Part shown: in pieces, positions 1-64,000 of the stretch | Layout: each line of letters opens with the position of its first letter | How positions within the stretch are numbered: the stretch's first letter is position 1 | Origin: Candidatus Moraniibacteriota bacterium | GTDB taxonomy: Bacteria; Patescibacteriota; Minisyncoccia; Moranbacterales; UBA1568 | DNA: 64,000 nucleotides | Direction of reading: 5' to 3' | Assembly (NCBI GenBank): GCA_016699385.1 | Contig: CP064974.1 | Coordinates: forward strand, 954,617-1,018,616 | Program-made: the position numbers and the translations under genes | Notes under the pieces: generated by a model | The model's input: only the letters and a program-made list of their open reading frames with translations | What the model was told of the DNA's origin: nothing | Database searches by the model: none

Positions 1-1080
1 AATCACTCCGTTCCATACCGCATCATCGGCGGACTCAAATTCTACGGACGTAAAGAAGTCAAAGATGCCATTGCCTATCTGCGGCTCGTCGCCAATCACT
101 GGGACACACTCTCACTTGCAAGAATTGCCAATGAACCACCACGCGGAATCGGCAAGAAAACTCTTGAATCATGGCTTAGTGGAGCCAAGAGTGCAAAAAC
201 AGACCCCATCACCTTTGCTCGAGAAGATGAAGGAAAACAGCTCAATATAGCCATTTCCAAACAAAAGTCTGCTGCACAGCTCGCAAACATCCTTCACAAA
301 AACACCCAAAAACTTCTCGAAAAAGGCTCCCTTTCCACATTTCTCGCCACTCTCCTTGAAAGCGTCGGCTACATCAAAGCGCTCGAAGATGGTACAGAAG
401 AAGGCTCTGCACGCCTCGAAAACGTCCGTGAACTTTTCTCTGTCGCAAAGAAATATGACGGGACACCACTGGAAAACGCCATCACATTTTTCTTGGAAGA
501 GATTGCGCTTGTGTCCGACACAGATGCGATTGACGGCAGTGAAAACGCCGTACAACTCATGACTCTCCATAGCGCCAAGGGACTCGAATTTCCTTTCGTC
601 TTTCTTGTTGGACTTGAAGAAGGAATTTTTCCACATTCACGAAGCGCCCTGTCTCCTGCCGAACTCGAAGAAGAACGCCGACTTATGTATGTCGGGCTCA
701 CACGCGCCAAAGAAAAAGCCTGGCTCATATCAGCGGAAACACGTATGATATTCGGCTCAACACAGATGAATGCTCCATCGCGATTCATTAGTGAAATCCC
801 TGAGCACCTTGTCAGAACAGAAGAGCGAAAGAAAGGGAGAGACAATAGTGAATATGCCGACAGACACCAAATGCAAACACATACATCTCATAGCACAAAA
901 CCGCCCACACCACACAATCAAGCAACAGTGGAGAGTCTGCGTCCAGGAGACGCCATATCCCACCCCACATTCGGAAATGGCATCGTCATCAAAATAGAAG
1001 GAACGCTCGCCACCATAGCCTTTCGAACCAAAGGAGTAAAGAAACTCGCCCTTGGCATTGCTCCGATTGAGAAAATATAA
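1..1080 (+). CDS. pcrA: UvrD/PcrA-family ATP-dependent DNA helicase, C-terminal part. The 5' end lies outside the window.
   Basis: Frame 1 is open from base 1. Translation contains RIIGGLKFYGRKEVKDAIAYLRL and LMTLHSAKGLEFPFVFLVGLEEGIFPHSRS, which match the C-terminal helicase motifs of the UvrD/PcrA/Rep family. Stop at 1078-1080. Confidence 0.85.
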   Translation, partial: NHSVPYRIIGGLKFYGRKEVKDAIAYLRLVANHWDTLSLARIANEPPRGIGKKTLESWLSGAKSAKTDPITFAREDEGKQLNIAISKQKSAAQLANILHKNTQKLLEKGSLSTFLATLLESVGYIKALEDGTEEGSARLENVRELFSVAKKYDGTPLENAITFFLEEIALVSDTDAIDGSENAVQLMTLHSAKGLEFPFVFLVGLEEGIFPHSRSALSPAELEEERRLMYVGLTRAKEKAWLISAETRMIFGSTQMNAPSRFISEIPEHLVRTEERKKGRDNSEYADRHQMQTHTSHSTKPPTPHNQATVESLRPGDAISHPTFGNGIVIKIEGTLATIAFRTKGVKKLALGIAPIEKI

Positions 1081-1111
1081 ACAACTCAAACTCCCCCACA
1101 AAAGAGTTGCC

Positions 1112-2044
1112 TCACGATTTCTCCCGTCCTTTCCCATGAAATTTCTCATGCACTTCGCGAAGTCCCTCATCAGTGACATGCGTATAGATTTGCGTGGTAG
1201 TAATAGAAGAATGTCCGAGAAGTGCCTGGACACTCCGAATATCGGCGCCATTTCGCAAAAGATCCGTTGCGAAGCTGTGTCGCAATGTATGAGGATGAAC
1301 ACTTTTTGTGAGTCCCGCTTTCGCGGCAAGTCTCGCAACGATGCGCTCAACGGTTCGCACTGTAATACGCAAATCTTCAACAGAAGATTTCTTGGCAAAT
1401 CCGCGACGCGTCGAAACAAAGAGTGCTGGATCAACATCATGTCGCGTATCGAGATAGGACTGCAATGCTAAACGCGCCCGATCCGACACAAAGACCATAC
1501 GAAGCTTATTCCCCTTTCCGCGAACACTCAGCTCTCCCACTTCAAGATTCACCGACTCGCGATCAAGCCCGACAAGCTCAGACACACGCAAACCCGATGA
1601 AAACAAGAATTCCAAGAGCGCCCGATCTCGACGAGCTGTTTCGCTTACCCCCTCTGCTGCCTGACAGAGCCTATCAAATTCATCCGACTCCAAGAAATCC
1701 ACCTGTCGCTCAGGTGTTTTTGCTGTCTCGATTCGCTCCGGGGGCGCCGAGGCAATTCCCTCCTTGGCGAGATAGCGCAAAAATCCCCGCAACACAATAA
1801 TATGGTAATTTTGCGTTGTTTTCTTTAGTTCTCCGCCATGGACATTTTGCCTTCGATTCAAGAAGAGTCGGTATTTTCGTATACTCTCAAGAGTAATATC
1901 CTTTGGATCCTGAGCACCTCGCCAAGTAAGAAAACTCTTGAGCACTCGATCATAACTCTCCACTGTTTTGGGTGATCGTCCTCGCTCAATTTCCATATAC
2001 TCAAGAAATTTCGTCACCAGAGCCAGCATACCTGCCATACACAT
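1112..2044 (-). CDS. Tyrosine site-specific recombinase, XerC/XerD family
   Basis: 310-aa ORF. N-terminal core-binding region (ESYDRVLKSFLTWR) and C-terminal catalytic region with RHSFATDLLRNGADIRSVQALLGHSSITTTQIYTHV (R-H-R-Y catalytic tetrad context). The true start is probably a few codons inside the ORF-track start. Confidence 0.85.
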   Translation of the reverse strand: MCMAGMLALVTKFLEYMEIERGRSPKTVESYDRVLKSFLTWRGAQDPKDITLESIRKYRLFLNRRQNVHGGELKKTTQNYHIIVLRGFLRYLAKEGIASAPPERIETAKTPERQVDFLESDEFDRLCQAAEGVSETARRDRALLEFLFSSGLRVSELVGLDRESVNLEVGELSVRGKGNKLRMVFVSDRARLALQSYLDTRHDVDPALFVSTRRGFAKKSSVEDLRITVRTVERIVARLAAKAGLTKSVHPHTLRHSFATDLLRNGADIRSVQALLGHSSITTTQIYTHVTDEGLREVHEKFHGKGREKS

Positions 2045-2149
2045 ATATCTAAAAGATGTCTCATTGTACCCTCCCAGTATACCACACCCAAAATACCGAA
2101 ATTTTGTTTACTTTAAGCCAAAAAAATGAAAATAACACTCTGGAAACAT

Positions 2150-2178
2150 TGACAGCATCCCTTTGCCTTACTATACTC
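2150..2178 (+). promoter_or_regulatory. Sigma-70-type promoter upstream of the LysM-CHAP hydrolase gene
   Basis: TTGACA, a 17-nt spacer, then TATACT. Sits in the xer/hydrolase intergenic region, correctly oriented for the + strand gene. Confidence 0.5.
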
Positions 2179-2323
2179 AACTTTGCGTAAAAATCTTTGG
2201 TTTCGCCTCCGATGGAGAGCCCTCTTTATACCGGGCACCCCTAGGACTCGAAGCAATTGAAAGGACTCGCGTATCTCTACGCGCATTTTCAGGGGGCTAT
2301 TTCGTGTTCTCCGGCAAGGGCAA

Positions 2324-3466
2324 TTGCTTTTGCACAAAGGGAATACTCATATTCACCGCTTTCAAAGAAAAGGTGTTGTTTATCTCAAACAACACAAGAC
2401 CGTTCGGATTCTCCACCTTTTTCGTCAATACTCTGCGCTCACCGTCGTCGTGTCGAGTGCTTTTCTCGTCACCGGAACCAATATCGCTACACATGAGCAA
2501 CCCGGAAGCATGCTTTCCGGCTACTTTCACACCGAAAACGCCGACGCGCAGCAATTTCCCATGAAAAGCCCTGCGAAACGCGAAAGCCTCTCATCAGCCC
2601 CACTTGCCTTTGCCTCCAACACTGTCGACACTGAAGCGAAACTCGAAGACCCTTCAGAAATAGACGCGCCAAGCAACACTATTATTGCTTCCTCAGACCT
2701 TGCTCCCGTCATTCAAGAAGACCCTGAGGAAGGCGAGGGAGTCAAAATATACACCATCCAAGAAGGTGATACCCTTGGGAAAATTGCCCAGGATCACAAT
2801 ATCACAATCAATACTATCCTTTGGGCAAACGACATTAGCAATATTGATGAGATTCGCCCTGGCGACCAGATATTCATTCTCCCTATCGCTGGACTCAAAT
2901 ACATCGTCAAAGAAGGCGACACCATACAAGATATTGCCAAGACATACCATGGCGACACTGAGCGCATTATCGCCTTCAACAACCTCCCCGCCAATGGTCG
3001 ACTAGAGACTAACCAAGAGCTTATTATCCCCGACGGCTACAAAGACACACCAAAGCCTGCATCTGACAGCCTCCTCGATCGTCGCCAATATGCCACATCG
3101 AGCGGCGGAGCAGCAACAGACATCTCCGGCTGGCGCACCCTGAGTGGCAAAGCCGGCACAGGACACACCTTCCCTTATGGCTATTGCACCTGGTATGTCG
3201 CTCAAAAACGCTATGTACCATGGGGAGGAAACGCTGGTACCTGGCTCTACAATGCCAAGGCGCTTGGGTATAAAACCGGGAAATCACCACGAGTTGGCTC
3301 TATTGTCGTCACCACAGAAAACCGCTATTACGGACACGTCGCCCTTGTAGAGAAAGTGCTTGATGATTCTATTATCGTAAGTGAAATGAACTATGTCGGC
3401 TGGGGGAAAACTGACCGACGCACCATTTCTTTGTCAAATAGAAGTATAAAGGGATATGTTTATTAA
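2324..3466 (+). CDS. Secreted peptidoglycan hydrolase with two LysM repeats and a C-terminal CHAP domain. It is the candidate VirB1/PrgK-like hydrolase of the adjacent T4SS-like locus.
   Basis: Two LysM-like repeats (YTIQEGDTLGKIAQDHNITINTILWAN; YIVKEGDTIQDIAKTYHGDTERIIAFNNL). The CHAP core is GYCTWYVAQKRY...YYGHVALVEKV (Cys...His). A hydrophobic segment (ALTVVVSSAFLVTG) follows a basic N-region, so signal/anchor-like. The ORF-track start is a TTG, so the true start is uncertain. Confidence 0.8.
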   Translation: MLLHKGNTHIHRFQRKGVVYLKQHKTVRILHLFRQYSALTVVVSSAFLVTGTNIATHEQPGSMLSGYFHTENADAQQFPMKSPAKRESLSSAPLAFASNTVDTEAKLEDPSEIDAPSNTIIASSDLAPVIQEDPEEGEGVKIYTIQEGDTLGKIAQDHNITINTILWANDISNIDEIRPGDQIFILPIAGLKYIVKEGDTIQDIAKTYHGDTERIIAFNNLPANGRLETNQELIIPDGYKDTPKPASDSLLDRRQYATSSGGAATDISGWRTLSGKAGTGHTFPYGYCTWYVAQKRYVPWGGNAGTWLYNAKALGYKTGKSPRVGSIVVTTENRYYGHVALVEKVLDDSIIVSEMNYVGWGKTDRRTISLSNRSIKGYVY

Positions 3467-3517
3467 AATTCCTGAGTCATTCGAGTGCCACATAACACCT
3501 ATTACAATTCATCACAT

Positions 3518-3548
3518 AAAGAACTCCCTTCCTGGAAGTTCTTTTTAT
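3518..3548 (+). terminator. Rho-independent terminator after the CHAP hydrolase gene
   Basis: AAAGAACT-[11-nt loop]-AGTTCTTT hairpin followed by a T-run. Confidence 0.5.
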
Positions 3549-4193
3549 AACTCGCCCTTTACGCTAGATAACAATAATCTCCCATTTAAGTCGCCAAACA
3601 AAAAGTTCTACCATTCTGAGAGAAATTGAGGAATCCAACCTTTCAAGAAGCATCCCCTCTATCTCCTCAATTGAGATTCCGATCTGTCAACGGAGTAGAC
3701 CATTCACGCTAATACCTCAGATGGCGCGCACTCTCGTAGCAATAAAAGAAGATGAAGTGCTTTTGAAAATTATCCACATAGTCCTATACCTTTGCATCTC
3801 TCCTTACTAAACAGACACGTTTGTTTATATCCTGTGTACAACTAGGGTATTCCTTGTGAAAAAGTCTGGAAAAACTCTGTGCATTACTCACACAAAACGT
3901 GCACAAACCAACCACTACATCCACCAAGACAGCAAGATCATCTCATACACACTGACTCACCACATATCACCTCATTTGAAAAAGGTGAGAATACCCGCAC
4001 ATTCTCCACTTCTCCACTTCTCCACCGAACTAATAGTAATAATATTAAAAAATATTAAAAAAACAGTTACTGATTAATGCAAGGGGAGATACTTTGTGAA
4101 CTCATTTAGGAGAAAAGTAAAGGAAATTTCTCTTATCAAGGGATAGGTGCTCTGCGTTGTAGTTGAAGTGACACGTGGATATTTTGGAATTCC

Positions 4194-4218
4194 TTGACAG
4201 GTGTTTTCGTGGTATACT
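4194..4218 (+). promoter_or_regulatory. Extended -10 promoter for the T4SS-like gene cluster
   Basis: TTGACA...TGgTATACT (TGn extended -10). Located inside the 5' part of the longest ORF 4175..6217, which argues that the real start codon lies downstream. Confidence 0.4.
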
Positions 4219-4252
4219 TTCCACTAGAAAACTGTTTTTGTTTTTTTGTTGT

Positions 4253-6217
4253 GTGAACAAAAGTAGTAAAACAAAAAAAACTCTCTTGTTTCGGGCTTCT
4301 CTTTTTGTGAGAAGTCATCCAGCTCTGCTCCTTGTGGTACTTGTAGGGTGTTTTTTGTTGACGCCAAACATGCATGTAGTGCAGGCTGGTAGTTTTTTGG
4401 ATTTAGTAACAACGCCGAGCGCGTGGATTAATGCGCTTATATATCCTTTCTTTTTGTTTTTTTCATGGATTGTAAATCTTGCTGCAGGGATTTTTGTTTG
4501 GGTTATCAATGCGACAACGTTTACAAAACTCATGAATGCGGGGGCCATCTATGAGGTGTGGCTTATTGTTCGAGATTTTCTGAATATATTCTTTATACTC
4601 GTACTTCTTTTCTCGGCATTTGCTACGATATTTCAACTCGATAGATATGAATACAAGAAAACGATTCCCATGTTGGTTATTATGGCGCTTTTGGTGAATT
4701 TTAGTTTTCCTATTGCGCGTTTTGTGATTGATTTGGCAAATGTGCCAATGTATTTCTTTTCACAAAACATATTTGGAGTGGATGGGCCTAACGAGATTAC
4801 CTCTGGAGTATTGAGTGGGACAAAGATGCAAAATATTCTTATACCAGGAATTAATGATGATAAGTCATTGGTAGATTTTAGTACAACCCATCTCCTTGCA
4901 GCGACCATCTGTATGTTTTTATTTGGTATTTCTTTCCTTGTTTTGTCAGTGTTGATGTTGGTTCGTATGATAGCGCTTGCTATTTTGGTGATGTTTTCAC
5001 CAATTGGATTTGTAGGGATGATTACACCGGCGTTGCAAGGTTTTGCGAAGGGATGGTGGGATAAACTCTTTAAGTGGGCGTTCTATGGTCCAATAGCAGT
5101 CATGTTTGTGTTGGTGTCGGTAATTGTTATGAAGTCTGCTGGAGACTCAATATATCCAACAGCGGGTGCTGGAGGGGTATTTCAATCCACGGGAAATTCC
5201 GTGAATGATAATATGATATCTGCTGTTGCCTTCTTTACTATCCCAATAGTGCTTTTTTGGATCGCTATTACCTCAGCAGAGAAATATAGCAATGATATGT
5301 CAGGTATGAGTGTGAAGTTTGGGTCGCAACTAGGGAGAAAGGCTGGGGGATGGGTAAGAAAGGGCGCTTGGGGAACTACGAAGTGGGCTGCAAAGGCTCC
5401 ATTGAAAGCGATTGATAATGTTACCCAAAATAGAATCTCCGGAACTACTCTTGGAATTCGTGATGCTTGGAGGAATAGGCAGTCTGCATGGTGGGGTGGG
5501 AGTGATATTGAGAATCGAAGAAAGAAAGTTTCTGATGATGTGGCATCTTCATTGAAACGCAAGGGAACGAGTACTCAAGAGGTTCAGAAGAAAGTTGCTG
5601 AACATGAAAAAGAAAATACTACTGAGGCAGATTTGAGGGAGCTTGTTAGAAAAAATGGTGATATTGCTGCTGCAATGGTGCTTGTGAAGCAAGGGAAGTT
5701 GACGGATGAGGAGTTTGCAAAGGTCCGAGTTGACCTTGATGATACTAAGGATAAAGCCTTAGTTGATCTTCTTGAAGGAAAAGTAAAGGAGAAGCGGATT
5801 GATTTGGTTATGAATTATAAGATTAACCAGGAAGCTACTGAATTAATGAAAAGATCTCCTGGTATGTCGAGGGAGGCGGCATTGGCTCGTGTTGGGGAGT
5901 CGGTAGCAGAAAAAGAAATCAAGAAATTAGCGCCAAGTAAATGGAAGGAGCAGAGTTTGAAGGATTGGTTTAGTCTTAAGGATGCTGCTGGAAAGGAAAT
6001 CGACTATGACATTGATGATTCAACTGGTGTGATTGAAGTGAAAGATAAAGTTACGGGTGCAGTTATTCACTCAGAAGGAGCGGAAATTTTGAGGGCGAAG
6101 GTTGCAGCTGCTCGAACCACATTTGGTTCATATCATGGTAAAAATAAGGATAAAGCAATTGATGATATGACTGGAGAGAAATTCACAATAGGGCAGGATT
6201 TGAAGATTTTTGTGTAA
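4253..6217 (+). CDS. VirB6/TrbL (PrgH/TcpH)-like polytopic membrane protein of a Gram-positive-type T4SS. It has a long charged coiled-coil C-terminal domain.
   Basis: After a signal-like N-terminus (KSSKTKKTLLFRASLFVRSHPALLLVVLVGCFLL) there are about 8-9 hydrophobic helices over ~370 aa. The last ~300 aa are K/E/D-rich. It sits immediately upstream of PrgI-like and VirB4 genes. Start is uncertain: GTG near 4253, GTG near 4307 or ATG 4370 (the ORF-track start at 4175 is a GTG upstream of the predicted promoter). Confidence 0.55.
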   Translation: MNKSSKTKKTLLFRASLFVRSHPALLLVVLVGCFLLTPNMHVVQAGSFLDLVTTPSAWINALIYPFFLFFSWIVNLAAGIFVWVINATTFTKLMNAGAIYEVWLIVRDFLNIFFILVLLFSAFATIFQLDRYEYKKTIPMLVIMALLVNFSFPIARFVIDLANVPMYFFSQNIFGVDGPNEITSGVLSGTKMQNILIPGINDDKSLVDFSTTHLLAATICMFLFGISFLVLSVLMLVRMIALAILVMFSPIGFVGMITPALQGFAKGWWDKLFKWAFYGPIAVMFVLVSVIVMKSAGDSIYPTAGAGGVFQSTGNSVNDNMISAVAFFTIPIVLFWIAITSAEKYSNDMSGMSVKFGSQLGRKAGGWVRKGAWGTTKWAAKAPLKAIDNVTQNRISGTTLGIRDAWRNRQSAWWGGSDIENRRKKVSDDVASSLKRKGTSTQEVQKKVAEHEKENTTEADLRELVRKNGDIAAAMVLVKQGKLTDEEFAKVRVDLDDTKDKALVDLLEGKVKEKRIDLVMNYKINQEATELMKRSPGMSREAALARVGESVAEKEIKKLAPSKWKEQSLKDWFSLKDAAGKEIDYDIDDSTGVIEVKDKVTGAVIHSEGAEILRAKVAAARTTFGSYHGKNKDKAIDDMTGEKFTIGQDLKIFV

Positions 6218-6252
6218 AAGCTTCCCATTTAGTTCGGTGCGAATTGTGTTTT

Positions 6253-7605
6253 ATGATTTACCTAAAACTTACTGACGATCAAAAAATAGCTAAGGCAAGT
6301 ACGCCGGTGCTTGTTTGGGCTACTAAGAATCCAGATGATGAAACGAGAGAGCAAGTTATTGAAAATCATGAACGATTTCGGAAGCTCCCATTTGAAGCGA
6401 AGTATAAACTTGGGTTCCAATATACTCCTGAGGTTATTAAGAAAATAGGGGAAGAGTTTGGAATGGATCCTTTGAAGTTAGCAAGTATTTCACGAGCACT
6501 TCGTAATTTCTATTTTGGTGATATAAAAAAAGGGGATATTTCCAGATTTTTAGGGGAAGAAATGGAGATATCATTGGAGCAAGCGAATAGGGTAGCTAAT
6601 ACTATAATAAAGAGGATTATTGAGGCTCCTATTCCAAAAGAGGCTTCTGAACAAGTGGATAATCTTCCACTTCTTGATGCGATTGCGAAGTATCAGCGGC
6701 TCTCTGAGCAGACGGTGACGGAGGATCGTATTGTGGTGAAGGGGGAATCTTCGCCGGTTCGCGGGTCTCTTCGCAATTGGTTGCGACATTATCGTGATGT
6801 GGTGGGTATACGGAAGCATTCTACGATGGAGAGGGGACAATTTCTTTTTCAGGGGGATAATACCAAGCGGCTTTCTGCAATAGAGCGAGAAAGAGTTTCT
6901 TTTCTTTTGAAGTCACTTGATGAGAATACGCCAGTATCAATCGATACTGATCGGCAAGAAATAATCTTTCCAGCATTTGAGGAAAGAGGAAATGCTGCGT
7001 CTGCGACCACAGCGGAGAGAGTGGTTCCAGCATTAGAGACTTCTTTTCGACCGCTCGAGAAGTTTCCAGCGCAGGCAGCGCCAATTCGAAAGGCGCTTGA
7101 GTGGAATAGAGAAGAGGTGAGAGGAAATGTTCTTCCTGAAAAGCGCTCGGAAGTATCGCAACAGAAGGCATCCACAACTGAAGTGGCAGCGCCTTTTGGA
7201 AATATTGCGCAACAGCCTTTTCCGGAAGCGGCAAAGTCACGAGCGGTTGGTGTATCGGCGCCGGTATATACACCTGCTTCTCCTCCTGTAGCATCGGGAG
7301 CCCCCATTCCTCAGCAGGGAAATATGAGCTTTAGCTCGAGTCATGTGCTCCCGCATGAGAAAGCGATTGCGGAGGCAAGTGCTCCGTCGCAGGATGCGCC
7401 AGTGCAGCAGAGTCCTCCTTCGAGTGTTCCGGAGAGTCCTCGTGAGCCAGAAGCGATTAGTGTGATTCGGCCGCGCGGGAATCATTCTGGATTTCGTGGA
7501 GGCGCTGAGAAAGAAACAGTAGCGTTGCCAGAGGGTAGCTCTGATGCTCCGCGTGTGGTAAACTTACGGAGTTCGGGAGGGAGAAACGCGCGAGGTCGAG
7601 TGTAA
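6253..7605 (+). CDS. Hypothetical protein of the T4SS-like locus. Soluble, with a Pro/Ser/Ala-rich C-terminal half.
   Basis: No recognisable motif. The N-terminal ~230 aa are globular-looking and the C-terminal ~200 aa are low-complexity (PASPPVASGAPIPQQG...). Its stop codon overlaps the next start as TAATG. Confidence 0.5.
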   Translation: MIYLKLTDDQKIAKASTPVLVWATKNPDDETREQVIENHERFRKLPFEAKYKLGFQYTPEVIKKIGEEFGMDPLKLASISRALRNFYFGDIKKGDISRFLGEEMEISLEQANRVANTIIKRIIEAPIPKEASEQVDNLPLLDAIAKYQRLSEQTVTEDRIVVKGESSPVRGSLRNWLRHYRDVVGIRKHSTMERGQFLFQGDNTKRLSAIERERVSFLLKSLDENTPVSIDTDRQEIIFPAFEERGNAASATTAERVVPALETSFRPLEKFPAQAAPIRKALEWNREEVRGNVLPEKRSEVSQQKASTTEVAAPFGNIAQQPFPEAAKSRAVGVSAPVYTPASPPVASGAPIPQQGNMSFSSSHVLPHEKAIAEASAPSQDAPVQQSPPSSVPESPREPEAISVIRPRGNHSGFRGGAEKETVALPEGSSDAPRVVNLRSSGGRNARGRV

Positions 7606-8084
7606 TGTGTTTGTTTGGGAAAAAGGTAAATGTTTTCAATGTGAGAGTGTTTGCGTGTAGAAAAGATATCATTGGAATGCGCTCTATGCTCTTCAATGTC
7701 CCACAATTTATTGATGTTGAAGATAAAGTAGCAGGCCCACTCACTGCCAAGCAAATACTCTGGATGGTTGGGATGGGCGGCGTATTGTTTATTGTGTGGA
7801 CATTCTTTGATACGACGACGTTCTTTGTGTTGTCTCTTCCGATTATTATTCTCTTTGTACTCTTTGCCTTCTATCGTCCTTACAATCAGTCACTCCTCTT
7901 TTTCTCTGTGAATGCGGTCATGTTTTTCTTCCGACCAAAGGTATATACCTGGGATCGCCCGGGTGTGGTGAAGAATGACATTGTGAAGCCGAAAGAAGAG
8001 AAGGTGATAATAGGTCCGAAGTCACTGTCAATCGAGGAGATACAATCATTGGCGAAGGCGGTTGATGGTGGGAAGAGTCGATAA
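7605..8084 (+). CDS. PrgI/VirB3-like small T4SS membrane protein
   Basis: Motif IDVEDKVAGPLTAKQILWMVGMGGVLFIVW (the family has KIfFGLTxRQ before two TM helices) and a later FFFRPKVYTWD. The ATG overlaps the upstream stop (TAATG), suggesting translational coupling. An alternative start is MRSMLF at ~7677. Confidence 0.5.
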   Translation: MCLFGKKVNVFNVRVFACRKDIIGMRSMLFNVPQFIDVEDKVAGPLTAKQILWMVGMGGVLFIVWTFFDTTTFFVLSLPIIILFVLFAFYRPYNQSLLFFSVNAVMFFFRPKVYTWDRPGVVKNDIVKPKEEKVIIGPKSLSIEEIQSLAKAVDGGKSR

Positions 8085-8203
8085 AGGAAGTTATTCTTGT
8101 GAAAAAGGGATTTTGATACTACGGATGAAATAATGATGAATGACTTGGGCGATATTTTCTTGGGATAAATGGAGTTAAAACCCCACCTTTGTGGGGATGA
8201 CAA

Positions 8204-8926
8204 ATGGATAAAATCTCTCTACCTATGGAAACTCTGAGTGATACCAAAAAACCAGCAGCGCAAGATTCAGCATCGAGCACGCAACGCTATGTGGAGGTTG
8301 AAGAGGTGCGCGATGGGGTGATTGTGCTCAAGAACGGAGCGTTTCGCTCGGTGCTTCTGGTATCATCACTCAACTTTGATCTCAAGTCCGCAGAGGAACA
8401 AGATGCTATCATTTTGCAGTATCAGAATTTTCTCAATTCTCTTGATTTCCCGGTTCAGATAGTTGTTTCTTCGCGACGATTTGATATTCGTCCCTACATT
8501 GAAGTATTGAAAGACAAAGAGAATCACCAGAGGAATGAATTGTTGCGACTTCAGATCTCTGAGTATCAGAATTTTATCAAAAGTCTTTCGGAAGTATCGA
8601 ATATCATGTCGAAATTTTTCTATATTGTGATACCGTTTTCTCCTGTTGAAGATAAGGAAAAAGGGCTATTTCATAGTTTGACGACACTTTTCAATCCGGC
8701 AGGAGCGATTACCGAACGTCGAGAGTTTTTTGAAACCTACAAGAATCAGTTGTGGCAGAGGGTGGATCATGTGAGCTTCAGCCTGTCGCAGACGGGGCTC
8801 AAAGTGGCACCACTTAATACTGAAGAATTGATTGAATTACTTTACAACTCCTACAATCCATCGCTTTTTACAACGCGGCTGACAAAGAATATTGAGGCGA
8901 TTGATTTGGCGGTTGAAAAAGTATAG
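8204..8926 (+). CDS. VirB4/TraE/PrgJ N-terminal domain as a separate ORF (first part of a split VirB4)
   Basis: RDGVIVLKNGAFRSVLLVSSLNFDLKSAEEQDAIILQYQNFLNSLDFPVQIVVSSRR matches the conserved N-terminal region of Gram-positive VirB4 homologues (Tn916 Orf16 / PrgJ type). It ends 98 nt before the ATPase ORF and is in a different frame. Confidence 0.6.
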   Translation: MDKISLPMETLSDTKKPAAQDSASSTQRYVEVEEVRDGVIVLKNGAFRSVLLVSSLNFDLKSAEEQDAIILQYQNFLNSLDFPVQIVVSSRRFDIRPYIEVLKDKENHQRNELLRLQISEYQNFIKSLSEVSNIMSKFFYIVIPFSPVEDKEKGLFHSLTTLFNPAGAITERREFFETYKNQLWQRVDHVSFSLSQTGLKVAPLNTEELIELLYNSYNPSLFTTRLTKNIEAIDLAVEKV

Positions 8927-9024
8927 CAAGGGTGTACGTTTTTCGAATTTTCCCTGAGTATCTGTATGCGTACATTTTTTGGTAGCTGGAGTTTTTGAGT
9001 CGTTGAATCTGGAATGAAACATAT

Positions 9025-10845
9025 ATGCGAGTCCCCTTTCTCTCCTCTTTGGGAGGAGAACAGAACGAAATATTGGAAAGTGAAGCGCTCTACCAGCGTG
9101 GCATAGCGCGTATTCGAGATCTTATCGCGCCGTCCGCTATCAAGGTAAGCGCGAATTCGTTGCAATCCGGTGAGACGCTTGTGCGGACACATTTCATTAT
9201 TGCTTATCCACGATATCTCAATACTAACTGGTTTTCACCGGTTGTGAATTTGGACTTTCCTATGGATACCGCGATGTTTGTGCATCCAATCGACACGCGA
9301 GATATATTGCGCAATCTCCTGAAGTCGGCGACACGCGTTGAGTCATCCATTCAAATAGAATCGGAGGCGGGAAAAGTTCGCAGTCCCGTGCTCGAGACAG
9401 CACTTCATGATATCGAGGAATTGCGCGATCGACTTCAGCAAGGAACAGAGAAATTTTTCCGTTTCAGTATCTATATTTCCCTCTACGCGCAGTCAATCGA
9501 AGAGCTCAATCGCATGAGTCGCTCTATCGAGGCGATGCTTGAATCCCAATTGGTCTATATCAAGCCAGCAGTCTTGCGTATGCAGCAGGGCTTTACTTCG
9601 ACCCGCCCTGTTGGCATGGATACACTCGATGTCGCGAATAATCTCAATACAGCGCCACTTTCAACGACTTTCCCCTTTGTGTCCGCCGATCTTTCTTCGA
9701 ATGACGGTATACTTTACGGCATCAATCGGCACAATAACAGCCTCATCCTCTTTGATCGGTTTAAGCTTGAGAATGCGAACATGGTGATATTTGCGAAGTC
9801 CGGCGCCGGGAAAAGTTATTTTATGAAGCTGGAAATCTTGCGATCGATGATGTTTGATACGAGCGTCATTGTGATTGATCCGGAAAATGAATACAAGCAC
9901 CTTGCCGAGACGGTAGATGGCTCGTTTATTCACATGAGCTTAAATTCCCCTTTTCATATTAACCCTTTTGATTTGCCAAAGAAGCGCGATGATCAAGAGG
10001 ACTTCGAGGGGCTCTTGCGGAGCAATATCGCAACCTTGATTGGACTCCTCCATCTCATGCTCGGCAGTGTCACTGCTGAGGAGGACTCGATACTCGATCA
10101 GGCGCTTCGCGAGACGTACGCGGTGCGTGATATTACTGGGAAAACGGATCTCTCGACGCTTACCCCATCATCATTTCCAACGATGAGTGACCTTTATGAA
10201 GTTTTGCGGAACATGGAGGGGACAGAGTCGCTGGCTGCTCGGCTGGAGAAGTATACACAAGGTATTTTCTCGGGATTTCTGAATCATTCAAGCAATATCA
10301 CCATGCAGAATCAGTTCGTGGTGTTCAATATTCGCGATTTGGAAGAAGAATTGCGCCCGATTGCCATGTATCTCATCTTGCATTATATCTGGAATGAGAT
10401 GCGCTCGGAGTTGAAACGGCGACTTGTTGTCGTGGATGAAGCATGGATTATGATGCAAAACGACGATGCAGCGAGCTTTCTCTTCGGTATTGCGAAGCGC
10501 GCGCGAAAATACTATTGCGGACTTACAACCATCACGCAGGACATCAGCGACTTCATGGGTTCGAGGTATGGAAAGCCAATCGTGACCAACTCGTCGCTTC
10601 AGCTTTTGCTCCGTCAGTCGCCAGCGTCAATTGATGTGGTGACAGAGACCTTCTATCTGACGGATCATGAGAAATTCTTGCTTTTGGAGAGCGCTGTTGG
10701 TGAGGGCATTTTCTTTGCCGGATCGAAACACGTCGCAATCAAAGTGGTGGCATCGTATAGTGAAGACCAGATTATTACCTCGAATCCAGAACAACTCGTA
10801 GAAATAGAGGCAGCGAAGCGCGAATTTGACGAACAAGGTGGTTGA
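9025..10845 (+). CDS. virB4: VirB4/TrsE/PrgJ-family conjugal-transfer-type ATPase (central and C-terminal ATPase part)
   Basis: Walker A VIFAKSGAGKSYFMK; Walker B-like LVVVDEAWIMM. Also IAPSAIKVSANSLQSGETLVRTHFIIAYPRYLNTNWFSPVVNLD and the C-terminal TTITQDISDF, all typical VirB4/CagE/TrbE. Confidence 0.85.
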   Translation: MRVPFLSSLGGEQNEILESEALYQRGIARIRDLIAPSAIKVSANSLQSGETLVRTHFIIAYPRYLNTNWFSPVVNLDFPMDTAMFVHPIDTRDILRNLLKSATRVESSIQIESEAGKVRSPVLETALHDIEELRDRLQQGTEKFFRFSIYISLYAQSIEELNRMSRSIEAMLESQLVYIKPAVLRMQQGFTSTRPVGMDTLDVANNLNTAPLSTTFPFVSADLSSNDGILYGINRHNNSLILFDRFKLENANMVIFAKSGAGKSYFMKLEILRSMMFDTSVIVIDPENEYKHLAETVDGSFIHMSLNSPFHINPFDLPKKRDDQEDFEGLLRSNIATLIGLLHLMLGSVTAEEDSILDQALRETYAVRDITGKTDLSTLTPSSFPTMSDLYEVLRNMEGTESLAARLEKYTQGIFSGFLNHSSNITMQNQFVVFNIRDLEEELRPIAMYLILHYIWNEMRSELKRRLVVVDEAWIMMQNDDAASFLFGIAKRARKYYCGLTTITQDISDFMGSRYGKPIVTNSSLQLLLRQSPASIDVVTETFYLTDHEKFLLLESAVGEGIFFAGSKHVAIKVVASYSEDQIITSNPEQLVEIEAAKREFDEQGG

Positions 10846-10906
10846 AATGATGTCTACTACTTCAAAGTGAAATGAAAGAAGTGGGCATTTGCTTGTATAT
10901 ATACCT

Positions 10907-11587
10907 ATGGCAGTTGCTCGTGTTGCGGTGAATGGTCGTGATAATTTTGCTCTTGAGCAGGCTGCTAAAGAAGAGCGAATGCTTTTTCGTGAGCAGCGAG
11001 AGCGCTTGCGACAGGCACAACAACAGGCGCACATCATTCAAGAAGAGGCAACCATTTCGGAAGAAGAGGAATTTGAATCGGAGCATGTGGAAATGGGGCG
11101 TGCAGAACGAGTAAGTATTTTCTCCTACTCAGCACCGTTCATCGTTGCTTGTTTCAAAGATTTTCTCGATTTTACTGTTGTGCTGGCGCTCCCGGGAATA
11201 GCGACTGTGATAAGTATGTGTGCCGATATACTTATATTATTACTCCTTTTCTTCCCAAAACATCGGTATCGACTTACAACGAATGCTCGATTGATTATTA
11301 TAGATGCATTCATCTTGATGGGACTTATTCCTCTTGAAGGGCTTGCGTTTCCATTTAATCTTCTCCCATTTACGGTGGCAGCTGTTGGAATGATTTATAC
11401 CGTCGACAAGAAGTTTGTTGCTGCACGAAATTCGAAGCGCTTTGATCGAAAGAAAATGAACGCAAATCTTACCGGTGTTATTCGACAGGCAGCGGATAAT
11501 CGGAAAAGTTCTGATAAAAGCAGGGTATCTGAACGGATGCAGTCTACTTGGGATACTCCAGAATATGAAGCTACACTTGGAGCGTAA
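10907..11587 (+). CDS. Membrane protein with an acidic/Q-rich N-terminal region and three C-terminal TM helices. T4SS-locus component of unknown role.
   Basis: Sits right after virB4. Hydrophobic helices: FIVACFKDFLDFTVVLALPGIATVI, ILILLLLFFP, IIIDAFILMGLIPLEGLAF. No recognised motif. Confidence 0.45.
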   Translation: MAVARVAVNGRDNFALEQAAKEERMLFREQRERLRQAQQQAHIIQEEATISEEEEFESEHVEMGRAERVSIFSYSAPFIVACFKDFLDFTVVLALPGIATVISMCADILILLLLFFPKHRYRLTTNARLIIIDAFILMGLIPLEGLAFPFNLLPFTVAAVGMIYTVDKKFVAARNSKRFDRKKMNANLTGVIRQAADNRKSSDKSRVSERMQSTWDTPEYEATLGA

Positions 11588-11611
11588 AAGAGGCACTAAA
11601 GGGTATATTTT

Positions 11612-12313
11612 ATGGCACCTTCTGAAAGAAAATACCCGCTTATTCAGTCATGTTTGAATCGGCGATTTCTCGCGATGAATGCGATAATAGCGGCAAGTAT
11701 TGTGCTTGCGCTTTTCTTTCCGATTTCGGGCACAGTAGAGCGATTTGTTTTAGCATTTTCAACATATTTTCTACTTCCGGCAGTATTTGTCCGTTTGGTA
11801 TTGCGAGAGCCACTGTCGACATTTGGCTTTTCATGGGGGAAAAGAGGTATCTTCTCGAATGTCGCATTGATAGTGTTGAGCGTTTGCGTGTTTGGTATGT
11901 TTGTGTGGGGAGTGCTTGCGGGCACATCTTTTGGGCAAGCATTTCTGAATGTGTCTCGAGGAGCTCATGCGGCACTACATAGCGATTTCTGGGTGTTTCT
12001 CGGGTCCCTAGGATTTCTCGCGTGGTTTGTTTTTTTGAAAGAAGTTTTCTTTCGTGGATTTTTCTTGCTTTTCTGGAAACGATATGCGTATAGATGGAGT
12101 CTTGTAGCGCATTTCCTCCTCATTGCAGCTGTCTCTACAAAAGAGCTTCAAATATTTGCTGATTCGGGGAGTGGGGTGACGTTTCTATTTACCATTGTCT
12201 GGTCAGTCATCGCCTCAATACTTGCATTTGTGACAGAATCCGTGTTTGTGTCGTTCTTTTTCTCGTTGTTTTCTGCTATACTCATATCGGTTCTTGCGAT
12301 TTCGATATCATGA
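11612..12313 (+). CDS. Polytopic integral membrane protein (6-7 TM), function unknown
   Basis: Hydrophobic throughout. A KEVFFRGFF motif weakly recalls the CPBP/CAAX-protease motif 1 (EExxxR), but motifs 2 and 3 are not evident. Its stop overlaps the next gene's start (ATGA). Confidence 0.45.
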   Translation: MAPSERKYPLIQSCLNRRFLAMNAIIAASIVLALFFPISGTVERFVLAFSTYFLLPAVFVRLVLREPLSTFGFSWGKRGIFSNVALIVLSVCVFGMFVWGVLAGTSFGQAFLNVSRGAHAALHSDFWVFLGSLGFLAWFVFLKEVFFRGFFLLFWKRYAYRWSLVAHFLLIAAVSTKELQIFADSGSGVTFLFTIVWSVIASILAFVTESVFVSFFFSLFSAILISVLAISIS

Positions 12314-15018
12314 AACAAAAAGGCATTCTTTTTTCAAAAACATTTCTCGCTGCGATTTTTCTCGCTGCCTTTTTGGTATTTCCAAAAGGGGTTTCTGCTG
12401 ACATTACGGATGTGTTTGTCACCAATATGCCGACATTTTCCGGTACGGTTGAAAATTTCGAGCGTCGGTATCATCTCAATCTGGAGAGCTTGCAGAATCA
12501 GGGGGAAAACTTCAATGTCTCCTCACAAAAAGGACAATCTCCACAAGTATTGCTCTATTTCAGCCCCTCTGATCCGAAGCCGGGAACGGAGATGGAAGCA
12601 CGTGCCTTCCCTGAGTTTTTTGGGAATGAGAAGGATACACTGTATTACACGTGGTATATTCGTCGAAAAGGCTGTGATTTGAATAACTCTCCAAATGAAG
12701 AAACCCTGAAACTCTGCGATCGGGATTCGAGTCCAAGTAGCAATGACTGGAGAGTTGACCGATTTGGAAATAAACGGGTCATATCTGTTGAGGATTGGAA
12801 GATTGAAGCTATGCAGGCAATTGTTGCGGAAAGCTTTGACTCCACATGTTCGCTCAATGGCAGTCTTACTGATGAAGAGCGTGCAAACTGTGCGGAGAAT
12901 ATGTACAATCCCGATGCGCCAAGTCGGGTGAATCCGACGGGGAACAAGGGGAACGATCGCGATGCGGATGGCTACCGCGCGACTTATGGAGGTGATGGGA
13001 AATCGGGACAAAATTCCTATTGTTATATTCATGATTTTCAGGATGGGGAGAATTACGAATTGACCAGTGGGTGTGAGCATCTCTTTCCGAATAATTATAA
13101 GATAGATGGGAATGGACGTATCTTTCGTGACGGAAATATCGGAGAAAGTGACGATTCGTTTTCTATAGATGAAGAGCATTTCTGGCGTACTGATCCAGAG
13201 GACCCGAGCACTGCGCAAAATGGCAATAAGGATGAAGCAAATATAGCTGGTTTGGGACAAGGGACATTTAAGTGGACGTATCAACCCGAAGATAGAGTTG
13301 GCGTTGTTGTGGAGGGCGCTTCTCTTTATACAACGAAGTACGATGATTCGAGCATGATGATTATGTGGGCATTGCCCAAGAATGTCTGCGCGGTTGTTGG
13401 GAAAGGAACGAAGCAAATTACAACAAAAGGCTTTTCGAGTGATGCGACAGCACAGGTGACCATTAATACCTCGACGACGGATATTAATGACTGTCTGGAA
13501 GATAACCTTGTCGATCCGACAGAGGGCGCACAAGCAGAAAATGTCGACGTTTCTCTCTCGTATGCGCCGGATGCGCCTTCTGCGAAGCTTATTCCTTGGG
13601 GGGATGATACGACCGATGCCAAGCTGATTGCTCAGACAGGGGATATGTTGACGATCAATGCCGCTTCTTCAAATGTGGAGCAAAGCACGGCGCTTACCAA
13701 TTACACGTGGCGCGTTCAGGCGAGTAAAGACGGCACCTTCAATACTCGCTTCAGTGACGAGAATGTGTGGACGGATATTACGCGCGATCTCCAAACAGCA
13801 AAAAACATCAGTGTGCCAAGTGGTAACAATGTTTCTTCCCTTTCGATTAACCTCAATTTAAATAGTACTGTTTATACTGATGCGAAAACGAACACGCTTA
13901 TCCCTGGTTTTAGTGAATACTTTGTTGACGATGTGGCATATTTCCGTATTATGGTGAGCGCAACGACGAATTTTGCCGGTGCAGTCAGTCAGAGTGGATC
14001 AAGTTCGGTTGTTGTCAAAATCGTGGCGAACAAGTCTGTCGATGTCTACGATGTTGATACAGTGAAAGACTCGACAACCGGACTTGTGAGCGTCAAGCGG
14101 AATAGCACAGAACTCTGTAAGAGCAATACGTTCCAGCAAACCATTTGCCCTGTTTTGAACAATCAAGTGGTAGGCGTGTTCCTGTCGACGGGTGAGGGAG
14201 AAATCCGTGATTATGCGTGGACACTCAATGGTCAGGCGCTTACGTGTACATCCCGAGTGTCGGGCGAATGTGATGATACGAAGCAGGGAGCGGTTAATTT
14301 TTTCCCTATTTCTGGAAATGTGGGGGATATGTATATCGTGACGGTAGTTGCCAACAATGCTGAAACGGGAAAGTCATTCACAGTATCGCGACGCTTTCAG
14401 ATTGTGGATCCAGATTTTGACATTGTTTCGACTGATACTGAGGCGGCCTGGCCGAAATACCTCGGTAAGTATGTCAATCTTGATGGTTCGGAGTCTGATG
14501 ATATGAGTAAGACGTCCTTTGAGGGAGTCGTGGGAGGTGTTGCGCAATTGTCCGCAATATTCCGTCCGGAAGTGCTCGGTACATTTGTCTTGAATGGTGT
14601 CAAAGCGGGTGATGATCAAAATGAAATGATCTGGTCTATTAATGGCAACCCTTTCAAGTGGAATGACACAGGTCTCTCACTTTCGCTCGACGGGAATGTC
14701 GGCGATATCTATACCGTGACGCTCTCTGGTGCCTATAATCAACCTCGCGAGCTCCGCAAAGCGCTCTATGATATCTGGCGTATTTCTCCCTTTAGCTCTG
14801 AAACGGTGCGATTTTCGAAAGAGATTCAGATTCAATTGATTGATGGGAACAACTATCTTGGTAAGACAAAATCAAATACGTTCTTTGCATCGATTCTCTC
14901 GGCAGTACCTCCATTTGTACTTTTTTCCGTCCGACTTATTCTTTCAATGGGGCTCATCCTTCTGATTATCGGTGTAGTGTTTTCATTCGCTCCGGAAACA
15001 AAGGAAGATAGGGCGTAG
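12310..15018 (+). CDS. Large (902 aa) secreted surface protein with an N-terminal signal peptide and a C-terminal TM anchor. Unknown function.
   Basis: Signal peptide MKQKGILFSKTFLAAIFLAAFLVFPKGVSAD. The mostly Thr/Ser/Asn/Asp/Gly-rich ectodomain predicts beta-rich structure. C-terminal FFASILSAVPPFVLFSVRLILSMGLILLIIGVVF followed by a short charged tail. Sits in the T4SS-like locus. Confidence 0.65.
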   Translation: MKQKGILFSKTFLAAIFLAAFLVFPKGVSADITDVFVTNMPTFSGTVENFERRYHLNLESLQNQGENFNVSSQKGQSPQVLLYFSPSDPKPGTEMEARAFPEFFGNEKDTLYYTWYIRRKGCDLNNSPNEETLKLCDRDSSPSSNDWRVDRFGNKRVISVEDWKIEAMQAIVAESFDSTCSLNGSLTDEERANCAENMYNPDAPSRVNPTGNKGNDRDADGYRATYGGDGKSGQNSYCYIHDFQDGENYELTSGCEHLFPNNYKIDGNGRIFRDGNIGESDDSFSIDEEHFWRTDPEDPSTAQNGNKDEANIAGLGQGTFKWTYQPEDRVGVVVEGASLYTTKYDDSSMMIMWALPKNVCAVVGKGTKQITTKGFSSDATAQVTINTSTTDINDCLEDNLVDPTEGAQAENVDVSLSYAPDAPSAKLIPWGDDTTDAKLIAQTGDMLTINAASSNVEQSTALTNYTWRVQASKDGTFNTRFSDENVWTDITRDLQTAKNISVPSGNNVSSLSINLNLNSTVYTDAKTNTLIPGFSEYFVDDVAYFRIMVSATTNFAGAVSQSGSSSVVVKIVANKSVDVYDVDTVKDSTTGLVSVKRNSTELCKSNTFQQTICPVLNNQVVGVFLSTGEGEIRDYAWTLNGQALTCTSRVSGECDDTKQGAVNFFPISGNVGDMYIVTVVANNAETGKSFTVSRRFQIVDPDFDIVSTDTEAAWPKYLGKYVNLDGSESDDMSKTSFEGVVGGVAQLSAIFRPEVLGTFVLNGVKAGDDQNEMIWSINGNPFKWNDTGLSLSLDGNVGDIYTVTLSGAYNQPRELRKALYDIWRISPFSSETVRFSKEIQIQLIDGNNYLGKTKSNTFFASILSAVPPFVLFSVRLILSMGLILLIIGVVFSFAPETKEDRA

Positions 15019-15132
15019 AGACGTAAGATTTTGCGTCTTTCCCTGAAGGGCAATAGAGGTGGCGTAAGGAATAGACAAAAACACAAAAGTCTGCGTATCT
15101 ACGTGAAGGACTGATGATATAAAGAACCTCGT

Positions 15133-16503
15133 ATGAAGTATCTGAAACAAATTGGGAAGATTTCTATTTTTTTACTTGGAGTCTTGGTTGTTTTCGGATT
15201 TTCTGAAAAGATGGTTTTTGGTGCGGAACCGACAACAGAAGCTGAATGTAAAGCGGTTACACCGAATGCTGGAGAATGTAGAGACGACATTGGTGTCGAC
15301 AGTTGCGCTGTTGGTGTATTGCACAAATATGGTACCTGCGGAACAGGAAAAGTCTGCTGTATTCGTTCCGGGAGTGTTGGATCAAACTGTGAAGCAAGTG
15401 GAAGAACAGGATTATGCAAAGAGAAAGATGGATGTAGTTCCTCGACTGAGGATGACCTTGGCGTTGGAAAAGACTGCCAGAAAGGAGCGCCAAATCTTCC
15501 TGATCTTACATGCTGCTCTTTAAAAAGTTCTAGTTCAAATCCAGATGTGACTTGCAATAAGCTGCAATGTGGCAATGGGATTTCTGGAACATGTATGCCG
15601 GCGTCTCCGGGTTGTGGTAATCTGACGCAGTATGGATCGTGCGGATCGAATCAACAGGGCGGATCTGTGTGTTGCATTCCAAAAGATTGTTCGCCTACGA
15701 CAACACCTACGGCGAACACATCTGGCTCCACTTCTCTCAACTATACCCCGCTTGAAAATTTGCCGGGGTTTGATGGGCAGAGTGGGGATTTCGCGACGTA
15801 TTTTGGGAATCTCTATAAATTGGCGCTGTGGATTGTGGGGATATCGGCACTTTTTATGCTCGTCGTAGGAGGATTTCTCTATCTTTCAAGTGCGGGGAAT
15901 ACCTCGCTTCTCGGCACTGCCAAGAAGTATATCTACTCCGCACTTATCGGGCTCGTGATTGCACTTATCTCATGGCTCCTCCTCGATACGATAAATGGCG
16001 ATTTGACGAATCTGAAACTGAGTGGACTGAATGGCGCAATTGGAACGAGCGGATCGAATTCTAGCTCTGGGGAAACACCAATAGCTGGGTCTGGGTCGGG
16101 TTGCAGTGGTGCAGAGACTCAATCCGGAGCACATTGCGAAGACGCGTCGCAAGCTGTTTCAGATGCACTTAAATGTATAGTTGACAAACTTGGAAGTAAG
16201 AAGATACAAATATCGAGCATTTCCGAAGATTCTGGAGGAAAGAGTCTGTTTACTCAATGTAGAGATAGCTATAGTCAACCTCCTTGTGAGCATACTACCA
16301 ACTCATGCCACTATGGTGGGAAAGCAAAAGCATCAAAATCATGTGCTGCTGATATATCAAATTCATATACGAGTAATGCTGGAGCTGCGTCGAAAGAAGA
16401 AATAAAGGTTGCTGCTCGTAGTTGTGGTACCCCTTTTATAAATGATGAGGGAAATCATGTACATATAAGTGTATCAGGTTGTGATTGTGATGGACATAAG
16501 TAG
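15133..16503 (+). CDS. Secreted Cys-rich protein carrying a VirB2/TrbC-like pilin hydrophobic core between Cys-rich ectodomains
   Basis: Signal peptide plus an N-terminal domain with two copies of a C-x-C...GxCGxGxVCCI motif. A central two-helix hydrophobic hairpin (YFGNLYKLALWIVGISALFMLVVGGFLYLSSAG...AKKYIYSALIGLVIALISWLLL) resembles TrbC/VirB2 pilins. The C-terminal Cys-rich domain has SCHYGGKA...AADI...EGNHVHIS, weakly reminiscent of LAS/M15-type zinc peptidase motifs (inference only). Confidence 0.5.
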   Translation: MKYLKQIGKISIFLLGVLVVFGFSEKMVFGAEPTTEAECKAVTPNAGECRDDIGVDSCAVGVLHKYGTCGTGKVCCIRSGSVGSNCEASGRTGLCKEKDGCSSSTEDDLGVGKDCQKGAPNLPDLTCCSLKSSSSNPDVTCNKLQCGNGISGTCMPASPGCGNLTQYGSCGSNQQGGSVCCIPKDCSPTTTPTANTSGSTSLNYTPLENLPGFDGQSGDFATYFGNLYKLALWIVGISALFMLVVGGFLYLSSAGNTSLLGTAKKYIYSALIGLVIALISWLLLDTINGDLTNLKLSGLNGAIGTSGSNSSSGETPIAGSGSGCSGAETQSGAHCEDASQAVSDALKCIVDKLGSKKIQISSISEDSGGKSLFTQCRDSYSQPPCEHTTNSCHYGGKAKASKSCAADISNSYTSNAGAASKEEIKVAARSCGTPFINDEGNHVHISVSGCDCDGHK

Positions 16504-16507
16504 GCGT

Positions 16508-17665
16508 ATGAAGAAATTTTTCATCATTACGGCGGTTTTGTTTGGAGTGTTGCTCTTGTTTTTCTTGATATATAATTTTCTTTTCAGAAATAATCCGCTT
16601 GATGGGAAGGTGCCAAATGTCGCGGTGATTCCAAATGAACCCAGTGCTTCTCCTCCGAAGCAGAGTGATGCGATGAAAGATCAGAAAATAGCGCCGCTTA
16701 CCGATGGCGAGGGAATTGTGCCGTTCTTTGATGCGAAAGATCGCGCAGTGTTCTATCTTGCACCAGATGAGAAAGCGCTCAAAGAAACTTTTCTCGCAAC
16801 GGGATTGCCGAAAACGGTGGTCAATTTCCCTTTCATTCCAAAGGATATCGTGTGGTCGCCAGATGGCGGGAAGGCATTGGTAAAGAAGAATGACACCGAG
16901 TGGGCGCTCTTTGTCCGGCAAAATGAAGGCGGATCGGGCGAATCAATGGTGTCTCTCTTGAAGCCCGGGATAGAGAGTCCGACATGGACGAGTCTTGGCG
17001 ATCGCATTGTCTACAAATATTTCGATGCGACGACAAAGAAGCGGACACTCAATATTGCCAATCCCGATGGTTCCGATTGGGGGATGATTGGAGAGACGCC
17101 GTTTCAGTTTCTTGAGATGCGCCCGGTGCCGAAGAGTTCGATGGTGGCGGTGTGGAATCGAGGAAATGCTTTTGAACGGACATCGCTCAAAGCATTGCCG
17201 ATTGTGGGCGGGGATATGCGAGAGATTTTTTCTGCCAACTATGGCGCGGACTACCTTTTTGCACCGAATGGCACGCGTATTCTCGTGTCCAATTCGATTG
17301 AGAAAGGAAGCTCGAGCATTTCCCTCGCACTTCTCAATGACCAAGGTGGTGAATATACCAATCTCTTTGTCCCGTCTCTTGTGGGGAAGGCGGTGTGGTC
17401 GAAGAATAGCCGGTTTGTCTACTACGCCCTTCCCGGGTCGATACCGGCGGGGAGTATTCTTCCGAATGACTACTATCGCAAACCGATTCTGACAATGGAC
17501 ACATTTTGGAAAGTGGATGTCGAGACCGGCGAGAAGTCACGCGTAGTGGATCCAAATGATATTGATCAGAGCTATGATGCCGAGAACCTTGTGCTCGATG
17601 CCGATGAAACCATGCTCTTCTTCCACAACCGACATGATGGGAAAATCTATCGAATCAATCTGTAG
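16508..17665 (+). CDS. N-terminally membrane-anchored beta-propeller protein (TolB/PD40-like repeats)
   Basis: N-terminal TM (FFIITAVLFGVLLLFFLIY). Repeated WSPDG / APNGTRIL / VWSKNSRFVYY type motifs typical of PD40 / WD40-like propeller blades. The start ATG is 4 nt after the upstream stop. Confidence 0.55.
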   Translation: MKKFFIITAVLFGVLLLFFLIYNFLFRNNPLDGKVPNVAVIPNEPSASPPKQSDAMKDQKIAPLTDGEGIVPFFDAKDRAVFYLAPDEKALKETFLATGLPKTVVNFPFIPKDIVWSPDGGKALVKKNDTEWALFVRQNEGGSGESMVSLLKPGIESPTWTSLGDRIVYKYFDATTKKRTLNIANPDGSDWGMIGETPFQFLEMRPVPKSSMVAVWNRGNAFERTSLKALPIVGGDMREIFSANYGADYLFAPNGTRILVSNSIEKGSSSISLALLNDQGGEYTNLFVPSLVGKAVWSKNSRFVYYALPGSIPAGSILPNDYYRKPILTMDTFWKVDVETGEKSRVVDPNDIDQSYDAENLVLDADETMLFFHNRHDGKIYRINL

Positions 17666-17707
17666 CACATTTGTGTTGGCGGGGTCGTTAGTTGAGAGAA
17701 AGAATTT

Positions 17708-19087
17708 TTAGAGATTGTGAGGGGGCTGTTTTTCAGAAGAAATTGTTTTTTTACCTGTCTTCGCATGTTCGCTTCGAAAGCCGCAAAAAAACAATTTCTT
17801 CTGAAAAACCGTGCGAAGCGAACATCCCCTTTCCGCAGTGCAATCAAAGAGGGCTTTTCTCTCGGGGAGAATGCCGAGAAAAAATATAATCCAGAATATA
17901 TAGGCGAGACTCATTCTCCAATAGGGCGTGTCGAAGAGTCCATGGATAATGAGTGCGAGCATGATTGCCATGAGCGTCAAGAGAACCGAAGGGTTCTCTG
18001 TTTTCGTATATATTCGAAGGGTGTTTCGAAACCAAAGGATAATGAGAATGCAAAAGGAAATAAGTCCGACAACGCCGCTTCCGAGCCAAAAAGCGAGGAA
18101 AATGTTGTGTGGCTCCGGCACCGACCATTCGAGATAGGGTGGGAAGTATTGTTGATAGACAAGGTAGCAACTTTGGAAATTTCCCGGTCCGACGCCAAAG
18201 ATAGGCGAGTCTATGAGCATTTTCTCGGCGGACTTCCAAATCATAACGCGCGACGCGAATGATGATCGCGAGTCCAGATTGAAGAAATGTTCAAATCGCG
18301 GGGTGTTTCTTTGGGAGAATGCGACCATTGAAATGAAAATTGTGGCGATGCTGAGGACACTTGCGAGTCTTTTGAAGGTTATGCGATGTTGTACAACCTC
18401 AAGCGAGAGTATGGCAATGAAAGTGGCAATCCACGCTGAAAAGGAATGGGCGGAGAAGAGAAGAATAAAAAACATGGCAGTGTATGCAAGCCAGAGAAAT
18501 GTTTTTCGCGTTCGGAAAAAGTACCAAGAGAGAAGAGTCGCTGGTGTGAGAAAGAGTGCGAAAGCGTTTGGAGAATTGAAAATACTTTCGAATCGTCCGT
18601 CATAGGTCATTCCGCTTCCAAAAAGCCACATGAGAAGAGAATATATTCCGAAAGGGAAAAAAGATACCGCGAAAAGAAATATCACATTCTCGCGCGAAAA
18701 ATACCGTTGAGAAGCGAGATATATACTGTATCCAAAGAGGAGAGGAAAGAGAAACCATGATTTGAAAATACCGAGTGATCGGAGAAACGATTCGGATGAA
18801 AGTGGACAGATTGCACTCTCTGAATGCGCGGCAAGAATCGAAGTAATGACGCCTCCAAGAAGCAGGAGAATACCAGTGTTTATTGCGGATGGTGGGAATA
18901 CAAATACGCTCTTTTTTTGAGATTTCTGTGAGAGTGAGGTGTTTTTTGCAAGGAGAATGCTTGTGGCAAAGAATGTGACGGCGAGTTCAATGAAATATAT
19001 TGGTATGCCAAAGAACACAAAGCGCGCACCTTCGAAGGGAAGGAGAAAAAAAAGAGCAATTATATTGAAGAGAAGGAATGTTTGCAT
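17708..19087 (-). CDS. O-antigen ligase / Wzy-like polytopic membrane protein (paralog 1)
   Basis: Multi-TM. YDGRFESIFNSPNAFALFLTPATLL and RVMIWKSAEKMLIDSPIFGVGPGNFQ ... PHNIFLAFWLGSG are typical of the O-antigen ligase (Wzy_C) family. The ORF-track ORF (to 19519) has a 144-codon low-complexity 5' extension overlapping the next gene. The start was trimmed to ATG at 19087 (MQTFLLFN...). Confidence 0.7.
   Translation of the reverse strand: MQTFLLFNIIALFFLLPFEGARFVFFGIPIYFIELAVTFFATSILLAKNTSLSQKSQKKSVFVFPPSAINTGILLLLGGVITSILAAHSESAICPLSSESFLRSLGIFKSWFLFPLLFGYSIYLASQRYFSRENVIFLFAVSFFPFGIYSLLMWLFGSGMTYDGRFESIFNSPNAFALFLTPATLLSWYFFRTRKTFLWLAYTAMFFILLFSAHSFSAWIATFIAILSLEVVQHRITFKRLASVLSIATIFISMVAFSQRNTPRFEHFFNLDSRSSFASRVMIWKSAEKMLIDSPIFGVGPGNFQSCYLVYQQYFPPYLEWSVPEPHNIFLAFWLGSGVVGLISFCILIILWFRNTLRIYTKTENPSVLLTLMAIMLALIIHGLFDTPYWRMSLAYIFWIIFFLGILPERKALFDCTAERGCSLRTVFQKKLFFCGFRSEHAKTGKKTISSEKQPPHNL
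17726..17811. repeat. Copy 1 of a dispersed palindromic repeat element (~85 bp hairpin with a long loop)
   Basis: CTGTTTTTCAGAAGAAATTGTTTTTTT ... AAAAAAACAATTTCTTCTGAAAAAC arms. A related copy at 51311..51416 keeps the pairing through compensatory changes. It overlaps the 3' end of ORF 17708..19087. Confidence 0.7.
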
Positions 19088-19133
19088 GGACTGATAATGG
19101 TTCAGATGGTAAGGGGTGAATTTTGGAAGTATT

Positions 19134-20384
19134 TTACAGTACGAAAGCAATGAGGCTAAGAAAGAGTGGGAGAATATGTACCGAATAGAGCGGTGTTTCG
19201 AAGAGGCTATGAAGAGAGAAGATGAGGAGTGCGCATCCTCCAGCAAAGATGAGTGGGTTATTTCGATATTTCGTGAGTGATCGTGTGAGAGTAATTGAAA
19301 GGAGGAGGAAGAAGAGTATTGCCGATAGTATACCGGTTTCGGCGGCGATATCGAGTAGGGTATTGTGAGCATAGCGCGGTTCACGATAGGTTGCTGAGGG
19401 GAGTACGGTATTGGAATAATTGCCGAGACCGACGCCGACAAATGGGTGTTGCTCAATAATATGTATTGCCTCGCTCCAGATGGCGATCCGACCACTTGTC
19501 GAATGATCAGAGAGATCAAAGGTTGAAATGAGTCGACTGGAGAGCGGATTTGGTGTGGCAGCTATGAGTACAAGGAGAAGTCCCGATATGCTGAAGGCAA
19601 GAATGTGTTTGTGAATGAGCTCTGAAAAGAGTATACCCAAAGCGAAAAGCGCTGTGATGAGGAGAGCAAGGTATCCGCCGCGAGAGAAAGTGAGAATATC
19701 TGCGAGCAGTATGATGAAAGATGCCACTGAAAAGGTTATGCGTGTTTTTGGCTGCGTTGTACAGAAAGCGAGCATGAGTGAAAGTGGAATCGTCATGCCC
19801 CAGAAGAATGAGGCGATATGTGGGTCGGGGAAAAAAGCGCTTGCTCGGAGGAAATTTGTTCCACCAACATTGACCACCATGCTGGAATATTCCGAAACAA
19901 CATCGGAGAAAGTGTGTCCGGAAAACAGTGGAAGAATAGTGCTCTGCCAGAAGAGTATGGCTGGATCGAGGCCGATAATAAACGGAAGAAAAAATTGTGC
20001 GATGCCGACAATACCAGAAATCACTGAACCATACACAAGCACTCGTGCAAATATTTCTCGCGATTTTGCTTCACGGAACACTGAAAAAGCGACGAAGAAA
20101 ATTGGAAAGAACGAGAGGAGAAAGCTGAGTTTGCGCAGTCCCCATGAAAGATTCTCAACAAAGAAGAGAGAAAATGCCAAGAGAAAGAAAACAGAGAGCA
20201 AGAGAAATGCTTCTAATCTTGAGGGGAGTGGTAATGATCGGCGTATGAGTGAATGAATAAACCATAGTCCCGAGAGCCCGATGACGAAGAGTCTGGAGAT
20301 GTGAAGGTCGATGCCCGGCATCGGACTCAGGGCAAATTGAAAGGGAAGCGTCGCAAAGAAGAACAAGAAAAAAAAGCGAGTCAT
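19134..20384 (-). CDS. O-antigen ligase / Wzy-like polytopic membrane protein (paralog 2)
   Basis: LTFSRGGYLALLITALF, SGRIAIWSEAIHIIEQHPFVGVGLGNY and AHNTLLDIAAETG motifs (PF04932-like). 10-12 TM helices. Confidence 0.75.
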   Translation of the reverse strand: MTRFFFLFFFATLPFQFALSPMPGIDLHISRLFVIGLSGLWFIHSLIRRSLPLPSRLEAFLLLSVFFLLAFSLFFVENLSWGLRKLSFLLSFFPIFFVAFSVFREAKSREIFARVLVYGSVISGIVGIAQFFLPFIIGLDPAILFWQSTILPLFSGHTFSDVVSEYSSMVVNVGGTNFLRASAFFPDPHIASFFWGMTIPLSLMLAFCTTQPKTRITFSVASFIILLADILTFSRGGYLALLITALFALGILFSELIHKHILAFSISGLLLVLIAATPNPLSSRLISTFDLSDHSTSGRIAIWSEAIHIIEQHPFVGVGLGNYSNTVLPSATYREPRYAHNTLLDIAAETGILSAILFFLLLSITLTRSLTKYRNNPLIFAGGCALLIFSLHSLFETPLYSVHILPLFLSLIAFVL

Positions 20385-21193
20385 AGGAAGAATATCTTTC
20401 GAAAAATGGCAAGGAGAAATCGTTCGTGTCGTGGGCGATGAAGGGCGAAGTATTGGTCTTGGGAGGTGTAGTACTCGCGCTTTTGTTGCTCTCGGGAATG
20501 CTCCATGCTCCCGCCTCCTCGATGAAGTATGTTCACGCGTGGCGTGAAGACGATTTTCTTGTGGAGCTTTTTTGTGCGAGTGCAGAGATCGACGTCTTCG
20601 TAGTAGAGAAAAAATCGTTCGTCAAAGCCATGGATTTGAAAAAAGAGCGCGCGAGGAATGACGAGTGCAGCACCGCTTACCCATGTGACAGATCGAGACT
20701 TTTTTGTATTCCAGAGTGAGGTGCTTGCCGAAAGTCCGAGGTGGTTTCTGAAGATATTTACGAGTGTGATGTGTTTGCCGGCACTCCATGGTTGAGGCTT
20801 TTCTGGCTCGATGAGGAGCTTCATGCCAACTATGCCAACAGACGGATACTGTTTGAATATACTTGCTATGTCCTGCATGTTTCCTGAAAGAAAACGCGCA
20901 TCGGGATTGAGGAATATAAGTATGTCGCCTTTTGCATATTCGGCGCCGCGATTTGCTGCAAAACCGAAGCCGTGATTTTTGGCGAGGGAGACAAGTGTGA
21001 AGGAGAACCTTTCTTTCAAGGAAAGAAGAACTGATTCTTCGCTCGGGTCATTATTGACGACAATACATTCGTATTCTTTGGGCAGAATGATATTTTGAAA
21101 CGATGAAAAACACGCCGGAAGGAGCGCTGCGCTGTGGTAGTTTACGATAATAAATGAAAACTTCGGCGTCTTCTGTCTCGTATTAGTATCCAT
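20381..21193 (-). CDS. Family-2 glycosyltransferase
   Basis: FSFIIVNYHSAALLPACFSS...VVNNDPSEES...DARFLSGNM...ERFFLYYEDVDL (GT2 DxD and ED motifs). The ORF-track ORF (to 21829) has a ~210-codon spurious extension. Start set at MDTNTRQK, overlapping the upstream gene's stop by 11 nt. Confidence 0.75.
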   Translation of the reverse strand: MDTNTRQKTPKFSFIIVNYHSAALLPACFSSFQNIILPKEYECIVVNNDPSEESVLLSLKERFSFTLVSLAKNHGFGFAANRGAEYAKGDILIFLNPDARFLSGNMQDIASIFKQYPSVGIVGMKLLIEPEKPQPWSAGKHITLVNIFRNHLGLSASTSLWNTKKSRSVTWVSGAALVIPRALFFQIHGFDERFFLYYEDVDLCTRTKKLHKKIVFTPRVNILHRGGGSMEHSREQQKREYYTSQDQYFALHRPRHERFLLAIFRKIFFL

Positions 21194-22052
21194 ATTTCCA
21201 GAAGTCTCTGAAGGCATCGCGTACGGAGAGCGCTGAGACGTCTTTGTTTTTTTTGTGCCGCGCAATGCGGAGTATATTCCAGCATTTTCGCAGAGCAAGA
21301 GCGGTCCAGAAGAAAGGTTGCTCGAGGAGTGGCATATTCTTTCGGAAGAAGAGGAGACCTGAGCGGACAAGCCAATAGGTTTTCTCGGGATTTTTTGCGC
21401 TTTCTTCGGAGTGAGTGATGGTGACTCCTGGATGAACAATAGCAGAGAAGCCGGATTTCTTGGCTCGATAGGAAAGATCAACGTCTTCGTAGTAGAGAAA
21501 AAATCGTTCGTCAAAGAGTCCAACGATTCGGAAAACCGAAGCTTTGATAAGTGGCGCGCACCCGGAGAGGAAGCCGGTTTCAAAGGGCATAGTGTGGCTG
21601 CGCGGTGGTGTGTGAATGGCGCGCATCCGGAGCCAGGATATTTTTCCGCCGCCAAACCAGAGAGATTTGTTTCCTGGCGCTGTGATGAATGGGGATACCA
21701 TCCCGACATCTCCATGACGTTCAAGGACGCTGACGAGAGGGTAAAGTGAATCCTTTGGGATAACGGCGTCTGGATTGATGAGCCAGAGATACTCTGCTCT
21801 TTGGTCGAGAGCGAAGCGGATACCGACATTCATACCGCGTGCGAAGCCAACATTTTCAGAGTTTCTGATGAAGTGCGCTTTCGGATAAGCTTTCTTTGCT
21901 TGTTCAAAGGAGCCGTCTATGGAAGCATTGTCGATGACTACGACACGGAAGAGTGGATAGTTAAGATGAAAAATGGAGCGCAAACAACTAGGGAGTGTGG
22001 CACGCCCATTGTAATTGAGTATCAAGATAAAGACGAGTGGAGATCGGTTCAT
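21183..22052 (-). CDS. Family-2 glycosyltransferase
   Basis: VFILILNYNGRATLPSCLRSI...VVVIDNASIDGS...DERFFLYYEDVDLSYRAKKSGF. A GT2 paralog of the downstream gene. Confidence 0.8.
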   Translation of the reverse strand: MNRSPLVFILILNYNGRATLPSCLRSIFHLNYPLFRVVVIDNASIDGSFEQAKKAYPKAHFIRNSENVGFARGMNVGIRFALDQRAEYLWLINPDAVIPKDSLYPLVSVLERHGDVGMVSPFITAPGNKSLWFGGGKISWLRMRAIHTPPRSHTMPFETGFLSGCAPLIKASVFRIVGLFDERFFLYYEDVDLSYRAKKSGFSAIVHPGVTITHSEESAKNPEKTYWLVRSGLLFFRKNMPLLEQPFFWTALALRKCWNILRIARHKKNKDVSALSVRDAFRDFWKYGY

Positions 22053-23506
22053 ATGAGGGGCGATTTTGTTTCGTTGTTTTCGAGTGCGGAATGTTTGCGG
22101 AAAAGAAGCGGTGCAATTTCATCCATGCCAATGCCTCCAGTTGCCCAGAGAGACACGAGATAGACACATATGCCACCAAGGAGTCGTACAAGAAAGGGAA
22201 AAGAGGCGCAGAAGAAGAGAAAGATACCCAGAATACCGGAAGCAAGCAGTATTCGAAAGAGTCCGCGGGTATCGGGACGATATCCAAGAAAACGAAAAGC
22301 GAGAAAGGCGGTTGCCAGCGCGACGGCACCTTCGGTCGTGAGTGAAACGCTTGCGGCGCCAGCAAAAGAATACTTGGGAATGAGGAAGAGATTGGCGACA
22401 ATATTGAAAGCGGCGACTACAGAAAGGACAGCGAGGAGGCGCTTCTGAAGATTGCCGGCGATGAGTATAGCGTTGAAGAAATTTCCGAAGAATATGGCAG
22501 CGAGCGCGAAGACGAGTATGCGCAGTGGGAGAGCAGCTGCAAGGAAATCGGGACCGCCAATGAGGAGTACGAGTGGTTCAGCGAGGAAAAATCCGCCAAT
22601 AGCGAGTGGCGCAGCAAAGACGACGAATACTTTGAAGGTTTTATCAGCAACGAGACGGAACTTCTCTGGCTCGTGGAAGATGTATCGGGAGAAGAGTGGA
22701 AGAACGAGTCCGGCAATCATGGCAGGGAAGAAGGTGAGGTTCTCGATAATTTTGTAAGCAGCATTGTAGATGCCGACATCGGCGCTTCCTTGGAGTACGG
22801 AGAGGAGTATCGTATCCATTTTGAAATAAGCGAAGGAAACGATGGAAATCATGCCGACAGGGAGGGACTCGCGGAGAAAGCTTTTCCAAAATGAAATATC
22901 AAATGAAAGTCTGAATGAAAGGAGTCTTTGACTCAAGAAGAACAATGCGCCAGCATTGAAGACCATGTAGGCAAGGAGGGCCAAGATAATGGCGCCGAAC
23001 CCCCAATCGAAAGAAACGGCAGCAATAATAATGCTGAGTTGGAGACACTTGCCGAGAAATTCCACGCTTGCCACTTCGAACATGGCGAGACGCTTCTGGA
23101 AAATTCCATTGAGTATGCCGGAAGAGGAAGCGAAGACAAAGGCGATTGCTGCGATGATAATGCCGAGGCGAAGCTCTCGATCATAGGGCAGGAAAGGCAC
23201 AGCGATGAGTGCGAGCCCGAGAATAATCGATGAGCTTACGATGCGGAGTGTAACGACATTGCCGACAATAATTTGTTCGGGCGCGTCCTTTCGGGATATT
23301 TCTCGCGCGAGGAGTGGAGAGAGTCCGAAATCTGCCAGTGCAGCAAAGAGTCCGAAAAAGGCGAGAACGGTCGCATAATTTCCGAAGCCTTCTGTGCCGA
23401 GATAGCGCGTTATAAAGCCAATCGCAACGAGCGCCAAGACCGTCGAAGCGATTTTGGCAACGGAATTGAACACGACATTATAGGCGATGCGTCGAGCGAG
23501 TGGCAT
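22049..23506 (-). CDS. Wzx-type polysaccharide/oligosaccharide flippase (MOP superfamily)
   Basis: 485 aa, ~12-14 TM. N-terminal NVVFNSVAKIASTVLALVAIGFITRYLGTEGFGNYATV is typical of the polysaccharide biosynthesis protein (Wzx) family. It overlaps the next gene by 4 nt. Confidence 0.75.
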   Translation of the reverse strand: MPLARRIAYNVVFNSVAKIASTVLALVAIGFITRYLGTEGFGNYATVLAFFGLFAALADFGLSPLLAREISRKDAPEQIIVGNVVTLRIVSSSIILGLALIAVPFLPYDRELRLGIIIAAIAFVFASSSGILNGIFQKRLAMFEVASVEFLGKCLQLSIIIAAVSFDWGFGAIILALLAYMVFNAGALFFLSQRLLSFRLSFDISFWKSFLRESLPVGMISIVSFAYFKMDTILLSVLQGSADVGIYNAAYKIIENLTFFPAMIAGLVLPLFSRYIFHEPEKFRLVADKTFKVFVVFAAPLAIGGFFLAEPLVLLIGGPDFLAAALPLRILVFALAAIFFGNFFNAILIAGNLQKRLLAVLSVVAAFNIVANLFLIPKYSFAGAASVSLTTEGAVALATAFLAFRFLGYRPDTRGLFRILLASGILGIFLFFCASFPFLVRLLGGICVYLVSLWATGGIGMDEIAPLLFRKHSALENNETKSPLI

Positions 23507-23702
23507 GAGATGGAGTAATGTTTATGCTCTTTACTCTATTGCAAAGTAAACAGAGTTAAGAATCTCGCTAGTCCTGTTTTGCGGTAGGGGGACAGTCACC
23601 ACTTGCTAAGCACAGTCGCTCTTAGGGCGAAGTTCGCAGTGTGCTTTCCATGGACTGACGGAACCTGGACACTCACCTTCGCGGGTGTGACGAATGTAAT
23701 TT

Positions 23703-24179
23703 TCAGAGAGCCTCTTTCGGTTTTACTACGACTTTGCGGTGTTCGCCGGTGCCGGAGCTTTCAGTGGTGACGGTAGGAGAATCGGCAAGCGCCATGTGTA
23801 CGCATTTTCGCTCGAAGGGCGTCATAGGGCGAAAGAGTACGGGAGTTTTTTCTGTCGTTGATTTGAGTTCTGCCTCTTTTGCTTCTGCAAAGAGAGCTTC
23901 GGTTTTTTCTTTCCAGTAGGAATTGACGTCTATTGAAAAATCCGCCCATCCTTCAAGCTTTCGGCGCGCGGATGCACGAGCAATAGTTTGCAGTGCTTCC
24001 AGATTGAGTCCGCGCTGACCAATCAAGAGATTTGAGCCTTCACTGGTGGAGATGTGACACACAAATTCTCCTTGTAGAGGAAATGCTGGCTCTTGAATGT
24101 CCACCTCTGCTGGAAGTGTCATTTTGGTAAGTATATCGCTCACGAGTGTGCGGACGGTTTCTGCTCGTTGGTTATCCAT
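23703..24179 (-). CDS. khpB: Jag/KhpB RNA-binding protein (KH + R3H domains)
   Basis: LIGQRGLNLEALQTIA (KH-like) and MTPFERKCVHMALADSPTVTTESSGTGEHRKVVV (R3H). Sits in the conserved position next to yidC. Confidence 0.8.
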   Translation of the reverse strand: MDNQRAETVRTLVSDILTKMTLPAEVDIQEPAFPLQGEFVCHISTSEGSNLLIGQRGLNLEALQTIARASARRKLEGWADFSIDVNSYWKEKTEALFAEAKEAELKSTTEKTPVLFRPMTPFERKCVHMALADSPTVTTESSGTGEHRKVVVKPKEAL

Positions 24180-24306
24180 AGAAACTTCTCATGTGGTTAT
24201 GAGTCGGCAAGCGACCCTTCCCTCCTGATAGAGAAGATACCATTGTTGAGCCACGATGAAAAGGGTTGAAAGAAAGCGAGTGGATTCAAAAATGCGCGAA
24301 TGCATC

Positions 24307-25098
24307 CTATGCCGACTTGCGAATGAACGTTGGGCGCTTCGGATCGGAGCTTTTCTTAAAGAGATATTGCTGTTGAGCAATCATGAAGAGGGTGGAAACA
24401 AGCCAGTAGAGTGCGAGTCCTGAGGGGAATGTAATACCAAAGAAGAGCGTGAGCCCGGGACCGATATAGAGCATCTGTTTGGTCATGATTTGACTGAAAT
24501 CGGGAGATTCGTCTGGCGCATCCGAATTTTTCGTAGGAGGAGACTTTTTGGGAGATTTTTCTGGACTCTGCTTCTTGTCCATAATCATCTTCATTTGGTA
24601 GTACTGAGCGAGCGCAGTAGTCGCGGCGAGGAGTATGCTCGGCTTTGAGAGATCGAGTATTCCAATGAAGAAGCGATGGATATCTCCCGGATTGGAAACG
24701 AATGTGTAGAGATCTTCGGTTGAAACAACGAAACCGGCATGTGAAATATTAAAGAGGACGCGGTAAATGGCAATGAGGACGACGAGCTGGAGTATGAGCG
24801 GGAGACAACCGGAAAGCGGGTTAATTTTGTTTTCTTTGTAGAACTCCATCATAGCGCGACTTTGTTTCTCGCGATCACCCTTGTGCTTTTTCTGAAGCTC
24901 TTTTATCTTTGGCTGAATATCCTGCATCTTCTTCTGAGACTCGATTTGTTTCTGAGAAAGGGGGAAGAGCGCTGTCTTGAGAAGAATAGTGGCAACGATA
25001 ATGGCGATACCAAAATCTCCCCCGGGAATGGTGTCATAGAGAAAGACGAGCAGGTTGTATATTGGTTGGTAGACGCCGGAATGGAAGAGTGTAGACAT
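24307..25098 (-). CDS. yidC: Membrane protein insertase YidC/Oxa1 (short Gram-positive-type form)
   Basis: IIVATILLKTALFPLSQKQIESQKKMQDIQPKIKELQKKH...INPLSGCLPLILQLVVLIAIYRVL are canonical YidC motifs. It sits upstream of rnpA. Confidence 0.9.
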   Translation of the reverse strand: MSTLFHSGVYQPIYNLLVFLYDTIPGGDFGIAIIVATILLKTALFPLSQKQIESQKKMQDIQPKIKELQKKHKGDREKQSRAMMEFYKENKINPLSGCLPLILQLVVLIAIYRVLFNISHAGFVVSTEDLYTFVSNPGDIHRFFIGILDLSKPSILLAATTALAQYYQMKMIMDKKQSPEKSPKKSPPTKNSDAPDESPDFSQIMTKQMLYIGPGLTLFFGITFPSGLALYWLVSTLFMIAQQQYLFKKSSDPKRPTFIRKSA

Positions 25099-25204
25099 GA
25101 TTCGAGAAAATGAGTTTTAAGATGAAATTTTATTGAAATATTTGGTATCTTTCTGAAGAACAGCGTGGGTAGTATATCTTCTTGACACTTCCTTGAGTGG
25201 ATTT

Positions 25205-25549
25205 TTACGACAAGAGTCGGATGCGATGCAGAAGGAAGTCTATATCGGTAGAAACTGCTTTCAAATCTGGGTTTTCGGGAGTTTTCTTGAGAAAGACGAC
25301 AATGCTATCGTATCCGGGGGTGATATGGGGGAGGTTGGGACGCAGAGCCTCTCGTACGAAGCGCTTGATGCGGTTGCGATCGACGGCGCGAGGCGCGGTC
25401 TTCTTACTGACGATGACGGCAAAGCGGCTTTTTTCGAGTGAATTGGGGAGAGATATGAATGAAAAAAGGCTTCCATAAGCCTTCTTTCCGAGACGAAACA
25501 CTCGACGTATCTCCTGATGATTGGATAATCGGTAGGCTCTCGGTATCAT
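25205..25549 (-). CDS. rnpA: RNase P protein component
   Basis: LSNHQEIRRVFRLGKKAYGSLFSFISL...AVIVSKKTAPRAVDRNRIKRFVREA. Sits in the conserved rpmH-rnpA position. Confidence 0.9.
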   Translation of the reverse strand: MIPRAYRLSNHQEIRRVFRLGKKAYGSLFSFISLPNSLEKSRFAVIVSKKTAPRAVDRNRIKRFVREALRPNLPHITPGYDSIVVFLKKTPENPDLKAVSTDIDFLLHRIRLLS

Positions 25550-25561
25550 AGCACACCGTGG

Positions 25562-25696
25562 TTATACCGTGAGTTTCTTTCGCCCTTTTCGTCTTCGTGC
25601 GACAAGAACCTTGCGTCCACCGACGGTTGCGCTCCGCTTGCGGAAGCCATGTCGACGACTGCGCTTCAGTTTCTTTGGTTGATACGTTCGTTTCAT
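25562..25696 (-). CDS. rpmH: 50S ribosomal protein L34
   Basis: [44 protein letters not shown], the 44-aa L34 consensus. The ORF-track ORF was trimmed to this Met. Confidence 0.9.
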
Positions 25697-25869
25697 AGGA
25701 CACTGTCTGATGCAAAAAGTATTTCGAAGTGTACCAAAAGGGAGAAAAAAGTCAAACGGTCGAATTATCCACAGGTTGTGCACAGCCCTTTTTACAAGGG
25801 ATATCGAAGTGGTGTAGTGTGGAGAAGTGAACAACAATTTCTGTGGAAAAGTGGGGAACGAACCGTGTT
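25697..25869. other. Candidate oriC (rpmH-dnaA intergenic) with DnaA boxes
   Basis: Perfect TTATCCACA at 25765..25773, plus TGTGGAAAA (1 mismatch to TGTGGATAA) at ~25838. Divergent gene orientation flips here. The AT-rich dnaA-dnaN spacer (27433..27513) could hold the unwinding element. Confidence 0.6.
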
Positions 25870-27432
25870 ATGAAGTATGAAGAACTCTGGAAAGCAGTCT
25901 TAGGGGAATTGGAACTGTCTGTTTCGAAGGCAAACTTTGAGACATGGCTTTTGAATACAGAGCTTGTATCTATCGAAAACAGCATTGCGCGCATTGCGGT
26001 GGGAAGTCCTTTTACCAAGGAATGGCTGGAGAATCGGTATAATCACATTATTCTTCAAGCACTTCAAAAACAAGATTCGTCTATTCGCGAGATTTCCTGC
26101 TTCATCCGTACATCAACGGATTCGACTCAGAAGATTTCTCCCGCTCCTTCTACTCATACTGTGGAAGTATCTCAATCAGTGGCGCCGGATTCGTCGGAAA
26201 ATTCGCCTTCTCTTCATGTGCATCACACAGAAAAAACATGGGAAGATAACATTGTTTCTCATGACGGTATGAAGAGAGAAATTTCCCCGGAGGCATTGCC
26301 ATCTTCAACGAGGATGTCTCTGGGAGTGTTGCCGGTTCACCCAATAGTTGGTGTTGGTCAGGACAGCCCTCTTCCAGTGTCTGCTCCGATGGTTTCGCAT
26401 CGACCAGTGACATCCAATCTTAATCCTCGCTATACGTTTGAGAATTTCATCATCGGAGAGAATAATGAGTTGGCGCGCGCGGCGTCGTTTGCCGTATCGC
26501 AGAGTCCGGGGACGCTCTACAACCCACTCTTTATCTATGGCGTTGTTGGTGTTGGAAAAACACATTTATTGCAATCGATTGGCAATGAGGCGCGCCGCAA
26601 TCATCCGGACATGGTTGTGCGATATACAACCTCTGAGCAGTTTACCAATGAGCTCATCAATCATATCAAGAATCAGACCATGGAGGACTTCAAGCGATCA
26701 TACCGGGAGATTGATATACTCCTCATTGATGATGTGCAGTTTCTCTCTGGTCGTGAGAAAACGCAGCAAGAATTTTTTCATGTTTTCAATAATCTCCATC
26801 AGCTCAATAAGCAGGTGGTGATTACGAGCGATCGAACGCCACGAGCGATTCCGACTATCGAAGATCGACTGAAGAGTCGCTTCGAAGGCGGTATGATTGC
26901 CGATGTGAGTCGCCCTGATCTCGAGACACGCATGGCGATACTGCGACTCAAATTACTCGAAAAGGGCACAACGCTCGAAGAGGATTGTATTCGTTTCATT
27001 GCGGAAAATATTACTAACAATGCCCGTGAGCTTGAGGGCGCACTCAATCGCGTGCTCGTCTCGGCGGAATTTCAGAAAGTTCGCCCAACGCCTGCCTATG
27101 TCGCCAAGGTGCTCGGACAAATTATCACCGCACACAAACAGACGGTGACGCTTGAGAGTATTACAAAGATTGTCGCGGAGTTCTACAATGTTCCCGAAGA
27201 AGAATTGTACAAAAAAGGGCGCAAGAAAGAGATTGCCCTCGCGCGCCAGACGGCGATGTATCTCGCGCGCACTGAGCTCGACGTTTCACTTTCTGGTGTC
27301 GGTAAGCACTTTGGCGGGCGCGATCATACGACAGTGCTTCATGCGGTTGATCGTATTCAAAAAGATATGGAGAAAGACGGTCATTTCAAAGAAGACATGG
27401 TCAGCTTGCGAGAACGACTGTATCGGGAATAA
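25870..27432 (+). CDS. dnaA: Chromosomal replication initiator DnaA
   Basis: N-terminal MKYEELWKAVLGEL. AAA+ Walker A NPLFIYGVVGVGKTHLLQSIGNEA and Walker B ILLIDDVQFL. C-terminal DNA-binding domain (KKEIALARQTAMYLARTEL...LHAVDRIQ). Confidence 0.95.
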   Translation: MKYEELWKAVLGELELSVSKANFETWLLNTELVSIENSIARIAVGSPFTKEWLENRYNHIILQALQKQDSSIREISCFIRTSTDSTQKISPAPSTHTVEVSQSVAPDSSENSPSLHVHHTEKTWEDNIVSHDGMKREISPEALPSSTRMSLGVLPVHPIVGVGQDSPLPVSAPMVSHRPVTSNLNPRYTFENFIIGENNELARAASFAVSQSPGTLYNPLFIYGVVGVGKTHLLQSIGNEARRNHPDMVVRYTTSEQFTNELINHIKNQTMEDFKRSYREIDILLIDDVQFLSGREKTQQEFFHVFNNLHQLNKQVVITSDRTPRAIPTIEDRLKSRFEGGMIADVSRPDLETRMAILRLKLLEKGTTLEEDCIRFIAENITNNARELEGALNRVLVSAEFQKVRPTPAYVAKVLGQIITAHKQTVTLESITKIVAEFYNVPEEELYKKGRKKEIALARQTAMYLARTELDVSLSGVGKHFGGRDHTTVLHAVDRIQKDMEKDGHFKEDMVSLRERLYRE

Positions 27433-27513
27433 GGGGAAAAGTCCGAGGCATTTGTATTCAAAAAATTCTTATATCATTCGAAATTTAGCATTTGTAATTT
27501 GTATGTAGTGCCT

Positions 27514-28653
27514 ATGAAACTCATGTGTACGCAAGAAAATCTGAAGCGAGCGATTAGTGCAGTGGAGCGGGCAGCGGGAAGGCAGAGTGCACTTCCGGTC
27601 TTGGCAAATGTGCTCATCGAGACAGAGTCGGGGCGACTCAAGCTCTCGGCGACCAATCTCGAAATTGGCATTGTGGCGCGAGTTGGCGCCAAGGTGGAGA
27701 GTGAGGGGAGTCTTACGGTGCCAGTTAAGGTACTCTCGCAGTTTGTGGGGAATCTCCCAGGGACAGAGGTGGCGACGCTCGAGGAAGTGGCGCAGTCACT
27801 TTCTATTTCCTGCGGCGGGTACAAGGTGAAAATAAAAGGACTCCCTGCCACGGATTTTCCAATTATTCCCGCCAAGAAGAATACTAAATCTATAGAGCTC
27901 CCGGCGCAGGCATTTCGGATGGCGCTCTCGAGACTCTTGCCGTGCGTTGCAACGCAAGAAACGAGATTAGAATTGACAGGTGTCAATTTCCTTTTTTCTG
28001 AAAAGGAACTTGCGCTTGCAGCGACAGATAGCTTTCGTCTGGCGGAGGAAATTCTCCCGCTCGAAAAGTTTCTCGAAGAAGACTTGCTCGCCGAAGTGAG
28101 TGCCTCAGGATCGCTCATCCTTCCGGCAGCAACTCTTATGGAAGTATCTCGCGCCATCAGCCCGACACAGAAAACCATTTCCATGACGCTTGATGAGAAT
28201 CAGGTCTTCTTTGAAATGGAAGGCATCGAGGTTATTTCGCGACTTATTCTCGGGAAATTTCCCGACTATAGACAGATTATGCCGCAAGAATTTTCTTTTT
28301 CTGCTGTGATTGAGAAAGAAGCTTTCTTGCGTTCGCTCAAGATTGCGACCGTGTTTGCGGCGGGAGAGATTGCTGTCGAACTTGCTTCCGATGATGGCAA
28401 AGTGCTTGTTGAGGCAGTGTCGAGTGGTGTCGGGGAACAACAAGCAGAAGTTCCGGCGAAGTTTCTTTCTGGAAGCGGACGGCTTCGCGTGGTATTTCCG
28501 CCCAAATCACTCCTTGATGGTGTCGGCTTTATGGAGACGCCGTCTGTTGCGTTTCGCGGGAATACTACAGGGACACCAGTCGCGCTCACAATGACTGATG
28601 AGGATGTGCCTCGCGCCAGCTTTACGTATATCATGATGCCGATACAGAAATAG
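27514..28653 (+). CDS. dnaN: DNA polymerase III beta sliding clamp
   Basis: MKLMCTQENLKRAISAVERAAGRQSALPVLANVLIETESGRLKLSATNLEIGI is the canonical DnaN N-terminus. Three-domain length, directly downstream of dnaA. Confidence 0.9.
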   Translation: MKLMCTQENLKRAISAVERAAGRQSALPVLANVLIETESGRLKLSATNLEIGIVARVGAKVESEGSLTVPVKVLSQFVGNLPGTEVATLEEVAQSLSISCGGYKVKIKGLPATDFPIIPAKKNTKSIELPAQAFRMALSRLLPCVATQETRLELTGVNFLFSEKELALAATDSFRLAEEILPLEKFLEEDLLAEVSASGSLILPAATLMEVSRAISPTQKTISMTLDENQVFFEMEGIEVISRLILGKFPDYRQIMPQEFSFSAVIEKEAFLRSLKIATVFAAGEIAVELASDDGKVLVEAVSSGVGEQQAEVPAKFLSGSGRLRVVFPPKSLLDGVGFMETPSVAFRGNTTGTPVALTMTDEDVPRASFTYIMMPIQK

Positions 28654-28657
28654 GGAT

Positions 28658-28972
28658 ATGAAATCGCTCGCGAAATTTCTTGCTTCGAAGTATCGTCAGG
28701 ACTCGGCACCTCGCAAGCGGAAGGTGCGAGTGATTGACGAGAAGACAATATTTTTTCTCGTGGCGAAAATCCTCGAAGAAGAATATGGTAAGCGAGGTGT
28801 CGCCTCGGTAGTGCCACGATATTTTGATGGAAGGAAACTTTTCCTTTCTTGCAAGAGCAGTCTTTGGGTCGAGGAAGTGATTGCGTTTCGTGCGGACTTG
28901 CTTCGGCGGCTCTCCGAGCAGGGAGTGGACAGTGTCACTGATATCAAGGCGTCGCACGAATACGGAAGGTGA
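28658..28972 (+). CDS. DUF721/DciA-like small protein, a likely helicase-loader-associated protein in the dnaN neighbourhood
   Basis: 104 aa, basic N-terminus. Sits immediately downstream of dnaN, where DciA/DUF721 genes commonly lie. Assignment rests on size, position and composition rather than on a diagnostic motif. Confidence 0.45.
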   Translation: MKSLAKFLASKYRQDSAPRKRKVRVIDEKTIFFLVAKILEEEYGKRGVASVVPRYFDGRKLFLSCKSSLWVEEVIAFRADLLRRLSEQGVDSVTDIKASHEYGR

Positions 28973-28998
28973 GCCATTTGTTATTTCAAGGATTTTTT

Positions 28999-30249
28999 AT
29001 GGGGATGGAAAACAGACAATTTGTTTTTGAGATCCGCGGAGAAAAGGAGGGAAATTCGCACGATATTTCTCTTGAATCTCCACAGAAGAAAGATGAAAGA
29101 TCCCTCAAGGATTTCATGCAGGATATTGCTGATGCTTATTTTCTGGAGATGGCTGACCCTGCGAAACATGCAGGGAGTATTCGAATCCAAGATGCTGCAC
29201 TGAACTATGTTTTAATGCAAGCGATTGATCAGGGTATTCTCCCAGCGAATACAAGGAATTTCGGGTGGGTAAGTTCCATTTTTGTTCCGGGAAGCTTCCA
29301 AGAAGAACTTGCATTGACGTCGAAGTTTTTCAGTGGAAAGCTTGGTGAAATTAAGGGATTTGCAACCGAAATGAATGCATTGATTGGGGCTCATATTTCT
29401 CCAGATGAAAGGCGTGAAAAAAAGGAGGCCTTGCGAAGGAAATATATTCTTGCATTGTATAATGACTGGAAAGGGATTTTGGGAAAACGACCGCCAGACA
29501 TGAGTGGTATTGAGGCGCCATATCAATATATTGTGAGGGAATGTAGCTTCAAACGGAACTATATTGATCAGTCGGACAACTCTCGAACTTGTGAAATTGG
29601 AACAAATACGGAGCTTGATTCGGAGCGAAAAATAGATCTTGTAAAGATAGAAAAAGGATCTGATGGGCGGTATATCGCACACTTGGTTCAGTGTAAAAAC
29701 AGCCCTCCGAGCAAATTGGAATATGAAAAAATACTGATAGCGCACAAGGAATTCGTTCAAGGAATTCTCTCCAAAGAGGTGGCGTCGTTCATAGAGGATA
29801 ATCTCAATGATGGAACATTTTCAACCAAGTGGAAAGACTTTATTGCAAGCGAGTTAGTGAATGAGGAGAATGTTTCAAATACGTACAATAGGCTTGTATC
29901 GTTTGCGCAAAAAACGATCGAAGATTTTCAGGATTCTTCGAAAGGAAATGATACAAGGAAAAAAGGCGATATGCTGAAGGGAAAAGGCAAACAAGATATT
30001 ACGAGGTTTGCGAGAACTTTTCGATCGCAAGAATGGGAAGACATTATTGACCAAGAATGCAAAGGATTTGGTGAAGATCGCAAGAGCGCTCTCAAAAACG
30101 CTTTCCGCGATTTTCTTTCGAAGAACCAAGGACAGAATGAAAATTCTCGAGGGTATCTTCATAAAGGGAACACTGACTTTTATTCCGTGATCTATTCGCG
30201 GGATAAAGAGACGAATTCTTGGGGCGTACTTGCGAGTGTTCGGATTTGA
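28999..30249 (+). CDS. Hypothetical 416-aa soluble protein with no recognised domain
   Basis: Long open frame with protein-like composition. A central stretch TELDSERKIDLVKIEKGSDGRYIAHLVQCK faintly resembles a PD-(D/E)xK core (speculative). The start is ambiguous (GTG 28969 or ATG 28999/29005). Confidence 0.55.
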   Translation: MGMENRQFVFEIRGEKEGNSHDISLESPQKKDERSLKDFMQDIADAYFLEMADPAKHAGSIRIQDAALNYVLMQAIDQGILPANTRNFGWVSSIFVPGSFQEELALTSKFFSGKLGEIKGFATEMNALIGAHISPDERREKKEALRRKYILALYNDWKGILGKRPPDMSGIEAPYQYIVRECSFKRNYIDQSDNSRTCEIGTNTELDSERKIDLVKIEKGSDGRYIAHLVQCKNSPPSKLEYEKILIAHKEFVQGILSKEVASFIEDNLNDGTFSTKWKDFIASELVNEENVSNTYNRLVSFAQKTIEDFQDSSKGNDTRKKGDMLKGKGKQDITRFARTFRSQEWEDIIDQECKGFGEDRKSALKNAFRDFLSKNQGQNENSRGYLHKGNTDFYSVIYSRDKETNSWGVLASVRI

Positions 30250-30313
30250 CAGTTGACGGCGTTTATTTTCCGTGGTATACTCGATGCAGTTTTTTCAAAG
30301 AAAGGAAATAAGT

Positions 30314-30616
30314 ATGAAGAGTGATGTTCAATCGGCGGTTCAATCGATCGGGTTTTCTCCGATTCTTCCTTCGAATGAGGAAGATGTCTCCCAACCTCTT
30401 CACGAACAGCTCCGCGAAGAGTTCCTGGAAAGTCTCGAGTATAGGGAGTTTCAAACTTGGGACTCTGAAGAGCGACGTGTGCAAGGGGGGACTCCTTTGA
30501 GAAGTGTCGTCGATATTCATTACCGAAAGGCCTTGATTGCATTCTCCAATCGGAAACGGAGAGAATTTGGTCTTCCAGAGGTGGAGGATCAGAAAAATGA
30601 TTTGGCGGCGGGCTAA
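30314..30616 (+). CDS. Hypothetical small acidic protein (100 aa)
   Basis: A good SD (AAGGAAAT) 6 nt upstream of ATG 30314. The ORF-track start at 30272 lacks one. Confidence 0.45.
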   Translation: MKSDVQSAVQSIGFSPILPSNEEDVSQPLHEQLREEFLESLEYREFQTWDSEERRVQGGTPLRSVVDIHYRKALIAFSNRKRREFGLPEVEDQKNDLAAG

Positions 30617-30730
30617 CTCCCTGATATTTTTGAGCGGATCGGTAGGGAAATCGATCCGTTTTTTATTTCTCTGGTTTGTGATAGCATACGAAAAATAGCG
30701 GAACGTCGGTTATCTCTTAATGAAACTTCC

Positions 30731-31504
30731 ATGAATCTCGAAAAAGAATTGCAAGAAATAGGACTGCAGGAAAAGGAGGCAAGAGTGTATATCGCCATGC
30801 TCGAGCTTGGGCGAGCGACGGCGCAGGACATTGCCAAGAAAGCGGATGTGAACCGAGCAACGACGTATTTTGTCATGGAGAACCTCATGAAGAAGGGGCT
30901 TGCGAGTGCGGTTGATGAGGGAACGAAGCAATACTTTCTCCCCGAGGACCCATCGCAGCTCGAAGCGATATTTGAAAAGAAGCGCATAGAGTTCGAAGCG
31001 CAGAAAGAGCGCGTCTCGGCACTTGTCTCTGAGCTCTCGGAGCGGAACGCTCTCAAAAACAAGAATCCGGTTGTGAAATATTATCTTGGAAAAGAAGGAA
31101 TTCTCCGGATGGCTCACTCGAGTTTTAAGTACGCGAAGGGAGAAAAACTGTATACCGTTTTTTCAAAGGATGAGCTTGACAAATATATTTCCAAGGAAGA
31201 GACGGCGAAAGCTCGGGCGAAACGGGTAAAGAATCACATGGAGGCGCATGCGCTCTGCAATGCGTCGGAGAATCTTGTTTCAGAGGAAGGTGACGTTATC
31301 CTTCGTGTCCCTCAAGAAGTTTGCAATTTCCCGGGAGATATCTCGGTGTATAAAGACACGATTCAGTTTATCTCGTATGAAGATATGCTGGGGATTGTCA
31401 TAGAAAATAAAGCTATTGCGATGACAATTCGCTCTCTTTTTGGTCTTGCGTTTGAACGAGCAGAGGAGAAATTTAAAACCCCCAACAATGAATTTTCTTC
31501 CTAA
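30731..31504 (+). CDS. TrmB-family transcriptional regulator (winged-helix N-terminal domain)
   Basis: LQEIGLQEKEARVYIAMLELGRATAQDIAKKADVNRATTYFVMENLMKKGL is a TrmB-type HTH. A paralog lies at 62931..63689. Confidence 0.75.
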   Translation: MNLEKELQEIGLQEKEARVYIAMLELGRATAQDIAKKADVNRATTYFVMENLMKKGLASAVDEGTKQYFLPEDPSQLEAIFEKKRIEFEAQKERVSALVSELSERNALKNKNPVVKYYLGKEGILRMAHSSFKYAKGEKLYTVFSKDELDKYISKEETAKARAKRVKNHMEAHALCNASENLVSEEGDVILRVPQEVCNFPGDISVYKDTIQFISYEDMLGIVIENKAIAMTIRSLFGLAFERAEEKFKTPNNEFSS

Positions 31505-31554
31505 AGGAACATATTCCTTGAGAAATTTTCATTGTGGGGGGGGTACTTCCGCTT

Positions 31555-31606
31555 CCGGGACCTAGCCGACGCCTGGTCCCGAATTTTGTTGGCGGATTCC
31601 TCCGCC
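31555..31606 (+). terminator. Two tandem hairpins after the TrmB gene. The first is a rho-independent terminator.
   Basis: CCGGGACC-[12 nt]-GGTCCCG followed by AATTTTGTT, then GGCGGA-TTCC-TCCGCC. Confidence 0.5.
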
Positions 31607-31968
31607 CGGTCCTCTTAGTTGCTGTTTCATGATACCTCCTTCCTCCGCGCACATGCTTTCACACCGCTTGGAGAAAAAGTTGTAAACGCCGTCACGCATG
31701 ACGGCGGACTTGTCATTTCGACAGCGTTCGACATTGCGACTGCGACGACTGACAGTGAGAAGTGTAGCAGAAATATTGGTTTCTGTCAAGTTAGTCAACC
31801 ATGGTTGATTAAAAACGAGGTATATTAGGGTATGTACTAATGGTTTCGGTGTGGCGGAATCGACGTTTTAATGCGCTAAATATCCGCAAAAAAGAGCAGG
31901 GGAATACCCTGTTTTTGTTTATTCTGAGTTAAAAAGAGGTCAGCAGAGAACATTATGTTCAACGCATA

Positions 31969-31997
31969 TTGACAAATTATGAATTCTCTGCTACAAT
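31969..31997 (+). promoter_or_regulatory. Consensus sigma-70 promoter (TTGACA-17-TACAAT)
   Basis: Exact -35 TTGACA, a 17-nt spacer, and -10 TACAAT. The TSS is predicted near 32004, 183 nt upstream of ORF 32187. Confidence 0.65.
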
Positions 31998-32003
31998 CGA
32001 GCG

Positions 32004-32186
32004 TTAGTGTGGAAAGACAATTTTTTCTTGGCGGAACGGCGGTTCCGGAGTAGTCTTCGGAATTGCCGTCTCGCTCGGAAACGGGCGAAGCGTTCTTCTC
32101 TCAATCGAGATTCTTTTGGAATCTCAAAAGAATCTCCGAGAGGATTTTGTTTTTTACAAATTTTTTTCAACCGGGAGGAGAGGAAA
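32004..32186 (+). promoter_or_regulatory. Structured 5' leader with alternative hairpins and a U-tract (attenuator/riboregulator candidate)
   Basis: CGGAAC-GGCG-GTTCCG hairpin. Three nested GAGATTC / GAATCTC / GAATCTC repeats can form mutually exclusive stems. Ends GGATTTTGTTTTTT just before the SD GGGAGGAG. Confidence 0.4.
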
Positions 32187-32561
32187 ATGTTTGAGTCTAT
32201 TTTCGATTTTGATTTTTGGTGGATGGGCGTCGGCGGCGGGTTTTTACTGGCGATTGCTGTGTCTTATATGGTGACCCACTGTATCGGTTGCCTCCTCTCG
32301 GGTCGGGGGAGTAGTGTCAATCGGGGCGCGGGACTTGTGTTTGTTTTGATTCTGGTGGTCCCTGCCTCTATTGGTCTTTCTACCCTCGCGTATTACGGTG
32401 CGCAGAGCGCAGTCGCCTTGTATGTCGAGGCGATTGATCAGGAAAGAAAAGCAGGGGAAGAAACTCCGAAAACGGAAATTCCGGAAGCGTCGAGTGAACC
32501 AAAGCCGAATAGTGGAAAATGGTCGAACAATCCAGAATTCGGCACCGGAAGTTCAAACTAA
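32187..32561 (+). CDS. Small membrane protein (124 aa; two TM helices, hydrophilic C-terminus)
   Basis: A GGGAGGAG SD 8 nt before the ATG. WWMGVGGGFLLAIAVSYMVTHCIGCLL and LVFVLILVVPASIGLSTLAYYG helices. The ORF-track ORF starts upstream, inside the leader. Confidence 0.55.
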   Translation: MFESIFDFDFWWMGVGGGFLLAIAVSYMVTHCIGCLLSGRGSSVNRGAGLVFVLILVVPASIGLSTLAYYGAQSAVALYVEAIDQERKAGEETPKTEIPEASSEPKPNSGKWSNNPEFGTGSSN

Positions 32562-32767
32562 AAACCGAAAATCAACTTTTGAGGTGCGTCGGGTAGCGGG
32601 GTATTTCCTCGCTTACGTCATGGTCGGGATGCGATGGTTTTAGGGATAGGATGGATTTTTGGGGAGACCAACGTGTCTCCTCTTTTTGTTTTTTTAAGGC
32701 ATTTAAAGAGGTGTCTTTTTGAGTGACATGTTTTGCCTCTCGTGCTGAAGCGGTGTAGACTTTGGGT

Positions 32768-33334
32768 ATGGAAAAAAAATCTCTTGGGAGTGCAAAGAAT
32801 GAGGTGAAAGAATTGGGAGTGGGAGAAAGTCCCCTAGAGGAGCTTGCGGAGCGATCGGCGCGGGCGATCGGGTCGGTGACGTCGTTGACAATTCACTCGA
32901 TATTTTTTGTCGGGATTTTTTCACTTTCTTTCTTCAGGTTCACCTTTGATCAAATTCTTCTTATTTTAACGACAGTCGTCTCGCTTGAGGCGATTTATCT
33001 TGCCATATTCATTCAGATGACGGTGAATCGGCAGGCGGAAGATATCGACGAAGTGCAGAAGGATATCGATGACATTCAAGAAGATGTGGAAGATATCTCA
33101 GAGGATATTGAAGATATTCAGGAAGATGTTGAGGAAATCGGCGAGGATGTCGAAGGCATTCAAAAAGAAGTGGAAGAAATTGGCGATGATGTTGAAGAAA
33201 TCTCGGAGGATATCGAGAAAGAAGAGACCGAAGAAGATCAAGAACGACGATCAACCGATGAGAAGCTGGAGAAAATAGAAGGCGCACTTCAAGCCTTGGT
33301 CCAAGATATAGAGAAGTTGCGTCGAGAGCGATAG
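32768..33334 (+). CDS. DUF1003-family membrane protein with a C-terminal acidic heptad-repeat (coiled-coil) tail
   Basis: Two TM helices and LILTTVVSLEAIYLAIFIQMTVNRQAED (DUF1003 motif LNLxLSxxAAxQAPxIMMSQNRQ). Then about 8 heptads, DI(D/E)(D/E)IQE / DVEEIGE (21-nt periodicity at 33040-33220). Confidence 0.6.
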   Translation: MEKKSLGSAKNEVKELGVGESPLEELAERSARAIGSVTSLTIHSIFFVGIFSLSFFRFTFDQILLILTTVVSLEAIYLAIFIQMTVNRQAEDIDEVQKDIDDIQEDVEDISEDIEDIQEDVEEIGEDVEGIQKEVEEIGDDVEEISEDIEKEETEEDQERRSTDEKLEKIEGALQALVQDIEKLRRER

Positions 33335-33406
33335 TGTGCAAGATTGGAGGGCAGGGATTGGTGTACAGGAGTTCTTTTGAAAGATTTCAGTCAGTGGAGG
33401 TGTTTC

Positions 33407-33961
33407 ATGACCATGAGCTTGAATGAAAAAGTTGCACTGCTACAGTCGCTGGAAGATATTTCAGAACCTGATCGGCAGATAGCCTGTGGAGAGCTTTTGC
33501 TTTTGTTGCTCGTTGCATTGCGACAGGCGACTTCCGAGGAGGGTATTATCGCTCTCTCCGAAGAATCGAGGAAGTTAATTGAGCAAGAGGTGATAGAACG
33601 GGTTGCAAATGTTCTGACTCAATGCTTCGGACTAGAGACGCTTTATCCTGGCATTTTGAATATGGATTACAAGGATGTCCGACGGGATTTACAAGGCTTG
33701 ATGTATCAATTCTCTTCTTCGGATGTTAGTGATGATCTCTCGCATCTTGTTCCATGGCTTTTTTCTGGCAAATCATCGCACGAGAGCATTGGGAAATCTT
33801 ACGATTGGTGTGCGGTAGATATCGAGAGAAGAATGCATGACTCTAGAGGAGATATACAAGATTGTGAGGAGCCGACAGATGAAGAATTGCTTGAGCGTAT
33901 GCATGCAGGCTCAGAAGATTTTGCGGAGATGATTCGACGAACGTTCAAAAAGATGGAGTAA
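33407..33961 (+). CDS. Hypothetical acidic protein (184 aa)
   Basis: A GGAGGTG SD immediately upstream of ATG 33407 (MTMSLNEK...). No recognised domain. Confidence 0.45.
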   Translation: MTMSLNEKVALLQSLEDISEPDRQIACGELLLLLLVALRQATSEEGIIALSEESRKLIEQEVIERVANVLTQCFGLETLYPGILNMDYKDVRRDLQGLMYQFSSSDVSDDLSHLVPWLFSGKSSHESIGKSYDWCAVDIERRMHDSRGDIQDCEEPTDEELLERMHAGSEDFAEMIRRTFKKME

Positions 33962-33998
33962 GATGCCGGACTGAGACCAAGAGACTTTGATTGAATCC

Positions 33999-34036
33999 AA
34001 AACCCCCTTCGAAATTCCGAAGGGGGTTGTTTTTTC
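33999..34036. terminator. Bidirectional rho-independent terminator between convergent genes
   Basis: AAAA-CCCCCTTCG-AAATTC-CGAAGGGGG-TTGTTTTTT, a 9-bp GC-rich stem with A-run and T-run flanks. Confidence 0.7.
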
Positions 34037-34042
34037 AGGTAA

Positions 34043-36712
34043 CTACGGTGTTGCTGGCAGGGCGCTGGTTTTTACATCTTTTGAGGTTTTTACTTCGTTG
34101 CCAAGTTTGTCTTTGAGGCGGGCTTCGATGGAGAGAGTGCTGCCGAGTTTCCCATCAGGGATGGCGTAGGTGGTGGAGAGTGAATTGCCACCGGCGGAGT
34201 CAACCTTGTCGCCATCGACATATATCTCGAGCAAATCAATGCCGTATGGTGCATCGCCTTTGGCTGAGATGGAGAGTGATGCGGAGGATGTTTCGCTTGG
34301 AACTGAGAGCGAGACTTCCGGACCGAATTTCGAAACGAAATCTTCCTCGGAACATTTCTCTGTCGGAGGGCTTTCGAAGATGACTTTCTTGTCCTTGCCA
34401 TACCAATCTTCGGCAGCCTTGTCCCATGCTTTGTATTGCGGGTCGCGTTCAGGCTTGTCGGGGATGGGACCGCGCGGGTCGCTTCGGTCTACATAGGCGA
34501 GGATGTCGTGCGGACTAATGAAGTCTCGTTTGAATTGCTCTTTCTCAGGGCAGGCATCGCTTGCGAGGCAGAGGTTGCTGCTCTTTGGAATCTCGCAGAC
34601 CTTTACACCTTCTTTCTTCTCAATCCATCCGCCGAGGAGGGGTTTGGTAATCTTTGGGAAATGCGGATCGAGTGGATCATTGGTTGTTTCATTGGTAGTG
34701 TCTGGAGTTGGAAGAGGGGTATTTTCGACGACTGTTGAATCTGGAACAGTAGGTGCATCTTTTGAGGTGTCCTTGAGATCACCATTTTTATCTCGTGGGG
34801 CAATTTCGTCATCGGGATTATATTTGGGAAACTCTTCGACAGCAGTATTTTCGAGTGCTTTATCCATGAAGGATCGCCAGATGGGAGAGGCGACATAGGA
34901 GCCGTCGGAGCCAGGCTTCATCGGGGAATTGTCATTGTTGCCCGCCCAGACGCCGGCGGCGAGTGAGGGAGTATAGCCAATTGTCCAGGCGTCGCGCCAT
35001 TCATTGGTGGTGCCGGTCTTCGCTACCATAGGACGATTGTCGGAGCGGAGCGGATTGTTCTCACCGAAAACCCACGCGCGGTTTTCATTCTTCGAGAGTA
35101 CGGAGTCGAGCATGGCAACGAATTTCTCTGCGACAATACGTTCGCCGGGTGAGTCTTTGTATTCTTCTTGCACTTCGCCTTTGGAATTTTCAATCTTCAG
35201 TATCGCGGTTTTCTCGTGCTTGACGCCACCGGTTGCGAGAGTGGCATAGGCATTCACATGATCGAGGAGTTTGACTTCGCCACCACCCAAGACAAGGGAG
35301 AGTCCGTAGCGTTCGGGCTGATTGAGGGTGGTGATACCGAGGTTTTTTGCGAGCGTAATAGCATCTTTGACGCCGACCAAGTAGAGCACTTTGACAGCGG
35401 GGACATTGAGTGATCCGCCGAGCGCTTTCATGAGGGGTAGTGGTCCGTGAAATGTTCCGTCGTAATTTTGCGGTTCATAGGATTTGCCGTCTTCGGTAGA
35501 GAAATTTGTTGGTACATCGTAGATTACGGTTTCAGGGACATAGCCTTTGGTGAAAGCGTCGAGATAGACATAGGGTTTGAAGGACGATCCCGGTTGGCGA
35601 TCTCGGATGGCGACATTTACCTGCCCATCAATCTTGGTGTCGAAATAGTTCTTCGAGCCGACCATTGCAAGAATTTGCCCGGTCTTGGGATCGATGGCGA
35701 CGAGGGAGGCATTTTCGGCATTATAGCGGAGGTTCTTTTCGGCGCCTTCGGATACCGCTTGCTCCGCTGCCTGTTGTTTTTCCCAGTCGAGTGTCGTTGT
35801 CACTTTGAGTCCACCTTGTTCAATCTGGTCATCGCCGTAGTGTTTGGCGAGATATTCTTTTACATACATTACGAAGTGCGGCGCGGCAATTTGTTCGCGC
35901 TGAGCAGTGAGTTTCTGAAGCGTGTCTATTGATTTTGCTTCAGTAGCTTCATCGGCAGTGATATAGCCAAGACTTGCCATGGTTGTGAGTGCTTTCGCTT
36001 GTCGCGCCTTCAGTTCCTCGAGATGTGAGCCGTAAGGGGAATAGTAGGTTGGCGCATTGGGGAGGGAGGCGATGAGGGCGGATTCGTCGAGTGTGAGGTC
36101 TTTCGCATTTTTCCCAAAAAATGTTTGTGCTGCTGCTTCGAGTCCATAGGCATTTGAGCCATAGGGAATTTCATTGAGATACATGGCGAGAATCTCGTCT
36201 TTCGAGAATTTCTGTTCCATTTCGACGGAAAGTATTGCCTCTCGTATTTTGCGTGTGAATGTTTTCTCGGGAGTGAGGAGAGAATTCTTGACGAATTGCT
36301 GTGTGATAGTGGATCCACCCTGCTGAGCGCCACCCCCGACAAAGTCCTTGAAGACTGCCCGCATGATGGAGGAGAACTTGATGCCGTGATGAGAATAGAA
36401 ATCTTGATCTTCGAGGGTGATGGTTGCTGCTCGAACAGCCGCCGGCATTTCGGAGAAAGGTATGATAGTGCGCTTCTCTTCACCGTGCACTTCGTAGAGG
36501 AGGTGTGTGCCGGTGCGGTCGAAGATCTTGGTCGACTCGGCAATGAAACGCGTATTCACCTTACCGGGGCTAGGCAAATCTTTGGCGAAATATGCAAATA
36601 CACCAACAACAGACAGTATGCCCACAATGAAAAGCCCGAGGAAAATTCGGAGAGCCCATTTCCAGAATCCGGATTTTTTCTTCGGCGATGAAGAGAATGA
36701 GGATTTCTTCAT
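34043..36712 (-). CDS. Class A penicillin-binding protein (PBP1A-type transglycosylase plus transpeptidase) with a Pro/Thr-rich C-terminal extension
   Basis: N-terminal TM anchor. GT51 motifs (ITLEDQDFYSHHGI, GGSTITQQFVKN, RKIREA). Transpeptidase region (AIDPKTGQILAMVGSKNY; SSFKP; KTGTT). A ~250-aa C-terminal low-complexity tail. Start trimmed to MKKSSFSSSPKKK at 36712. Confidence 0.85.
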   Translation of the reverse strand: MKKSSFSSSPKKKSGFWKWALRIFLGLFIVGILSVVGVFAYFAKDLPSPGKVNTRFIAESTKIFDRTGTHLLYEVHGEEKRTIIPFSEMPAAVRAATITLEDQDFYSHHGIKFSSIMRAVFKDFVGGGAQQGGSTITQQFVKNSLLTPEKTFTRKIREAILSVEMEQKFSKDEILAMYLNEIPYGSNAYGLEAAAQTFFGKNAKDLTLDESALIASLPNAPTYYSPYGSHLEELKARQAKALTTMASLGYITADEATEAKSIDTLQKLTAQREQIAAPHFVMYVKEYLAKHYGDDQIEQGGLKVTTTLDWEKQQAAEQAVSEGAEKNLRYNAENASLVAIDPKTGQILAMVGSKNYFDTKIDGQVNVAIRDRQPGSSFKPYVYLDAFTKGYVPETVIYDVPTNFSTEDGKSYEPQNYDGTFHGPLPLMKALGGSLNVPAVKVLYLVGVKDAITLAKNLGITTLNQPERYGLSLVLGGGEVKLLDHVNAYATLATGGVKHEKTAILKIENSKGEVQEEYKDSPGERIVAEKFVAMLDSVLSKNENRAWVFGENNPLRSDNRPMVAKTGTTNEWRDAWTIGYTPSLAAGVWAGNNDNSPMKPGSDGSYVASPIWRSFMDKALENTAVEEFPKYNPDDEIAPRDKNGDLKDTSKDAPTVPDSTVVENTPLPTPDTTNETTNDPLDPHFPKITKPLLGGWIEKKEGVKVCEIPKSSNLCLASDACPEKEQFKRDFISPHDILAYVDRSDPRGPIPDKPERDPQYKAWDKAAEDWYGKDKKVIFESPPTEKCSEEDFVSKFGPEVSLSVPSETSSASLSISAKGDAPYGIDLLEIYVDGDKVDSAGGNSLSTTYAIPDGKLGSTLSIEARLKDKLGNEVKTSKDVKTSALPATP

Positions 36713-37001
36713 GGCGTCTGTTGGAAGGTTTATGGTGCCAAGGGGTCCTCGGGAAAGTGTTGATGTGCCCTGTCGATGTGTCATGCGCGCACACCAGCGC
36801 CCGACAGATGAGTCTGCGAGTCGGGAAGGAAATGAGTCTGGATTTTCTCGCAGACGTCGCCACGCGTCTTTCACATCCCGGAGGATGGATTTCAAATGTT
36901 CCATTGTTCGCCGGAAAACGGCTTACTCATGGCTCAATGCATTGCAACACTTCGCCATTTATGTCTCTATTGTAGCGCGAAAAGAAGGTAGATTCAAGGA
37001 G

Positions 37002-37952
37002 TTAGAGTGAGGAGAGTTTCTCTTGAAAGACTGCTAAAAGCGCGTGATACATTTTTTCCATACTGGGTCTTTCTTCGGGCGTGAAATAGAGACCAGGCAT
37101 GGAGTTGAGTTCAACAATCCATGGGAATCTGTTTTTGTCGAACATGATGTCGATTGTATAAATCTTTGGTTGAAATGATGAAAAGATTGATTGTGCTCTA
37201 TCAATAATCGGACGGACTGATTGAGGAATATCCTTGTTGTGAATAATCCTTAAACTCCCTCCTTGAGCGAGATTAGCAAGAAAGCTCCCAGATTTTGGCT
37301 CACGTATATAGGCGTATATTATGGCATCGTTAACGAGAATTATACGGAAATCATGCATTTTTGATGATATGTTCGGCACGCCATGGGAGGAATCTATAAA
37401 ATCTTGAATGATATGTTCACCTGAAAATGATATGTCTTTTGCATTTTCTTTTTCAAAAATTTGAATCCCTTTTCCTCCGCTTTCGTTTATCGGTTTTAAT
37501 ACAACTTTTTCTGTTGTAATTTCGGAAATATTTTTTTGAAGCTCTGTCGGATTTCTAACGAGTATGCTTTTCTTGCTCCATTCCTGGAAGAGTAAACTGG
37601 AAAGAAATTTATCATCAATTATTCGAGTAAAGTGCAAATCGTTTATGAAGGAATAGTGCATTCCGATAGATTCTTTTTTGTAGGATGATTCTGCATGACT
37701 TCTTGTCTTGTCGTAGATAATATCCGGAATTATGTCGTGGACACGTTTCCATTGATTATCTTCGTATGTCCATGCGTGACGGAATATATTTTTCTTGTAA
37801 TCATACCACTGGTAGGATGCGCGGTACATCTGAATTCCTCCCTGCTTGCAGAGAGAATAGAATAGTTCGTAAGAATATTGGCGCCCCCTATCGTTAAACG
37901 GAACTTTATTTTCCCAATTGCTTTTCCCGAAGAGGAGGAGTACTTTTCTCAT
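37002..37952 (-). CDS. ATP-grasp family ligase (YheC/YheD- or RimK-like). Strongly AT-rich gene.
   Basis: VLKPINESGGKGIQIF, DFRIILVNDAIIYAYIR and IVELNSMPGL are the ATP-grasp large-domain motifs. It is the last gene of the 4-gene minus-strand operon. Composition is visibly AT-richer than its neighbours. Confidence 0.6.
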   Translation of the reverse strand: MRKVLLLFGKSNWENKVPFNDRGRQYSYELFYSLCKQGGIQMYRASYQWYDYKKNIFRHAWTYEDNQWKRVHDIIPDIIYDKTRSHAESSYKKESIGMHYSFINDLHFTRIIDDKFLSSLLFQEWSKKSILVRNPTELQKNISEITTEKVVLKPINESGGKGIQIFEKENAKDISFSGEHIIQDFIDSSHGVPNISSKMHDFRIILVNDAIIYAYIREPKSGSFLANLAQGGSLRIIHNKDIPQSVRPIIDRAQSIFSSFQPKIYTIDIMFDKNRFPWIVELNSMPGLYFTPEERPSMEKMYHALLAVFQEKLSSL

Positions 37953-37971
37953 AGAAAATTTCTCTGAAGTT

Positions 37972-38895
37972 TTATGAAGAATGTGCTGTAAATTCCAAAT
38001 TAGACATTATGTAAAGAACATTTCGGTGCTCTTCACTGGAAAGGCTTTCTGTTTTTGTTGCCCTTCTCAAGTCACGTATGTATCCTAATTTTTTAGAGAA
38101 ATTTTCAACACATTCTTCCTGTATTGCTTTGAGGAGAGCTGACTGTGTTTGACAGAGCTTTGCTGCAACAAGAAATTCTACTTTGTTGTCTAAAGATATT
38201 ATAGGGAAATGCTTCTCAAGAATTTCCTCACACAAGTAAATTATGGATTGGTATATATCGGTGTTTTCTTGTAGGGGTTTTTTGTTGTAGAATTCTGACT
38301 CTCCAATAATGCAGTGTGTGAAATAGTAAAGACTTAGTTCGGCGTATTCGTTTGTATCAGGATAGTGTTTCTCGGCGATATGAAGGAGATTTTCAGGGTG
38401 AAACAGTGTAGAATCTTGCAAGATTCCCCTGGTAAGGTAGAGGAAATTTATACCGAGTGTAGAGAGTGCTATGAGTGAATGAGGATCATTGAGAAGTGTC
38501 TTTGCATAGAATTGAAGGATATCTTTAGGTATCGCAAGAAGAACTCTCTCTCGGATGTCAACTCTAAAAATGGTCTTTAGAAATAACCACTTGAAAAGTA
38601 GCGCATTGTATTGGGTAATCCAAGGATATTTTTCGAGCGCGAATTGTCTTTGATGTAGAAATCTTCTTGAGTGTTCTGCAACAGGGTTCTTTACGTTCTC
38701 TAGGATTTCTTCAATGTTTTCAAGAAAAAAATCTTTTAAAGAAATTAATCTTTTCTCATAGCAGGACTCTTGTGTCCATAGAAATAATCTCGAGTTGAAG
38801 TGGAACTGCTTGGCTTTTGAAAGCGATTCCATGTTATCGCAATAAGTTTTCAGAACTTTTTGTTGAATAGACTTCGTGACTTCCCTTGGAGACAT
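37972..38895 (-). CDS. Hypothetical protein (307 aa), AT-rich. It sits inside the ATP-grasp operon. No signal peptide and no recognised motif.
   Basis: Open frame in operon context: 19 nt upstream of the next gene, 11 nt downstream of the previous one. Confidence 0.5.
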   Translation of the reverse strand: MSPREVTKSIQQKVLKTYCDNMESLSKAKQFHFNSRLFLWTQESCYEKRLISLKDFFLENIEEILENVKNPVAEHSRRFLHQRQFALEKYPWITQYNALLFKWLFLKTIFRVDIRERVLLAIPKDILQFYAKTLLNDPHSLIALSTLGINFLYLTRGILQDSTLFHPENLLHIAEKHYPDTNEYAELSLYYFTHCIIGESEFYNKKPLQENTDIYQSIIYLCEEILEKHFPIISLDNKVEFLVAAKLCQTQSALLKAIQEECVENFSKKLGYIRDLRRATKTESLSSEEHRNVLYIMSNLEFTAHSS

Positions 38896-38906
38896 AGAAT
38901 GATTTT

Positions 38907-40316
38907 TTATTTCGTTACGTCCACTAAAAACTTCCGTAGATTCTTTTTTCCAATAATAACGGGATAGTCTAATTCCGAACGGTCGATGAGGGTAACTTTT
39001 GTGAGGATAACAAACGAATTTATGACAACTTGTATTTCTATCTTAATTCGATACGTGGTGCCATGCGAAGACTTTACTGGGACAGATGAAACAACATTCG
39101 GAATTCCCTCGAACATTTTCCATCGTGTTTCACGGTCGAGTGCAGAGAGGTTCCCCCATGTTTTTTGCGCACTCTGATAGCCATCCACAGTTTCCCCAAA
39201 TCCCAACTCTCGTGCAAGCTCGGTATCAATCGAGGTGGAGTCGGCGCCGGTGTCTATTTTTGCTTCAACTTCTATTTCTTTGCCGTTTTTGCCGATGAGT
39301 TTCACTTTTTCTACGGTGCCAATGATTTTCTTGCCGGAGATTTCCTCAAGTTCTTCTTCAATCTCGCCACCGAAGAGATCCATGCCCATACGTAAACCCT
39401 TCTCGACGGTTTTGATGGTGAGTCCTGAGACGCGCTCGAGTCGACCTTTTAGTCCATCAAGGTTGGCGACTTGTATCGAGAGTCCCGGGCGAGCATTTAG
39501 TTCGAGGAAGACTGGGCCGCGATCGCGATCGATAGCGACGTCAGCGCCGAGGAATCCGAGTCCGGAGACTTGCTGTGCTTCGATCGCCATTTTGAGGATA
39601 TCTTTCCAATAGGGGATGCGGATACCAGAGAGGACAAGTCGGGTGCCGGGGATGTTCTCGATGATGCGATTCTTGCCCCAGACGGCGGTTGTTGTTGTCC
39701 CGGAGGCGAGGTCTATGCCGACGCCGATTGCGCCCTGTTGGAGGTTGGCGCGTCCGCCGGACTCTTTGGTTGGGAGGCGGAGCATCGCCATGACGGGCAC
39801 CTTGTTGTAGATGACGATGCGAATATCAGGGACGCCCTTGAAGGTGTATGGCTTGAAAAGTTTGAGGAGTTTCAGTCGCTCTTCAAAGAATGCGGAGTCG
39901 GGGATATTTGCGAGTGAAAAGGAACCATCGAGAATATTTCGGATATGTGTTTTCAAATCTTCAATTGTAACAAGGGATCCGTCTGCCTTGATCCAGGTGT
40001 GCTCGGTATCCTTTTTCTTCCCATAGACGACGATGATTCCTTCGCCGCCAAAGCCGTGATTTGGCTTTAGGGCAAAGCTCCCAGGAAGGGATGACCAGTC
40101 GAAATTCTCGATCTCGTGTGCATCTTTGATACGAGCAAGGAGGGCGGGAACAGGGAGCTCATGCTTGGTGAGGAGTCGCTTGCACGCCATTTTGTCGTCG
40201 GCGAGACGCTTTGCTCGGCGCTTGTTGTAAGGGCGCAGATAGTCGAGATTGCGTGCATTCATGCCGAGAATATCCCGACTTCTTTTCCAGGCTTCGAGAA
40301 AGTGGAACATAGACAT
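38907..40316 (-). CDS. Fusion protein: RimK-related alpha-L-glutamate-ligase-like ATP-grasp (N-terminal) plus a retropepsin-like 'putative ATP-dependent zinc protease' domain (C-terminal)
   Basis: The N-terminus RDILGMNARNLDYLRPYNKRRAKRLADDKMACKRLLTKHELPVPALL matches the RimK-related E-ligase family signature. The C-terminal ~130 aa carry AKIDTGADSTSID ... LIDRSELDYPVIIGKKNLRKFLVD, the aspartic-protease D-T-G-A motif and fold signature of the PF05618-type domain. Confidence 0.7.
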   Translation of the reverse strand: MSMFHFLEAWKRSRDILGMNARNLDYLRPYNKRRAKRLADDKMACKRLLTKHELPVPALLARIKDAHEIENFDWSSLPGSFALKPNHGFGGEGIIVVYGKKKDTEHTWIKADGSLVTIEDLKTHIRNILDGSFSLANIPDSAFFEERLKLLKLFKPYTFKGVPDIRIVIYNKVPVMAMLRLPTKESGGRANLQQGAIGVGIDLASGTTTTAVWGKNRIIENIPGTRLVLSGIRIPYWKDILKMAIEAQQVSGLGFLGADVAIDRDRGPVFLELNARPGLSIQVANLDGLKGRLERVSGLTIKTVEKGLRMGMDLFGGEIEEELEEISGKKIIGTVEKVKLIGKNGKEIEVEAKIDTGADSTSIDTELARELGFGETVDGYQSAQKTWGNLSALDRETRWKMFEGIPNVVSSVPVKSSHGTTYRIKIEIQVVINSFVILTKVTLIDRSELDYPVIIGKKNLRKFLVDVTK

Positions 40317-40319
40317 TTC

Positions 40320-40973
40320 CTATGATTTCAACAATTTCGAAAACCGCAGGTATTCCGAAAGACGTAATCCTCTCCATCGACCGAGGAAAATATTGACCGG
40401 AATCGTGAGGAGGACAATCCAGGGTGAGAGGAGGAGGATACTTGCAAGTACCTGAGAGCGCGCGAGGAAATACCCGATGAGAGAGATAAAGAGCGTCTCG
40501 GTGGCGAGAATGAGTGCGGTTTTGTCACCTTTTTCGATTTGCGTGGCGACAAATTTCTCGACCAGGGTAATCATGATGAGGAGCGGAAAGATAGAGACGG
40601 AAGCGAGTCCGGTGCGATGGAGGTAACCGCCGGCAACGAGTATGCCAAGGATAACGATGGCGACGATAGTGAGGGTAATCGCGACGCGCGGGAGATAGAG
40701 GAGGCGGAGTCTTCGGAGGAGGAGTCGCGAGAGCATGCCAATTAAGATGATGCTCACAAAGATGGCGATGCCGTATTTGAGTCCGCCCGGATCAAATGCA
40801 AGAAAGGCAAAGGTGACAATTGATGGCGTGTAGATGCCAAATGCCTTGATACCGACGACTTGTCGGAAAAAGGCGACGAGTGTGACGATGAGTGGGAACA
40901 TGAGTATGTACCGAATTGTATCGATGGGAACTCCCTGGTCGATGAAGTTGAGAAAGAGAGGGTGGAGAGACAT
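40320..40973 (-). CDS. Seven-TM membrane protein, the first gene of the ATP-grasp operon. It is the candidate 7TM partner known from RimK-like peptide-ligase systems.
   Basis: 217 aa with seven evenly spaced hydrophobic helices. The stop is 3 nt before the next gene's start. Confidence 0.5.
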   Translation of the reverse strand: MSLHPLFLNFIDQGVPIDTIRYILMFPLIVTLVAFFRQVVGIKAFGIYTPSIVTFAFLAFDPGGLKYGIAIFVSIILIGMLSRLLLRRLRLLYLPRVAITLTIVAIVILGILVAGGYLHRTGLASVSIFPLLIMITLVEKFVATQIEKGDKTALILATETLFISLIGYFLARSQVLASILLLSPWIVLLTIPVNIFLGRWRGLRLSEYLRFSKLLKS

Positions 40974-41044
40974 AGGTTCAAATGAAAAATTTCAAACGCT
41001 TCATCATTCCCGCGAAGGCGTGAAGATGGCATGACTGGGAGTTT

Positions 41045-41548
41045 TTAACTCTGCTTGTTTTCTTTGAGCATATTTTGGTACGTTCTGCTGTTGGCATGAC
41101 AGAGGGCAAGGGCAAGGGCGTCGGCGACGTCATCGGGCTTGGGAATCTTTGCGAGCTTCAAGATACTCTTGATCATGATTTGCATTTGTTTTTTCTCCGC
41201 GCGTCCGTAGCCTGTGAGGGATTGTTTGACCTGGAGCGGTGTGTACTCAGATAGCCTAATGCCCAGGGTCTCAAGCGTCAAGAGTATGGCTCCGCGGGCT
41301 TGACTCACATCGATGACTGTTTTCTGATTCTTGAAGAAAAATATCTTTTCGACGGAGGCTTCTTCAGGGGAATATTTCTTCGAAATTTCTCGGAGGTCGC
41401 TGGCGATTTCGGCGATACGTTCGGAGAGTGGAAGTGTTGCACTGGTCGAGATATGTCCGTAGGCTATGGCGGTTATGACACCTCCACTCACATCGAGAAC
41501 GCCCCATCCAACCGTTGCTGTTCCAGGATCGATGCCGAGAATGCGCAT
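41045..41548 (-). CDS. ruvC: Holliday junction resolvase RuvC
   Basis: MRILGIDPGTATVGWGVL...AIAYGHI...EKIFFFKNQKTVIDVSQARG...DVADALALALCHA (RuvC catalytic D/E/D/D context). Confidence 0.9.
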   Translation of the reverse strand: MRILGIDPGTATVGWGVLDVSGGVITAIAYGHISTSATLPLSERIAEIASDLREISKKYSPEEASVEKIFFFKNQKTVIDVSQARGAILLTLETLGIRLSEYTPLQVKQSLTGYGRAEKKQMQIMIKSILKLAKIPKPDDVADALALALCHANSRTYQNMLKENKQS

Positions 41549-41572
41549 AATGGGGGGATTTCTAGGGAAATT

Positions 41573-42319
41573 TTATTGCGCGTTATCATAGACAATATCC
41601 ACATCGTCGTGGTCATTGAGTTTCTCAAGGAGGGATTCATAACTCGCGCGGTCGTCATCGGAGAGGGTGATTCTTTCTGTTGGGCGATGGACAATTGCCG
41701 ATGAAGCGATAGTATACTTTTCCTGCGCGAGGGATTCTTGTGTCGACTGAAGGTCTGAAATAGCGGTGTATATGAAGAGAACGCCTTCTTGCTGATCATA
41801 TTCGGTATCGAGTGCGCCAGCTTCTATGGCATCGAGCTCGGCGGCTTCAAGTTTCTCTTCGGGGATTTCAATGGCGATTTCGCCAACTTCCTGAAAGAGG
41901 AATGATACGGATCCGGTTGGGACGAATTTCCCATTATTTTTGGTAAGGATGCTCTTTATTTCGCTCACGGTGCGATTACGATTCTCGCTCGATGCTTTGA
42001 TGATGAGGGCGATATTGCCGGGGCCGCCTACCTGCCGGCATGGCAGGAGTGCTTCGTAGAGGAGCTCGTCTATCTGTACGCCATCCTTATCACCTCCGGC
42101 ACCGCGTTGTATGGCACGATCGATGTTCTCTTTGGGCATGTTGTACTCGCGCGCTTTGTCGATGGCGAGGCGAAGTTTGAAATTGGTAGTCGGATTGCCA
42201 CCACCTTCGCGTGCTGCAATCGTGATGGGACGGGCGAGTTTGGTGAATACCTTGGCGCGCTTGGCGTCGTTTACGCCTTTGCGATGTTTGATGCCCGCCC
42301 AGTGTGAATGTCCTGACAT
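41573..42319 (-). CDS. yebC: YebC/PmpR-family DNA-binding regulatory protein
   Basis: MSGHSHWAGIKHRKGVNDAKRAKVFTKLARPITIAAREGGGNPTTNFKLRLAIDKAREYNMPKENIDRAI is the canonical YebC N-terminus. Confidence 0.9.
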   Translation of the reverse strand: MSGHSHWAGIKHRKGVNDAKRAKVFTKLARPITIAAREGGGNPTTNFKLRLAIDKAREYNMPKENIDRAIQRGAGGDKDGVQIDELLYEALLPCRQVGGPGNIALIIKASSENRNRTVSEIKSILTKNNGKFVPTGSVSFLFQEVGEIAIEIPEEKLEAAELDAIEAGALDTEYDQQEGVLFIYTAISDLQSTQESLAQEKYTIASSAIVHRPTERITLSDDDRASYESLLEKLNDHDDVDIVYDNAQ

Positions 42320-42437
42320 AGGTTGCTCGTTAGGGAATTTCTACTGGCGAGCAGTGTACCCGCTTCCCTCTATTTTTTCAAGAACGAGGGAATGAGCATG
42401 AGGAATATAGCATGAGAAGCGGGTGAGGAGGAATGAA

Positions 42438-43070
42438 CTATGATGTCGGGGCTATTTCTTTTTTTCCGACGGATTTTTTCTGCGAACCTTGGTGCTGGAA
42501 GTTTTCTTCCATGAACTCGATTTCTTCCTGGTGAGTGTCGCGCGCCATGTCCATGATGGTGTCTTTGACGCCGTAAGGATCGGGAATTTTGTGAAACTGG
42601 AAGCGTTCTTGTTCCCCGGCGGATTGGATGAAGACGTCGCCGTAGTTGAGCATGGAAGGGAAGAACCCTTTCACTTCACTTGTGGTGTCTTGAACGCGGA
42701 AGAGGTAGAGCTCGCTCATGGATCGGACGAAAAGTCCTTTTTGTTCGATGTTCACGATGCGTTTGGTGGTGATAATCCAGACGTCGAGGTAGTAGTCGAT
42801 CCAGATAAGAAACGCGAAGAGCCAGAGGAAAATGAGAAGCATGCTCTCGACGAAGGCGAAGAGTCTCCTGTCGATGGTGACAAATGCATCGGGATAAATG
42901 AAGGAAAAGAATACAAAGGTACTGAGAACGACGAAAAGCCCGATTATAAAGGGAATAAATTGCACGAAGATGTTGAACCAGTGACGATGAATCACGTAGA
43001 GGATTTCTTCATCAGCATCCTGCCCCTCGAAGGAACATGAGCGTGTGAGTTCTTTGTTGGGTGTCATCAT
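42438..43070 (-). CDS. Membrane protein with a bacterial PH (bPH_2/YdbT-like) domain
   Basis: EEILYVIHRHWFNIFVQFIPFIIGLFVVL, then a second TM, then DVWIITTKRIVNIEQKGLFVRSMSELYLFRVQD, the typical bPH_2 architecture. Confidence 0.6.
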   Translation of the reverse strand: MMTPNKELTRSCSFEGQDADEEILYVIHRHWFNIFVQFIPFIIGLFVVLSTFVFFSFIYPDAFVTIDRRLFAFVESMLLIFLWLFAFLIWIDYYLDVWIITTKRIVNIEQKGLFVRSMSELYLFRVQDTTSEVKGFFPSMLNYGDVFIQSAGEQERFQFHKIPDPYGVKDTIMDMARDTHQEEIEFMEENFQHQGSQKKSVGKKEIAPTS

Positions 43071-43123
43071 AGAAGCGGGAAGAAGGAATTTGAAAGAGAA
43101 TGCGCTGGAAGTATAGAGAGCTA

Positions 43124-43161
43124 GAGTCCGTTAAGAAAGGCTATCTTTCTGAAAAACAGTG
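43124..43161. repeat. Partial (right-arm only) copy of the palindromic repeat family
   Basis: GAGTCCGTTAAGAAAGGCTATCTTTCTGAAAAACAGTG shares the GTTAAGAAAG left border and the TTTCTGAAAAACAGTG right border with copy 2, but lacks the internal hairpin. Intergenic. Confidence 0.5.
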
Positions 43162-43197
43162 AAAAAGCAATGGCTTTTTGATATTTTTAACAGGTTC

Positions 43198-43446
43198 TTA
43201 GAATGAGCTCCCCGTTGTGTTGGGAAGGGATGGTATGAGGGAGCTGATGGTATCGAAAGGAGTGGAAAGAAAAAGAGCGACATTGACGAAAAGGAGTATA
43301 GCCATGCCAACACAGAAGACAAGAATAGTGATTCTCGAGACGCGACGGTTGACGGAATAATTTGCCAAGTGAAACACGATGAAAAAACTCGCAAAGAGTA
43401 TGCCGAGCATGAAGAGCGCGTAGAATGGTCCGACAAAAAGTTTCAT
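43198..43446 (-). CDS. Small membrane protein (82 aa, 2-3 TM), probably expressed from a leaderless transcript
   Basis: Hydrophobic ORF. An extended -10 (TGATATAAT on the minus strand at 43453..43461) ends ~7 nt before the ATG, with no room for an SD. Confidence 0.45.
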   Translation of the reverse strand: MKLFVGPFYALFMLGILFASFFIVFHLANYSVNRRVSRITILVFCVGMAILLFVNVALFLSTPFDTISSLIPSLPNTTGSSF

Positions 43447-43593
43447 GAGTGTATTATATCACGAAGTGGAAAAGGGGCGTTAAATTTTTTTAACTCACTC
43501 TCGCTTTTTGAAATCACTCCCACAAATTTACTCTTGTAAATCGTAAACAAAGAGAAAAAGAAGCGATTCAGATATAAGGTGCTATTCAAGGGA

Positions 43594-44607
43594 CTACAAG
43601 AGTTTCTTTGCATGTTCTTCGGGGGGAGTTTTACCAAGGTGCGTGTAGGCTTCTGGTGTCGCGACTCGGCCGCGGGGGGTGCGGGTGAGGAGTCCGAGCT
43701 GGATGAGGAAGGGTTCGTAGACGTCCTCAATGGTTTCGCGCTCTTCGCTCGTTGCGGCGGCGATGGTTTGGACGCCGACGGGACCGCCGGAAAATTTGTC
43801 AATCAATGTAGAGAGAATGTGTCGGTCGGTCGGCTCGAGTCCAAGATGGTCTATCTCGAGAAGACTGAGCGCCTCAATAGCGACGTCTCGAGTGATGATT
43901 TCGACATCTCGAGTTTGCGCGTAGTCGCGGACGCGTTTGAGGAGACGATTGGCAACTCGAGGGGTGTGTCGGCTTGCCTGGGCAATCCGCTCTGCGCCGG
44001 AGGGGTCGATGCCAATATCAAGGATGCGACTCGATCGCGTGAGGATGCGAGTTATCTCTTCCTCGGTATAAAATTCGAGGCGATGTACGGAGCCGAAGCG
44101 ATTGCGAAGCGGATTGGAAATGGAGCCGAGCCGAGTGGTTGCGCCGATCAGGGTGAACTTGGGCAAGTCGAGCTGGATGGTGCGCGCTGAGGGACCCTTC
44201 CCGATGATGATATCGAGCTTGTAGTCTTCCATTGCCGGGTAGAGAACTTCTTCGATGAGTTTGTTGAGACGGTGAATTTCGTCGATGAAGAGCACGTCGC
44301 CATTTTCGAGGTTTGTGAGGATTGAGCCGAGGTCTCCGACACGCTCAATTGCGGGACCGCTCGTCACTTTCATCCCGACGCCCATTTCTTTGGCGATGAT
44401 ATGAGAGAGTGTTGTCTTGCCCAGGCCAGCCGGACCATAGAAGAGCACGTGCTCCACAGGGTCGCCGCGTTTGCGTGCTGCCTCGATAAATATGCCGAGG
44501 TTTCGTTTGATCTTTTCTTGCCCGATATACTCGCTGAAGCCCTGTGGGCGGAGTGTTGTATCGAGCACGGGATCGTCGGCCTTGGCAGTGGAAGAGGTAA
44601 GAGTCAT
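43594..44607 (-). CDS. ruvB: Holliday junction branch-migration ATPase RuvB
   Basis: [58 protein letters not shown]...LFIDEIHRL... The ORF-track ORF has a 73-codon spurious extension. Start set at [13 protein letters not shown] (44607). Confidence 0.9.
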
Positions 44608-44892
44608 AAATGCGTATTTCACGCCAGTATACCCCCTGTTGACAAAAAATAAAAGCCATGCTAACATTGCCAGTTCCGCTGTGTTTCTGCTCGTTGACAA
44701 TATAGTAGGAGTAATCGCTTGTATATGGCGCTGCGCACTTTCCAATGTCGATGTGCGTAGTACCAGCACAGCACAACAGACTCGCCCGTCTGTAGACAAT
44801 TGGGGGCTTCTATCTTTTGTCCTCAATCTTGGGAGCTTTCGCCCAGATCGGGTGGAAGGGTTTCGGCTCTTCCATTCCTCGACACCGTTCCT

Positions 44893-44942
44893 TCCCTCGG
44901 GGATTTATTTTCGAGGATTTGTCTACAGGCTGGCGGGGATGT
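44893..44942 (+). repeat. 50-bp direct repeat, copy A, upstream of ORF 44979
   Basis: CCCTCGGGGATTTATTTTCGAGGATTTGTCTACAGGCTGGCGGGGATGT is identical to 45995..46044. Both copies sit 35-40 nt before an SD and an ATG. Confidence 0.8.
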
Positions 44943-44978
44943 GTCTCGTCTTTCAAAGTTTTACGAAAGGAGGTGGTG

Positions 44979-45397
44979 AGATGAGTGCTCGTGAAATAAG
45001 GCAGGCTATTCGTGGCGCAGTACTGTCGTCTGTGAATAGGATCAATTTATGTGGTGATCGCATATTTCAGATGAGTTGGGATAGCGACTCCGCAAATATT
45101 CTGAAATGCTTACTCAAAAATGATATCGTTAAGGAACGATACGTTCGTGAGCAACTGGACATTCGATTAAAAGCACTGGGTCGTTCCTGTTTTGAGCAAT
45201 ATAAGCGTGGCAAATACCCAGATCGTGTACTTTCGCCACAAGCTCTCGCATATGCGCTTCAGCATGGAGAATTCACTCCGGAAGAAAAAGCTGTCATACG
45301 GTTTAATCACGGTGATACAAAAGGGACATTTGTTCGAACATTTAATAGGGATGATCAGTTGCTCCAAAAGGTGTTTGACCAACTAATCTCTACGTAA
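44979..45397 (+). CDS. Hypothetical protein (139 aa)
   Basis: An AGGAGGTG SD 6 nt upstream of the ATG. Protein-like composition (MSAREIRQAIRGAV...). Preceded by the 50-bp repeat. Confidence 0.5.
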
Positions 45398-45489
45398 TTT
45401 TGAACAATTTCTAACTTCTTGTTAAAAGCGAATATTCTATCCAAAATAAGAATATTTGCTTTTTTCTTTCTCAAAATCTTTCCAAATCT

Positions 45490-45540
45490 TTACGGATGCA
45501 CGACACAGAGGACTTCGTCGAGGGAATTTTCTTTGCTGTT
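45490..45540 (-). pseudogene. Remnant of a PilB/GspE-family gene 3' end (last ~16 codons plus stop)
   Basis: The minus strand translates to ...SKENSLDEVLCVVHP*. Compare the intact C-terminus of the adjacent ATPase gene, ...EGETSLDEVLRVVHP* (46989). Nucleotide identity is ~75% over 65 bp with 46965..47030. Confidence 0.6.
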
Positions 45541-45994
45541 TTCCCTTTATTGCGCTACAATCAAGCTATGCAGAACTGGTCAACCGATATCGCTGAACTC
45601 AAAAAAGATCCGGAGCAATACGCGCTGTGGCGTCTTGAGCATTTGGTGAATTTTGGTCTGGGCGGAGAACGAATCGATTAAAAAGAATTTCGGAAGTATT
45701 GGAGCAAAATGACTTTGGATCCGAACAAAAAAATTACCTCACTCTGCTTTTATGGCCGAAACAATCCTGAGCGAAAATCAAAGAAAAGTTTTGGAAGCAG
45801 TGAGTATGAATCCGATGGTGTGTGAAAACTTTCACTTGATTGAAGGATTATCAAGTAGTGAAGGCTTCTTCTTCAAGATATAAGGTATTCATTCTTGACG
45901 GAATACGAATTCCGCGTTATTGTGGAGTGTCGTTCTTTGAGGTCTTGGTAGGGAGTACATTAACAAAGCGGATGTATGGAACGATAGATGGTAC

Positions 45995-46044
45995 TCCCTC
46001 GGGGATTTATTTTCGAGGATTTGTCTACAGGCTGGCGGGGATGT
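45995..46044 (+). repeat. 50-bp direct repeat, copy B
   Basis: Identical 49-50 nt to copy A. Followed by a GGAGGAT SD and ATG at 46080. The downstream reading frame appears disrupted. Confidence 0.8.
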
Positions 46045-46330
46045 TTGCCTTTCTTAAAAATGTATTGGAGGATATTGAAATGAAAAGTCTGCATGACATG
46101 AATGGGCTGTCGAACAGATTGCGGAGGCGAAAAAATTGGATAGGGGTGTCTATGCGCGGTTTTTCGGGGCAGAGATCTGGGTGTTTTCTTGGGATACACC
46201 GAAAGATGTCGCTGATCGCATTTTCTCTGTATCACGAGAGAAGTCGGTGGAAGATCAATCGACCCATGAAGTGCGATTGAAAACTCGCTATGGGAGCTGA
46301 ACTATTGCCCTTTTGGGCGGAGGTGATGTG

Positions 46331-46894
46331 ATGAATAAAAATTGGGTTCCGGTGTGGACGCTTTTTCATGGGGATCAGCTGCGAAGACAGGAAAGTGAAA
46401 TCGAGTATTCCGGGGAGAAGTGCTGGATAAAAGGTATAGGATCCTCGCAACATTTTTGGATTTGTATACCAAACAAGAAGCTTTTGCCTCATGCTCACAT
46501 ATTCCTGTTTCACGGAAGCTTTGTCCCATTTGGAATGAGTCCTCGGGTTAAGGAGTTGTCTTGGTGTTGGTGTAGCGACCTTGAGCAGAGGGATTTTCCG
46601 ATTGTTCATAATGATGAAATGCTCTACAGTGCGACGACGAGTAAGCAAAGTGCATCTCCTTTAAATTTCAAGGGAGTTGATACACGCCTTTTTGGATTCA
46701 GTGGATTGAGAAGATTAAGTCATGAAAACGGAAGGCTTACGCATCAAAGTATGTACACACTTGCTCTGGCGATTCCAAGAGGTGATGAGTGTATGGTTAT
46801 TCTCATGTTTCGAGAGCGATCGCTTCAGCCTATATATCGTATGGTTCGAAGTCTGCCGAAAGAGGTAATTGTTGAAACGGCAAGTAGCTATTGA
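46331..46894 (+). CDS. Hypothetical Trp/Cys-containing protein (187 aa)
   Basis: A GGAGGTGA SD 4 nt before ATG 46331 (MNKNWVPVWTLF...). No recognised domain. Confidence 0.4.
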   Translation: MNKNWVPVWTLFHGDQLRRQESEIEYSGEKCWIKGIGSSQHFWICIPNKKLLPHAHIFLFHGSFVPFGMSPRVKELSWCWCSDLEQRDFPIVHNDEMLYSATTSKQSASPLNFKGVDTRLFGFSGLRRLSHENGRLTHQSMYTLALAIPRGDECMVILMFRERSLQPIYRMVRSLPKEVIVETASSY

Positions 46895-46988
46895 TGGATA
46901 AACGTCGGTCGCTACGTGCAAGTCTTGTTTAAATTCAAAAAGCCGACGCAGTGCGCCGGCTTCTAACTTTCTCAAAGTTCTCCATTTG

Positions 46989-49900
46989 TCATGGATGCAC
47001 CACGCGCAACACTTCGTCGAGAGAGGTTTCGCCTTCGAGGGCTTGGAGGACGCCGTCCATGAGCATGGTGATCATGCCGTTTTGTATGGCTTTTTCTTCG
47101 AGTTCGATATTGAGGGCACCACTCATGATGAGATGCTGAATCTCTTTGTCGAGTTCTAACACTTCGCTCAAGACGAGGCGTTTTTTGTATCCGGTGCCGT
47201 TGCACTTTTCACAACTCCCAGCGACCCAGTGCTCGCTAGGGATTTCCGGCACGACAATCGCAGATTTCTCATTGAACATGCCGAGGACTTTTGAGACGGT
47301 TTCACGAATCTCCCCATCGAGAGGTGCCTTCTTCTTGCAGTCGCAGAGACGGCGGACGAGGCGCTGCGCCATGTAGGTGCCGCCGGCATTGACGATGTCG
47401 TCGGGGCGCACGCCCATGGAAATGAGGCGTGGGATGCTTCCGGCGGCGTTGTTGGTGTGGAGGGTGGCGATGACGAGGTGTCCTGTGAGCGCGGCCTGGA
47501 AGGCTATTTCGGCGGTTTCGTCGTCGCGGATTTCGCCAATCATGACGATGTTGGGGTTCTGGCGCAGGAGTGAGCGGAGAGCGGACGAGAAGGTATAGCC
47601 GCCCTCTTCGTTTACCTGCGTCTGCAGAATTCCGGAAAGTTGATATTCTATCGGGTCTTCGACGGTGATGATTTTTATCTCCGGCGTTTTGACAAAATCA
47701 ATCAGGCTGTAGAGGGTTGTTGTCTTGCCGCTTCCGGTAGGACCGGTGTTTAAGATGATGCCGGTTGGTCTCTTGACACCGTCCAAGAGGTGGTGGAGCG
47801 TTTGCTCGCGGATGCCGATCGTATGAATGTCGAGTGCGACTGCGCCGCGATTTAAGAGTCGCATCACGACGGTTTCGCCGAAGCCGCCGAGAATGATAGA
47901 GACGCGAATGTCGAATTTCTGCTCGCTCGTTCCGGTAAGGGGTGATTCGGTCTTGACCATGAATCGACTATCTCGAATGCCGGCGCGCTCTTCGGTACGG
48001 AGTCCGGAGAGCAGTTTAATATCACCGAGAATCGATGGATATTCATTCATGGGGAGTGTTGCGACAGTTTGGAGGACGCCGTCGATACGGAAGCGAACAT
48101 CGACGGAATTTTCCTGCGGTTCGATATGAATGTCATTGGCATTGGTGATGAGTGCGCCGGAGAAAATATATTTGAGTGCTTCGCGTTGCTCAGCTTCTTC
48201 GACGAGCGCGCTGAAATGTTCGAACGAGTCGAGGCTCTTCTCTGTCTCCTTGAGAATCATGTCTTCAATCGGGAAGGCGCGGGCAAGTGTTTGTGACATG
48301 AGTTCGTCGTACATGTCTTCGAGGAATTCGGTTTGTCCGGTGACGCGCCAGACTTCATCGAGCGAGGTGTCACCGGTAATCGCCTTCAAGATGCCGTCTT
48401 GCGCCATGGTGACCATGCCATCCTCGAGAGCCTCTTTCATGATGTCGTTCTCGCTTGCGAGCGAGACGATTTTTTCAGTGATAGCATCGGAGATGGTGAG
48501 GACCTCGAAGATACCAATACGACCTTTGTAGCCAGTACCATTGCAATGAAGACATCCCTTTGGTCTCCAGAGACTCTGTATTTCCTTTGGAATGTCTATC
48601 TTTGCTTTGGGGGAGATGAGTGAAAGTATCTCTTTGAGGGAATTCGATGTTTCTTTGGCGGGTTCGTAGGATTCTTTGCATTCGGGACAGAGGATGCGGA
48701 CAAGGCGCTGAGCGATGAAGGCGTTTACGGCATTGGGAATCGTATTGGGACGCACACCCATTTCGATGAGGCGCGCAACACTGCCAGCGGCGTTGTTGGT
48801 GTGGAGAGTCGAGAGGACGAGGTGACCGGTGAGCCCGGCATTCACGGCGATATTCGCAGTTTCGTCATCGCGGATTTCACCGACCAGTATCACATCCGGA
48901 TCCTGACGGACGATGGAGCGAAGTCCCATGGCGAAGGTATAGTTCCGACTTCTTGATACCTGTGTCTGTGTAATGTTGGGAATTTCATATTCTATCGGGT
49001 CTTCGATAGTGATGATTTTTGTTTCGGGAGTGTTGAGCTTGCGGAGTATGGCGTAGAGGGTCGTGGTCTTGCCGCTTCCTGTGGGGCCGGTATTGAGGAC
49101 GATGCCAGTTGGCTTTTGGAAGGCGCGCTCGACTTGTTCGTAGGCGAGACCGCGGAGCCCAAGTATGGAGATATCTTGCAGGGCGGTTTCTTGATCGAGG
49201 AGTCGCATGACGAGACTCTCGCCGAAGTTGCCCGGTATACTCGAGACGCGGATGTCTATTTTCCGTGAATCGAGATTGAGCGAGAAATGCCCGTCTTGGG
49301 ATTTGTCTCGGATATTGAGTTTCATTTTTCCAAGCATCTTGACGCGCGAGAGGAGGAGAGGATAGATACTCCCGGGAAAGCGCCCAATGTCTTGGAGGAC
49401 GCCGTCGATTCGGTAGCGAAGTCGAATCTCATTTTTTTCTTCCGGTTCGAGATGAATGTCGCTTGCGCGGAGTTTGATGGCGCCGACCATGACGGTTTCG
49501 AGTACCTGCGTTGTGGGAATTTCGAGAATGCGATTTTTGAGGGCGAGAAGATTGCCAAATTCTTGTTCGAATTTTTCTAGGTCATTATCAGAGAGATTGA
49601 CTTTGAGATGATCGAGATAGTCGAGGAAGAGTGGTTTTTTGTAGACATTCCAGGCGTGTTCGAGTGAAGGACGTGAAGCAACATAAAGCTTGGCAGTAAG
49701 TCCTTCACGCTCTTCGAATGCTCGGAGATAGTCGAGTGCTTTTTGGTTATCGGGGTCGAGAATGGCGACGCGAATTTCTTTACCCCGTTTTTGAAAAAGG
49801 GCGATGCCAAGTGATGTGGCGTCTCCTTCGGGAATGATTGATGCACGCTCTGTGTCGATGGGGAAAATATGCAAGTCAACGTAGGGGAGCCGCGCTCCAT

Positions 49901-50027
49901 GAGCGAGCGCAGCGGCTTCGCTTTCTTCCGAAGAACGCTTGAGGGTGGTGAGAATTTTGGCGGTTTGCTGTTCGCGTTCGTCACGGAAATCTGCGGGTGA
50001 GGCATTGCGAGGAAGAACTTTGACCAT
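46989..50027 (-). CDS. Tandem-fused double PilB/GspE-family secretion/pilus-assembly ATPase (1012 aa; two complete ATPase units in one polypeptide)
   Basis: Unit 1 (residues ~1-600): a GspE-N-like domain, Walker A GPTGSGKTT, a His box, a CPECK...CLHCNGTGYKGR tetracysteine, GDTSLDEVWRVTG. Unit 2 (residues ~600-1012): a second GPTGSGKTT, VEDPIEYQ, CDCKKK...CEKCNGTGYKKR, GETSLDEVLRVVHP. Continuous ORF with no internal stop. Confidence 0.8.
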   Translation of the reverse strand: MVKVLPRNASPADFRDEREQQTAKILTTLKRSSEESEAAALAHGARLPYVDLHIFPIDTERASIIPEGDATSLGIALFQKRGKEIRVAILDPDNQKALDYLRAFEEREGLTAKLYVASRPSLEHAWNVYKKPLFLDYLDHLKVNLSDNDLEKFEQEFGNLLALKNRILEIPTTQVLETVMVGAIKLRASDIHLEPEEKNEIRLRYRIDGVLQDIGRFPGSIYPLLLSRVKMLGKMKLNIRDKSQDGHFSLNLDSRKIDIRVSSIPGNFGESLVMRLLDQETALQDISILGLRGLAYEQVERAFQKPTGIVLNTGPTGSGKTTTLYAILRKLNTPETKIITIEDPIEYEIPNITQTQVSRSRNYTFAMGLRSIVRQDPDVILVGEIRDDETANIAVNAGLTGHLVLSTLHTNNAAGSVARLIEMGVRPNTIPNAVNAFIAQRLVRILCPECKESYEPAKETSNSLKEILSLISPKAKIDIPKEIQSLWRPKGCLHCNGTGYKGRIGIFEVLTISDAITEKIVSLASENDIMKEALEDGMVTMAQDGILKAITGDTSLDEVWRVTGQTEFLEDMYDELMSQTLARAFPIEDMILKETEKSLDSFEHFSALVEEAEQREALKYIFSGALITNANDIHIEPQENSVDVRFRIDGVLQTVATLPMNEYPSILGDIKLLSGLRTEERAGIRDSRFMVKTESPLTGTSEQKFDIRVSIILGGFGETVVMRLLNRGAVALDIHTIGIREQTLHHLLDGVKRPTGIILNTGPTGSGKTTTLYSLIDFVKTPEIKIITVEDPIEYQLSGILQTQVNEEGGYTFSSALRSLLRQNPNIVMIGEIRDDETAEIAFQAALTGHLVIATLHTNNAAGSIPRLISMGVRPDDIVNAGGTYMAQRLVRRLCDCKKKAPLDGEIRETVSKVLGMFNEKSAIVVPEIPSEHWVAGSCEKCNGTGYKKRLVLSEVLELDKEIQHLIMSGALNIELEEKAIQNGMITMLMDGVLQALEGETSLDEVLRVVHP

Positions 50028-50080
50028 AGACGTGAGACAGAAGAGAAATATGTCTCAAGTATACCACGGATTTTTCCTTG

Positions 50081-51217
50081 CTATCGTGCTGGTTGCAATT
50101 TTTCAAGCATGAGCGTCTCTGCTTCTTCGAGGGACGCAGTGGGAAGAGAAATATCGAGCGTATCGTTTCGAAGTTTTGATTCTGGAAAATGCTCGGCTAT
50201 CTCTGAGAGGAGATTGTTGGTGTGACACTTGAGCAGGGCCCGTGTCTGTGTGGGCGACTCGGCAGACAGAATCATGAAAAGTGAACCAACAGAAGAATGG
50301 TGACGAATTTTTTCGAGAATAAGGGGAAGATCTTCGAGACGCGACCGGGACTGGACGATGTCGTCTGGCGTGACGCGCGCCCACATGAGCCGGCGCTCTT
50401 CATTCCATTTGAGTCCTGCCATGACGCGTCCCCAGAGCTTGAGGAGGGAGAGCGGTTGCGTGTTGACGAGACGGAAAATGATATCGTGCTGATCAGCACC
50501 CTTGTCCATGAGGCGTGATGCAGCACCGAGCGCACTTGGGGAGAGATTCTTCTTCTGAAAGCTCTCTGTGCCGAGGACGATACCGGCAAGCAAGAGCCCT
50601 GCGACGCGAGCATCGAGGTGCTTCCCGTCTATTTTTTCGAGGAGCGTTGTCGCTGTTTCACTTGTTGATGATGTGGTGATATCGATGATGTTGACCTGTC
50701 CGAAGCGATCGTTTTCGGCATGATGATCGATGGTGATTATGGGAACTTCGTAGAAGATGTCTGGATTGGTTTCGAATATCTTTCCGAGTGATTCTTTGTC
50801 TGGTGCCCCGACAGTGATGGCGAGGTCAAAGGAGAACTTGGCTGGAACGAATGAAAAGTCTCGCGGATCAATCGAGCCTTTTTCTGGCGTGATGAAGATG
50901 TTGTATTCGCTTTCGCCGCGCTCGGTTCGGACAGAGACGATGTCGTTGTGTTCGGTGTTGAAGGAGAGGATGAACTCGCGCACGCCTGAAATGGAAGGAA
51001 GTATGTGTTCGGGCGGCTTGAGAAAGCCGAAAGGTTCTGCGATAGCAGTTATGCCACTGCCGGCGATGGTGACCTCTTTGCCAATGTTTTCGAGAAAGGC
51101 GCCGATGCCAGACGCTGCGCCGAAGGCATCGCCACTTGCGTGTTCGGGGACGAGGATGAGGATGTTTGTGGACTTCTCGATGAGTTCTTTGACTTGGAGT
51201 TCGGGAGGGAGGGACAT
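50081..51217 (-). CDS. nrnA: DHH-DHHA1 phosphoesterase (NrnA-like nanoRNase / pAp phosphatase)
   Basis: ILILVPEHASGDAFGAASGIG, PIITIDHHAEN (DHH motif) and a C-terminal DHHA1-like GGHxxAAG region (GKIF...). Confidence 0.75.
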   Translation of the reverse strand: MSLPPELQVKELIEKSTNILILVPEHASGDAFGAASGIGAFLENIGKEVTIAGSGITAIAEPFGFLKPPEHILPSISGVREFILSFNTEHNDIVSVRTERGESEYNIFITPEKGSIDPRDFSFVPAKFSFDLAITVGAPDKESLGKIFETNPDIFYEVPIITIDHHAENDRFGQVNIIDITTSSTSETATTLLEKIDGKHLDARVAGLLLAGIVLGTESFQKKNLSPSALGAASRLMDKGADQHDIIFRLVNTQPLSLLKLWGRVMAGLKWNEERRLMWARVTPDDIVQSRSRLEDLPLILEKIRHHSSVGSLFMILSAESPTQTRALLKCHTNNLLSEIAEHFPESKLRNDTLDISLPTASLEEAETLMLEKLQPAR

Positions 51218-51310
51218 AGACAGAATATTCGGAGATGAAAGGGAGAGTATAGGGTGTGTACAGAGAAGATTGTAAGATGTGTGTTTTATTGCACTCTCGC
51301 GAACTTCTAA

Positions 51311-51416
51311 GAGCCTGTTAAGAAAGTCTGTTTTTCAGAAAAAAAATGTTTTTTTACTTGTCTCCGCTTGCTCCGAAAGCCGCAAAAAACATTTTTTTCT
51401 GAAAAACAGTGCGAGA
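51311..51416. repeat. Copy 2 of the dispersed palindromic repeat element
   Basis: GTTAAGAAAGTCTGTTTTTCAGAAAAAAAATGTTTTTTT...AAAAAACATTTTTTTCTGAAAAACAGTGCGAG. Arms are complementary. It differs from copy 1 by compensatory changes. A partial solo copy lies at 43124..43161. Confidence 0.7.
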
Positions 51417-51520
51417 AGTACGTCCTTTCGATATTTCTTTAACAGACTCTAAGATACTCAAACCTAGCAGAGAAGCCGAAAGCGGTCAAATATCACGAGG
51501 GTATTCGATGTCTGTCACTC

Positions 51521-51549
51521 TTGACAAACGGAATTTGGAATGATACAGT
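51521..51549 (+). promoter_or_regulatory. Sigma-70 promoter (TTGACA-17-TACAGT)
   Basis: Exact -35, a 17-nt spacer, and a -10 TACAGT. ~190 nt upstream of small ORF 51745. Confidence 0.5.
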
Positions 51550-51744
51550 GCAAATGTTCTTTGAAAAGCGACAGAAAAATAGAAAGATGTTACAGTTTCT
51601 ACCCTCGCCGAGTCGGTGATGTTGGGACGATATTTCTCTCTTTTTGAGGGCGATACGCATGAGCTTTTGTCCAAAAGAGGGAAATGGTCGTTTCAACAGC
51701 GGCAATCCCTGAACCGCATCTTTCGGGGAAATGAGGAGAAGAAG

Positions 51745-51957
51745 ATGAACAATCTGGGTGAAGAGTTTCTTCCTGAAGAATGGGGGTATAGGGAAGGAGA
51801 TGTTCCTTTGGGCTGCTTTATGTCTCCAGATTGGCCAACAGCGTCAATGTGTCTGGCTCAGGGTCTTCGTATTGTTTCTTGCGAAGGCATAGGTCTTGGT
51901 GGACTTGCCAAAGAGAATAACGAGGGCTCTCTACTACCCCTCAGAGAGGGAGAATGA
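51745..51957 (+). CDS. Hypothetical small protein (70 aa)
   Basis: A GAGGAG SD 8 nt upstream of ATG (MNNLGEEFLPEEWGY...). An overlapping alternative small ORF 51974..52153 (CCECNN...C..H) is also possible. Confidence 0.3.
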   Translation: MNNLGEEFLPEEWGYREGDVPLGCFMSPDWPTASMCLAQGLRIVSCEGIGLGGLAKENNEGSLLPLREGE

Positions 51958-52214
51958 GGTGGCAACAAAAGAAATGAAAAGAAAGTATAGTCCAGGGCGC
52001 AGGTGTTGCGAATGCAACAATCTCCTTGGAGGTTGGAATCCTACAGACAAGTGCTATTCACACGCCGCGTCAAAGGATTCAAGGGGGCGAGCTGGTATGC
52101 AGCAGCTGTCTAAAGTAAGACGGTGGCCGCATCTTCCGGCGGATCCTTGGTAGTATAATAATATTGCAAAAACCCTCCCAAGCTCGCATACTTGAGAGGG
52201 TTGCTTTTTTCTCT

Positions 52215-52661
52215 ATGCAGGTATTTCACTCACAATCCGCAGAGGAACTTCGGGAATTGGGGGCGAGGTTTGCTCAAGAGGTTCATCCGGGCATTGTGGC
52301 GCTGTCGGGAGAGCTTGGTGCAGGGAAGACGACATTTGCGCAGGGGTTCCTTGCGGGCATGGGAGCAACGAAGCCTTTTACAAGCCCGACATTTGTCATC
52401 ATGAAGCAGTACGATCTTTCGACGCCCAAGCGTGGCATCGAGCGTGTCTATCATGTGGATGCCTATCGAATCAGTGAAGAAGAACTTTGTGCGCAAGGAT
52501 TTGCCGAATGGGCACATAATCCTCTGGGCGTCGTGCTTCTCGAATGGCCGGAACGCGCGCCCGGTCTTGTGCCAGAAAAGGCAATTTGGATTTCATTTAC
52601 CGTTGAGAAAGAAGGAAGGAGAATTGAATGGCAAAAAGGCGACGAAATGCGTGTGCAGTAG
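52215..52661 (+). CDS. tsaE: tRNA threonylcarbamoyladenosine biosynthesis protein TsaE (YjeE ATPase)
   Basis: GIVALSGELGAGKTTFAQGF (P-loop) ... HVDAYRI ... LLEWPE. TsaE-typical length from MQVFHS. Confidence 0.8.
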   Translation: MQVFHSQSAEELRELGARFAQEVHPGIVALSGELGAGKTTFAQGFLAGMGATKPFTSPTFVIMKQYDLSTPKRGIERVYHVDAYRISEEELCAQGFAEWAHNPLGVVLLEWPERAPGLVPEKAIWISFTVEKEGRRIEWQKGDEMRVQ

Positions 52662-52831
52662 CACGTGACATTCTCTCGAAAGGTTCTCAAAAGAAACGAG
52701 AGATTGTAGATGGTGAAACAAAGAAAGATGCAAGAACGGTGGATAGTATTCTCCGTGAGGGCGACCCGAATGTTTCTGTGGGACTCTATCGAGCATTAAA
52801 CCGACAGCCAGTTTTTTACAATTTTTGGTAA
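52628..52831 (+). CDS. Small basic protein (67 aa) overlapping the 3' end of tsaE
   Basis: Strong SD GGAAGGAG 6 nt before the ATG, followed 70 nt downstream by a terminator. Lys/Arg-rich (MAKRRRNACAVARDILSKGSQKKREIVDGETKKDARTV...). Confidence 0.35.
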   Translation: MAKRRRNACAVARDILSKGSQKKREIVDGETKKDARTVDSILREGDPNVSVGLYRALNRQPVFYNFW

Positions 52832-52907
52832 AAGATGTCCTTAAATAAGAAATGAGAGATGTTTTTCATCACGGAGATTAGAGAAAATTCTCAATGCCAT
52901 TGCAATT

Positions 52908-52990
52908 GCCCAAACTGAAAAGTGTTTGGGCGTTTTTCTTGGAAAAACTTAGCATTGAAAAAAGGCTACCTTTGAGGGGTAGCCTTTTCT
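52908..52990. terminator. Two terminator hairpins. The second is bidirectional.
   Basis: GCCCAAAC-TGAAAAGT-GTTTGGGC followed by GTTTTTCTT. Then AAAAAA-GGCTACC-TTTGAGG-GGTAGCC-TTTTCT between convergent genes. Confidence 0.6.
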
Positions 52991-53046
52991 AGAAAAAGTA
53001 GCTGGGTCGCGCGACGACGTTGCGTGTGCGGTGTCCTGCTATTTCT

Positions 53047-53412
53047 CTAGCGTGCGCCGAGGATGACGCGGTCATCGGTCTCGGATTCGAGATATGCAAC
53101 CTTTCCGGCATCGAGTATATCTTCCTCGATCCGAGAGGCTATCTCAAAGGCACCTTCGATACCGTCGCTTCGGTATTCCTTTCCGAGGAATGCTACCGTT
53201 GCGCCAGACACGAGTGCCCGCACAAGTTTCATGGAAAGCTCTTGGCTCTCCCAGAGGTTTCGTTCGTCATCCGTTGCGTCGGAATAATCCGTCGTCCACG
53301 GGTAGCGATAGCCAGCGACTCCACACAGGATATCCTGCGGGGTCACGAGCCCAAACGGCGCCTCCACTACCTGTCCGGAATAGGGTCCGGCAAGCAAAGA
53401 AACTCGCACCAT
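53047..53412 (-). CDS. Nucleoside 2-deoxyribosyltransferase-like protein
   Basis: The N-terminal VSLLAGPYSG (family IYLAGPFF) and the later GAFEIASR (family GTAFEIG, containing the catalytic Glu) match the NDT fold signature. Confidence 0.45.
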   Translation of the reverse strand: MVRVSLLAGPYSGQVVEAPFGLVTPQDILCGVAGYRYPWTTDYSDATDDERNLWESQELSMKLVRALVSGATVAFLGKEYRSDGIEGAFEIASRIEEDILDAGKVAYLESETDDRVILGAR

Positions 53413-53567
53413 AGGTGTCTCTTAATTATTAAGCTGCTCAGAGGAATTCCTCGAGGTATCCTCTGAAGCGAACAGTATACCCCTCTCAGGCACTTTGTCA
53501 AGGGTTGTAAACGTGGATTTCTCCAAACGCTTTATTCTGGTCTTCTGAGCTTCCCAATGAAGGGGTT

Positions 53568-56222
53568 ATGCGATATGCTTTCGGTATGAAAGAGACAACA
53601 CCAACACTGGTTATTCTCGATGGAAATGCGCTTATACATCGCGCATACCATGCACTCCCGCCGCTCACGTCGAAGTCGGGGGAATTGGTAAATTCTGTTT
53701 ATGGTGTTGCACTGACATTACTCTCCGTTTTGGAGAAGTTTCATCCGGAATATATTGCGGCGTCATTCGATCTTGCTGGGCCGACATTTCGGCATGAGAA
53801 ATTCGCTGACTACAAAGCGACGCGCGTCAAAGCGCCGGATGAACTCTATGCGCAAATTCCTCGCGTGAAGGAGTTAATGCGTGCGTTCAATATTCCGATA
53901 TATGAAAAAGAAGGCTTCGAAGCAGACGATTGCGTAGGGACACTTGCGCAACAGGCAACACAGCAAGATGTTGCGCTTCGGACTATCATTGTGACGGGTG
54001 ATAATGATGCATTGCAATTGGTTTCCGATTGCGTGAATGTTTTTGCCCTTCGCAAGGGCGTGAAGGATACCGTGCTCTATGATGAGGCGGGCGTTGTTGC
54101 GAAGTACGGCTTCTCACCAAGGACACTCATCGAGTTCAAAGGGCTTCGTGGAGACACATCGGACAATATTCCCGGTGTGCGAGGTATCGGAGAAAAAGGC
54201 GCGACGGAGCTTTTGAAAAAGTATGGAACACTTGATGTGATTTATGAACACCTCGACGAGATCTCGCCTTCCGTGCGAGCCAAGCTTGAATCAGGTCGCG
54301 AGTCAGCATTTCTCTCTCGTGAGTTGGGAACCATTGATACGAATGCGCCGGTCACACTTGATCTCGAGGCGTGTCGGGTGCGGGATTTTGATCGAAAGGT
54401 GGTCGAAACATTTTTCCGGGAATTGGGATTTTTCAGTCTTGTCAAAAAAATTCCTGGAAACGGAACGGGTTCTTCGGAAGAGGATGTTGATACAAAAAAC
54501 GCTTTTGGAAAAATTCTCACAAAACAAAAAGAACGTGAGCTCTTCTTTGAGCAATGCGCTTCGGCAGACCGAATTACGTTCCTGATTCTTCCTGAGAAAG
54601 GGACTCTTTTTCAGACATCTGCCTTTGCGTGTGATATTACTTTTGCAAAGAAAGGCGAGCGAGGAAGCGCGCGCGTCGTCTTCGACGCGGAGAGCCGGAA
54701 ATTTTTCAAAGGATTTTTTGAAAGCGTCATTCCAAAGACGACGTATGATGCGAAAGCGGCGATGAAAATTTTGGAGACGGTCGGCATCGAACTTCGGAAT
54801 GTTGATTTCGACTGTCTCCTTGCAGGATATCTCTTGAACGCCGGCGGAACAGTGTCTCTCTCGGCACTTGCGATTGAGTATGCCGGAGATGCTGGATCAA
54901 CGGAGAATGAAGGCTCGTCTGCGCTTGTTCAGACTCTCCGAGAGAAGCTCCTGGAAAAACTCCAAGAAATAGCGAGAGAGCAAAAGAAGGGGAAAACAAT
55001 TCTCGATATTTTTTCGCAGGTCGAAATGCCACTTATTGTGATTCTCCGCAAGATGGAACGCGCCGGAATTCAATTGAACGGTTCTATTCTCACGACACTC
55101 TCGAAAGAGATGGAAAAGGAAGTTGGGAATATTCAGAAAGAGATCTTCACGCTTGCTGGACGGGAATTCAATGTAGGATCACCCAAGCAACTCTCGGAGA
55201 TGCTTTTCGTTGAGCTCAAAATCCCGACAACAAATCTCAAGCGAACCAAGACGAATATTTCGACGGCTTCGTCCGAACTTGAGAAACTCAAAGACGAGTA
55301 TCCGATTGTGGCGCTTGTTGAACAATATCGCGAGCGGACCAAATTGAAGAATACTTATCTCGATGTCTTGCCACGACTTGTTGATTCCGAAAGTCGTTTG
55401 CATACAACATTCGGACAAGCGACTGCAGCAACAGGTCGGCTTTCATCGACGGAACCAAATCTTCAGAATATTCCGATTCGGAGTGAATGGGGGCAGCGGA
55501 TTCGGAGTGCCTTTGTCGCTTCTTCAGGAAGGCTGCTTGTCGGCGCGGACTATTCGCAGATTGAGCTTCGCGTTGCAGCGCACCTCTCAAATGATGCGGA
55601 AATGTGCGCGGCATTTCGGCGTGGCGAAGATATTCATCGGCGCACAGCGTCACTGGTCTATGGGGTGTCGCCCGAAAGTGTGACGGACGATATGCGACGC
55701 AAGGCAAAGGCTTTCAATTTCGGCATTATCTATGGCATGGGAGCATATGGGCTTTCGCAGTCGGCAGGGATGACACGGGAAGAAGCGGGAAAATTTATCG
55801 AGGAATATCTCGAACACTTTTCTGGCATTCGTGCTTTTATGGAATCGATGAAGAAATTTGCGATGAAGAAAGGATATGTTGAGACCGAGCTCGGGCGACG
55901 GCGATTCTTGCCAGAAATGGCGAGTGATAATAGGCAGATTGTTGCTTCGGCGGAGCGCATGGCGATTAACATGCCTGTGCAAGGACTCGAGGCAGACATT
56001 GTGAAGCTTGCCATGATTGCGGTTGATAAATTTATTCAAGAGCGATTCAGGGGGAAGTCGACACTTCTTCTCCAGATTCACGACGAACTCATTTTCGAAG
56101 TCGAAGAATCTGTTGCACCGGTGTTTGCACACGAAGTGAAAGAAGTGATGGAGTCTGTCTACGCACTGAGCGTTCCGCTTATTGCTGACGTGTCGGTGGG
56201 AAAAAACTGGGGAGAGATATAG
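53568..56222 (+). CDS. polA: DNA polymerase I (5'-3' exonuclease plus polymerase domains)
   Basis: N-terminal LVILDGNALIHRAYHAL (FEN/5'-exo). Polymerase motifs RRKAKAFNFGIIYGMGAYGLS (motif B), QIHDELIFEV (motif C) and DYSQIELRV (motif A). An alternative start at 53586. Confidence 0.9.
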   Translation: MRYAFGMKETTPTLVILDGNALIHRAYHALPPLTSKSGELVNSVYGVALTLLSVLEKFHPEYIAASFDLAGPTFRHEKFADYKATRVKAPDELYAQIPRVKELMRAFNIPIYEKEGFEADDCVGTLAQQATQQDVALRTIIVTGDNDALQLVSDCVNVFALRKGVKDTVLYDEAGVVAKYGFSPRTLIEFKGLRGDTSDNIPGVRGIGEKGATELLKKYGTLDVIYEHLDEISPSVRAKLESGRESAFLSRELGTIDTNAPVTLDLEACRVRDFDRKVVETFFRELGFFSLVKKIPGNGTGSSEEDVDTKNAFGKILTKQKERELFFEQCASADRITFLILPEKGTLFQTSAFACDITFAKKGERGSARVVFDAESRKFFKGFFESVIPKTTYDAKAAMKILETVGIELRNVDFDCLLAGYLLNAGGTVSLSALAIEYAGDAGSTENEGSSALVQTLREKLLEKLQEIAREQKKGKTILDIFSQVEMPLIVILRKMERAGIQLNGSILTTLSKEMEKEVGNIQKEIFTLAGREFNVGSPKQLSEMLFVELKIPTTNLKRTKTNISTASSELEKLKDEYPIVALVEQYRERTKLKNTYLDVLPRLVDSESRLHTTFGQATAATGRLSSTEPNLQNIPIRSEWGQRIRSAFVASSGRLLVGADYSQIELRVAAHLSNDAEMCAAFRRGEDIHRRTASLVYGVSPESVTDDMRRKAKAFNFGIIYGMGAYGLSQSAGMTREEAGKFIEEYLEHFSGIRAFMESMKKFAMKKGYVETELGRRRFLPEMASDNRQIVASAERMAINMPVQGLEADIVKLAMIAVDKFIQERFRGKSTLLLQIHDELIFEVEESVAPVFAHEVKEVMESVYALSVPLIADVSVGKNWGEI

Positions 56223-56256
56223 TGTTAGGAAAAATTGAGAACGAAGTGTTTCTTGT

Positions 56257-56475
56257 ATGAAGATTTTTGTGGAAGCAAAGACGAATGTGAAAAAAGAATA
56301 CATCGAGCAATTCGAGGATACACATTTTCGTGTCGGTGTGAAAGTAGTGCCGGAGAAGGGAAAGGCGAATGAGAGAATCATAAAAATGCTTGCGGAGTCT
56401 TTTGATGTTGCGCCGTCGAGAATTATTCTTTGCTCAGGGAGTTCTTCAAAGAGAAAGGTTTTTGAAATTTCATAG
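56257..56475 (+). CDS. DUF167 (YggU) family protein
   Basis: KANERIIKMLAESFDVAPSRIILCSGSSSKRKVFEI matches the DUF167 C-terminal signature. Confidence 0.7.
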   Translation: MKIFVEAKTNVKKEYIEQFEDTHFRVGVKVVPEKGKANERIIKMLAESFDVAPSRIILCSGSSSKRKVFEIS

Positions 56476-56600
56476 AGACATAAATTTTACGTCTCTATGG
56501 ATGAAAATTTACCCTATGCACTTCCCCGTGCACTCTCAGTTTTTTCTCCTCCTGTTTTGTGATAAAGTGGGAAAAGGTAATTTCTTTTGAATAACTTCCT

Positions 56601-57782
56601 ATGTCTACAGGAAAAAAAGTCGGCATATTTCTTTCAGTTGTTGTGATTGTGCTTGGTGTTGCGTATCTCTTTAAATTTTGGCCGTTTACTGCGCGAGAGC
56701 CTCGGCAGGCGATTGAGATTGATAATGAAACGGGGAAGTCTATGGCGCCGGAGCCGATGAAAAATACCGGACCGGTGAGTCCGATTACCGGTGTTGCTTG
56801 CGAACACTGGGATCGTCGACCAGTTGCGGTGATGCAGCCAGCAGATGTATCGGCACGCCCTGCGGCAGGATTTTCTGCGGCAGACATGGTGTTTGAAATG
56901 CCTGTTTTCACAGGAGCAAATACACGGCTTATGGGGGTGTACCTTTGCGATATTCCGGATGATATCGGCTCTATGCGAAGTGCTCGGCATGACTATTTGC
57001 CCCTTGCGAAAAGCCTTGATGCAATTTTTGTTCACTGGGGATATTCCAAGTTTGCAGAGACGCTTCTTTCCCAGAAGGTGATAGACAATATTAATTGTCT
57101 TACGACATCATTTTGTCCGCGCTGGCCACAGACGGGTATTATGAAATATGAAGACACGGGGCATATCACCAGAAGCGCTATTGAGCAGGCAATTGAAAAA
57201 TATGGCTATCGAACGACAGGAACATTTTCAGGCTATCTGCATCAAGAAGATGCTCCTCTTGACAGTCGTCCGACAGGCGGGCATCTGCGCCTCGCCTTTC
57301 CCAATCCATACGACGTTTCCTACGACTATGATCGTTCGACAAACACATACCTTCGCACGTGGGATAAATCACCAGATACGGACAAGAATAATGGCACGCG
57401 TATCGCTCCCAAAAACATCGCGGTCTTGATTGCTGAGTCCGAGCAAATCAAACTCGCGACCGATTATAGCGCACGCGGCGTTCAGAATCCGTGGGATTTG
57501 GTTCCGAAAGATGAACAAGCGGGATTGGACTATGGCGGCGTTGGTCGATACAACAATATCAACATGGGTGATCCGTGGTTTGATACGAAAGATAGTGGTG
57601 ATGCGTTCTACTATTTCAACGGTAAAGAGTACAAAGGTACGTGGAAAAAAGACAAGAAAAGTTTGGAGAGCAAACTTACTTTCCTCGATGAATCTGGCAA
57701 AGAGATACTCTTTGTTCCTGGGCAGATATGGGTGGATGTGATGGAACCTGGACAGGGAATTAAATGGGAACCGGGAGTGTAG
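56601..57782 (+). CDS. DUF3048 (YerB-like) membrane-anchored protein
   Basis: N-terminal TM. RRPVAVMQPADVSARPAAGFSAADMVFEMPVFTGANTRLMGVY and the C-terminal GQIWVDVM are typical of the DUF3048 N- and C-domains. Confidence 0.65.
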   Translation: MSTGKKVGIFLSVVVIVLGVAYLFKFWPFTAREPRQAIEIDNETGKSMAPEPMKNTGPVSPITGVACEHWDRRPVAVMQPADVSARPAAGFSAADMVFEMPVFTGANTRLMGVYLCDIPDDIGSMRSARHDYLPLAKSLDAIFVHWGYSKFAETLLSQKVIDNINCLTTSFCPRWPQTGIMKYEDTGHITRSAIEQAIEKYGYRTTGTFSGYLHQEDAPLDSRPTGGHLRLAFPNPYDVSYDYDRSTNTYLRTWDKSPDTDKNNGTRIAPKNIAVLIAESEQIKLATDYSARGVQNPWDLVPKDEQAGLDYGGVGRYNNINMGDPWFDTKDSGDAFYYFNGKEYKGTWKKDKKSLESKLTFLDESGKEILFVPGQIWVDVMEPGQGIKWEPGV

Positions 57783-57942
57783 AAGAGGAACTTGGTTGGT
57801 TTCGTCATTCCCGTGACTGTCTGTCAGTAGGCGTGGAAGGCGGGAATCCGGTCTTCACGAGCTTCCGATAAACATGCAACAAATTGAGTTTATAGCGTGA
57901 TGGTTTTTGGTTCTGTGATAACGAGTTCCTGTTTTCGCAGGA

Positions 57943-58959
57943 ATGATGTACTGTATGATTCTCTTCTTCTTTGGTGAGGATGCGTTTCGGTTGAGGGAGA
58001 AACGCCTTGCTCTGAAACAGACATTTTTTGAAAAAAACCCGGGTTCGACGGGTTTTTTCGAATTCGATTTTTCGGACGGGACGGATACGGCGGCGCTTGC
58101 AGCATGTCTTTCGCAGGCAGGGCTTTTTGCGGTGAAAAAATTTGTAATTGCTGGCAATGTTTTTGACGCGCCTATAGATACGCGGCGCTCGCTCGCTGAA
58201 TTCCTCGAAGAGAACGTAAAGGAACTTTCTGCCGATGAAAACAGAATTTTACTTCTCTTTCACAATGGACAGCCGAAGAAAAACGAGAAGCTCTGGAAGG
58301 CGGTTTCTGTAAAAGAGGTAAAATCTCAGGAGTTTACTTCTCTCAGTGGGGCGGCACTTTTCAAGTGGATAGACGAATCGGTGAAGAAGTTTGGTTCGAC
58401 CGATATGGAACTTCCGGCGAAGAAACTTCTTTCGGAAATCTGCCTGAGCGAAGCAAAGCGGGCAGGCGAAAAGAGACAGGTTGATATGTTCCGTCTTGAG
58501 GCAGAACTGAAGAAACTCGCCGCGTATCGTGTCGGCGAGACGATTCGCGAAGAAGATATTCGACAGCTCTCTTCTATTCCTGCGAGTGAGGAGAATGTTT
58601 TCCAGGCGCTTGATAATCTCTTTTCTGGCAGACGAAAAGAAGCGGCGTTGCTCTTTGCGCATCTCGCGAACGGAGGCGAGGCACTCGGACTTCTTGGTAT
58701 GTGTGCGTGGCAACTTAGAAACATTATTCGCGTGAAGGGTGCGCTTATGGATGGACAGATTCGAAGTTCGATGGAAGCGGCAAAGCTTCTCGGTATGCAT
58801 CCCTTTGCCGCTGGAAAGTGCTTCGAGATCGCTTCACGATCTTCTTTTGACTCACTCGAGCAATCTTTCTCTCTCCTCACTCGCCTCGACCGCGAAGCAA
58901 AGTCCGGCGAACGCGATCCAGAGGGAGCACTCCTAGGGTTTGTGGTCGGACGAGGGTGA
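57943..58959 (+). CDS. holA: DNA polymerase III delta subunit
   Basis: ILFFFGEDAFRLREKRLALK N-terminus, length ~330 aa, helical C-terminal domain. Sits in a replication-gene neighbourhood. Confidence 0.65.
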   Translation: MMYCMILFFFGEDAFRLREKRLALKQTFFEKNPGSTGFFEFDFSDGTDTAALAACLSQAGLFAVKKFVIAGNVFDAPIDTRRSLAEFLEENVKELSADENRILLLFHNGQPKKNEKLWKAVSVKEVKSQEFTSLSGAALFKWIDESVKKFGSTDMELPAKKLLSEICLSEAKRAGEKRQVDMFRLEAELKKLAAYRVGETIREEDIRQLSSIPASEENVFQALDNLFSGRRKEAALLFAHLANGGEALGLLGMCAWQLRNIIRVKGALMDGQIRSSMEAAKLLGMHPFAAGKCFEIASRSSFDSLEQSFSLLTRLDREAKSGERDPEGALLGFVVGRG

Positions 58960-59159
58960 TAAGCCTTTTTTTCACCGTTACGAATCCCGGTGTGGCATGA
59001 CAGCTCTTTGGTAAGATTTTCAGTAGAGCCTATCTCAAAAATAATCTTTGCCTTACTTTTTGTAAATTTTGACGGAAAACCATTTAAAACTCGTCGAAAT
59101 ATCAATGATATTCCTCCTTATTTTTCACAATTTTCCATTACCCTTGTAAAAAGATAACT

Positions 59160-60329
59160 ATGATGAAAGAAACCATTCAAAAGTTCTTTTCCGTTTTGAA
59201 TAGCCGAATGATATACCGCGTGCAGACGGCGCACGTATTGCGATCAGTAGCACTTTCGTTCGTGAGCGTGTATGTGCCGGCATTTCTGTTGACGCACGGG
59301 TATTCATTGCGCGGGACGATTCTGTTCTTCATTGTGTTTCATGGTGTCGGACTTGTTGCTGTGTTTGCGCTTGTGGTGCCAATGCTTCGAAAGTGGGGAA
59401 TGGTGACGACTATTCGATGGTACTACCCGCTTCAGATGTTGTTTCTTGGGATTTTGCTTTTGGGAAATGGTAGAGATTTCTCCATATGGGCGGCAGCTGC
59501 AATTGGTGGCATTGCCAATATGATGTACTATGTACCACTTAATGTGCTCTTCATGCAGCACACGGATCGAGAAACGATAGCCAAAGATTTCTCAATGTTT
59601 TTTGCACTCCCGACGATTTTTGGTCTCGTAGGACCGATTTTGGGAGCAATCCTTGTTGTTTCAGTAGGGTTTGGGGCAACATTTGCAGTTGCATTCCTTG
59701 GGCTTCTTATTTCATCTCTCCCTCTTCAATCGCTTGAAAGTGACGAACGAATAGACCTTCGCTTTTCTGAAGTATTCTCGATGTTTCGGCGACGAAAGCT
59801 CCTTTTCTTTCTCGAAGGGTTCGACAATATCGTGGAAGAATCGGAATGGTTATGGGGCATTATTGTCTTTCTTCTCATCGGCTCGCTCGCGACACCCGGC
59901 ATTGTTGGTTCTCTTGAATCTTTAGGGGGCGCTGTCTTTACGATTCTTGTAGGAAGATACGTGAACAAGCAGAAGAGTACACTTTCTATCCTTTTTGTGA
60001 GTATTACCCTCCTTGCAATTGTATGGTGCGCGCGGTTCTTTATAGCTACACCGCTCCCCGCATACCTTATTACGGTTGTATCGTCATTTACCATGACACT
60101 TTTCTTGGTGTCTTATTTCGCGATGATTTATCGTAAAGTGAAAGGGGATCAGGATGCGGAGTTTATTATCCTGCGGGAAATCCCGACGGTATTTGGGCGG
60201 ATGATTGTTTTTGGCATCGCGATTCTGGTTGCCTCCGATATTGAGAAGTTCTTTTATGTCCCGATTGTGGCGATGGCGATTGTTCTGGTTGCAGTGGTAA
60301 CCATGAGAAAATATCTCGTTAGCACATAG
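59160..60329 (+). CDS. MFS-type transporter-like polytopic membrane protein (about 12 TM)
   Basis: Twelve hydrophobic segments in a 6+6 arrangement with a central charged loop (SLESDERIDLRFSEVFSMFRRRK). Confidence 0.55.
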   Translation: MMKETIQKFFSVLNSRMIYRVQTAHVLRSVALSFVSVYVPAFLLTHGYSLRGTILFFIVFHGVGLVAVFALVVPMLRKWGMVTTIRWYYPLQMLFLGILLLGNGRDFSIWAAAAIGGIANMMYYVPLNVLFMQHTDRETIAKDFSMFFALPTIFGLVGPILGAILVVSVGFGATFAVAFLGLLISSLPLQSLESDERIDLRFSEVFSMFRRRKLLFFLEGFDNIVEESEWLWGIIVFLLIGSLATPGIVGSLESLGGAVFTILVGRYVNKQKSTLSILFVSITLLAIVWCARFFIATPLPAYLITVVSSFTMTLFLVSYFAMIYRKVKGDQDAEFIILREIPTVFGRMIVFGIAILVASDIEKFFYVPIVAMAIVLVAVVTMRKYLVST

Positions 60330-60351
60330 GATATTATTTTTCTCTTCAAAT

Positions 60352-60385
60352 AAAAATCCCCGACCAGTTGGCTGGGGATTTTTCT
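60352..60385 (+). terminator. Rho-independent terminator after the transporter gene
   Basis: AAAAATCCCC-GACCAGTTGGCT-GGGGATTTTT followed by a T-run. Confidence 0.65.
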
Positions 60386-60615
60386 TGTTGTTCACATTTT
60401 TAGCTGCAGTACCACCGGATGCTTTTTGGCGAGAGTGAGTATCAGTTCGCAGAATAAGAAATTAGTCCAACCAAATCATGGTCGCGTGAATTTTTTTGTA
60501 CGACTGTTGTTGAAGGAATTGTAAACAGGGTCTTGGAACAATATATAAACCCGCTAATGATAATCATCGGCGGGTTCTGAGTGAGATTCAACCCCTATTA
60601 TTTTTTTAGAGGGGA

Positions 60616-60798
60616 CTATCTCGCGTTTTGTAGGAGTTTCCCATCCAGAGTAAGTGGGATGTCTCCAAGCCACCGAGAACATTTTCTGCAAGTTGCTCGG
60701 AGAAATTCAAGCAACTTTCCTGTTTCTGTTGGGAACTGCTTGCGGGAAATGCAAGGAGTAGCATTTGTGCTACAAAATGGGCAAGTATGAACTGTCAT
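60616..60798 (-). CDS. Small zinc-ribbon protein (60 aa) downstream of rpsT
   Basis: Perfect SD AAGGAGG 7 nt before the ATG. CPFC...C and CRKC form a CxxC...CxxC zinc ribbon. Followed by a minus-strand terminator at ~60551..60585 (AACCCGCC-[14 nt]-GCGGGTT-TATATATT). Confidence 0.5.
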   Translation of the reverse strand: MTVHTCPFCSTNATPCISRKQFPTETGKLLEFLRATCRKCSRWLGDIPLTLDGKLLQNAR

Positions 60799-60853
60799 GG
60801 GAAGTCCTCCTTAGGATGGTTTCTGAGAGACTTTTTTTGAAATGTGCTTCGAA

Positions 60854-61126
60854 CTATTTCTCCAATACCGCTTTCTTCACGAGGGCGTTGAGGCGCGACT
60901 TCTTACGGGCGGCGGTGTTTTTTTTGATAATATTTTTCTCAGCCGCTTTGTCGAGGCTCTTGATAGCGAGTTTAAGTTCCGCCTGTGCGGTCTTTACATC
61001 CTTTGCTATCACTGCTTCACGAGTTTTCTTGATGGCGCTTTTGAAGACACCTTTTACGATCTTGTTTCGATCGGTCTTCTTGGCAGTGACGCGCATGTAT
61101 TTCTTGGCGGAGTCTTTGATCGGCAT
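60854..61126 (-). CDS. rpsT: 30S ribosomal protein S20
   Basis: MPIKDSAKKYMRVTAKKTDRNKIVKGVFKSAIKKTREAV...KNTAARKKSRL. S20 consensus, 90 aa. Confidence 0.9.
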   Translation of the reverse strand: MPIKDSAKKYMRVTAKKTDRNKIVKGVFKSAIKKTREAVIAKDVKTAQAELKLAIKSLDKAAEKNIIKKNTAARKKSRLNALVKKAVLEK

Positions 61127-61248
61127 ACACTTTCAAAAATAAATTAGCCTCTCATGTCGCATGAGATGTCTCTCTCTTGTACCATGCGGATTGTTTTTTG
61201 GCAAGAGGCGGGATTTTGTGGTAGAGTGAGGGCACTTTTTGAATGACT

Positions 61249-61821
61249 ATGATTGCATTACTTGAGGGTCCAATTGCCGCTATACGTCATGATTCTGCCA
61301 TTGTGTTGGCAGGTGGCGTGGGATATAAAGTGCATCTTACGCCCTATACGCTAGGGAAAATTGCAGGGTCATCGTCTGCGCGTTTTCATATATTTACCAA
61401 TGTCCGGGAGGATGCAATTACACTCTATGGTTTCTTGGATGAAGGGGAATTGGTGATGTTTGAGTTGCTCATATCAGTAAACGGAGTCGGACCAAAGATG
61501 GCGCTTGGCATTCTCTCGGTTGCAGAACCGGCGTCGATTCGGGCAGCGGTTGTCGGGAAAGACATTTCTATCTTAACGAGGATTTCCGGCGTAGGGAAGC
61601 GTACTGCAGAACGAATACTGCTTGACCTTGAGAACAAGGTAGGTGCATTGACCGAAGAGGGTCTCAAGGGAGCGACGGAGGAGAGTGAGTTGATTGAGGC
61701 ATTGAGCTCTATGGGATATGCGCCGGGAGAGGTGCGTGAAGCGATGAAGATGATTGCTCCGGAAACAACTCGTGTCGAGGAAAAGATAGGAGCGCTTCTT
61801 AAGGTTCTTGGAAAGAAGTGA
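61249..61821 (+). CDS. ruvA: Holliday junction DNA helicase subunit RuvA
   Basis: MIALLEGPIAAI...GGVGYKVHLTPYTL...VREDAITLYGFLDEGELVMFELLISVNGVGPKMALGILS...GVGKRTAERI (HhH motifs), plus a C-terminal domain III. Confidence 0.9.
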   Translation: MIALLEGPIAAIRHDSAIVLAGGVGYKVHLTPYTLGKIAGSSSARFHIFTNVREDAITLYGFLDEGELVMFELLISVNGVGPKMALGILSVAEPASIRAAVVGKDISILTRISGVGKRTAERILLDLENKVGALTEEGLKGATEESELIEALSSMGYAPGEVREAMKMIAPETTRVEEKIGALLKVLGKK

Positions 61822-61867
61822 TGATTATTTATTGCGTGAAGTAAGAAGTTGATATTGAGATTGTTGT

Positions 61868-62878
61868 ATGCATGAATTCGAGTGTATCTCGTGGCTCAAT
61901 AGGCATTGTCCCGATGGAGGATTCCTTCAGTCGGAAATGTGGCGCGCATTCAAAAATCGAGAAGGTTTCTCGACGGAGCATTTTGAAGGCGGTGGGCTGT
62001 GGGGGAATGCAATAGAACACACGCTTCCATTTGCGGGGAAATATTGGTATATGCCACGTGGACCGGTTTTGGCAGGCACTTCGTCTGCGACGCAGAGCCC
62101 AGAATGGGCACATATTCTTGCGGAGGCAAAAGAGCGCGGAGTGGCATGGATACGGGTAGAGCCAAGGAATAATGCGGAACTCGCAATGCTTCAGGAATGG
62201 TCGAGGGCGTATGCTGTCAAAAAGGCGCCACATGATATGCAGCCGAGAGAAATTCTTGCTGTAGATATTTCTGAAAGCGAGGAGAAATTTTTTGCAAACA
62301 TGAAACCAAAGACGCGGTATAATATTCGTCTCGCTGAGAAACGCGGGGTTGAAATCTCTTCCGATCGGAATGAGCGGACGCTTAATGAATTTCTTCGTAT
62401 GAATCGAGAGACAGCCGTTCGGAATCACATCTCAACACATCCCGACCGGCATTACCAACATCTCCTCGAATCATTTCCACACGAGACGCTCGAACTTTTC
62501 ACGGCGCGATATGACGGGCAGACGCTTGCGGCGATACTCGTCGCATTCTTCGGCGATACGGCGACCTATTTGCATGGCGCCTCGAGTGACGATGACCGCG
62601 GTCTCATGGCACCCTATCTCCTGCAGTCACATGCGATAGAAACAGCGCGACGTCGCAATGGTGTTCGATATGATTTTGGTGGAATTGATACGACTGGGGA
62701 AGTGCCGAGTCTCTCAGGCATCACGCGATTCAAGCAGGGATTTGCAAAAAATGTCAATGCTATTCAGTATCCAGGGAGTTATGATATAGTGCTTATACCA
62801 AGCCGATATGTACTCTACAAGAGTATAAGCATGTCAAAGGCAGCTGTCATAAAAGCGAAAAGACACTTGACAAAATAA
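61868..62878 (+). CDS. FemAB-family peptidoglycan interpeptide-bridge aminoacyltransferase
   Basis: KTRYNIRLAEKRGVEI, TATYLHGASSDDDRGLMAPYLLQSHAIETARRRNGVRYDFGGI (FemAB/FemX GNAT-like core). Confidence 0.75.
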   Translation: MHEFECISWLNRHCPDGGFLQSEMWRAFKNREGFSTEHFEGGGLWGNAIEHTLPFAGKYWYMPRGPVLAGTSSATQSPEWAHILAEAKERGVAWIRVEPRNNAELAMLQEWSRAYAVKKAPHDMQPREILAVDISESEEKFFANMKPKTRYNIRLAEKRGVEISSDRNERTLNEFLRMNRETAVRNHISTHPDRHYQHLLESFPHETLELFTARYDGQTLAAILVAFFGDTATYLHGASSDDDRGLMAPYLLQSHAIETARRRNGVRYDFGGIDTTGEVPSLSGITRFKQGFAKNVNAIQYPGSYDIVLIPSRYVLYKSISMSKAAVIKAKRHLTK

Positions 62879-62930
62879 TAATTTCTTGCGATAATTACGC
62901 GTCTGAATGGAGGCAGACAGCTTTAACTTT

Positions 62931-63689
62931 ATGTCTATGATTGAAAAAGATATTCAATCTCTCGGTCTCAATGAGAAGGAAGCGAAGGTATATCTCGCTT
63001 CACTCGAACTCGGACAAGCGACGGTGCAGAAGATTTCTATGAAGGCGAGCATCAAACGCCCGACGACGTATTTTATCATTGAAAACTTGATGGAACGCGG
63101 ACTCATGTCGAGCTATTACCAAGGAAAGAAGCAGTTGTTCATGGCGGAAATGCCTGAACGCATTCTCGATCTTATTGCCAAGGAACGAAAAGATTTGGAA
63201 CTTCGCGAAGAGCAATTTAAGCGTTTGCTTCCCGAACTCCAATCAATCAATAATCGCAACAAAGACAAACCAGTGGTGAAATACTATGAGGGGAAGGAAG
63301 GGGTGATTTCAATGACATTGGATCACATGAAACTGAGTAAAAATCAGGTGTTTTATACGGTTTTTTCTCGCGATATTATTGAACAGGTAATGACTCCTGA
63401 TGAATTAACTCGTTTTCGAAAGGAACGGCTTGGAAATAAAATTTCCGCAAGAGCAATTTATTCTCGGGAGAAAGGTGATCTTACTGGTGTTGAGAATGCG
63501 AATATGGTAAGGCTACCGGCAAAAGATTTTCCCGTGAGTTGTGACATTGCTTTTTATGAAGACAAGGTTCGGATTGCTTCTTTTAAAGATAGGCTTATGG
63601 GAGTGGTGATAGAGGATAAGGAAATTGCTCAATCTTTTCGTGTCATATTTGAACTGGCGTGGAAATGGGTTAATAGAGAAAAGTCCTGA
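62931..63689 (+). CDS. TrmB-family transcriptional regulator (paralog of 30731..31504)
   Basis: LGLNEKEAKVYLASLELGQATVQKISMKASIKRPTTYFIIENLMERGL aligns with the first paralog, as does the C-terminal part (VVKYYEGKEGVISM...). Confidence 0.7.
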   Translation: MSMIEKDIQSLGLNEKEAKVYLASLELGQATVQKISMKASIKRPTTYFIIENLMERGLMSSYYQGKKQLFMAEMPERILDLIAKERKDLELREEQFKRLLPELQSINNRNKDKPVVKYYEGKEGVISMTLDHMKLSKNQVFYTVFSRDIIEQVMTPDELTRFRKERLGNKISARAIYSREKGDLTGVENANMVRLPAKDFPVSCDIAFYEDKVRIASFKDRLMGVVIEDKEIAQSFRVIFELAWKWVNREKS

Positions 63690-64000
63690 GGTTGAATAGA
63701 GGAAAATATTCTGGTCTCATGACTCGTGAAAAGATTTTAAAAGACCGTCACAATATATGAGGCGGTCTTTTCGCTTGGAAAAAGTGGAAAAAGTTGATGG
63801 GTTGCAAGTGTGAGCCTGCAACCCATGGTGGTGTTTAAACTGGCATGACCTTTCTCCTTCATGGGAGAGTCTCCTTTCGCCTCGTGCGCACGAGACTTCG
63901 GAGGGTTAAAGAACATGTCTGCTCCGATTCTTCGTTGGGAACCAGTGTGCAGACACCCGTACCTACATTTCCAAGGTAGCACATTCTTATATTTTGTCAA

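Follow-up and report, generated by a model that had tools for sequence, protein, structure and literature searches.

A probably host-directed, relaxase-less T4SS locus of the Patescibacteria type on a Candidatus Moranbacteria chromosome

The locus lies on the chromosome of a member of Candidatus Moranbacteria (Patescibacteria/CPR). It was analysed within a window of 64 kb (the whole stretch of DNA under study), which is part of a genome of ~1.1 Mb. The T4SS gene block extends over positions 2324-17665 and, as an earlier note on this DNA had described, all of its genes are co-directional on the + strand. That note named seven T4SS-like products. A LysM-CHAP hydrolase, a PrgI/VirB3-like protein and a VirB4 ATPase were confirmed by profile searches, the pilin core narrowly so; a 902-aa surface protein was borne out in its topology, and the support for a VirB6/TrbL-like protein and for a beta-propeller is indirect. 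The list was incomplete, as it omitted a TrsD-like protein, the orphan protein g453 and the membrane proteins g232 and g233 (see below). Relatives occur in 462 species-level genomes; synteny and presence counts were taken over the best 80 loci from these 462 genomes.

Upstream of the block, on the - strand, an Xer-type tyrosine recombinase is encoded (1112..2044; Pfam Phage_integrase and SAM_1). It matches the NCBIfam models XerD (252.9 bits) and XerC (251.5 bits) over their full length, as well as XerA_Arch (238.6 bits, cut-off 220); in 49 of the best 80 loci, it adjoins uvrD and the LysM-CHAP gene. The recombinase is thus a conserved chromosomal neighbour and not the integrase of an element, as the earlier note had allowed in a caveat. 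The first gene of the block (2324..3466, + strand) encodes a VirB1 analogue, a peptidoglycan hydrolase that combines two LysM domains with one CHAP domain. Both domain types score above the Pfam cut-offs (LysM 79.8 bits, CHAP 66.7 bits), the N-terminal segment is weakly hydrophobic, and Cys288 and His338 (motifs CTW288 and GHVA337) are candidate active-site residues of the CHAP domain. A homologue occupies the same position in 48 of the best 80 loci.

The next gene (4175..6217, + strand) encodes a polytopic membrane protein of 680 aa, with the true start probably ~28 codons downstream of the start of the open reading frame. Transmembrane (TM) prediction gives ~7-8 helices; beyond them, the C-terminal ~300 aa form a hydrophilic, helical domain. 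Although the protein itself has no Pfam match even at E<=10, TrbL included, homologues with ~32% identity (E about 1e-65 to 1e-68) pass PF04610 TrbL (P0070 28.9 bits, P0089 26.8 bits; cut-off 25.9). The top four PDB matches of an AF2 model (pLDDT 79) are all R388 TrwI/VirB6 (probability 0.99-1.0, target TM-score 0.39-0.56, E 0.04-0.15), and a weak match to NCBIfam CD3337_EF1877 was found (E 0.0027). Homologues and model thus indirectly support the protein as an extended VirB6/TrbL-like component. It is followed by the conserved orphan cytoplasmic protein g453 (6244..7605, + strand), in which a helical N-domain and a small alpha/beta domain precede a disordered, proline-rich tail of ~200 aa.

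The small PrgI/VirB3-like protein (7605..8084, + strand) has two predicted TM segments, scores 33.8 bits against Pfam PrgI (cut-off 27) and is present in 74 of the best 80 loci. The TrsD-like protein (8204..8926, + strand) is found in 77 of them, and the mean column identity over 41 aligned sequences is 63%. It matches NCBIfam VirB4_plasma (positions 91-233, E 1e-11), conju_CD1110 (positions 3-118, E 1.4e-6) and TrsD NF041427 (E 2.4e-6). The VirB4 ATPase of 606 aa (9025..10845, + strand) belongs to the CD1110 (MPF-FATA) family, with 352.8 bits against conju_CD1110 (cut-off 325) over model positions 180-734, the initial ~180 positions having no counterpart in the protein. It also matches Pfam P-loop_TraG (101 bits) and AAA_10, and carries a Walker A-like (SGAGKS, aa 259) and a Walker B-like motif (LVVVDE, aa 467). 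The TrsD-like protein is the counterpart of the N-terminal part of a long VirB4, the two genes together forming a split VirB4.

Downstream of virB4 lie two polytopic membrane proteins identified by TM prediction, g232 (10889..11587, + strand), in which 3-4 TM segments come after a charged N-terminal region, and g233 (11612..12313, + strand), with 5-6 TM segments. Among the best 80 loci, g232 was detected in 30 (~31% identity) and g233 in 22; Pfam and NCBIfam searches gave no family match for either. The 902-aa surface protein g902 (12310..15018, + strand) contains 12 Cys and is anchored by a C-terminal TM segment, with a signal-like sequence at the N-terminus. It gave no match in Pfam, NCBIfam and PDB searches, and has a homologue downstream of VirB4 in 55 of the best 80 loci. 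Its candidate roles are those of an adhesin or of a component spanning the envelope. As g453, g232, g233 and g902 are conserved components of no recognisable family, the architecture of the machine is partly guesswork.

The pilin-core protein (456 aa, 30 Cys; 15133..16503, + strand) places a VirB2-like two-helix hairpin (aa ~204-300) between two Cys-rich domains, one of ~170 aa behind the signal-like N-terminus and one of ~150 aa at the C-terminus. The TrbC/VirB2-like core held up at threshold: PF18895 matches aa 222-286 with 27.3 bits (cut-off 26.6, a margin of 0.7 bits), and NCBIfam Mbov_0395 pilin-like covers the same segment (E 0.014). In distant relatives conservation is limited to the core, and the gene is the fastest-evolving in the block. 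The last gene encodes g398 (398 aa; 16469..17665, + strand), an extracytoplasmic protein anchored by one N-terminal TM segment. For the beta-propeller named in the earlier note, the indirect support comes from homologue names (JGI), some of which read 'Tol biopolymer transport system component' or 'WD40 repeat protein', while g398 itself gave no match in Pfam, NCBIfam and PDB searches. The protein is probably a TolB-like beta-propeller. Its tie to the T4SS is weak; by tblastn it stands beside the block in only the 7 nearest of the best 80 loci.

Between the hydrolase and VirB6-like genes lies an AT-rich intergenic region (3467..4174, GC 0.39) that contains a perfect DnaA box at 3770 and three tandem copies of TTCTCCAC at 4002, 4010 and 4018, followed by an A/T run. 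Cumulative GC skew in the window reaches its minimum at 4026, just ahead of the operon, and the equivalent junction is also the skew minimum in three related loci (L002, L003 and L005). The region is a candidate replication origin and/or operon control region. From ~4.0 kb to 64 kb the + strand is G-rich, irrespective of gene orientation and with no inflection at dnaA (25843-27432); the T4SS coding strand is also G-rich in ~35 more distant related loci. This opposes the earlier placement of the block on the lagging strand, which was made because the origin was assumed at dnaA. The block had also been described as next to the origin; dnaA and the skew minimum are the two landmarks at the positions given above.

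Across the best 80 of the 462 related genomes, VirB4 identity ranges from 70 to 98%, the highest value being that to L001, a Moranbacteria-like MAG contig. The order and orientation uvrD-xer-LysM/CHAP-VirB6-g453-PrgI-TrsD-VirB4-g902 are kept in most related Moranbacteria loci with full flanks. Relative to L001, with dS saturated, dN/dS is ~0.01-0.04 for VirB4 (~0.01), TrsD, PrgI and g902 (~0.02); these four genes are under strong constraint. In GC content and codon usage, the block resembles the rest of the window.

The earlier note saw hints of horizontal acquisition. An ICE remnant, either decaying or of recent integration and carried in by the neighbouring tyrosine recombinase, would account for a recombinase gene 280 bp upstream on the opposite strand, and for the missing relaxase and T4CP, as in a degraded element. 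This origin is highly improbable and is contradicted by synteny, constraint, composition and the type of recombinase: most full-flank related loci share the uvrD-xer-hydrolase-T4SS order and orientation, dN/dS is far below 1 with ATPase motifs intact, neither composition nor codon usage deviates, and the recombinase matches the XerC and XerD models end to end. Moreover, no tRNA gene was found anywhere in the 64-kb window, which therefore offers no classic tRNA integration site. The locus is not a recently acquired mobile element.

As the earlier note had stated for the window, each of the ~50 ORFs tested was negative for relaxase or coupling ATPase (VirD4/T4CP) families in Pfam or NCBIfam; neither was among the 25 most frequent of 73 Pfam families in 32 neighbouring ORFs of seven related loci. 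A working conjugation apparatus, with relaxase, coupling protein and oriT elsewhere on the chromosome acting in trans, is improbable. T4CP genes are often unlinked to virB4 (5,713 VirD4 homologues in 2,918 Patescibacteria genomes, most far from virB4; PMC12102498), and the window shows only 64 kb of the genome. However, relaxases were reported from only 103 of 3,035 Patescibacteria genomes, the S. epibionticum T4CP is not essential whereas its T4SS genes are (PMC12102498), and, in contrast to conjugative elements, the locus is fixed in the lineage and retains its synteny. Since neither relaxase nor T4CP was found in the window, export of the cell's own DNA is unlikely, and a nucleic-acid import machine like H. 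pylori ComB or archaeal Ced, bringing host DNA or RNA into a cell unable to make nucleotides, could fit. The T4SS has been named as a candidate route of nucleotide acquisition, competence being dispensable in S. epibionticum (PMC11665869), and a 2026 preprint describes host RNA acquisition by a parasite from this lineage, with tubular structures that may be T4SS pili (10.64898/2026.06.21.733656). VirB4 is also weakly similar to CedB (54.6 bits), but this score is far under the cut-off of 700 and reflects general VirB4 homology; CedA-like or ComB-specific components were not recognised, and import is not directly known from any Patescibacterium. Import is a rather unlikely reading, though clearly less so than conjugation in trans, and amounts to a version of the main explanation that commits to one direction of transport.

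That main explanation is that the locus is very likely a chromosomal relaxase-less Patescibacteria-type T4SS, a contact-dependent host-directed device rather than a mobile element. Homology of the parts, conservation, synteny and the absence of conjugation genes in the window were all observed here; the assembly of a T4SS, deduced from the homologous parts, and its function are inferred. The Gram-positive-type (MPF-FATA-like) reading of the earlier note, and the placement among the relaxase-less systems of CPR bacteria (PMC12102498), are supported. The type is already known and matches the system of Quiñonero-Coronel et al. 2025 (PMC12102498); nearly all CPR/Patescibacteria carry such a cluster. 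According to these authors, Patescibacteria VirB4 proteins are monophyletic and nest within MPF-FATA, the most abundant partner is TrsD, PrgI, VirB6, VirB1 with LysM and PF18895 pilins occur near virB4, and relaxases are almost absent (PMC12102498). The VirB4 motor would consist of two polypeptides, the TrsD-like N-part and the 606-aa ATPase, and PrgI/VirB3 would dock it at the membrane onto the extended VirB6-like channel protein. The LysM-CHAP enzyme may locally open the organism's own cell wall, while the VirB2-like pilin core with its Cys-rich ectodomains and the anchored g902 would form the external, host-facing part. Most likely, the T4SS would serve as a contact-dependent conduit or attachment device directed at the host cell, one that the epibiotic lifestyle requires, with either effector export or import of host macromolecules. 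Host attachment or exchange is probably its role. With no relaxase or coupling ATPase linked to it and the locus fixed in the lineage, no element would be mobilised. Tn-seq in Southlakia epibionticum is reported to have shown the T4SS genes to be essential when the cells grow on their host, and comEC to be dispensable (PMC12857230, PMC11665869); these data are from Saccharibacteria, a different class from Moranbacteria.

In H. pylori ComB and Sulfolobales Ced, as in the present locus, a VirB4-family ATPase works with neither relaxase nor coupling protein, and the machine is no conjugative element; components specific to ComB or Ced were not recognised here, and the CedB score is far below its cut-off, as stated. 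As in the MPF-FATA T4SSs of monoderms (CTn2 CD1110-type VirB4, pGO1 TrsD, pCF10 PrgI/PrgH/PrgK), VirB4 passes the CD1110 cut-off and is accompanied by partners resembling TrsD and PrgI; the locus also has a polytopic analogue of VirB6 and a wall hydrolase of the CHAP type, and lacks outer-membrane core components. It differs from them in having a VirB2-like pilin, in lacking a relaxase, a VirD4/TcpA coupling protein and a PrgB-type adhesin at this locus, with no VirB8-like protein (PrgL/TcpC) recognisable, and in being fixed in the chromosome rather than on a mobile element; VirB4 identity to plasmid homologues is just ~29-36%. The nearest plasmid VirB4 has 36% identity. The same value holds for the VirB4 of the locus on an 898-kb non-mobilizable replicon of the Firmicute Pontibacillus sp. 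ALD_SL1 (NZ_CP062975.1, 351.8-361.4 kb), where the gene directly upstream of virB4 encodes a TrsD 30% identical to the present one. The core order (T4SS_pilin genes, TrbL-like, PrgI/TraL-like, TrsD-like, CD1110-type VirB4, cell-wall hydrolase) is shared, with no annotated relaxase or T4CP within 12 kb. In Pontibacillus, however, the pilins are small (145-151 aa), the hydrolase is of the NlpC/P60 + M23 type and lies downstream, and homologues of g453 and g902 were not detected. The functional prototype is the essential T4SS of S. epibionticum ML1 (Wang et al. 2023, as cited in PMC12857230), in which peptidase and lysozyme genes lie downstream of virB4, whereas LysM-CHAP lies upstream here. A single pilin-core gene with large Cys-rich N- and C-terminal domains, in place of an array of small pilins, distinguishes the present locus from ML1 and the Patescibacteria-clade T4SS, and the lineage-specific g453, g232, g233 and g902 are without named counterpart in that clade. 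With the Patescibacteria-clade T4SS (PMC12102498) it otherwise shares an MPF-FATA-related VirB4 and the TrsD-like protein that partners it, PrgI/VirB3, VirB6, a VirB2-like pilin (PF18895) in the vicinity of virB4, the absence of a nearby relaxase and, as in Paceibacteria, a LysM-bearing VirB1 analogue linked to virB4 and a chromosomal site close to dnaA.

The block at positions 2324-17665 comprises twelve ORFs on the + strand, all co-directional and either overlapping or separated by short gaps, with the exception of one gap of 708 bp (3467-4174). The first gene (2324-3466, +) encodes two LysM domains and a CHAP domain, and PrgI is encoded at 7605-8084 (+), in each case above the Pfam gathering cut-offs. 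The VirB4 ATPase (9025-10845, +) matches P-loop_TraG and AAA_10 in Pfam and retains the Walker A-like motif SGAGKS and the Walker B-like motif LVVVDE. The T4SS_pilin family (PF18895) is matched by residues 222-286 of the protein encoded at 15133-16503 (+), by the thin margin of 27.3 bits against a cut-off of 26.6. The remaining block proteins had no Pfam match. Two of them (10889-11587 and 11612-12313, both +) are predicted polytopic membrane proteins for which no family was found in Pfam or NCBIfam. The 902-aa protein (12310-15018, +) is predicted to start with a signal-like segment and to be anchored by a TM segment at its C-terminus, and neither a family nor a solved relative was found for it in Pfam, NCBIfam and PDB sequence searches. 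The 398-aa protein (16469-17665, +) has a single predicted N-terminal TM segment and no profile match of its own; several of its homologues bear the JGI names 'Tol biopolymer transport system component' or 'WD40 repeat protein', and a beta-propeller is plausible. An identical protein (IPJ67_04745) is on record from a 1.11-Mb contig of Ca. Moraniibacteriota. Sequence searches of solved structures returned nothing significant for the profiles of the VirB6-like protein, the TrsD-like protein and the protein encoded at 6244-7605, for the 398-aa and 902-aa proteins, or for the profile of the C-terminal domain of the pilin-core protein. Sub-domains of the pilin-core protein and of the 902-aa protein had no Pfam match even at E<=10. 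A promoter and terminator scan of 1-19 kb gave counts at or below shuffled expectation and was therefore not used to draw operon boundaries. Homologues of PrgI/VirB3 (by Pfam) and of VirB6 (through homologues and a fold match) both lie near virB4. The earlier note had described a relaxase-less type IV secretion (T4SS)-like locus here; its observation of the block was largely correct, and its core interpretation was right.

One component overlooked in that note is the N-terminal part of VirB4. The best NCBIfam model for the ATPase is that of the CD1110 family of VirB4-like conjugal ATPases of the MPF-FATA type (352.8 bits, cut-off 325), of which only positions 180-734 are covered. The 240-aa TrsD-like protein encoded directly upstream (8204-8926, +) matches the same model at positions 3-118, and also matches positions 91-233 of the VirB4 model of the Mycoplasma ICE as well as a TrsD/TraD model (E from 1e-11 to 2e-6 over the two VirB4 models and the TrsD model, NCBIfam). 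Because the upstream protein covers the N-terminal positions that the ATPase leaves out, the two genes together constitute a split VirB4. A paralogue of the portion kept by the 606-aa ATPase was considered for the TrsD-like protein and rejected: an hhalign comparison of the two alignments gave no relation (probability 1%), and NCBIfam places the TrsD-like protein in the missing portion. The null result fits the split, since what the TrsD-like protein matches in long VirB4 proteins is a portion missing from the 606-aa ATPase.

The 680-aa VirB6-like protein (4175-6217, +) has about 7-8 predicted TM helices followed by a hydrophilic tail of about 300 aa. It had no Pfam match, even at E<=10. Database homologues about 32% identical to it were found at E about 1e-65 to 1e-68, and two of these homologues, P0070 (28.9 bits) and P0089 (26.8 bits), pass the cut-off of 25.9 for TrbL/VirB6 (PF04610). 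An AlphaFold2 model built from 76 sequences reached a mean pLDDT of 79. In a PDB search with this model, the TrwI/VirB6 subunit of the R388 T4SS accounts for all of the top four matches, with probabilities of 0.99-1.0, target TM-scores of 0.39-0.56 and Foldseek E values of only 0.04-0.15. On this indirect evidence, from homologues and a modelled fold, the protein is accepted as a putative 'extended VirB6'.

The single pilin-core gene bears Cys-rich N- and C-terminal domains with 30 Cys in total. These domains were seen in the closest relatives only; elsewhere among the relatives only the pilin core is conserved, often as 2-3 small tandem genes. The VirB2-like core set between lineage-specific Cys-rich domains is found at 15133-16503 in the window and, among related loci, at 7653-8675 in L001 (the nearest), 16573-17847 in L003, 16436-17725 in L005 and 16662-17171 in L002. 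The C-terminal domain, which has neither a Pfam nor a PDB match, contains the invariant residues CH(Y/H)G ... DI ... H(V/L)H(I/V)S, a pattern that recalls LAS-type zinc peptidases. The gene is the fastest-evolving of the block, with 49% identity to a relative whose VirB4 is 98% identical, and its rapidly changing Cys-rich ectodomains could be a determinant of host specificity.

About 50 ORFs spanning the entire 64-kb window were searched against Pfam, and the unassigned ORFs also against NCBIfam. Among them no relaxase of any MOB family and no coupling protein of the VirD4/TcpA type (T4CP families) was matched; VirD4-like signal was confined to matches of the VirB4 P-loop at noise level (E 0.058). 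The block is chromosomal, with dnaA 8.2 kb past its end. The rest of the window holds housekeeping genes (PcrA/UvrD, Xer, jag, yidC, rnpA, rpmH, dnaA, dnaN, PBP1, ruvABC, polA, holA, tsaE and a PilB-type ATPase), among them also surface-polysaccharide genes, namely two Wzy_C/O-antigen-ligase-like proteins, a family-2 glycosyltransferase and a flippase. The latter form a cluster at 17708-23506 (-), in which two tandem Wzy_C genes are followed by the GT2 glycosyltransferase and the flippase. The cluster lies between the T4SS block and jag-yidC-rnpA-rpmH, and its position beside the T4SS genes is conserved in the closest relatives alone. The maximal ORFs of the two Wzy_C genes overlap by 386 bp, which makes an over-extended start likely for the 603-aa ORF. 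At 46989-50027 (-), a protein of 1012 aa contains two ATPase regions of the T2SSE/PilB type, with two matched stretches (GspE 869 bits, PilB 826 bits); two type IV pilus assembly ATPases appear to be fused in tandem in it. Neither a tRNA scan nor an Rfam scan of the window returned any gene.

Horizontal acquisition, at which the earlier note had hinted on the grounds of the block's orientation against local replication and of a tyrosine recombinase gene just upstream, would make the block a mobile element or the remnant of an ICE. The recombinase (1112-2044, -) matches both the XerD (253 bits) and XerC (252 bits) models from end to end and is a conserved neighbor of the block. VirB4 relatives were found in 462 genomes, with one genome scanned per species. 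The best 80 of the 462 are 70-98% identical and nearly all belong to Candidatus Moranbacteria/Moraniibacteriota or other Patescibacteria MAGs, some mislabelled 'Bdellovibrionales'; the nearest plasmid VirB4 has only 36% identity. When the window proteins were compared with these 80 loci by tblastn, the order and orientation uvrD - xer - LysM/CHAP - VirB6-like - 6244-7605 protein - PrgI - TrsD - VirB4 - (the two polytopic membrane proteins) - 902-aa protein was kept in most loci with full flanks. In a second Moranbacteria sublineage, pilin genes - PrgI - TrsD - VirB4 come first, and uvrD - xer - LysM/CHAP - VirB6-like follow 6-10 kb downstream of VirB4. This second arrangement (L013, L027, L029, L040, L045 and L048, positions ~5000-21000) has a protein of ~480-525 aa and 1-3 small pilin-core genes ahead of PrgI-TrsD-VirB4 and, after it, three conserved proteins of about 508, 320 and 270 aa. 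The dN/dS values against the nearest relative were 0.010 for VirB4, 0.015 for TrsD, 0.024 for the 902-aa protein and 0.039 for PrgI, and are indicative only, as dS is saturated. In GC content, GC3 and codon-usage distance, the block lies inside the range of the other window genes. Synteny, low dN/dS, native composition and the conserved Xer-type recombinase argue for a fixed, vertically inherited locus rather than a recent acquisition; together with the lack of a tRNA gene in the window they speak against horizontal acquisition, and the reading as an ICE remnant is rejected for its conflict with synteny, composition and constraint. The clearest compositional outlier in the window is the segment 37002-38895 (-), where GC content falls locally to about 0.37 while its surroundings are at about 0.47-0.50. 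An ATP-grasp (RimK-like) gene and a DUF3541 gene lie in this segment, within a cluster of the ATP-grasp / 7TM-transglutaminase type. As a candidate for acquired DNA the segment is stronger than the T4SS block.

The block had also been placed on the lagging strand, on account of the position of dnaA (25843-27432). The GC skew indicates the opposite. On the + strand, C exceeds G as far as about 4.0 kb and G exceeds C beyond that point to 64 kb, without an inflection at dnaA, and the sign of the skew tracks the DNA strand, not gene orientation. With skew as a proxy, the T4SS operon is predicted to be transcribed in the direction of replication. Cumulative skew reaches its lowest value at 4026, inside the AT-rich 708-bp gap upstream of the VirB6-like gene and 21.8 kb from dnaA. 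Within this gap are a perfect DnaA box (3770), the motif TTCTCCAC in three tandem copies (4002-4025) and a run of A/T. An ORF in the same gap (3856-4077, 73 aa) is not pilin-like and probably spurious. The gap between rpmH and dnaA measures only about 140 bp. The minimum falls at the same junction in the three closest relatives that contain it (L002 ~5949, L003 ~5061, L005 ~4917), and in about 35 more distant loci the whole locus is G-rich on the T4SS coding strand. From the skew minimum, DnaA box, tandem motifs and A/T run, the region 3467-4174 is put forward as a candidate chromosomal origin for this Moranbacteria sublineage, away from dnaA, although we regard this as rather unlikely. In Moranbacteria that share this gene order but are more distant, the skew does not switch at the LysM-CHAP/VirB6-like junction, which suggests that the origin position differs between sublineages. 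If the candidate were the origin, replication would reach the T4SS genes first among those on the leading strand, and their expression could be coupled directly to initiation through DnaA.

In the machine as we picture it, PrgI would dock a split VirB4 hexamer onto the VirB6 channel, the LysM-CHAP protein would remodel the wall, and the pilin together with the 902-aa protein would form the exposed part that contacts the host. Such a machine may serve in host attachment or in exchange rather than in self-transfer. Few machines of Patescibacteria have been shown to be essential for their epibiotic growth, and the T4SS is among them. The locus described here is nothing new in kind; it offers a clean Moranbacteria example in which synteny is full and the parts are defined (split VirB4, extended VirB6, four conserved orphan proteins and a decorated, rapidly diverging pilin), a list that could be of use to structural or comparative studies. 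In practice the chief outcome is negative, in that the reading of a horizontally acquired element on the lagging strand should be dropped.

A survey of 3,035 Patescibacteria genomes found VirB4 in 2,417, nearly all in one clade nested in MPF-FATA, with TrsD as the most abundant partner and with PrgI/VirB3, VirB6, VirB1 analogues and PF18895-type pilins near virB4 (Quiñonero-Coronel et al. 2025, PMC12102498). Some VirB1 analogues carry LysM and are linked to virB4 in Paceibacteria, relaxases occur in only 103 of the surveyed genomes, T4CP homologues are mostly unlinked, and the proximity of the T4SS to dnaA and dnaN was remarked upon by the authors (PMC12102498). The present locus shares the adjacent TrsD-like protein, PrgI, VirB6, the PF18895 pilin, a window free of relaxase matches and the proximity to dnaA. 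Its VirB4 is a candidate member of the clade, with which the CD1110 match, the Moranbacteria/Patescibacteria titles of nearly all of the 80 best relatives and the low identity to the nearest plasmid VirB4 are consistent. In the shared features the locus fits the description of the Patescibacteria-clade T4SS, and the kind of system is therefore already known. According to reviews, Tn-seq in Southlakia epibionticum showed that the T4SS and its pilin array are essential for growth on the host and that comEC is dispensable (PMC12857230, PMC11665869); effector delivery, or uptake of nutrients or nucleic acids, has been proposed for the T4SS (PMC12857230, PMC11665869). A self-transmissible MPF-FATA element differs from the block in its relaxase and VirD4/TcpA protein, neither of which was matched among the window ORFs searched, and in its variable presence, atypical composition and integration at a tRNA or att site with an element integrase. 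DNA import of the Ced or ComB type would be another reading of a T4SS free of a relaxase, and the NCBIfam models CedB (54.6 bits, cut-off 700) and CedD (19.7 bits, cut-off 600) gave signals far below their cut-offs; no other component of these systems, neither CedA nor any specific to ComB, was recognized in the block. Of the relatives found that are not CPR, the nearest lies in the Firmicute Pontibacillus sp. ALD_SL1 (NZ_CP062975.1, L081, locus 7522-17075), with a VirB4 36% identical. Its replicon of 898 kb is typed non-mobilizable, its T4SS locus adjoins flagellar genes, and the annotation within 12 kb includes neither a relaxase nor a T4CP. The Pontibacillus locus has the same core order, with two T4SS_pilin genes, TrbL-like, PrgI/TraL-like and TrsD-like proteins, a CD1110-type VirB4 and a wall hydrolase (NlpC/P60+M23), and represents a relaxase-less T4SS with pilins in a monoderm that is not a CPR bacterium.

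What the first reader, a model, noticed from the sequence alone, without database searches (positions are those of the whole stretch)
15133..16503. Chimeric secreted protein: Cys-rich repeat domains flanking a VirB2/TrbC-like pilin hairpin
T4SS pilins are normally ~100-aa proteins that are just a two-helix hydrophobic hairpin. Here a hairpin with the TrbC/VirB2-like spacing pattern (LALWIVGISALFMLVVGGFLYLSSAG ... AKKYIYSALIGLVIALISWLL) is embedded in a 456-aa protein. A signal peptide and two copies of a C-x-C...GxCGxGxVCCI disulfide-rich module precede it. A C-terminal Cys-rich module follows, and its SCHYGGKA...AADI...EGNHVHIS pattern loosely recalls His/Asp/His zinc-peptidase (LAS/M15) motifs. 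A pilin with built-in extracellular adhesin or hydrolase-like heads would be an unusual architecture.
Basis: inference. Interest (0 to 1): 0.6.

Follow-up and report, generated by a model that had tools for sequence, protein, structure and literature searches.

The report
Pilin carrying swappable cell-wall-cutting heads
The single pilin gene of a type IV secretion system in an ultrasmall (CPR, Moranbacteria) bacterium is fused to cysteine-rich surface modules and a hedgehog-like zinc-peptidase domain, and near-identical strains have swapped this domain for unrelated ones, which points to a pilin that also cuts cell walls.

Summary
ORF 15133-16503 (+) encodes a conserved 456-aa protein. A protein differing at one residue is deposited as "pilin", Candidatus Moraniibacteriota.

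- **Order of parts:** signal peptide, three Cys-rich beta modules (1 and 3 are significant repeats), flexible linker, two-helix hairpin, Gly/Ser linker, 130-aa Cys-rich C-terminal domain.
- **Hairpin:** it passes Pfam's T4SS_pilin (PF18895) threshold and is homologous to ordinary 95-175-aa CPR pilins.
- **C-terminal domain:** it has no Pfam family. Sequence profiles hit only Hedgehog N-domains, aligning the zinc ligands. A confident AlphaFold model matches Sonic hedgehog and phage M15 murein peptidases.
- **Context:** the gene is the only recognisable pilin in a chromosomal Gram-positive-type T4SS operon (VirB6-like, PrgI, VirB4), about 9 kb from dnaA.
- **How common:** the head domain defines at least 728 clusters. 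Of the top 142, 129 carry it after a pilin hairpin. Others pair it with SLT or glucosaminidase domains.
- **Swapping:** at the same locus in related genomes the head is replaced, breaking at the linker and just after the stop codon, by an unrelated domain. Family members at the syntenic slot carry NlpC/P60 or a divergent form instead. The hairpin stays identical.

Best reading: a T4SS pilin scaffold displaying exchangeable peptidoglycan hydrolases. This is a new variant of a known kind.

The parts
15133..16503 (+). Whole gene: 456-aa pilin fusion protein (stop codon included)
   Evidence: ORF list. A deposited protein differing only at residue 433 is named 'pilin', and there are 54 relatives. 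The gene sits at the same place in related contigs.
15133..15225 (+). Predicted Sec signal peptide, residues 1-31 (MKYLKQIGK...VFGA|E)
   Evidence: Inferred from the sequence, from the hydrophobic segment 3-31 and from predicted helix 2-24. No signal-peptide predictor was available.
15232..15372 (+). Cys-rich module 1 (residues 34-80), six Cys ending in CC, beta-rich
   Evidence: Repeat of module 3: z=5.4, 0/2000 shuffles. AF2 predicts strands at pLDDT about 72-81.
15373..15528 (+). Cys-rich module 2 (residues 81-132), same six-Cys framework, divergent sequence
   Evidence: Cys positions and AF2 strands. Sequence similarity to modules 1 and 3 is not significant.
15529..15690 (+). Cys-rich module 3 (residues 133-186)
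   Evidence: Repeat of module 1. AF2 strands.
15691..15789 (+). Linker 1 (residues 187-219): disordered Thr/Ser-rich stretch, then the conserved SLNYTPLENLPGF motif
   Evidence: pLDDT below 50 for residues 190-211. Y204, E208, P211 and G212 are invariant in 29 sequences.
15790..15993 (+). T4SS_pilin hairpin: helix 220-253, loop AGNTSL 254-259, helix 260-287. K264 and K265 follow the loop.
   Evidence: Pfam PF18895 above threshold, residues 222-286. AF2 helices. Hydrophobic segments 226-255 and 265-289. Homologous to short CPR pilins. 14 synonymous and 0 amino-acid changes against L005 over window 15730-16046.
15994..16110 (+). Linker 2 (residues 288-326), Gly/Ser-rich and disordered. It holds the left breakpoint of the head cassette, between 16046 and 16047.
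   Evidence: pLDDT below 50 for residues 291-312. Similarity to L004, L005 and L006 stops at 16046.
16111..16500 (+). C-terminal head: Hedgehog/DD-peptidase (LAS, M15-like) domain, residues 327-456. Predicted zinc ligands are H393 (16309-16311), D407 (16351-16353) and H444 (16462-16464). H387 and H442 are also invariant.
   Evidence: Invariant columns. PDB sequence hits are Hedgehog N-domains only. AF2 pLDDT 86.9, pTM 0.83. Foldseek hits ShhN and phage M15 peptidases. The domain co-occurs with SLT and Glucosaminidase.
15268..15729 (+). N-terminal exchangeable cassette (Cys modules): no DNA similarity to L005 or L006, although both flanks align
   Evidence: blastn of the window against related loci.
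16047..16505 (+). C-terminal exchangeable cassette (head plus stop codon): replaced by an unrelated 'type B' head in L004, L005 and L006
   Evidence: blastn. The translated L004 ORF equals the window protein over residues 1-305 except D99E, then diverges.
4175..6217 (+). T4SS operon: polytopic VirB6/TrbL-like membrane protein (680 aa)
   Evidence: The counterpart gene in L002 and L008 carries PF19590 TrbL_3. Weak CD3337/EF1877 hit. Multiple hydrophobic segments.
7605..8084 (+). T4SS operon: PrgI (VirB3-like)
   Evidence: Pfam PF12666, E=5e-8.
8204..8926 (+). T4SS operon: TraC-like protein
   Evidence: PF26593 on the counterpart gene in L001, L002, L007 and L008.
9025..10845 (+). T4SS operon: VirB4 ATPase (CD1110 family)
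   Evidence: NCBIfam NF045971, E=3.7e-105, above its cut-off. Pfam P-loop_TraG.
10889..12313 (+). Two conserved membrane proteins of unknown role (232 and 233 aa), always upstream in the operon
   Evidence: Synteny. Hydrophobic segments. No Pfam family.
12310..15018 (+). 902-aa signal-peptide protein with a C-terminal hydrophobic anchor; the invariable upstream neighbour of the pilin fusion
   Evidence: Synteny in L001, L002, L004, L007, L008 and L036. Hydrophobic segments 4-32 and 858-898.
16508..17665 (+). Downstream 385-aa membrane-anchored protein; does not co-vary with the head type
   Evidence: 97.8% DNA identity from position 16506 onward to L004, despite the different head. Called as 383-385 aa in related contigs.
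2324..3466 (+). LysM + CHAP cell-wall hydrolase just upstream of the T4SS genes (candidate VirB1-like enzyme)
   Evidence: Pfam LysM E=1.4e-22 and CHAP E=2.6e-18.

Best explanation
The gene encodes the pilin-family subunit of a chromosomal, Gram-positive-type type IV secretion system of a Moranbacteria (CPR/Patescibacteria) cell.

**Topology (inferred).** After the signal peptide is cleaved, the two-helix T4SS_pilin hairpin sits in the membrane with its short AGNTSL...AKK loop on the cytoplasmic side. The hairpin is the part that docks to or polymerises on the T4SS. Both ends are then outside the cell.

**What is displayed.** Each end hangs on a flexible linker of about 20 residues.
- At the N-terminus are three disulfide-bonded Cys-rich modules, probably binding modules.
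- At the C-terminus is a disulfide-stabilised zinc peptidase of the LAS / Hedgehog-DD-peptidase (M15-like) type, with predicted ligands H393, D407 and H444.

**Proposed action.** I propose the head cuts peptide stems or cross-links of peptidoglycan at the point where the T4SS meets a cell wall. The wall is most likely that of the host bacterium on which the epibiont lives. The head and the N-terminal modules are exchanged by homologous recombination, using the invariant hairpin and the gene flanks as anchors, so that strains carry different wall-cutting specificities.

**Shown here:** the architecture, the family memberships, the operon context and the cassette exchange.

**Inferred:** topology, zinc binding, the peptidoglycan substrate, the host wall as target, and filament formation.
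For: **Pilin hairpin.**
- PF18895 is above its threshold.
- A helix-loop-helix is predicted.
- The hairpin is homologous to 95-175-aa CPR pilins, some of which also hit TrbC/VirB2 PF04956.
- It is the only pilin-like ORF in the window.
- It lies inside a VirB6-like/PrgI/TraC-like/VirB4 operon.

**Head is a LAS-type peptidase.**
- H387, H393, D407, H442 and H444 are invariant.
- Two profiles hit only Hedgehog N-domains in the PDB, 17 of 19 and 22 of 22 hits, with E from 0.019. H393, D407 and H444 align to the Shh zinc ligands. Those ligands are H141, D148 and H183 per PMC6027127.
- The AF2 model is confident, pLDDT 86.9.
- Its only credible PDB match is ShhNp, probability 0.97.
- The top BFVD matches are murein endopeptidase K, peptidase M15A/M15B, a cell-wall hydrolase and an endolysin.

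**Peptidoglycan link by association.**
- The same head follows an SLT domain (P0113), a Glucosaminidase domain (P0112), and pilin + SLT (P0166).
- In related family members at the same slot of the operon it is replaced by an NlpC/P60 endopeptidase.

**Extracytoplasmic location.** All 30 Cys are outside the hairpin, and KK follows the loop.

**Cassette exchange.**
- L004 is identical over residues 1-305 except D99E, then carries an unrelated head up to the stop codon.
- L005 replaces both cassettes and keeps the hairpin with 14 synonymous and 0 non-synonymous changes.

**Generality.** There are 728 50%-identity clusters with this head, and 129 of 142 top representatives have the order hairpin then head.

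**Literature.** CPR T4SSs with VirB2-like pilins are known and essential for epibiotic growth.
Against: - Each homology signal for the head is marginal on its own: HMM E 0.02-0.4, Foldseek E 0.01-0.06, TM 0.43-0.51.
- No Pfam M15 or Hedgehog model matches the head.
- The canonical H-X(6)-D spacing is not kept. Here it is H-x13-D, and the spacing varies within the family.
- No CPR T4SS pilus has ever been seen. About 20 kDa and 14 kDa of extra domains on every subunit may be incompatible with VirB2-like packing.
- A separate LysM-CHAP hydrolase lies next to the operon, so a wall-cutting role for the pilin is not strictly needed.
- The choice of host wall over own wall rests only on the diversification pattern.
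- The type B head could not be assigned to any fold.
Confidence: 0.5

Rival explanations
1. Self-directed, VirB1-like autolysin. The hairpin merely anchors the protein in the membrane next to the T4SS core. The head trims the bacterium's own peptidoglycan so that the machine can span the wall. No filament forms and no host wall is attacked.
For: - Gram-positive T4SSs need membrane-anchored multi-domain hydrolases with LytM, SLT, CHAP or NlpC/P60 domains. PrgK, TraG and CwlT are the examples (established knowledge; references listed in PMC12102498).
- P0166 (pilin + SLT + head) has exactly that layout.
- Most Patescibacteria with VirB2-like genes lack a recognisable VirB1, a gap this fusion could fill.
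- The organism makes peptidoglycan: a class A PBP is encoded at 34043-36904.
Against: - Housekeeping autolysins are not expected to be swapped for unrelated domains between strains that differ at 1 of 305 residues.
- The N-terminal modules are swapped too.
- A LysM-CHAP hydrolase is already encoded beside the operon.
- The hairpin is conserved far beyond what a simple anchor needs: 0 amino-acid changes against 20 of 385 in the downstream gene.
Confidence: 0.25
2. Non-catalytic adhesin. The Hedgehog-like head and the Cys-rich modules are ligand-binding domains, for example binding peptidoglycan or glycan, that tether the T4SS or pilus to the host surface. The zinc site would be structural.
For: - Hedgehog N-domains, the best sequence matches, act as ligands, and their peptidase activity is debated (PMC6027127).
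- The H-X(6)-D spacing is broken.
- The glutamate before the H-x-H motif (E439) is not invariant across the family alignment.
- Variable surface domains are typical of adhesins.
- No PrgB-type adhesin was found in Patescibacteria.
Against: - All three zinc ligands plus two further histidines are invariant across more than 40 diverse sequences.
- The head pairs with true glycan-cutting enzymes (SLT, Glucosaminidase) in the classic bifunctional-lysin arrangement.
- It is replaced by NlpC/P60 with an intact DCSDF...GHVVIC catalytic motif.
Confidence: 0.15
3. Polymorphic toxin or effector. The conserved N-terminal part targets the protein to the T4SS, and the variable C-terminal cassettes are antibacterial wall-degrading toxins used against competitors. 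This would resemble Xanthomonas X-Tfe effectors or CDI/Rhs C-terminal toxins.
For: - There is a sharp junction between the conserved region and the variable C-terminal cassette.
- The heads are, or replace, peptidoglycan hydrolases.
- T4SS-delivered peptidoglycan hydrolase effectors exist (established knowledge; PMC8740702 is listed but was not read).
Against: - No immunity gene co-varies with the head. The downstream gene is 97.8% identical beside a different head, and the breakpoint falls just after the stop codon, before the downstream gene's ATG.
- No orphan or silent cassettes occur in the 64-kb window.
- A two-helix membrane hairpin with a Sec signal peptide fits a membrane subunit, not a translocated soluble effector.
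Confidence: 0.1

Closest known systems
VirB2-like T4SS pilins of Patescibacteria (Pfam PF18895 T4SS_pilin), such as the essential pilin array of Southlakia epibionticum
   Same: - The same hairpin family.
- The same kind of monoderm, MPF-FATA-like, relaxase-poor chromosomal T4SS close to dnaA.
- Both are CPR-restricted as far as sampled.
   Different: - Canonical members are 95-175 aa and consist of a leader plus the hairpin.
- This protein is 456 aa, with about 150 aa of Cys-rich modules before the hairpin and a 130-aa enzyme-like domain after it.
- It is a single gene in its operon, not an array.
- The papers I read describe no such fusions.
LAS / Hedgehog-DD-peptidase zinc peptidases (MEROPS M15, including VanY/VanX-type and phage L-Ala-D-Glu or murein endopeptidases; Hedgehog N-domain; 'bacHh')
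   Same: - A conserved His...Asp...His-x-His pattern aligns to the Shh zinc ligands.
- The predicted alpha/beta fold matches ShhN and phage M15 peptidases.
- It is the C-terminal domain of larger bacterial proteins, as reported for bacHh.
   Different: - The spacing is H-x13-D instead of H-X(6)-D, and it varies within the family alignment.
- Nine cysteines lie within the domain, of which four are invariant and two more nearly invariant across 40 diverse sequences. They are presumably disulfide-bonded.
- No Pfam M15 or Hedgehog model matches.
- TM-scores are only 0.43-0.51.
- It is fused behind a pilin hairpin.
Cell-wall hydrolases of Gram-positive conjugative T4SSs (PrgK of pCF10, TraG of pIP501, CwlT of ICEBs1, TcpG)
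   Same: - Membrane-anchored and encoded in the T4SS operon.
- Built from peptidase (LytM/LAS, CHAP, NlpC/P60) and glycosidase (SLT) modules.
- Relatives here carry NlpC/P60 or SLT plus the head.
   Different: - The anchor here is a pilin-family two-helix hairpin rather than a single transmembrane helix.
- The heads are hypervariable between strains.
- A separate LysM-CHAP enzyme is also present.
RP4 TrbC / Ti VirB2 pre-pro-pilins (established knowledge)
   Same: A leader peptide plus two hydrophobic helices, with both termini periplasmic or external. TrbC carries a removable C-terminal extension.
   Different: - The extensions in TrbC are about 30 residues and are discarded.
- Here they are folded, conserved domains.
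- No sequence match to solved VirB2-type pilins was found.
- No cyclisation peptidase was identified.
Polymorphic toxin loci (CDI CdiA-CT, Rhs-CT)
   Same: A conserved body joined at a sharp junction to interchangeable C-terminal cassettes.
   Different: There is no co-varying immunity gene and there are no orphan cassettes. The N-terminal cassette is exchangeable too.

Membership tests
Pfam PF18895 T4SS_pilin | Score at or above the curated gathering threshold | tested here: met
   27.3 bits against 26.6, E=3.8e-6, residues 222-286. Relatives score up to 36 bits.
Pfam PF18895 T4SS_pilin | Two hydrophobic helices joined by a short loop | tested here: met
   AF2 helices 220-253 and 260-287. Hydrophobic segments 226-255 and 265-289.
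Pfam PF18895 T4SS_pilin | Small protein, about 100-170 aa, consisting of leader plus hairpin only | tested here: not met
   The protein is 456 aa with folded domains on both sides. Canonical relatives are 95-175 aa.
Pfam PF18895 T4SS_pilin | Encoded with T4SS core genes (VirB4, VirB3/PrgI, VirB6) | tested here: met
   Same-strand cluster with a TrbL_3-like gene, PrgI, a TraC-like gene and VirB4. The arrangement is conserved in L007 and L008.
Pfam PF18895 T4SS_pilin | Assembles into an extracellular filament | not testable with these tools
   No multimer prediction or imaging was available. CPR T4SS pili are only 'potential' in the literature.
TrbC/VirB2 pilins (PF04956) | Match to the family profile or to solved VirB2-type pilins | tested here: inconclusive
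   There is no PF04956 hit for this protein and no PDB pilin hit with the hairpin profile. Several close hairpin relatives carry both PF18895 and PF04956.
TrbC/VirB2 pilins (PF04956) | Maturation by leader removal and C-terminal trimming or cyclisation | not testable with these tools
   Needs protein chemistry.
LAS / Hedgehog-DD-peptidase (M15-like) | Zinc-ligand triad His, Asp, His conserved | tested here: met
   H393, D407 and H444 are invariant in 22 and 40 sequences. They align to Hh H/D/H, which are the ligands per PMC6027127.
LAS / Hedgehog-DD-peptidase (M15-like) | H-x-H motif | tested here: met
   H442-V-H444 is invariant.
LAS / Hedgehog-DD-peptidase (M15-like) | H-X(6)-D spacing | tested here: not met
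   The spacing from H393 to D407 is x13. The HMM alignment opens a 7-residue gap in Hedgehog. The motif definition is from PMC6027127.
LAS / Hedgehog-DD-peptidase (M15-like) | Fold similarity to solved or predicted family members | tested here: met
   - Foldseek against PDB: ShhNp 6n7g_C, probability 0.97, E=0.056, TMq 0.43, the only credible hit.
- Foldseek against BFVD: murein endopeptidase K, probability 1.00, E=9.5e-3, TMq 0.51, followed by M15A/M15B peptidases.
LAS / Hedgehog-DD-peptidase (M15-like) | Match to a curated family model (Pfam Peptidase_M15 families or Hedgehog N-domain) | tested here: not met
   No Pfam family at E up to 1 for the head alone or in the whole protein.
LAS / Hedgehog-DD-peptidase (M15-like) | Zinc binding and peptidase activity on peptidoglycan peptides | not testable with these tools
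   Needs biochemistry. The only support is indirect: fusion with SLT and Glucosaminidase, and replacement by NlpC/P60.
Polymorphic toxin systems (CDI/Rhs-type) | Variable C-terminal cassette after a conserved junction | tested here: met
   Breakpoint at 16046/16047; the protein is identical before it except D99E.
Polymorphic toxin systems (CDI/Rhs-type) | Cognate immunity gene replaced together with the toxin cassette | tested here: not met
   Similarity resumes at 16506, just after the stop codon (16501-16503), and the downstream gene is 97.8% identical.

The most novel reading that the evidence does not exclude
CPR bacteria build a T4SS filament, or a membrane stalk, in which every VirB2-like subunit carries an enzyme. 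This would be an 'enzymatic pilus' that digests the host's peptidoglycan to open the conduit through which the epibiont feeds. The strain-specific, recombination-swapped head cassettes (LAS-type, NlpC/P60, type B) and the Cys-rich binding modules would set host range. It would also explain why most Patescibacteria with VirB2-like pilins lack a separate VirB1.
Probability: 0.25. Interest if true: 0.85.

Novelty: new variant of a known kind. Interest (0 to 1): 0.65.

Why it matters
**The open question.** The T4SS is essential for the epibiotic life of the one CPR bacterium tested so far, yet its function is described as 'completely unknown'. Its VirB2-like pilins are the feature that sets it apart from other monoderm systems.

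**What this finding adds.**
- A large subfamily of these pilins carries wall-hydrolase-type domains.
- Those domains are exchanged between near-identical strains.
- Together these give a concrete, testable hypothesis: the pilin scaffold delivers peptidoglycan-cutting activity to a cell wall, and the head type tracks host specificity.

**By-products.**
- The head is an uncurated domain family of at least 728 clusters, a Cys-rich LAS/Hedgehog-like variant with an expanded His-Asp spacing.
- It is a candidate explanation for the reported lack of VirB1 in most Patescibacteria that have VirB2.

Tried and rejected
- **Type A against type B head.** Profile-profile comparison of the type A head with the 'type B' head (TYTHAEA...HFHLVF) gave probability 0.4%, so there is no detectable relation. 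The type B profile against PDB sequences gave nothing. A database search with the type B head gave only 2 hits. My impression that type B is also M15-like (VTGGTE..GH.SHG.G.P.VD...HFH) remains an untested motif resemblance.
- **Hairpin against the PDB.** The hairpin profile found no pilin among PDB sequences.
- **Full-length model.** Foldseek of the full-length model against the PDB found nothing with E below 4. The faint alpha-defensin hits to the Cys modules (probability 0.06 or less) are not evidence.
- **Searches of GTDB species representative genomes.** The head alignment had no usable conserved stretch, and the single protein found no relative. Only the full-length alignment worked.
- **Silent cassettes.** I looked in the 64-kb window for silent or orphan head cassettes and for repeats of the junction. 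There are none.
- **Second pilin.** I looked for a second pilin-like ORF in the window. There is none.
- **CPBP-protease guess.** The guess for ORF 11612-12313 (motif EVFFRG) has no Pfam support.
- **N-terminal modules.** Pfam on these modules alone gave nothing.
- **DnaA boxes.** They are not enriched in the window overall.
Full report
**1. The observation.**

ORF 15133..16503 (+) encodes 456 aa. A protein that differs only at residue 433 (T in the window, I in the deposited one) is named 'MAG: pilin [Candidatus Moraniibacteriota bacterium]'. 54 relatives were found, many covering 97-100% of the length at 39-77% identity. The gene is therefore real and conserved.

**2. Anatomy.**

A full-length AlphaFold2 model (29-sequence alignment, mean pLDDT 70.6) and the sequence itself give this order:

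| Part | Residues | Notes |
|---|---|---|
| Signal-peptide-like helix | 2-24 | likely cleavage after VFGA31 |
| Cys module 1 | 34-80 | beta-rich |
| Cys module 2 | 81-132 | beta-rich |
| Cys module 3 | 133-186 | beta-rich |
| Disordered Thr/Ser linker | 190-211 | followed by the conserved motif SLNYTPLENLPGF |
| Hairpin helix 1 | 220-253 | |
| Loop | 254-259 | AGNTSL |
| Hairpin helix 2 | 260-287 | |
| Disordered Gly/Ser linker | 291-312 | |
| Compact alpha/beta head | about 327-446 | |

- Modules 1 and 3 are a significant internal repeat (z=5.4, 0 of 2000 shuffles). Module 2 shares only the six-Cys framework ending in CC.
- All 30 cysteines lie outside the hairpin.
- Two lysines follow the loop.
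- The simplest topology is therefore: both ends outside, loop inside. This is inferred.

**3. The hairpin is a T4SS pilin hairpin.**

- Pfam PF18895 T4SS_pilin matches residues 222-286 above its curated cut-off: 27.3 against 26.6 bits, E=3.8e-6.
- NCBIfam gives a weak hit to the Mbov_0395 pilin-like conjugal transfer family.
- A profile of ten diverse hairpins of this family retrieves 554 proteins. The best are ordinary 95-175-aa PF18895 pilins (E down to 8.5e-30), and several also match TrbC/VirB2 PF04956.
- No direct match to PF04956 or to solved VirB2-type pilins was obtained for this protein. Membership in PF18895 is met. Membership in TrbC/VirB2 proper is inconclusive.

**4. Genomic context.**

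The gene sits on the same strand in a cluster with:

- a polytopic TrbL_3/VirB6-like protein
- a 453-aa protein
- PrgI (VirB3-like)
- a TraC-like protein
- a VirB4 ATPase of the CD1110 family (E=3.7e-105)
- two roughly 230-aa membrane proteins
- a 902-aa secreted, anchored protein
- a 385-aa membrane protein downstream

A LysM-CHAP hydrolase lies upstream of the cluster, and dnaA lies about 9 kb downstream of the gene.

This matches the chromosomal, MPF-FATA-like, origin-proximal T4SS described for Patescibacteria. In that group VirB2-like pilins are the distinguishing and, in one species, essential feature. The fusion is the only pilin-like ORF in the 64-kb window.

**5. The C-terminal head.**

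No Pfam family matches it. The following evidence bears on what it is.

- *Invariant residues.* An alignment of 22 heads, and a more diverse one of 40, leave H387, H393, G395, S403, D407, H442, H444 and several Cys invariant.
- *Sequence profiles.* Both profiles, searched against all PDB sequences, return Hedgehog N-terminal domains almost exclusively: 17 of 19 and 22 of 22 hits, best E 0.019 and 0.031. The alignment places SCH393YGG on SLHYEG, AAD407I on ALDIT and NH442VH444ISV on NHVHVSV.
- *Zinc ligands.* Those Hedgehog residues are the zinc ligands of the 'LAS' arrangement, H141, D148 and H183 in mouse Shh. The arrangement is shared with bacterial DD-peptidases of family M15 (PMC6027127).
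- *Fold.* The head alone folds confidently (pLDDT 86.9, pTM 0.83). Foldseek against the PDB gives ShhNp as the single credible hit (probability 0.97, E=0.056, TMq 0.43). Against BFVD the top hits are murein endopeptidase K (probability 1.00, E=9.5e-3, TMq 0.51), 'Peptidase M15A', 'M15B', 'cell wall hydrolase' and an endolysin.

Each signal is marginal. They are independent and they all point to one superfamily.

One defining feature is not met. The spacing is H-x13-D rather than H-X(6)-D, and it varies within the family. I therefore treat the head as a Cys-rich variant of the LAS fold, not as a member of a curated M15 family.

**6. Function by association.**

A profile search of 1.84 billion representative proteins finds 728 clusters with this head (492 at E of 1e-10 or better). 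The head is always C-terminal.

- Of 142 new top representatives, 129 also contain the pilin hairpin, always in the order hairpin then head. The median hairpin start is residue 53.
- The common form is therefore signal peptide, hairpin, linker, head.
- The N-terminal Cys modules (30 of 129) and Cys-rich insertions in the linker (34 of 129) are accessories.
- Among the exceptions and long forms, the head follows an SLT lytic transglycosylase (P0113), a Glucosaminidase domain (P0112), or pilin + SLT (P0166). This is the classic glycosidase-plus-peptidase layout of peptidoglycan lysins and of Gram-positive T4SS hydrolases.
- In other members of the same family the head is replaced by an NlpC/P60 endopeptidase with an intact catalytic motif.

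**7. Cassette exchange.**

The syntenic slot of the operon holds different heads in different genomes:

- type A: this window, L001-L003
- a divergent type A': L008, L009
- an unrelated type B: L004-L006
- NlpC/P60: L007

At the DNA level:

- *L004* is 96.8% identical to the window from 12024 to 16046. It shows no similarity from 16047 to 16505, and is 97.8% identical from 16506 on. Its translated ORF equals the window protein over residues 1-305 except D99E. It switches at ...LNGAIGT| to the type B head, and the right breakpoint lies just before the next gene's ATG.
- *L005 and L006* also lack similarity over 15268-15729, the Cys modules. They keep the hairpin segment at 95.6% identity, against 88-92% for the flanks.
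- The 14 differences in that hairpin segment are all synonymous. The downstream gene has 20 amino-acid changes in 385.
- No immunity-like gene co-varies with the head, and no silent cassettes occur in the window.

The gene is thus a mosaic. An invariant hairpin under strong purifying selection is flanked by two independently replaceable extracellular cassettes.

**8. Distribution.**

Relatives in GTDB species representatives come from Moraniibacteriota (including a complete 1.05-Mb genome), Parcubacteria, Paceibacterota, Saccharibacteria, Peribacteria and Abawacabacteria. A few third-party MAGs are labelled Bdellovibrionales or Gammaproteobacteria, probably wrongly.

In one lineage two long pilins lie in tandem (L037). 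In another, the block of the 900-aa protein, the pilin fusion and the 385-aa protein is kept near dnaA without VirB4 beside it (L036).

**9. Interpretation.**

- *Shown:* a T4SS_pilin-family hairpin inside a T4SS operon carries a LAS/Hedgehog-like domain and Cys-rich modules on flexible linkers. This is a large CPR family. The heads are swapped by recombination, including for a bona fide peptidoglycan endopeptidase domain.
- *Inferred:* the head is an active zinc peptidase on peptidoglycan, both ends are extracellular, and the hairpin docks to or polymerises on the T4SS.

I favour host-directed wall cutting. Unrelated heads and binding modules are exchanged between strains that are otherwise almost identical, which is the signature of an interface with another organism. 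A separate LysM-CHAP enzyme could serve the cell's own wall.

The main rival is a self-directed VirB1-like role. Lesser rivals are a non-catalytic adhesin and a polymorphic toxin. The toxin reading is disfavoured by the absence of a co-varying immunity gene.

Whether such a decorated subunit can form a VirB2-type filament is open.

**10. Novelty.**

CPR VirB2-like pilins and the LAS fold are both known, and the deposited near-identical protein is already named 'pilin'. I did not find three things in the papers I read: the pilin-hydrolase fusion as a family, the uncurated Cys-rich LAS-like head with expanded His-Asp spacing, and the strain-level cassette exchange.

I rate it a new variant of a known kind, with interest 0.65.

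Noticed in passing
window 46989-50027 (-): A 1012-aa protein with two T2SSE (PilB/GspE-type) ATPase stretches (728 bits, 2 stretches) plus an MshEN domain. It looks like a tandem or fused secretion/pilus ATPase, about twice the usual length.
   Followed up: no
window 38907-40316 (-): A 469-aa fusion of a sugar-transfer-associated ATP-grasp domain (E=4e-69) with a putative ATP-dependent zinc protease domain.
   Followed up: no
window 1-4000, 3466-4175 and 25765-25850: GC skew is negative for 1-4000 and positive for the rest of the window, even across the minus-strand genes at 17.7-25.1 kb. The switch falls near the 0.7-kb gap upstream of the T4SS genes, which holds one exact DnaA box at 3770. 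dnaA itself is at 25843-27432, with three boxes just upstream of or at its start. DnaA boxes are not enriched overall, so the origin position is unresolved.
   Followed up: partly
window 16469-17665 (+): The downstream gene most likely starts at ATG 16508 (385 aa), not at GTG 16469 (398 aa, overlapping the pilin gene). Related contigs-385 aa, and the head-cassette breakpoint lies just upstream of that ATG.
   Followed up: yes
window 12310-15018 (+): A 902-aa signal-peptide protein with a 40-residue C-terminal hydrophobic stretch (858-898) is the invariable upstream partner of the pilin fusion. This holds even in L036, where VirB4 is not adjacent. It has no Pfam family beyond a weak DUF5893 hit. 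It may be a co-functioning surface protein.
   Followed up: partly
window 11612-12313 (+): A 233-aa polytopic membrane protein in the operon has an ...KEVFFRGF... motif reminiscent of CPBP intramembrane proteases, which could be a pilin-processing candidate. No Pfam match was found at E up to 10.
   Followed up: partly
L037 31-2267: In another CPR lineage two long PF18895 pilins (314 and 402 aa) lie in tandem. The second carries the same LAS-like head. This suggests arrays of decorated pilins.
   Followed up: no
L010, L013, L015, L016, L020-L022, L030: Third-party MAGs labelled 'uncultured Bdellovibrionales' or 'Gammaproteobacteria' carry close relatives of this CPR gene, up to 73% identity. 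The taxonomic labels are probably wrong.
   Followed up: no
window 17708-19519 (-) and 19134-20384 (-): There are two adjacent Wzy_C (O-antigen ligase-like) genes. The 603-aa ORF listed from a TTG start overlaps its neighbour and is called as 459 aa in related contigs, so the long start is probably an over-extension.
   Followed up: partly
window 16429-16431 (residue 433): The window protein has Thr where the deposited NCBI protein has Ile. The window is closest to ENA contig ERZ15185891 NODE_728 (99.4% DNA identity) and is 97.7% identical to the NCBI assembly GCA_049643625.1.
   Followed up: yes

Follow-up and report, generated by a model that had tools for sequence, protein, structure and literature searches.

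The three palindromic sites of the window (the whole 64-kb stretch of DNA analysed here) are probably members of a single MITE-like family of palindromic, non-autonomous transposable elements in Candidatus Moraniibacteriota (CPR/Patescibacteria). The original prediction had left the choice between a REP/MITE-like mobile palindrome and a small RNA. The MITE-like form was favoured over REP because the copies possess terminal inverted repeats (TIRs) and flanking direct repeats, because empty sites were found for 3/3 copies, and because one copy is a deletion derivative; the REP half of the prediction did not agree with the TIRs and the length of 137 nt. As would be expected of a mobile palindrome, the occupancy of the insertion sites differed among relatives: the site of copy 2 was empty in L049 and L053, that of copy 3 in L049, and that of copy 1 in L055 and L059. 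The members found (137, ~141 and 72 nt, all non-coding) were within the length range of MITEs.

Anatomy of the element

Copy 2 is the full-length member, with the following features.

51307-51311, no strand: left direct repeat, CTAAG
51311-51321, plus strand: left TIR, GAGCCTGTTAA, overlapping the direct repeat by 1 base
51312-51448, plus strand: copy 2, full length (137 nt), a lineage-specific insertion
51328-51353, plus strand: left palindrome arm, 26 nt
51384-51409, plus strand: right palindrome arm, 26 nt
51439-51449, minus strand: right TIR, GAGTCTGTTAA
51449-51453, no strand: right direct repeat, CTAAG

Copy 3 is a shortened member, with the following features.

43121-43124, no strand: left flanking repeat, CTAG
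43124-43134, plus strand: left TIR, GAGTCCGTTAA
43125-43196, plus strand: copy 3, 72 nt, an internal-deletion derivative and lineage-specific insertion
43187-43197, minus strand: right TIR, GAACCTGTTAA
43197-43201, no strand: right flanking repeat, CTTAG

The full element is ~137 nt long and without coding capacity. Its 11-nt TIRs enclose an internal A/T-rich palindrome of 25–26 bp with a loop of 30–32 nt, and a right-hand segment of ~40 nt. The motif GAGYCYGTTAA was found at 4/4 ends of copies 2 and 3 (three exact, one with a single mismatch), and there was no further exact match to it within the 64-kb window. The flanks CTGTTTTTCAG...CTGAAAAAC(A/C)GTGCGA, described earlier as common to the two full copies, were found in both. 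It was also confirmed that the third site keeps both borders without the internal hairpin, which fits its reading as a deletion derivative: what remains of copy 3 is its two ends together with 17 nt of the right arm, the loop and the whole left arm having gone, and it has in common with copy 2 the left AGAGYCYGTTAAGAAAG and the right TTTCTGAAAAACAGTG...GATATTT..TTTAACAG.

The direct repeats were CTAAG/CTAAG for copy 2, CTAG/CTTAG for copy 3 and CTAAAG/CTAAAG for a relative in L050 described below; how long the duplicated target is (3–6 bp) is ambiguous, as it depends on the TIR start chosen and the repeat adjoins the TIR or overlaps it. Points that speak against the MITE reading include this ambiguity, the non-identical repeats of copy 3, and the position of the long palindrome inside the element, where a simple MITE would not typically have it.

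Copies 1–3 are all in one orientation on one replichore. REP/BIME palindromes moved by RAYT and IS200/IS605-family palindrome-associated elements (single-strand, Y1/HUH) insert beside a specific short sequence and in one orientation. An element of this kind would account for the palindromic core and for the common orientation of the 3/3 copies, and the CT(A)nG beside the insertions could then be a target or cleavage motif and not a duplication. We consider it very unlikely, since the ends are true 11-nt TIRs, which such families lack, and the 137-nt unit is far longer than REPs. Neither a RAYT gene nor a Y1 transposase turned up in the window, and three copies are too few for an orientation bias, which would arise by chance in ~25% of cases.

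Copies 2 and 3 are probable recent insertions in intergenic spacers

The surroundings of these two copies are listed below.

42438-43070, minus strand: bPH_2 gene; copy 3 lies between it and the stop of the 82-aa gene
43198-43446, minus strand: conserved 82-aa membrane-protein gene, its stop codon abutting copy 3
50081-51217, minus strand: DHH gene, downstream of copy 2
51461-51489, minus strand: block resembling a promoter (TTGACC, 17 nt, (TGc)TAGGTT), oriented towards the DHH gene and kept in L049, L053 and L050

Both copies are intergenic, as had been stated, with copy 3 abutting the stop of the 82-aa gene, whose TAA stop codon is provided by the complement of its CTTAG repeat. Copy 2 was missing upstream of the orthologous DHH gene in L049 (90%) and L053 (83%), and at the orthologous position in L050 (72%) there was no match to the family. 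When copy 2 and one repeat were excised in silico, the empty site of the sister was restored and the alignment ran straight across the junction. At the copy 3 site of L049 there is a spacer of ~30 nt without the element; removal in silico of copy 3 and one repeat likewise rebuilt this empty site with a straight junction.

The TTGACC...TAGGTT block is a candidate promoter of the DHH gene, judging from its sequence, and was not called by a consensus promoter scan. Copy 2 begins ~12 nt downstream of the −10 element and would therefore sit in the DHH 5′ leader.

Copy 1 is an old copy at the ligase junction

Copy 1 and the gene it overlaps are as follows.

17708-17854, minus strand: read-through tail of the ligase ORF, ~47 codons plus stop, encoded by copy 1
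17708-19087, minus strand: Wzy_C (O-antigen ligase family) gene, 3′ end overlapping copy 1
17710-17850, plus strand: copy 1, ~141 nt, an old fixed copy aligning with copy 2 along its whole length
17728-17752, plus strand: left palindrome arm, 25 nt, 100% complementary to 17785-17809
17753-17784, plus strand: loop, 32 nt, with conserved motifs TGTCT and CGAAAGCCGC
17785-17809, plus strand: right palindrome arm, 25 nt, pairing with 17728-17752

The ends of copy 1 are decayed (left AGAGATTGTGAG, right GCAATCAAAGA). Its site is the convergent junction between the gene at 16469-17665 (plus strand) and the Wzy_C ligase gene (minus strand), and it adjoins the end of a T4SS-like gene cluster. The original prediction had placed the copy over the last ~30 codons of the ligase; the overlap at a convergent junction was found, and its extent was ~47 codons. 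This read-through tail was present only in the window ligase, P0001 and P0002 and was missing from more distant homologues, and the ligase gene of P0003 (L033) ends before reaching copy 1. With the tail peptide (48 aa), a full HMMER scan of the protein representatives matched only P0001. Judged by these comparisons, the ~47 tail residues are a non-conserved, spurious addition to the annotated O-antigen-ligase-family protein.

Copy 1 was present at the orthologous junction in L032, L031 and L033 (ligase identity of 98%, 87% and 72%, respectively). It was missing in L055 and L059 (ligase 60–61%), where the two junction genes overlap. On the sequences compared, copy 1 is older than copies 2 and 3.

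A second complementarity was observed in copy 1, between 17765-17776 in the loop and 17814-17825 downstream (12 nt, perfect). In a manual pairing of the L031 and L033 sequences, this complementarity was mostly retained in L031 and not in L033.

Hairpin folding, covariation and a possible RNA role

The hairpin had a folding energy of −42 to −50 kcal/mol with z of −5.0 to −6.7, and 0/200 shuffles were equal to it, well outside what chance would give. Perfect self-complementarity of the arms, claimed earlier for both full copies, held for copy 1 (25/25 nt around the 32-nt loop), while the 26-nt arms of copy 2 were 88% complementary without gaps; single-base bulges in the copy 2 hairpin arise because its A/T runs differ by one base (8 A/7 T, 7 T/6 A). 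The compensating differences between copies 1 and 2 proved correct, with one pair going from G-C to A-U and a second from U-A to A-U. Over four sequences the hairpin was 97% paired and 3 pairs were altered on both sides; the covariation score of these four sequences was reached by 13/500 shuffles.

Comparison of copy 1 between L031 and the window gave identities of 98% for the arms, 75% for the loop and 88% for the third positions of identical ligase codons; the corresponding values for L033 were 83%, 66% and 69%. In the core helix of L031 and L033, 3/4 of the non-Watson-Crick positions were G.U on the plus strand of the window, and this strand folded ~10 kcal/mol better. For copy 2, unlike L031 and L033, the minus strand gave the better fold, so the strand signal was inconsistent.

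These observations bear on the alternative that the sites are primarily a module of structured RNA, either a hairpin with a cis-regulatory or stabilising role or a family of small-RNA genes, which the host would retain because of its fold and which would be copied by duplication and not by transposition. The very stable hairpin with its compensatory changes, the copy-1 arms exceeding the ligase third positions in identity with the loop below them (L031 and L033), the G.U bias to the plus strand in these two loci, and the location of every copy in a probably transcribed region all speak for it. We nevertheless regard it as unlikely. An RNA gene would not be expected to have TIRs, direct repeats or clean empty sites, copy 3 has no hairpin, and no promoter- or terminator-like site was found inside or beside any copy; moreover, the strand signal is inconsistent, and the covariation comes from 4 sequences with 13/500 shuffles matching it. 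The elements also did not correspond to a known annotated RNA family, the outcome that would have told against the original prediction: an Rfam search of the whole window gave 0 matches at the gathering threshold, and in E-value mode returned only eukaryotic miRNA hairpin models, far-sub-threshold noise of 18–35 bits against gathering scores of 54–245. A small-RNA family as the primary identity, one of the two options proposed, thus found no positive support, given the lack of an Rfam family, of a promoter or terminator of its own and, in copy 3, of the hairpin.

The family is probably MITE-like, and its hairpin may have a secondary role. The arms of the old copy change slower than synonymous sites, so that a secondary, probably RNA-level, role of the hairpin is possible from these alignments. 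A further proposal is that the hairpin is an exapted RNA module in a minimal CPR genome, under purifying selection at the ligase/T4SS junction over divergence at the species level, and that new copies rewire expression; this seems rather unlikely, though conceivable. If it were true, new copies would put a hairpin of ~−40 kcal/mol at the extreme 5′ end of the mRNA for the DHH/nanoRNase-like protein and within a spacer of an operon, and this would be the first described MITE-driven post-transcriptional regulation in Patescibacteria.

Two other functions were considered for the hairpin and rejected. As an intrinsic terminator it gave 0 terminator-like sites at 3/3 loci, the stem standing after T-runs and before A-runs on both strands. 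An invertible-promoter switch did not agree with the 30–32-nt loop, which is the same way round in every full copy.

A host DNA site, in the form of an operator or protein-binding palindrome, a bidirectional terminator or an oriT-like cruciform for replication or transfer, would suit the place of copy 1 at a convergent junction ending a T4SS-like cluster, and the conservation of the arms beyond synonymous sites. It is nonetheless highly improbable, as copies 2 and 3 lie in unrelated contexts and are missing from the sister species, there is no U-tract after the stem on either strand, and a binding site would carry neither TIRs nor flanking duplications.

Relatives of the family and searches for a mobilising enzyme

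A covariance model (R1) was built from four full copies, which it scored at 106–128 bits by construction. The sole independent match to R1 was a diverged member in L050 (7349-7470, 30.6 bits, E ~1e-5), at a different locus, with perfect 24-bp arms and CTAAAG on each side. Further long palindromes occur in L050, in the same spacers of the operon.

The family copies found were 3 within 64 kb, and a scan of ~6 kb of extra flank gave no additional copy. The word TTTCTGAAAAACAGTG, with up to 3 mismatches, had 11 matches against 1.0 expected. Several candidates for extra copies were rejected: 25150-25190 reached only 8 bits with R1, 32088-32167 reached 17 bits and is a different hairpin, and 19915, 38712, 51082 and 54602 had nothing beyond 3-mismatch word matches.

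Beyond the window and its relatives, the pattern GTTTTTCAGAA-N40-70-TTCTGAAAAAC was found at 30 loci of the genome contigs, a collection evidently without the genome of the window; all were tandem arrays or unrelated palindromes due to chance, and none resembled the window by BLAST. In the metagenome contigs, 15 loci had the arm, loop and arm motifs and none had the palindrome. The pattern scan of viral contigs gave 0 matches, and plasmid BLAST gave no match. A six-frame peptide query of the element matched nothing, and missed the positive control P0001 too. The family looks rare and narrow, since the pattern scans of the collections gave chance palindromes only.

Neither the element nor the window ORFs scanned, nor the Pfam annotations of the syntenic loci, showed a transposase. 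The relatives' loci examined contained no match to the TIRs, nor was an autonomous parent IS sharing these ends seen. A tRNA or tmRNA reading was rejected, as the window contains neither. Searching a library of papers in full text gave nothing relevant on MITEs or palindromic repeats in CPR/Patescibacteria.

Proposed history and significance

According to the MITE-like reading, the elements would insert at CT(A)nG-like sites and leave a short direct repeat behind, probably mobilised in trans by a DDE-type transposase whose gene lies at some other place in the genome. Copy 1 would have entered the junction of the ligase and the T4SS cluster in an ancestor common to species whose ligases are now ~72% identical, its ends being lost since. 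Copies 2 and 3 would have inserted once the sister species (DHH 90% identical) had split off, and copy 3 would subsequently have lost its left arm and loop through internal deletion. All copies are probably co-transcribed with host genes (in the DHH 5′ leader, an intercistronic spacer and a 3′ end), so that the hairpin could form in the RNAs. The arms might stay complementary through selection, acting on either the hairpin or their own sequence, or through self-templated repair of the palindrome.

CPR/Patescibacteria genomes are streamlined (~1 Mb) and generally considered poor in mobile DNA. The present family shows recent insertion activity among closely related Moranbacteria. Together with the other palindromes in the same operon spacers of L050, the recent insertions suggest a recurrent contribution of small palindromic elements to the variation between genes in this Moranbacteria lineage. 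Copies of the element could be used as strain or species markers, and if the hairpin acts on RNA, it would offer a simple handle on gene regulation in not-yet-cultured organisms. The element is of an ordinary kind, its host (uncultured Moranbacteria, ~1.1-Mb genome) an unusual one, and the general significance is modest because such elements are well known.

Comparison with known systems

REPs measure 20–40 nt and have neither TIRs nor target duplications; they reach hundreds of copies and are accompanied by a RAYT gene. REP/BIME sequences resemble the present family as dispersed intergenic palindromes with compensatory arm differences between copies, often at the 3′ ends of genes. They differ from it in that the REP-type size, TIR-less ends, hundreds of copies and RAYT gene were not seen here.

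The IS5 family makes 4-bp CTAG/YTAR or 3-bp TNA duplications and has GA/GAG ends, and IS630/Tc1-mariner elements target TA within CTAG. Either could be the mobilising partner, because the ends of the present element start with GAG and its sites are CTAG/CTAAG-like with a central TA; neither an IS of these families nor its transposase was seen in the sequence examined.

ERIC/IRU and YPAL of enterobacteria are imperfect palindromes of ~127–170 nt, located in intergenic regions that are transcribed. Their copies include old ones common to several species, size variants occur, and the RNA hairpin can alter the stability of the flanking mRNA. The present element is like them in palindrome length class, old shared copies and size variants. 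It is unlike them in that sequence and host are unrelated, and that recent presence/absence with flanking repeats is directly visible here.

Correia elements (CREE/NEMIS) of Neisseria are non-coding, ~100–150 nt long, and have inverted repeats and a short TA-containing target duplication. They lie intergenically near genes, with which they are co-transcribed, form a long hairpin, and show length variants by internal deletion. In Correia elements the 26-bp terminal repeats form the hairpin, whereas here 11-nt TIRs enclose a separate 25-bp palindrome and an asymmetric right segment; in addition, the present host is a CPR bacterium with a ~1.1 Mb genome, and the copy number appears low. The likeness is by description, with no sequence relationship expected, and extends to size, lack of coding sequence, inverted repeats, TA duplication, intergenic sites, the long hairpin and internal-deletion variants.

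Anatomy of the three copies

The repeat family was present at the three sites originally predicted, at ~17.7 kb (copy 1), ~51.3 kb (copy 2) and ~43.1 kb (copy 3), in identical orientation, and a 16-mer common to the copies was over-represented (11 matches versus ~1 expected).

Palindromes of copies 1 and 2
17728-17752 and 17785-17809: copy 1 arms, 25-nt perfect inverted repeat with a 32-nt loop
51328-51353 and 51384-51409: copy 2 arms, 26 nt, 88% complementary ungapped

The arms had been described as perfectly self-complementary within each copy. This was true of copy 1 (100% over 25 nt) and not of copy 2, whose hairpin is in practice a complete stem interrupted by two single-base bulges, its A/T runs being unequal in length. 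The hairpin folds were much more stable than those of shuffled sequence (z = -5.0 to -6.7; 0/200 shuffles equally stable). Alignment of copy 3 with copy 2 revealed a common left border and right-hand 50 nt, confirming that copy 3 has the borders without the internal hairpin. Because its two ends and the final 17 nt of the right arm are still present, it is an internal-deletion derivative. In Rfam, no family was matched at the gathering threshold, and the matches returned in E-value mode were all to eukaryotic miRNA hairpin models and below threshold.

Recent insertion of copies 2 and 3

It was found that copy 2 was absent from the sister genome CP064989.1 (locus L049, DHH phosphoesterase 90% identical) and from a second relative (L053, 83%). 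Copy 3 was also absent from L049, which has a ~30-nt spacer instead. Both copies are recent insertions. After removal of the element and one repeat, the window aligned straight across the L049 junction (...CTTCTAAGATACTCAAACC... versus ...CTTC-AAGATACTCAAACC...; ...CTAGAATGAGC... versus ...CTAGAACGAGC...).

Extents and flanks of the recent insertions
51312-51448: copy 2, 137 nt, flanked by CTAAG and CTAAG
43125-43196: copy 3, 72 nt, flanked by CTAG and CTTAG

Both occupied sites are laid out like a transposon. Of the four ends of these copies, three carried the 11-mer GAGYCYGTTAA exactly and the fourth had a single mismatch; the exact 11-mer occurred nowhere else in the window. The terminal inverted repeats (TIRs), flanking repeats, empty sites and hairpin-less copy bore out the mobile palindrome proposed in the original prediction. 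A REP/RAYT-type or IS200/IS605-type element, an independent small-RNA gene and a DNA-binding or terminator site each agree less well with the same four features; terminator-like sites were found at none of the three copies.

On one side of copy 3 is the stop codon of a conserved gene for an 82-aa membrane protein (43198-43446, minus strand), and on the other is the bPH_2 gene, which belongs to the same operon. An ORF of 101 aa (43131-43436, minus strand) is the longest in this spacer but is spurious; the real conserved gene is that of the membrane protein, in another frame. Near copy 2, a block consisting of TTGACC, 17 nt and TGcTAGGTT was conserved in four species and directed at the DHH gene, with copy 2 ~12 nt downstream. 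The promoter consensus scan did not call this block upstream of DHH. We infer that copy 2 would lie right at the start of the DHH leader, downstream of a putative promoter.

Several other features were observed in this region. A hairpin block conserved in three species (window ~51610-51723, L049 ~9640-9700, and 9737-9843 of L050, a further relative's locus) lies at the start of a small ORF divergent from DHH. It reads CCTCTTTTGG...CCTCAAAAAGAGAGAAATATCGTCCCAAC on the minus strand, had no Rfam match, and might function as a structured leader or as a small RNA. Two 65-nt direct repeats (44893-44957 and 45995-46059; 89% identical, 1102 nt apart) enclose only small ORFs upstream of RuvB. They may have arisen by duplication of a promoter or leader, or may mark the two ends of a further insertion. 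A 1012-aa protein (46989-50027, minus strand) consists of two T2SSE/PilB-like ATPase units fused in tandem, and its gene contains internal DNA repeats 1344 nt apart (70-83% identical). The fusion is kept in L049 and L050; the L053 gene is a single unit.

Copy 1 is an old insertion at the ligase junction

The ORF spanning copy 1 encodes an O-antigen-ligase-like, Wzy_C protein. The closest homologues of this ORF and of the DHH phosphoesterase beside copy 2 were from Candidatus Moraniibacteriota/Moranbacteria, one DHH homologue, on a contig of 1,111,322 nt, being 100% identical to that of the window. The source of the window is therefore a small CPR genome. Two genes converge on copy 1, which lies at their 3' ends: that for the ligase and the final gene of a T4SS-like cluster. 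Orthologous copies were found at the same junction in three relatives, L032 (ligase 98% identical), L031 (87%) and L033 (72%). In two more distant loci, L055 and L059 (60-61% identity), the element is absent and the ends of the two genes overlap, by 11-19 nt, indicating that the insertion was ancestral to a sub-clade. Copy 1 is old and fixed, and its outer ends are decayed.

The ligase gene of L033 ends before the element, which is therefore intergenic there. The ORFs of the window, L032 and L031 read through copy 1, adding ~47 residues found in no other homologue; when 1.8 billion representatives were scanned in full with HMMER, the only match to this tail was P0001, a homologous ligase protein with the tail. 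The tail is simply the repeat element in translation, and is probably an artefact, of annotation or of read-through, caused by the insertion. Ligase-family proteins of the P0001/P0002 type are 459 aa long, with the C-terminal ~47-residue tail at 17708-17854 (minus strand) of the window.

In the region 1112-17665, the T4SS-like cluster (TrbL_3, PrgI, TraC-like, VirB4/DUF87, T4SS pilin) comes after a tyrosine recombinase (1112-2035, minus strand) and a LysM/CHAP protein (2324-3466), and terminates exactly at copy 1. The cluster could represent a conjugative/ICE-like module, or else a secretion or uptake system specific to CPR bacteria. GC skew turns from negative to positive at ~4.0-4.2 kb (region 3467-4250), adjoining a 708-nt A/T-rich gap without an ORF of at least 90 aa and with a perfect DnaA box inside (3770-3778). 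Separate DnaA boxes (25765-25850) accompany the rnpA-dnaA-dnaN block, which is ~22 kb from the skew flip; this is consistent with either an origin displaced from dnaA or a rearrangement.

Evolution of the hairpin

Across the four full copies (copies 1 and 2 of the window, L031 and L033), 97.3% of stem cells were paired, compared with 57-67% in slid controls. Both partners had changed in three stem pairs (G-C to A-U twice; U-A to A-U and to G.U). The covariation score was matched by 13/500 shuffles, the statistics being weak with four sequences.

Identity of copy 1 orthologues to the window
Arms: L031, 53/54 (98%); L033, 45/54 (83%)
Loop: L031, 75%; L033, 66%
Ligase third positions, identical codons: L031, 88%; L033, 69%

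The arms were more conserved than the neutral-like sites but the loop was not, which suggests that the arms themselves are under constraint, beyond pairing alone. The non-canonical pairs of L031 and L033 were mostly G.U on the plus strand, which folded better by ~10 kcal/mol; copy 2 folded better on the minus strand. A 12-nt perfect complementarity was also observed between the copy 1 loop (17765-17776, ATGTTCGCTTCG) and 17814-17825 just 3' of the hairpin (CGAAGCGAACAT), which could allow pseudoknot formation or alternative base pairing. When the sequences were paired by hand, the complementarity was largely preserved in L031 and absent from L033; in copy 2 a 9-bp analogue occurs at a shifted position.

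Further family members

A covariance model (R1) built from the four full copies detected no additional convincing copy in the window plus ~6 kb of extra flank. In L050 (DHH 72% identical), the model detected a diverged member, at 30.6 bits (E about 1e-5), whose neighbours, LGT and an AI-2E transporter, are unrelated genes. This member has perfect 24-bp arms (GACCGCAAAAAATAATTTTTTTCA...), CTAAAG on both sides, and TTGCTCCGA in its loop in common with copy 2. Pattern scans of genome, metagenome and viral collections yielded chance matches only.

L050 also carries long A/T-rich palindromes with arms of 37-53 nt (17887-18011, 19675-19782 and 20283-20383) in three consecutive spacers within the RuvB-YebC-RuvC region, including the spacer into which copy 3 has inserted in the window. 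These look like a second palindromic-element family and an insertion hotspot.

Nature of the element

The data best support a transposable element that is palindromic, non-autonomous and MITE-like. It would insert at CT(A)nG-like sites and would presumably depend on a DDE transposase acting in trans from a gene elsewhere; neither the scanned ORFs of the window nor the Pfam annotation of the syntenic loci contained a transposase domain. A possible secondary, exapted role of the hairpin at the RNA level (mRNA end protection, processing or attenuation) would be compatible with the arm conservation. A full-text literature search retrieved nothing relevant on MITEs or palindromic repeats in Patescibacteria/Moranbacteria. 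The type of element is already known, and its modest interest comes chiefly from the host lineage. The GAG ends and the CTAG/TA-centred targets are reminiscent of IS5-family or IS630-type elements, candidate mobilising partners.
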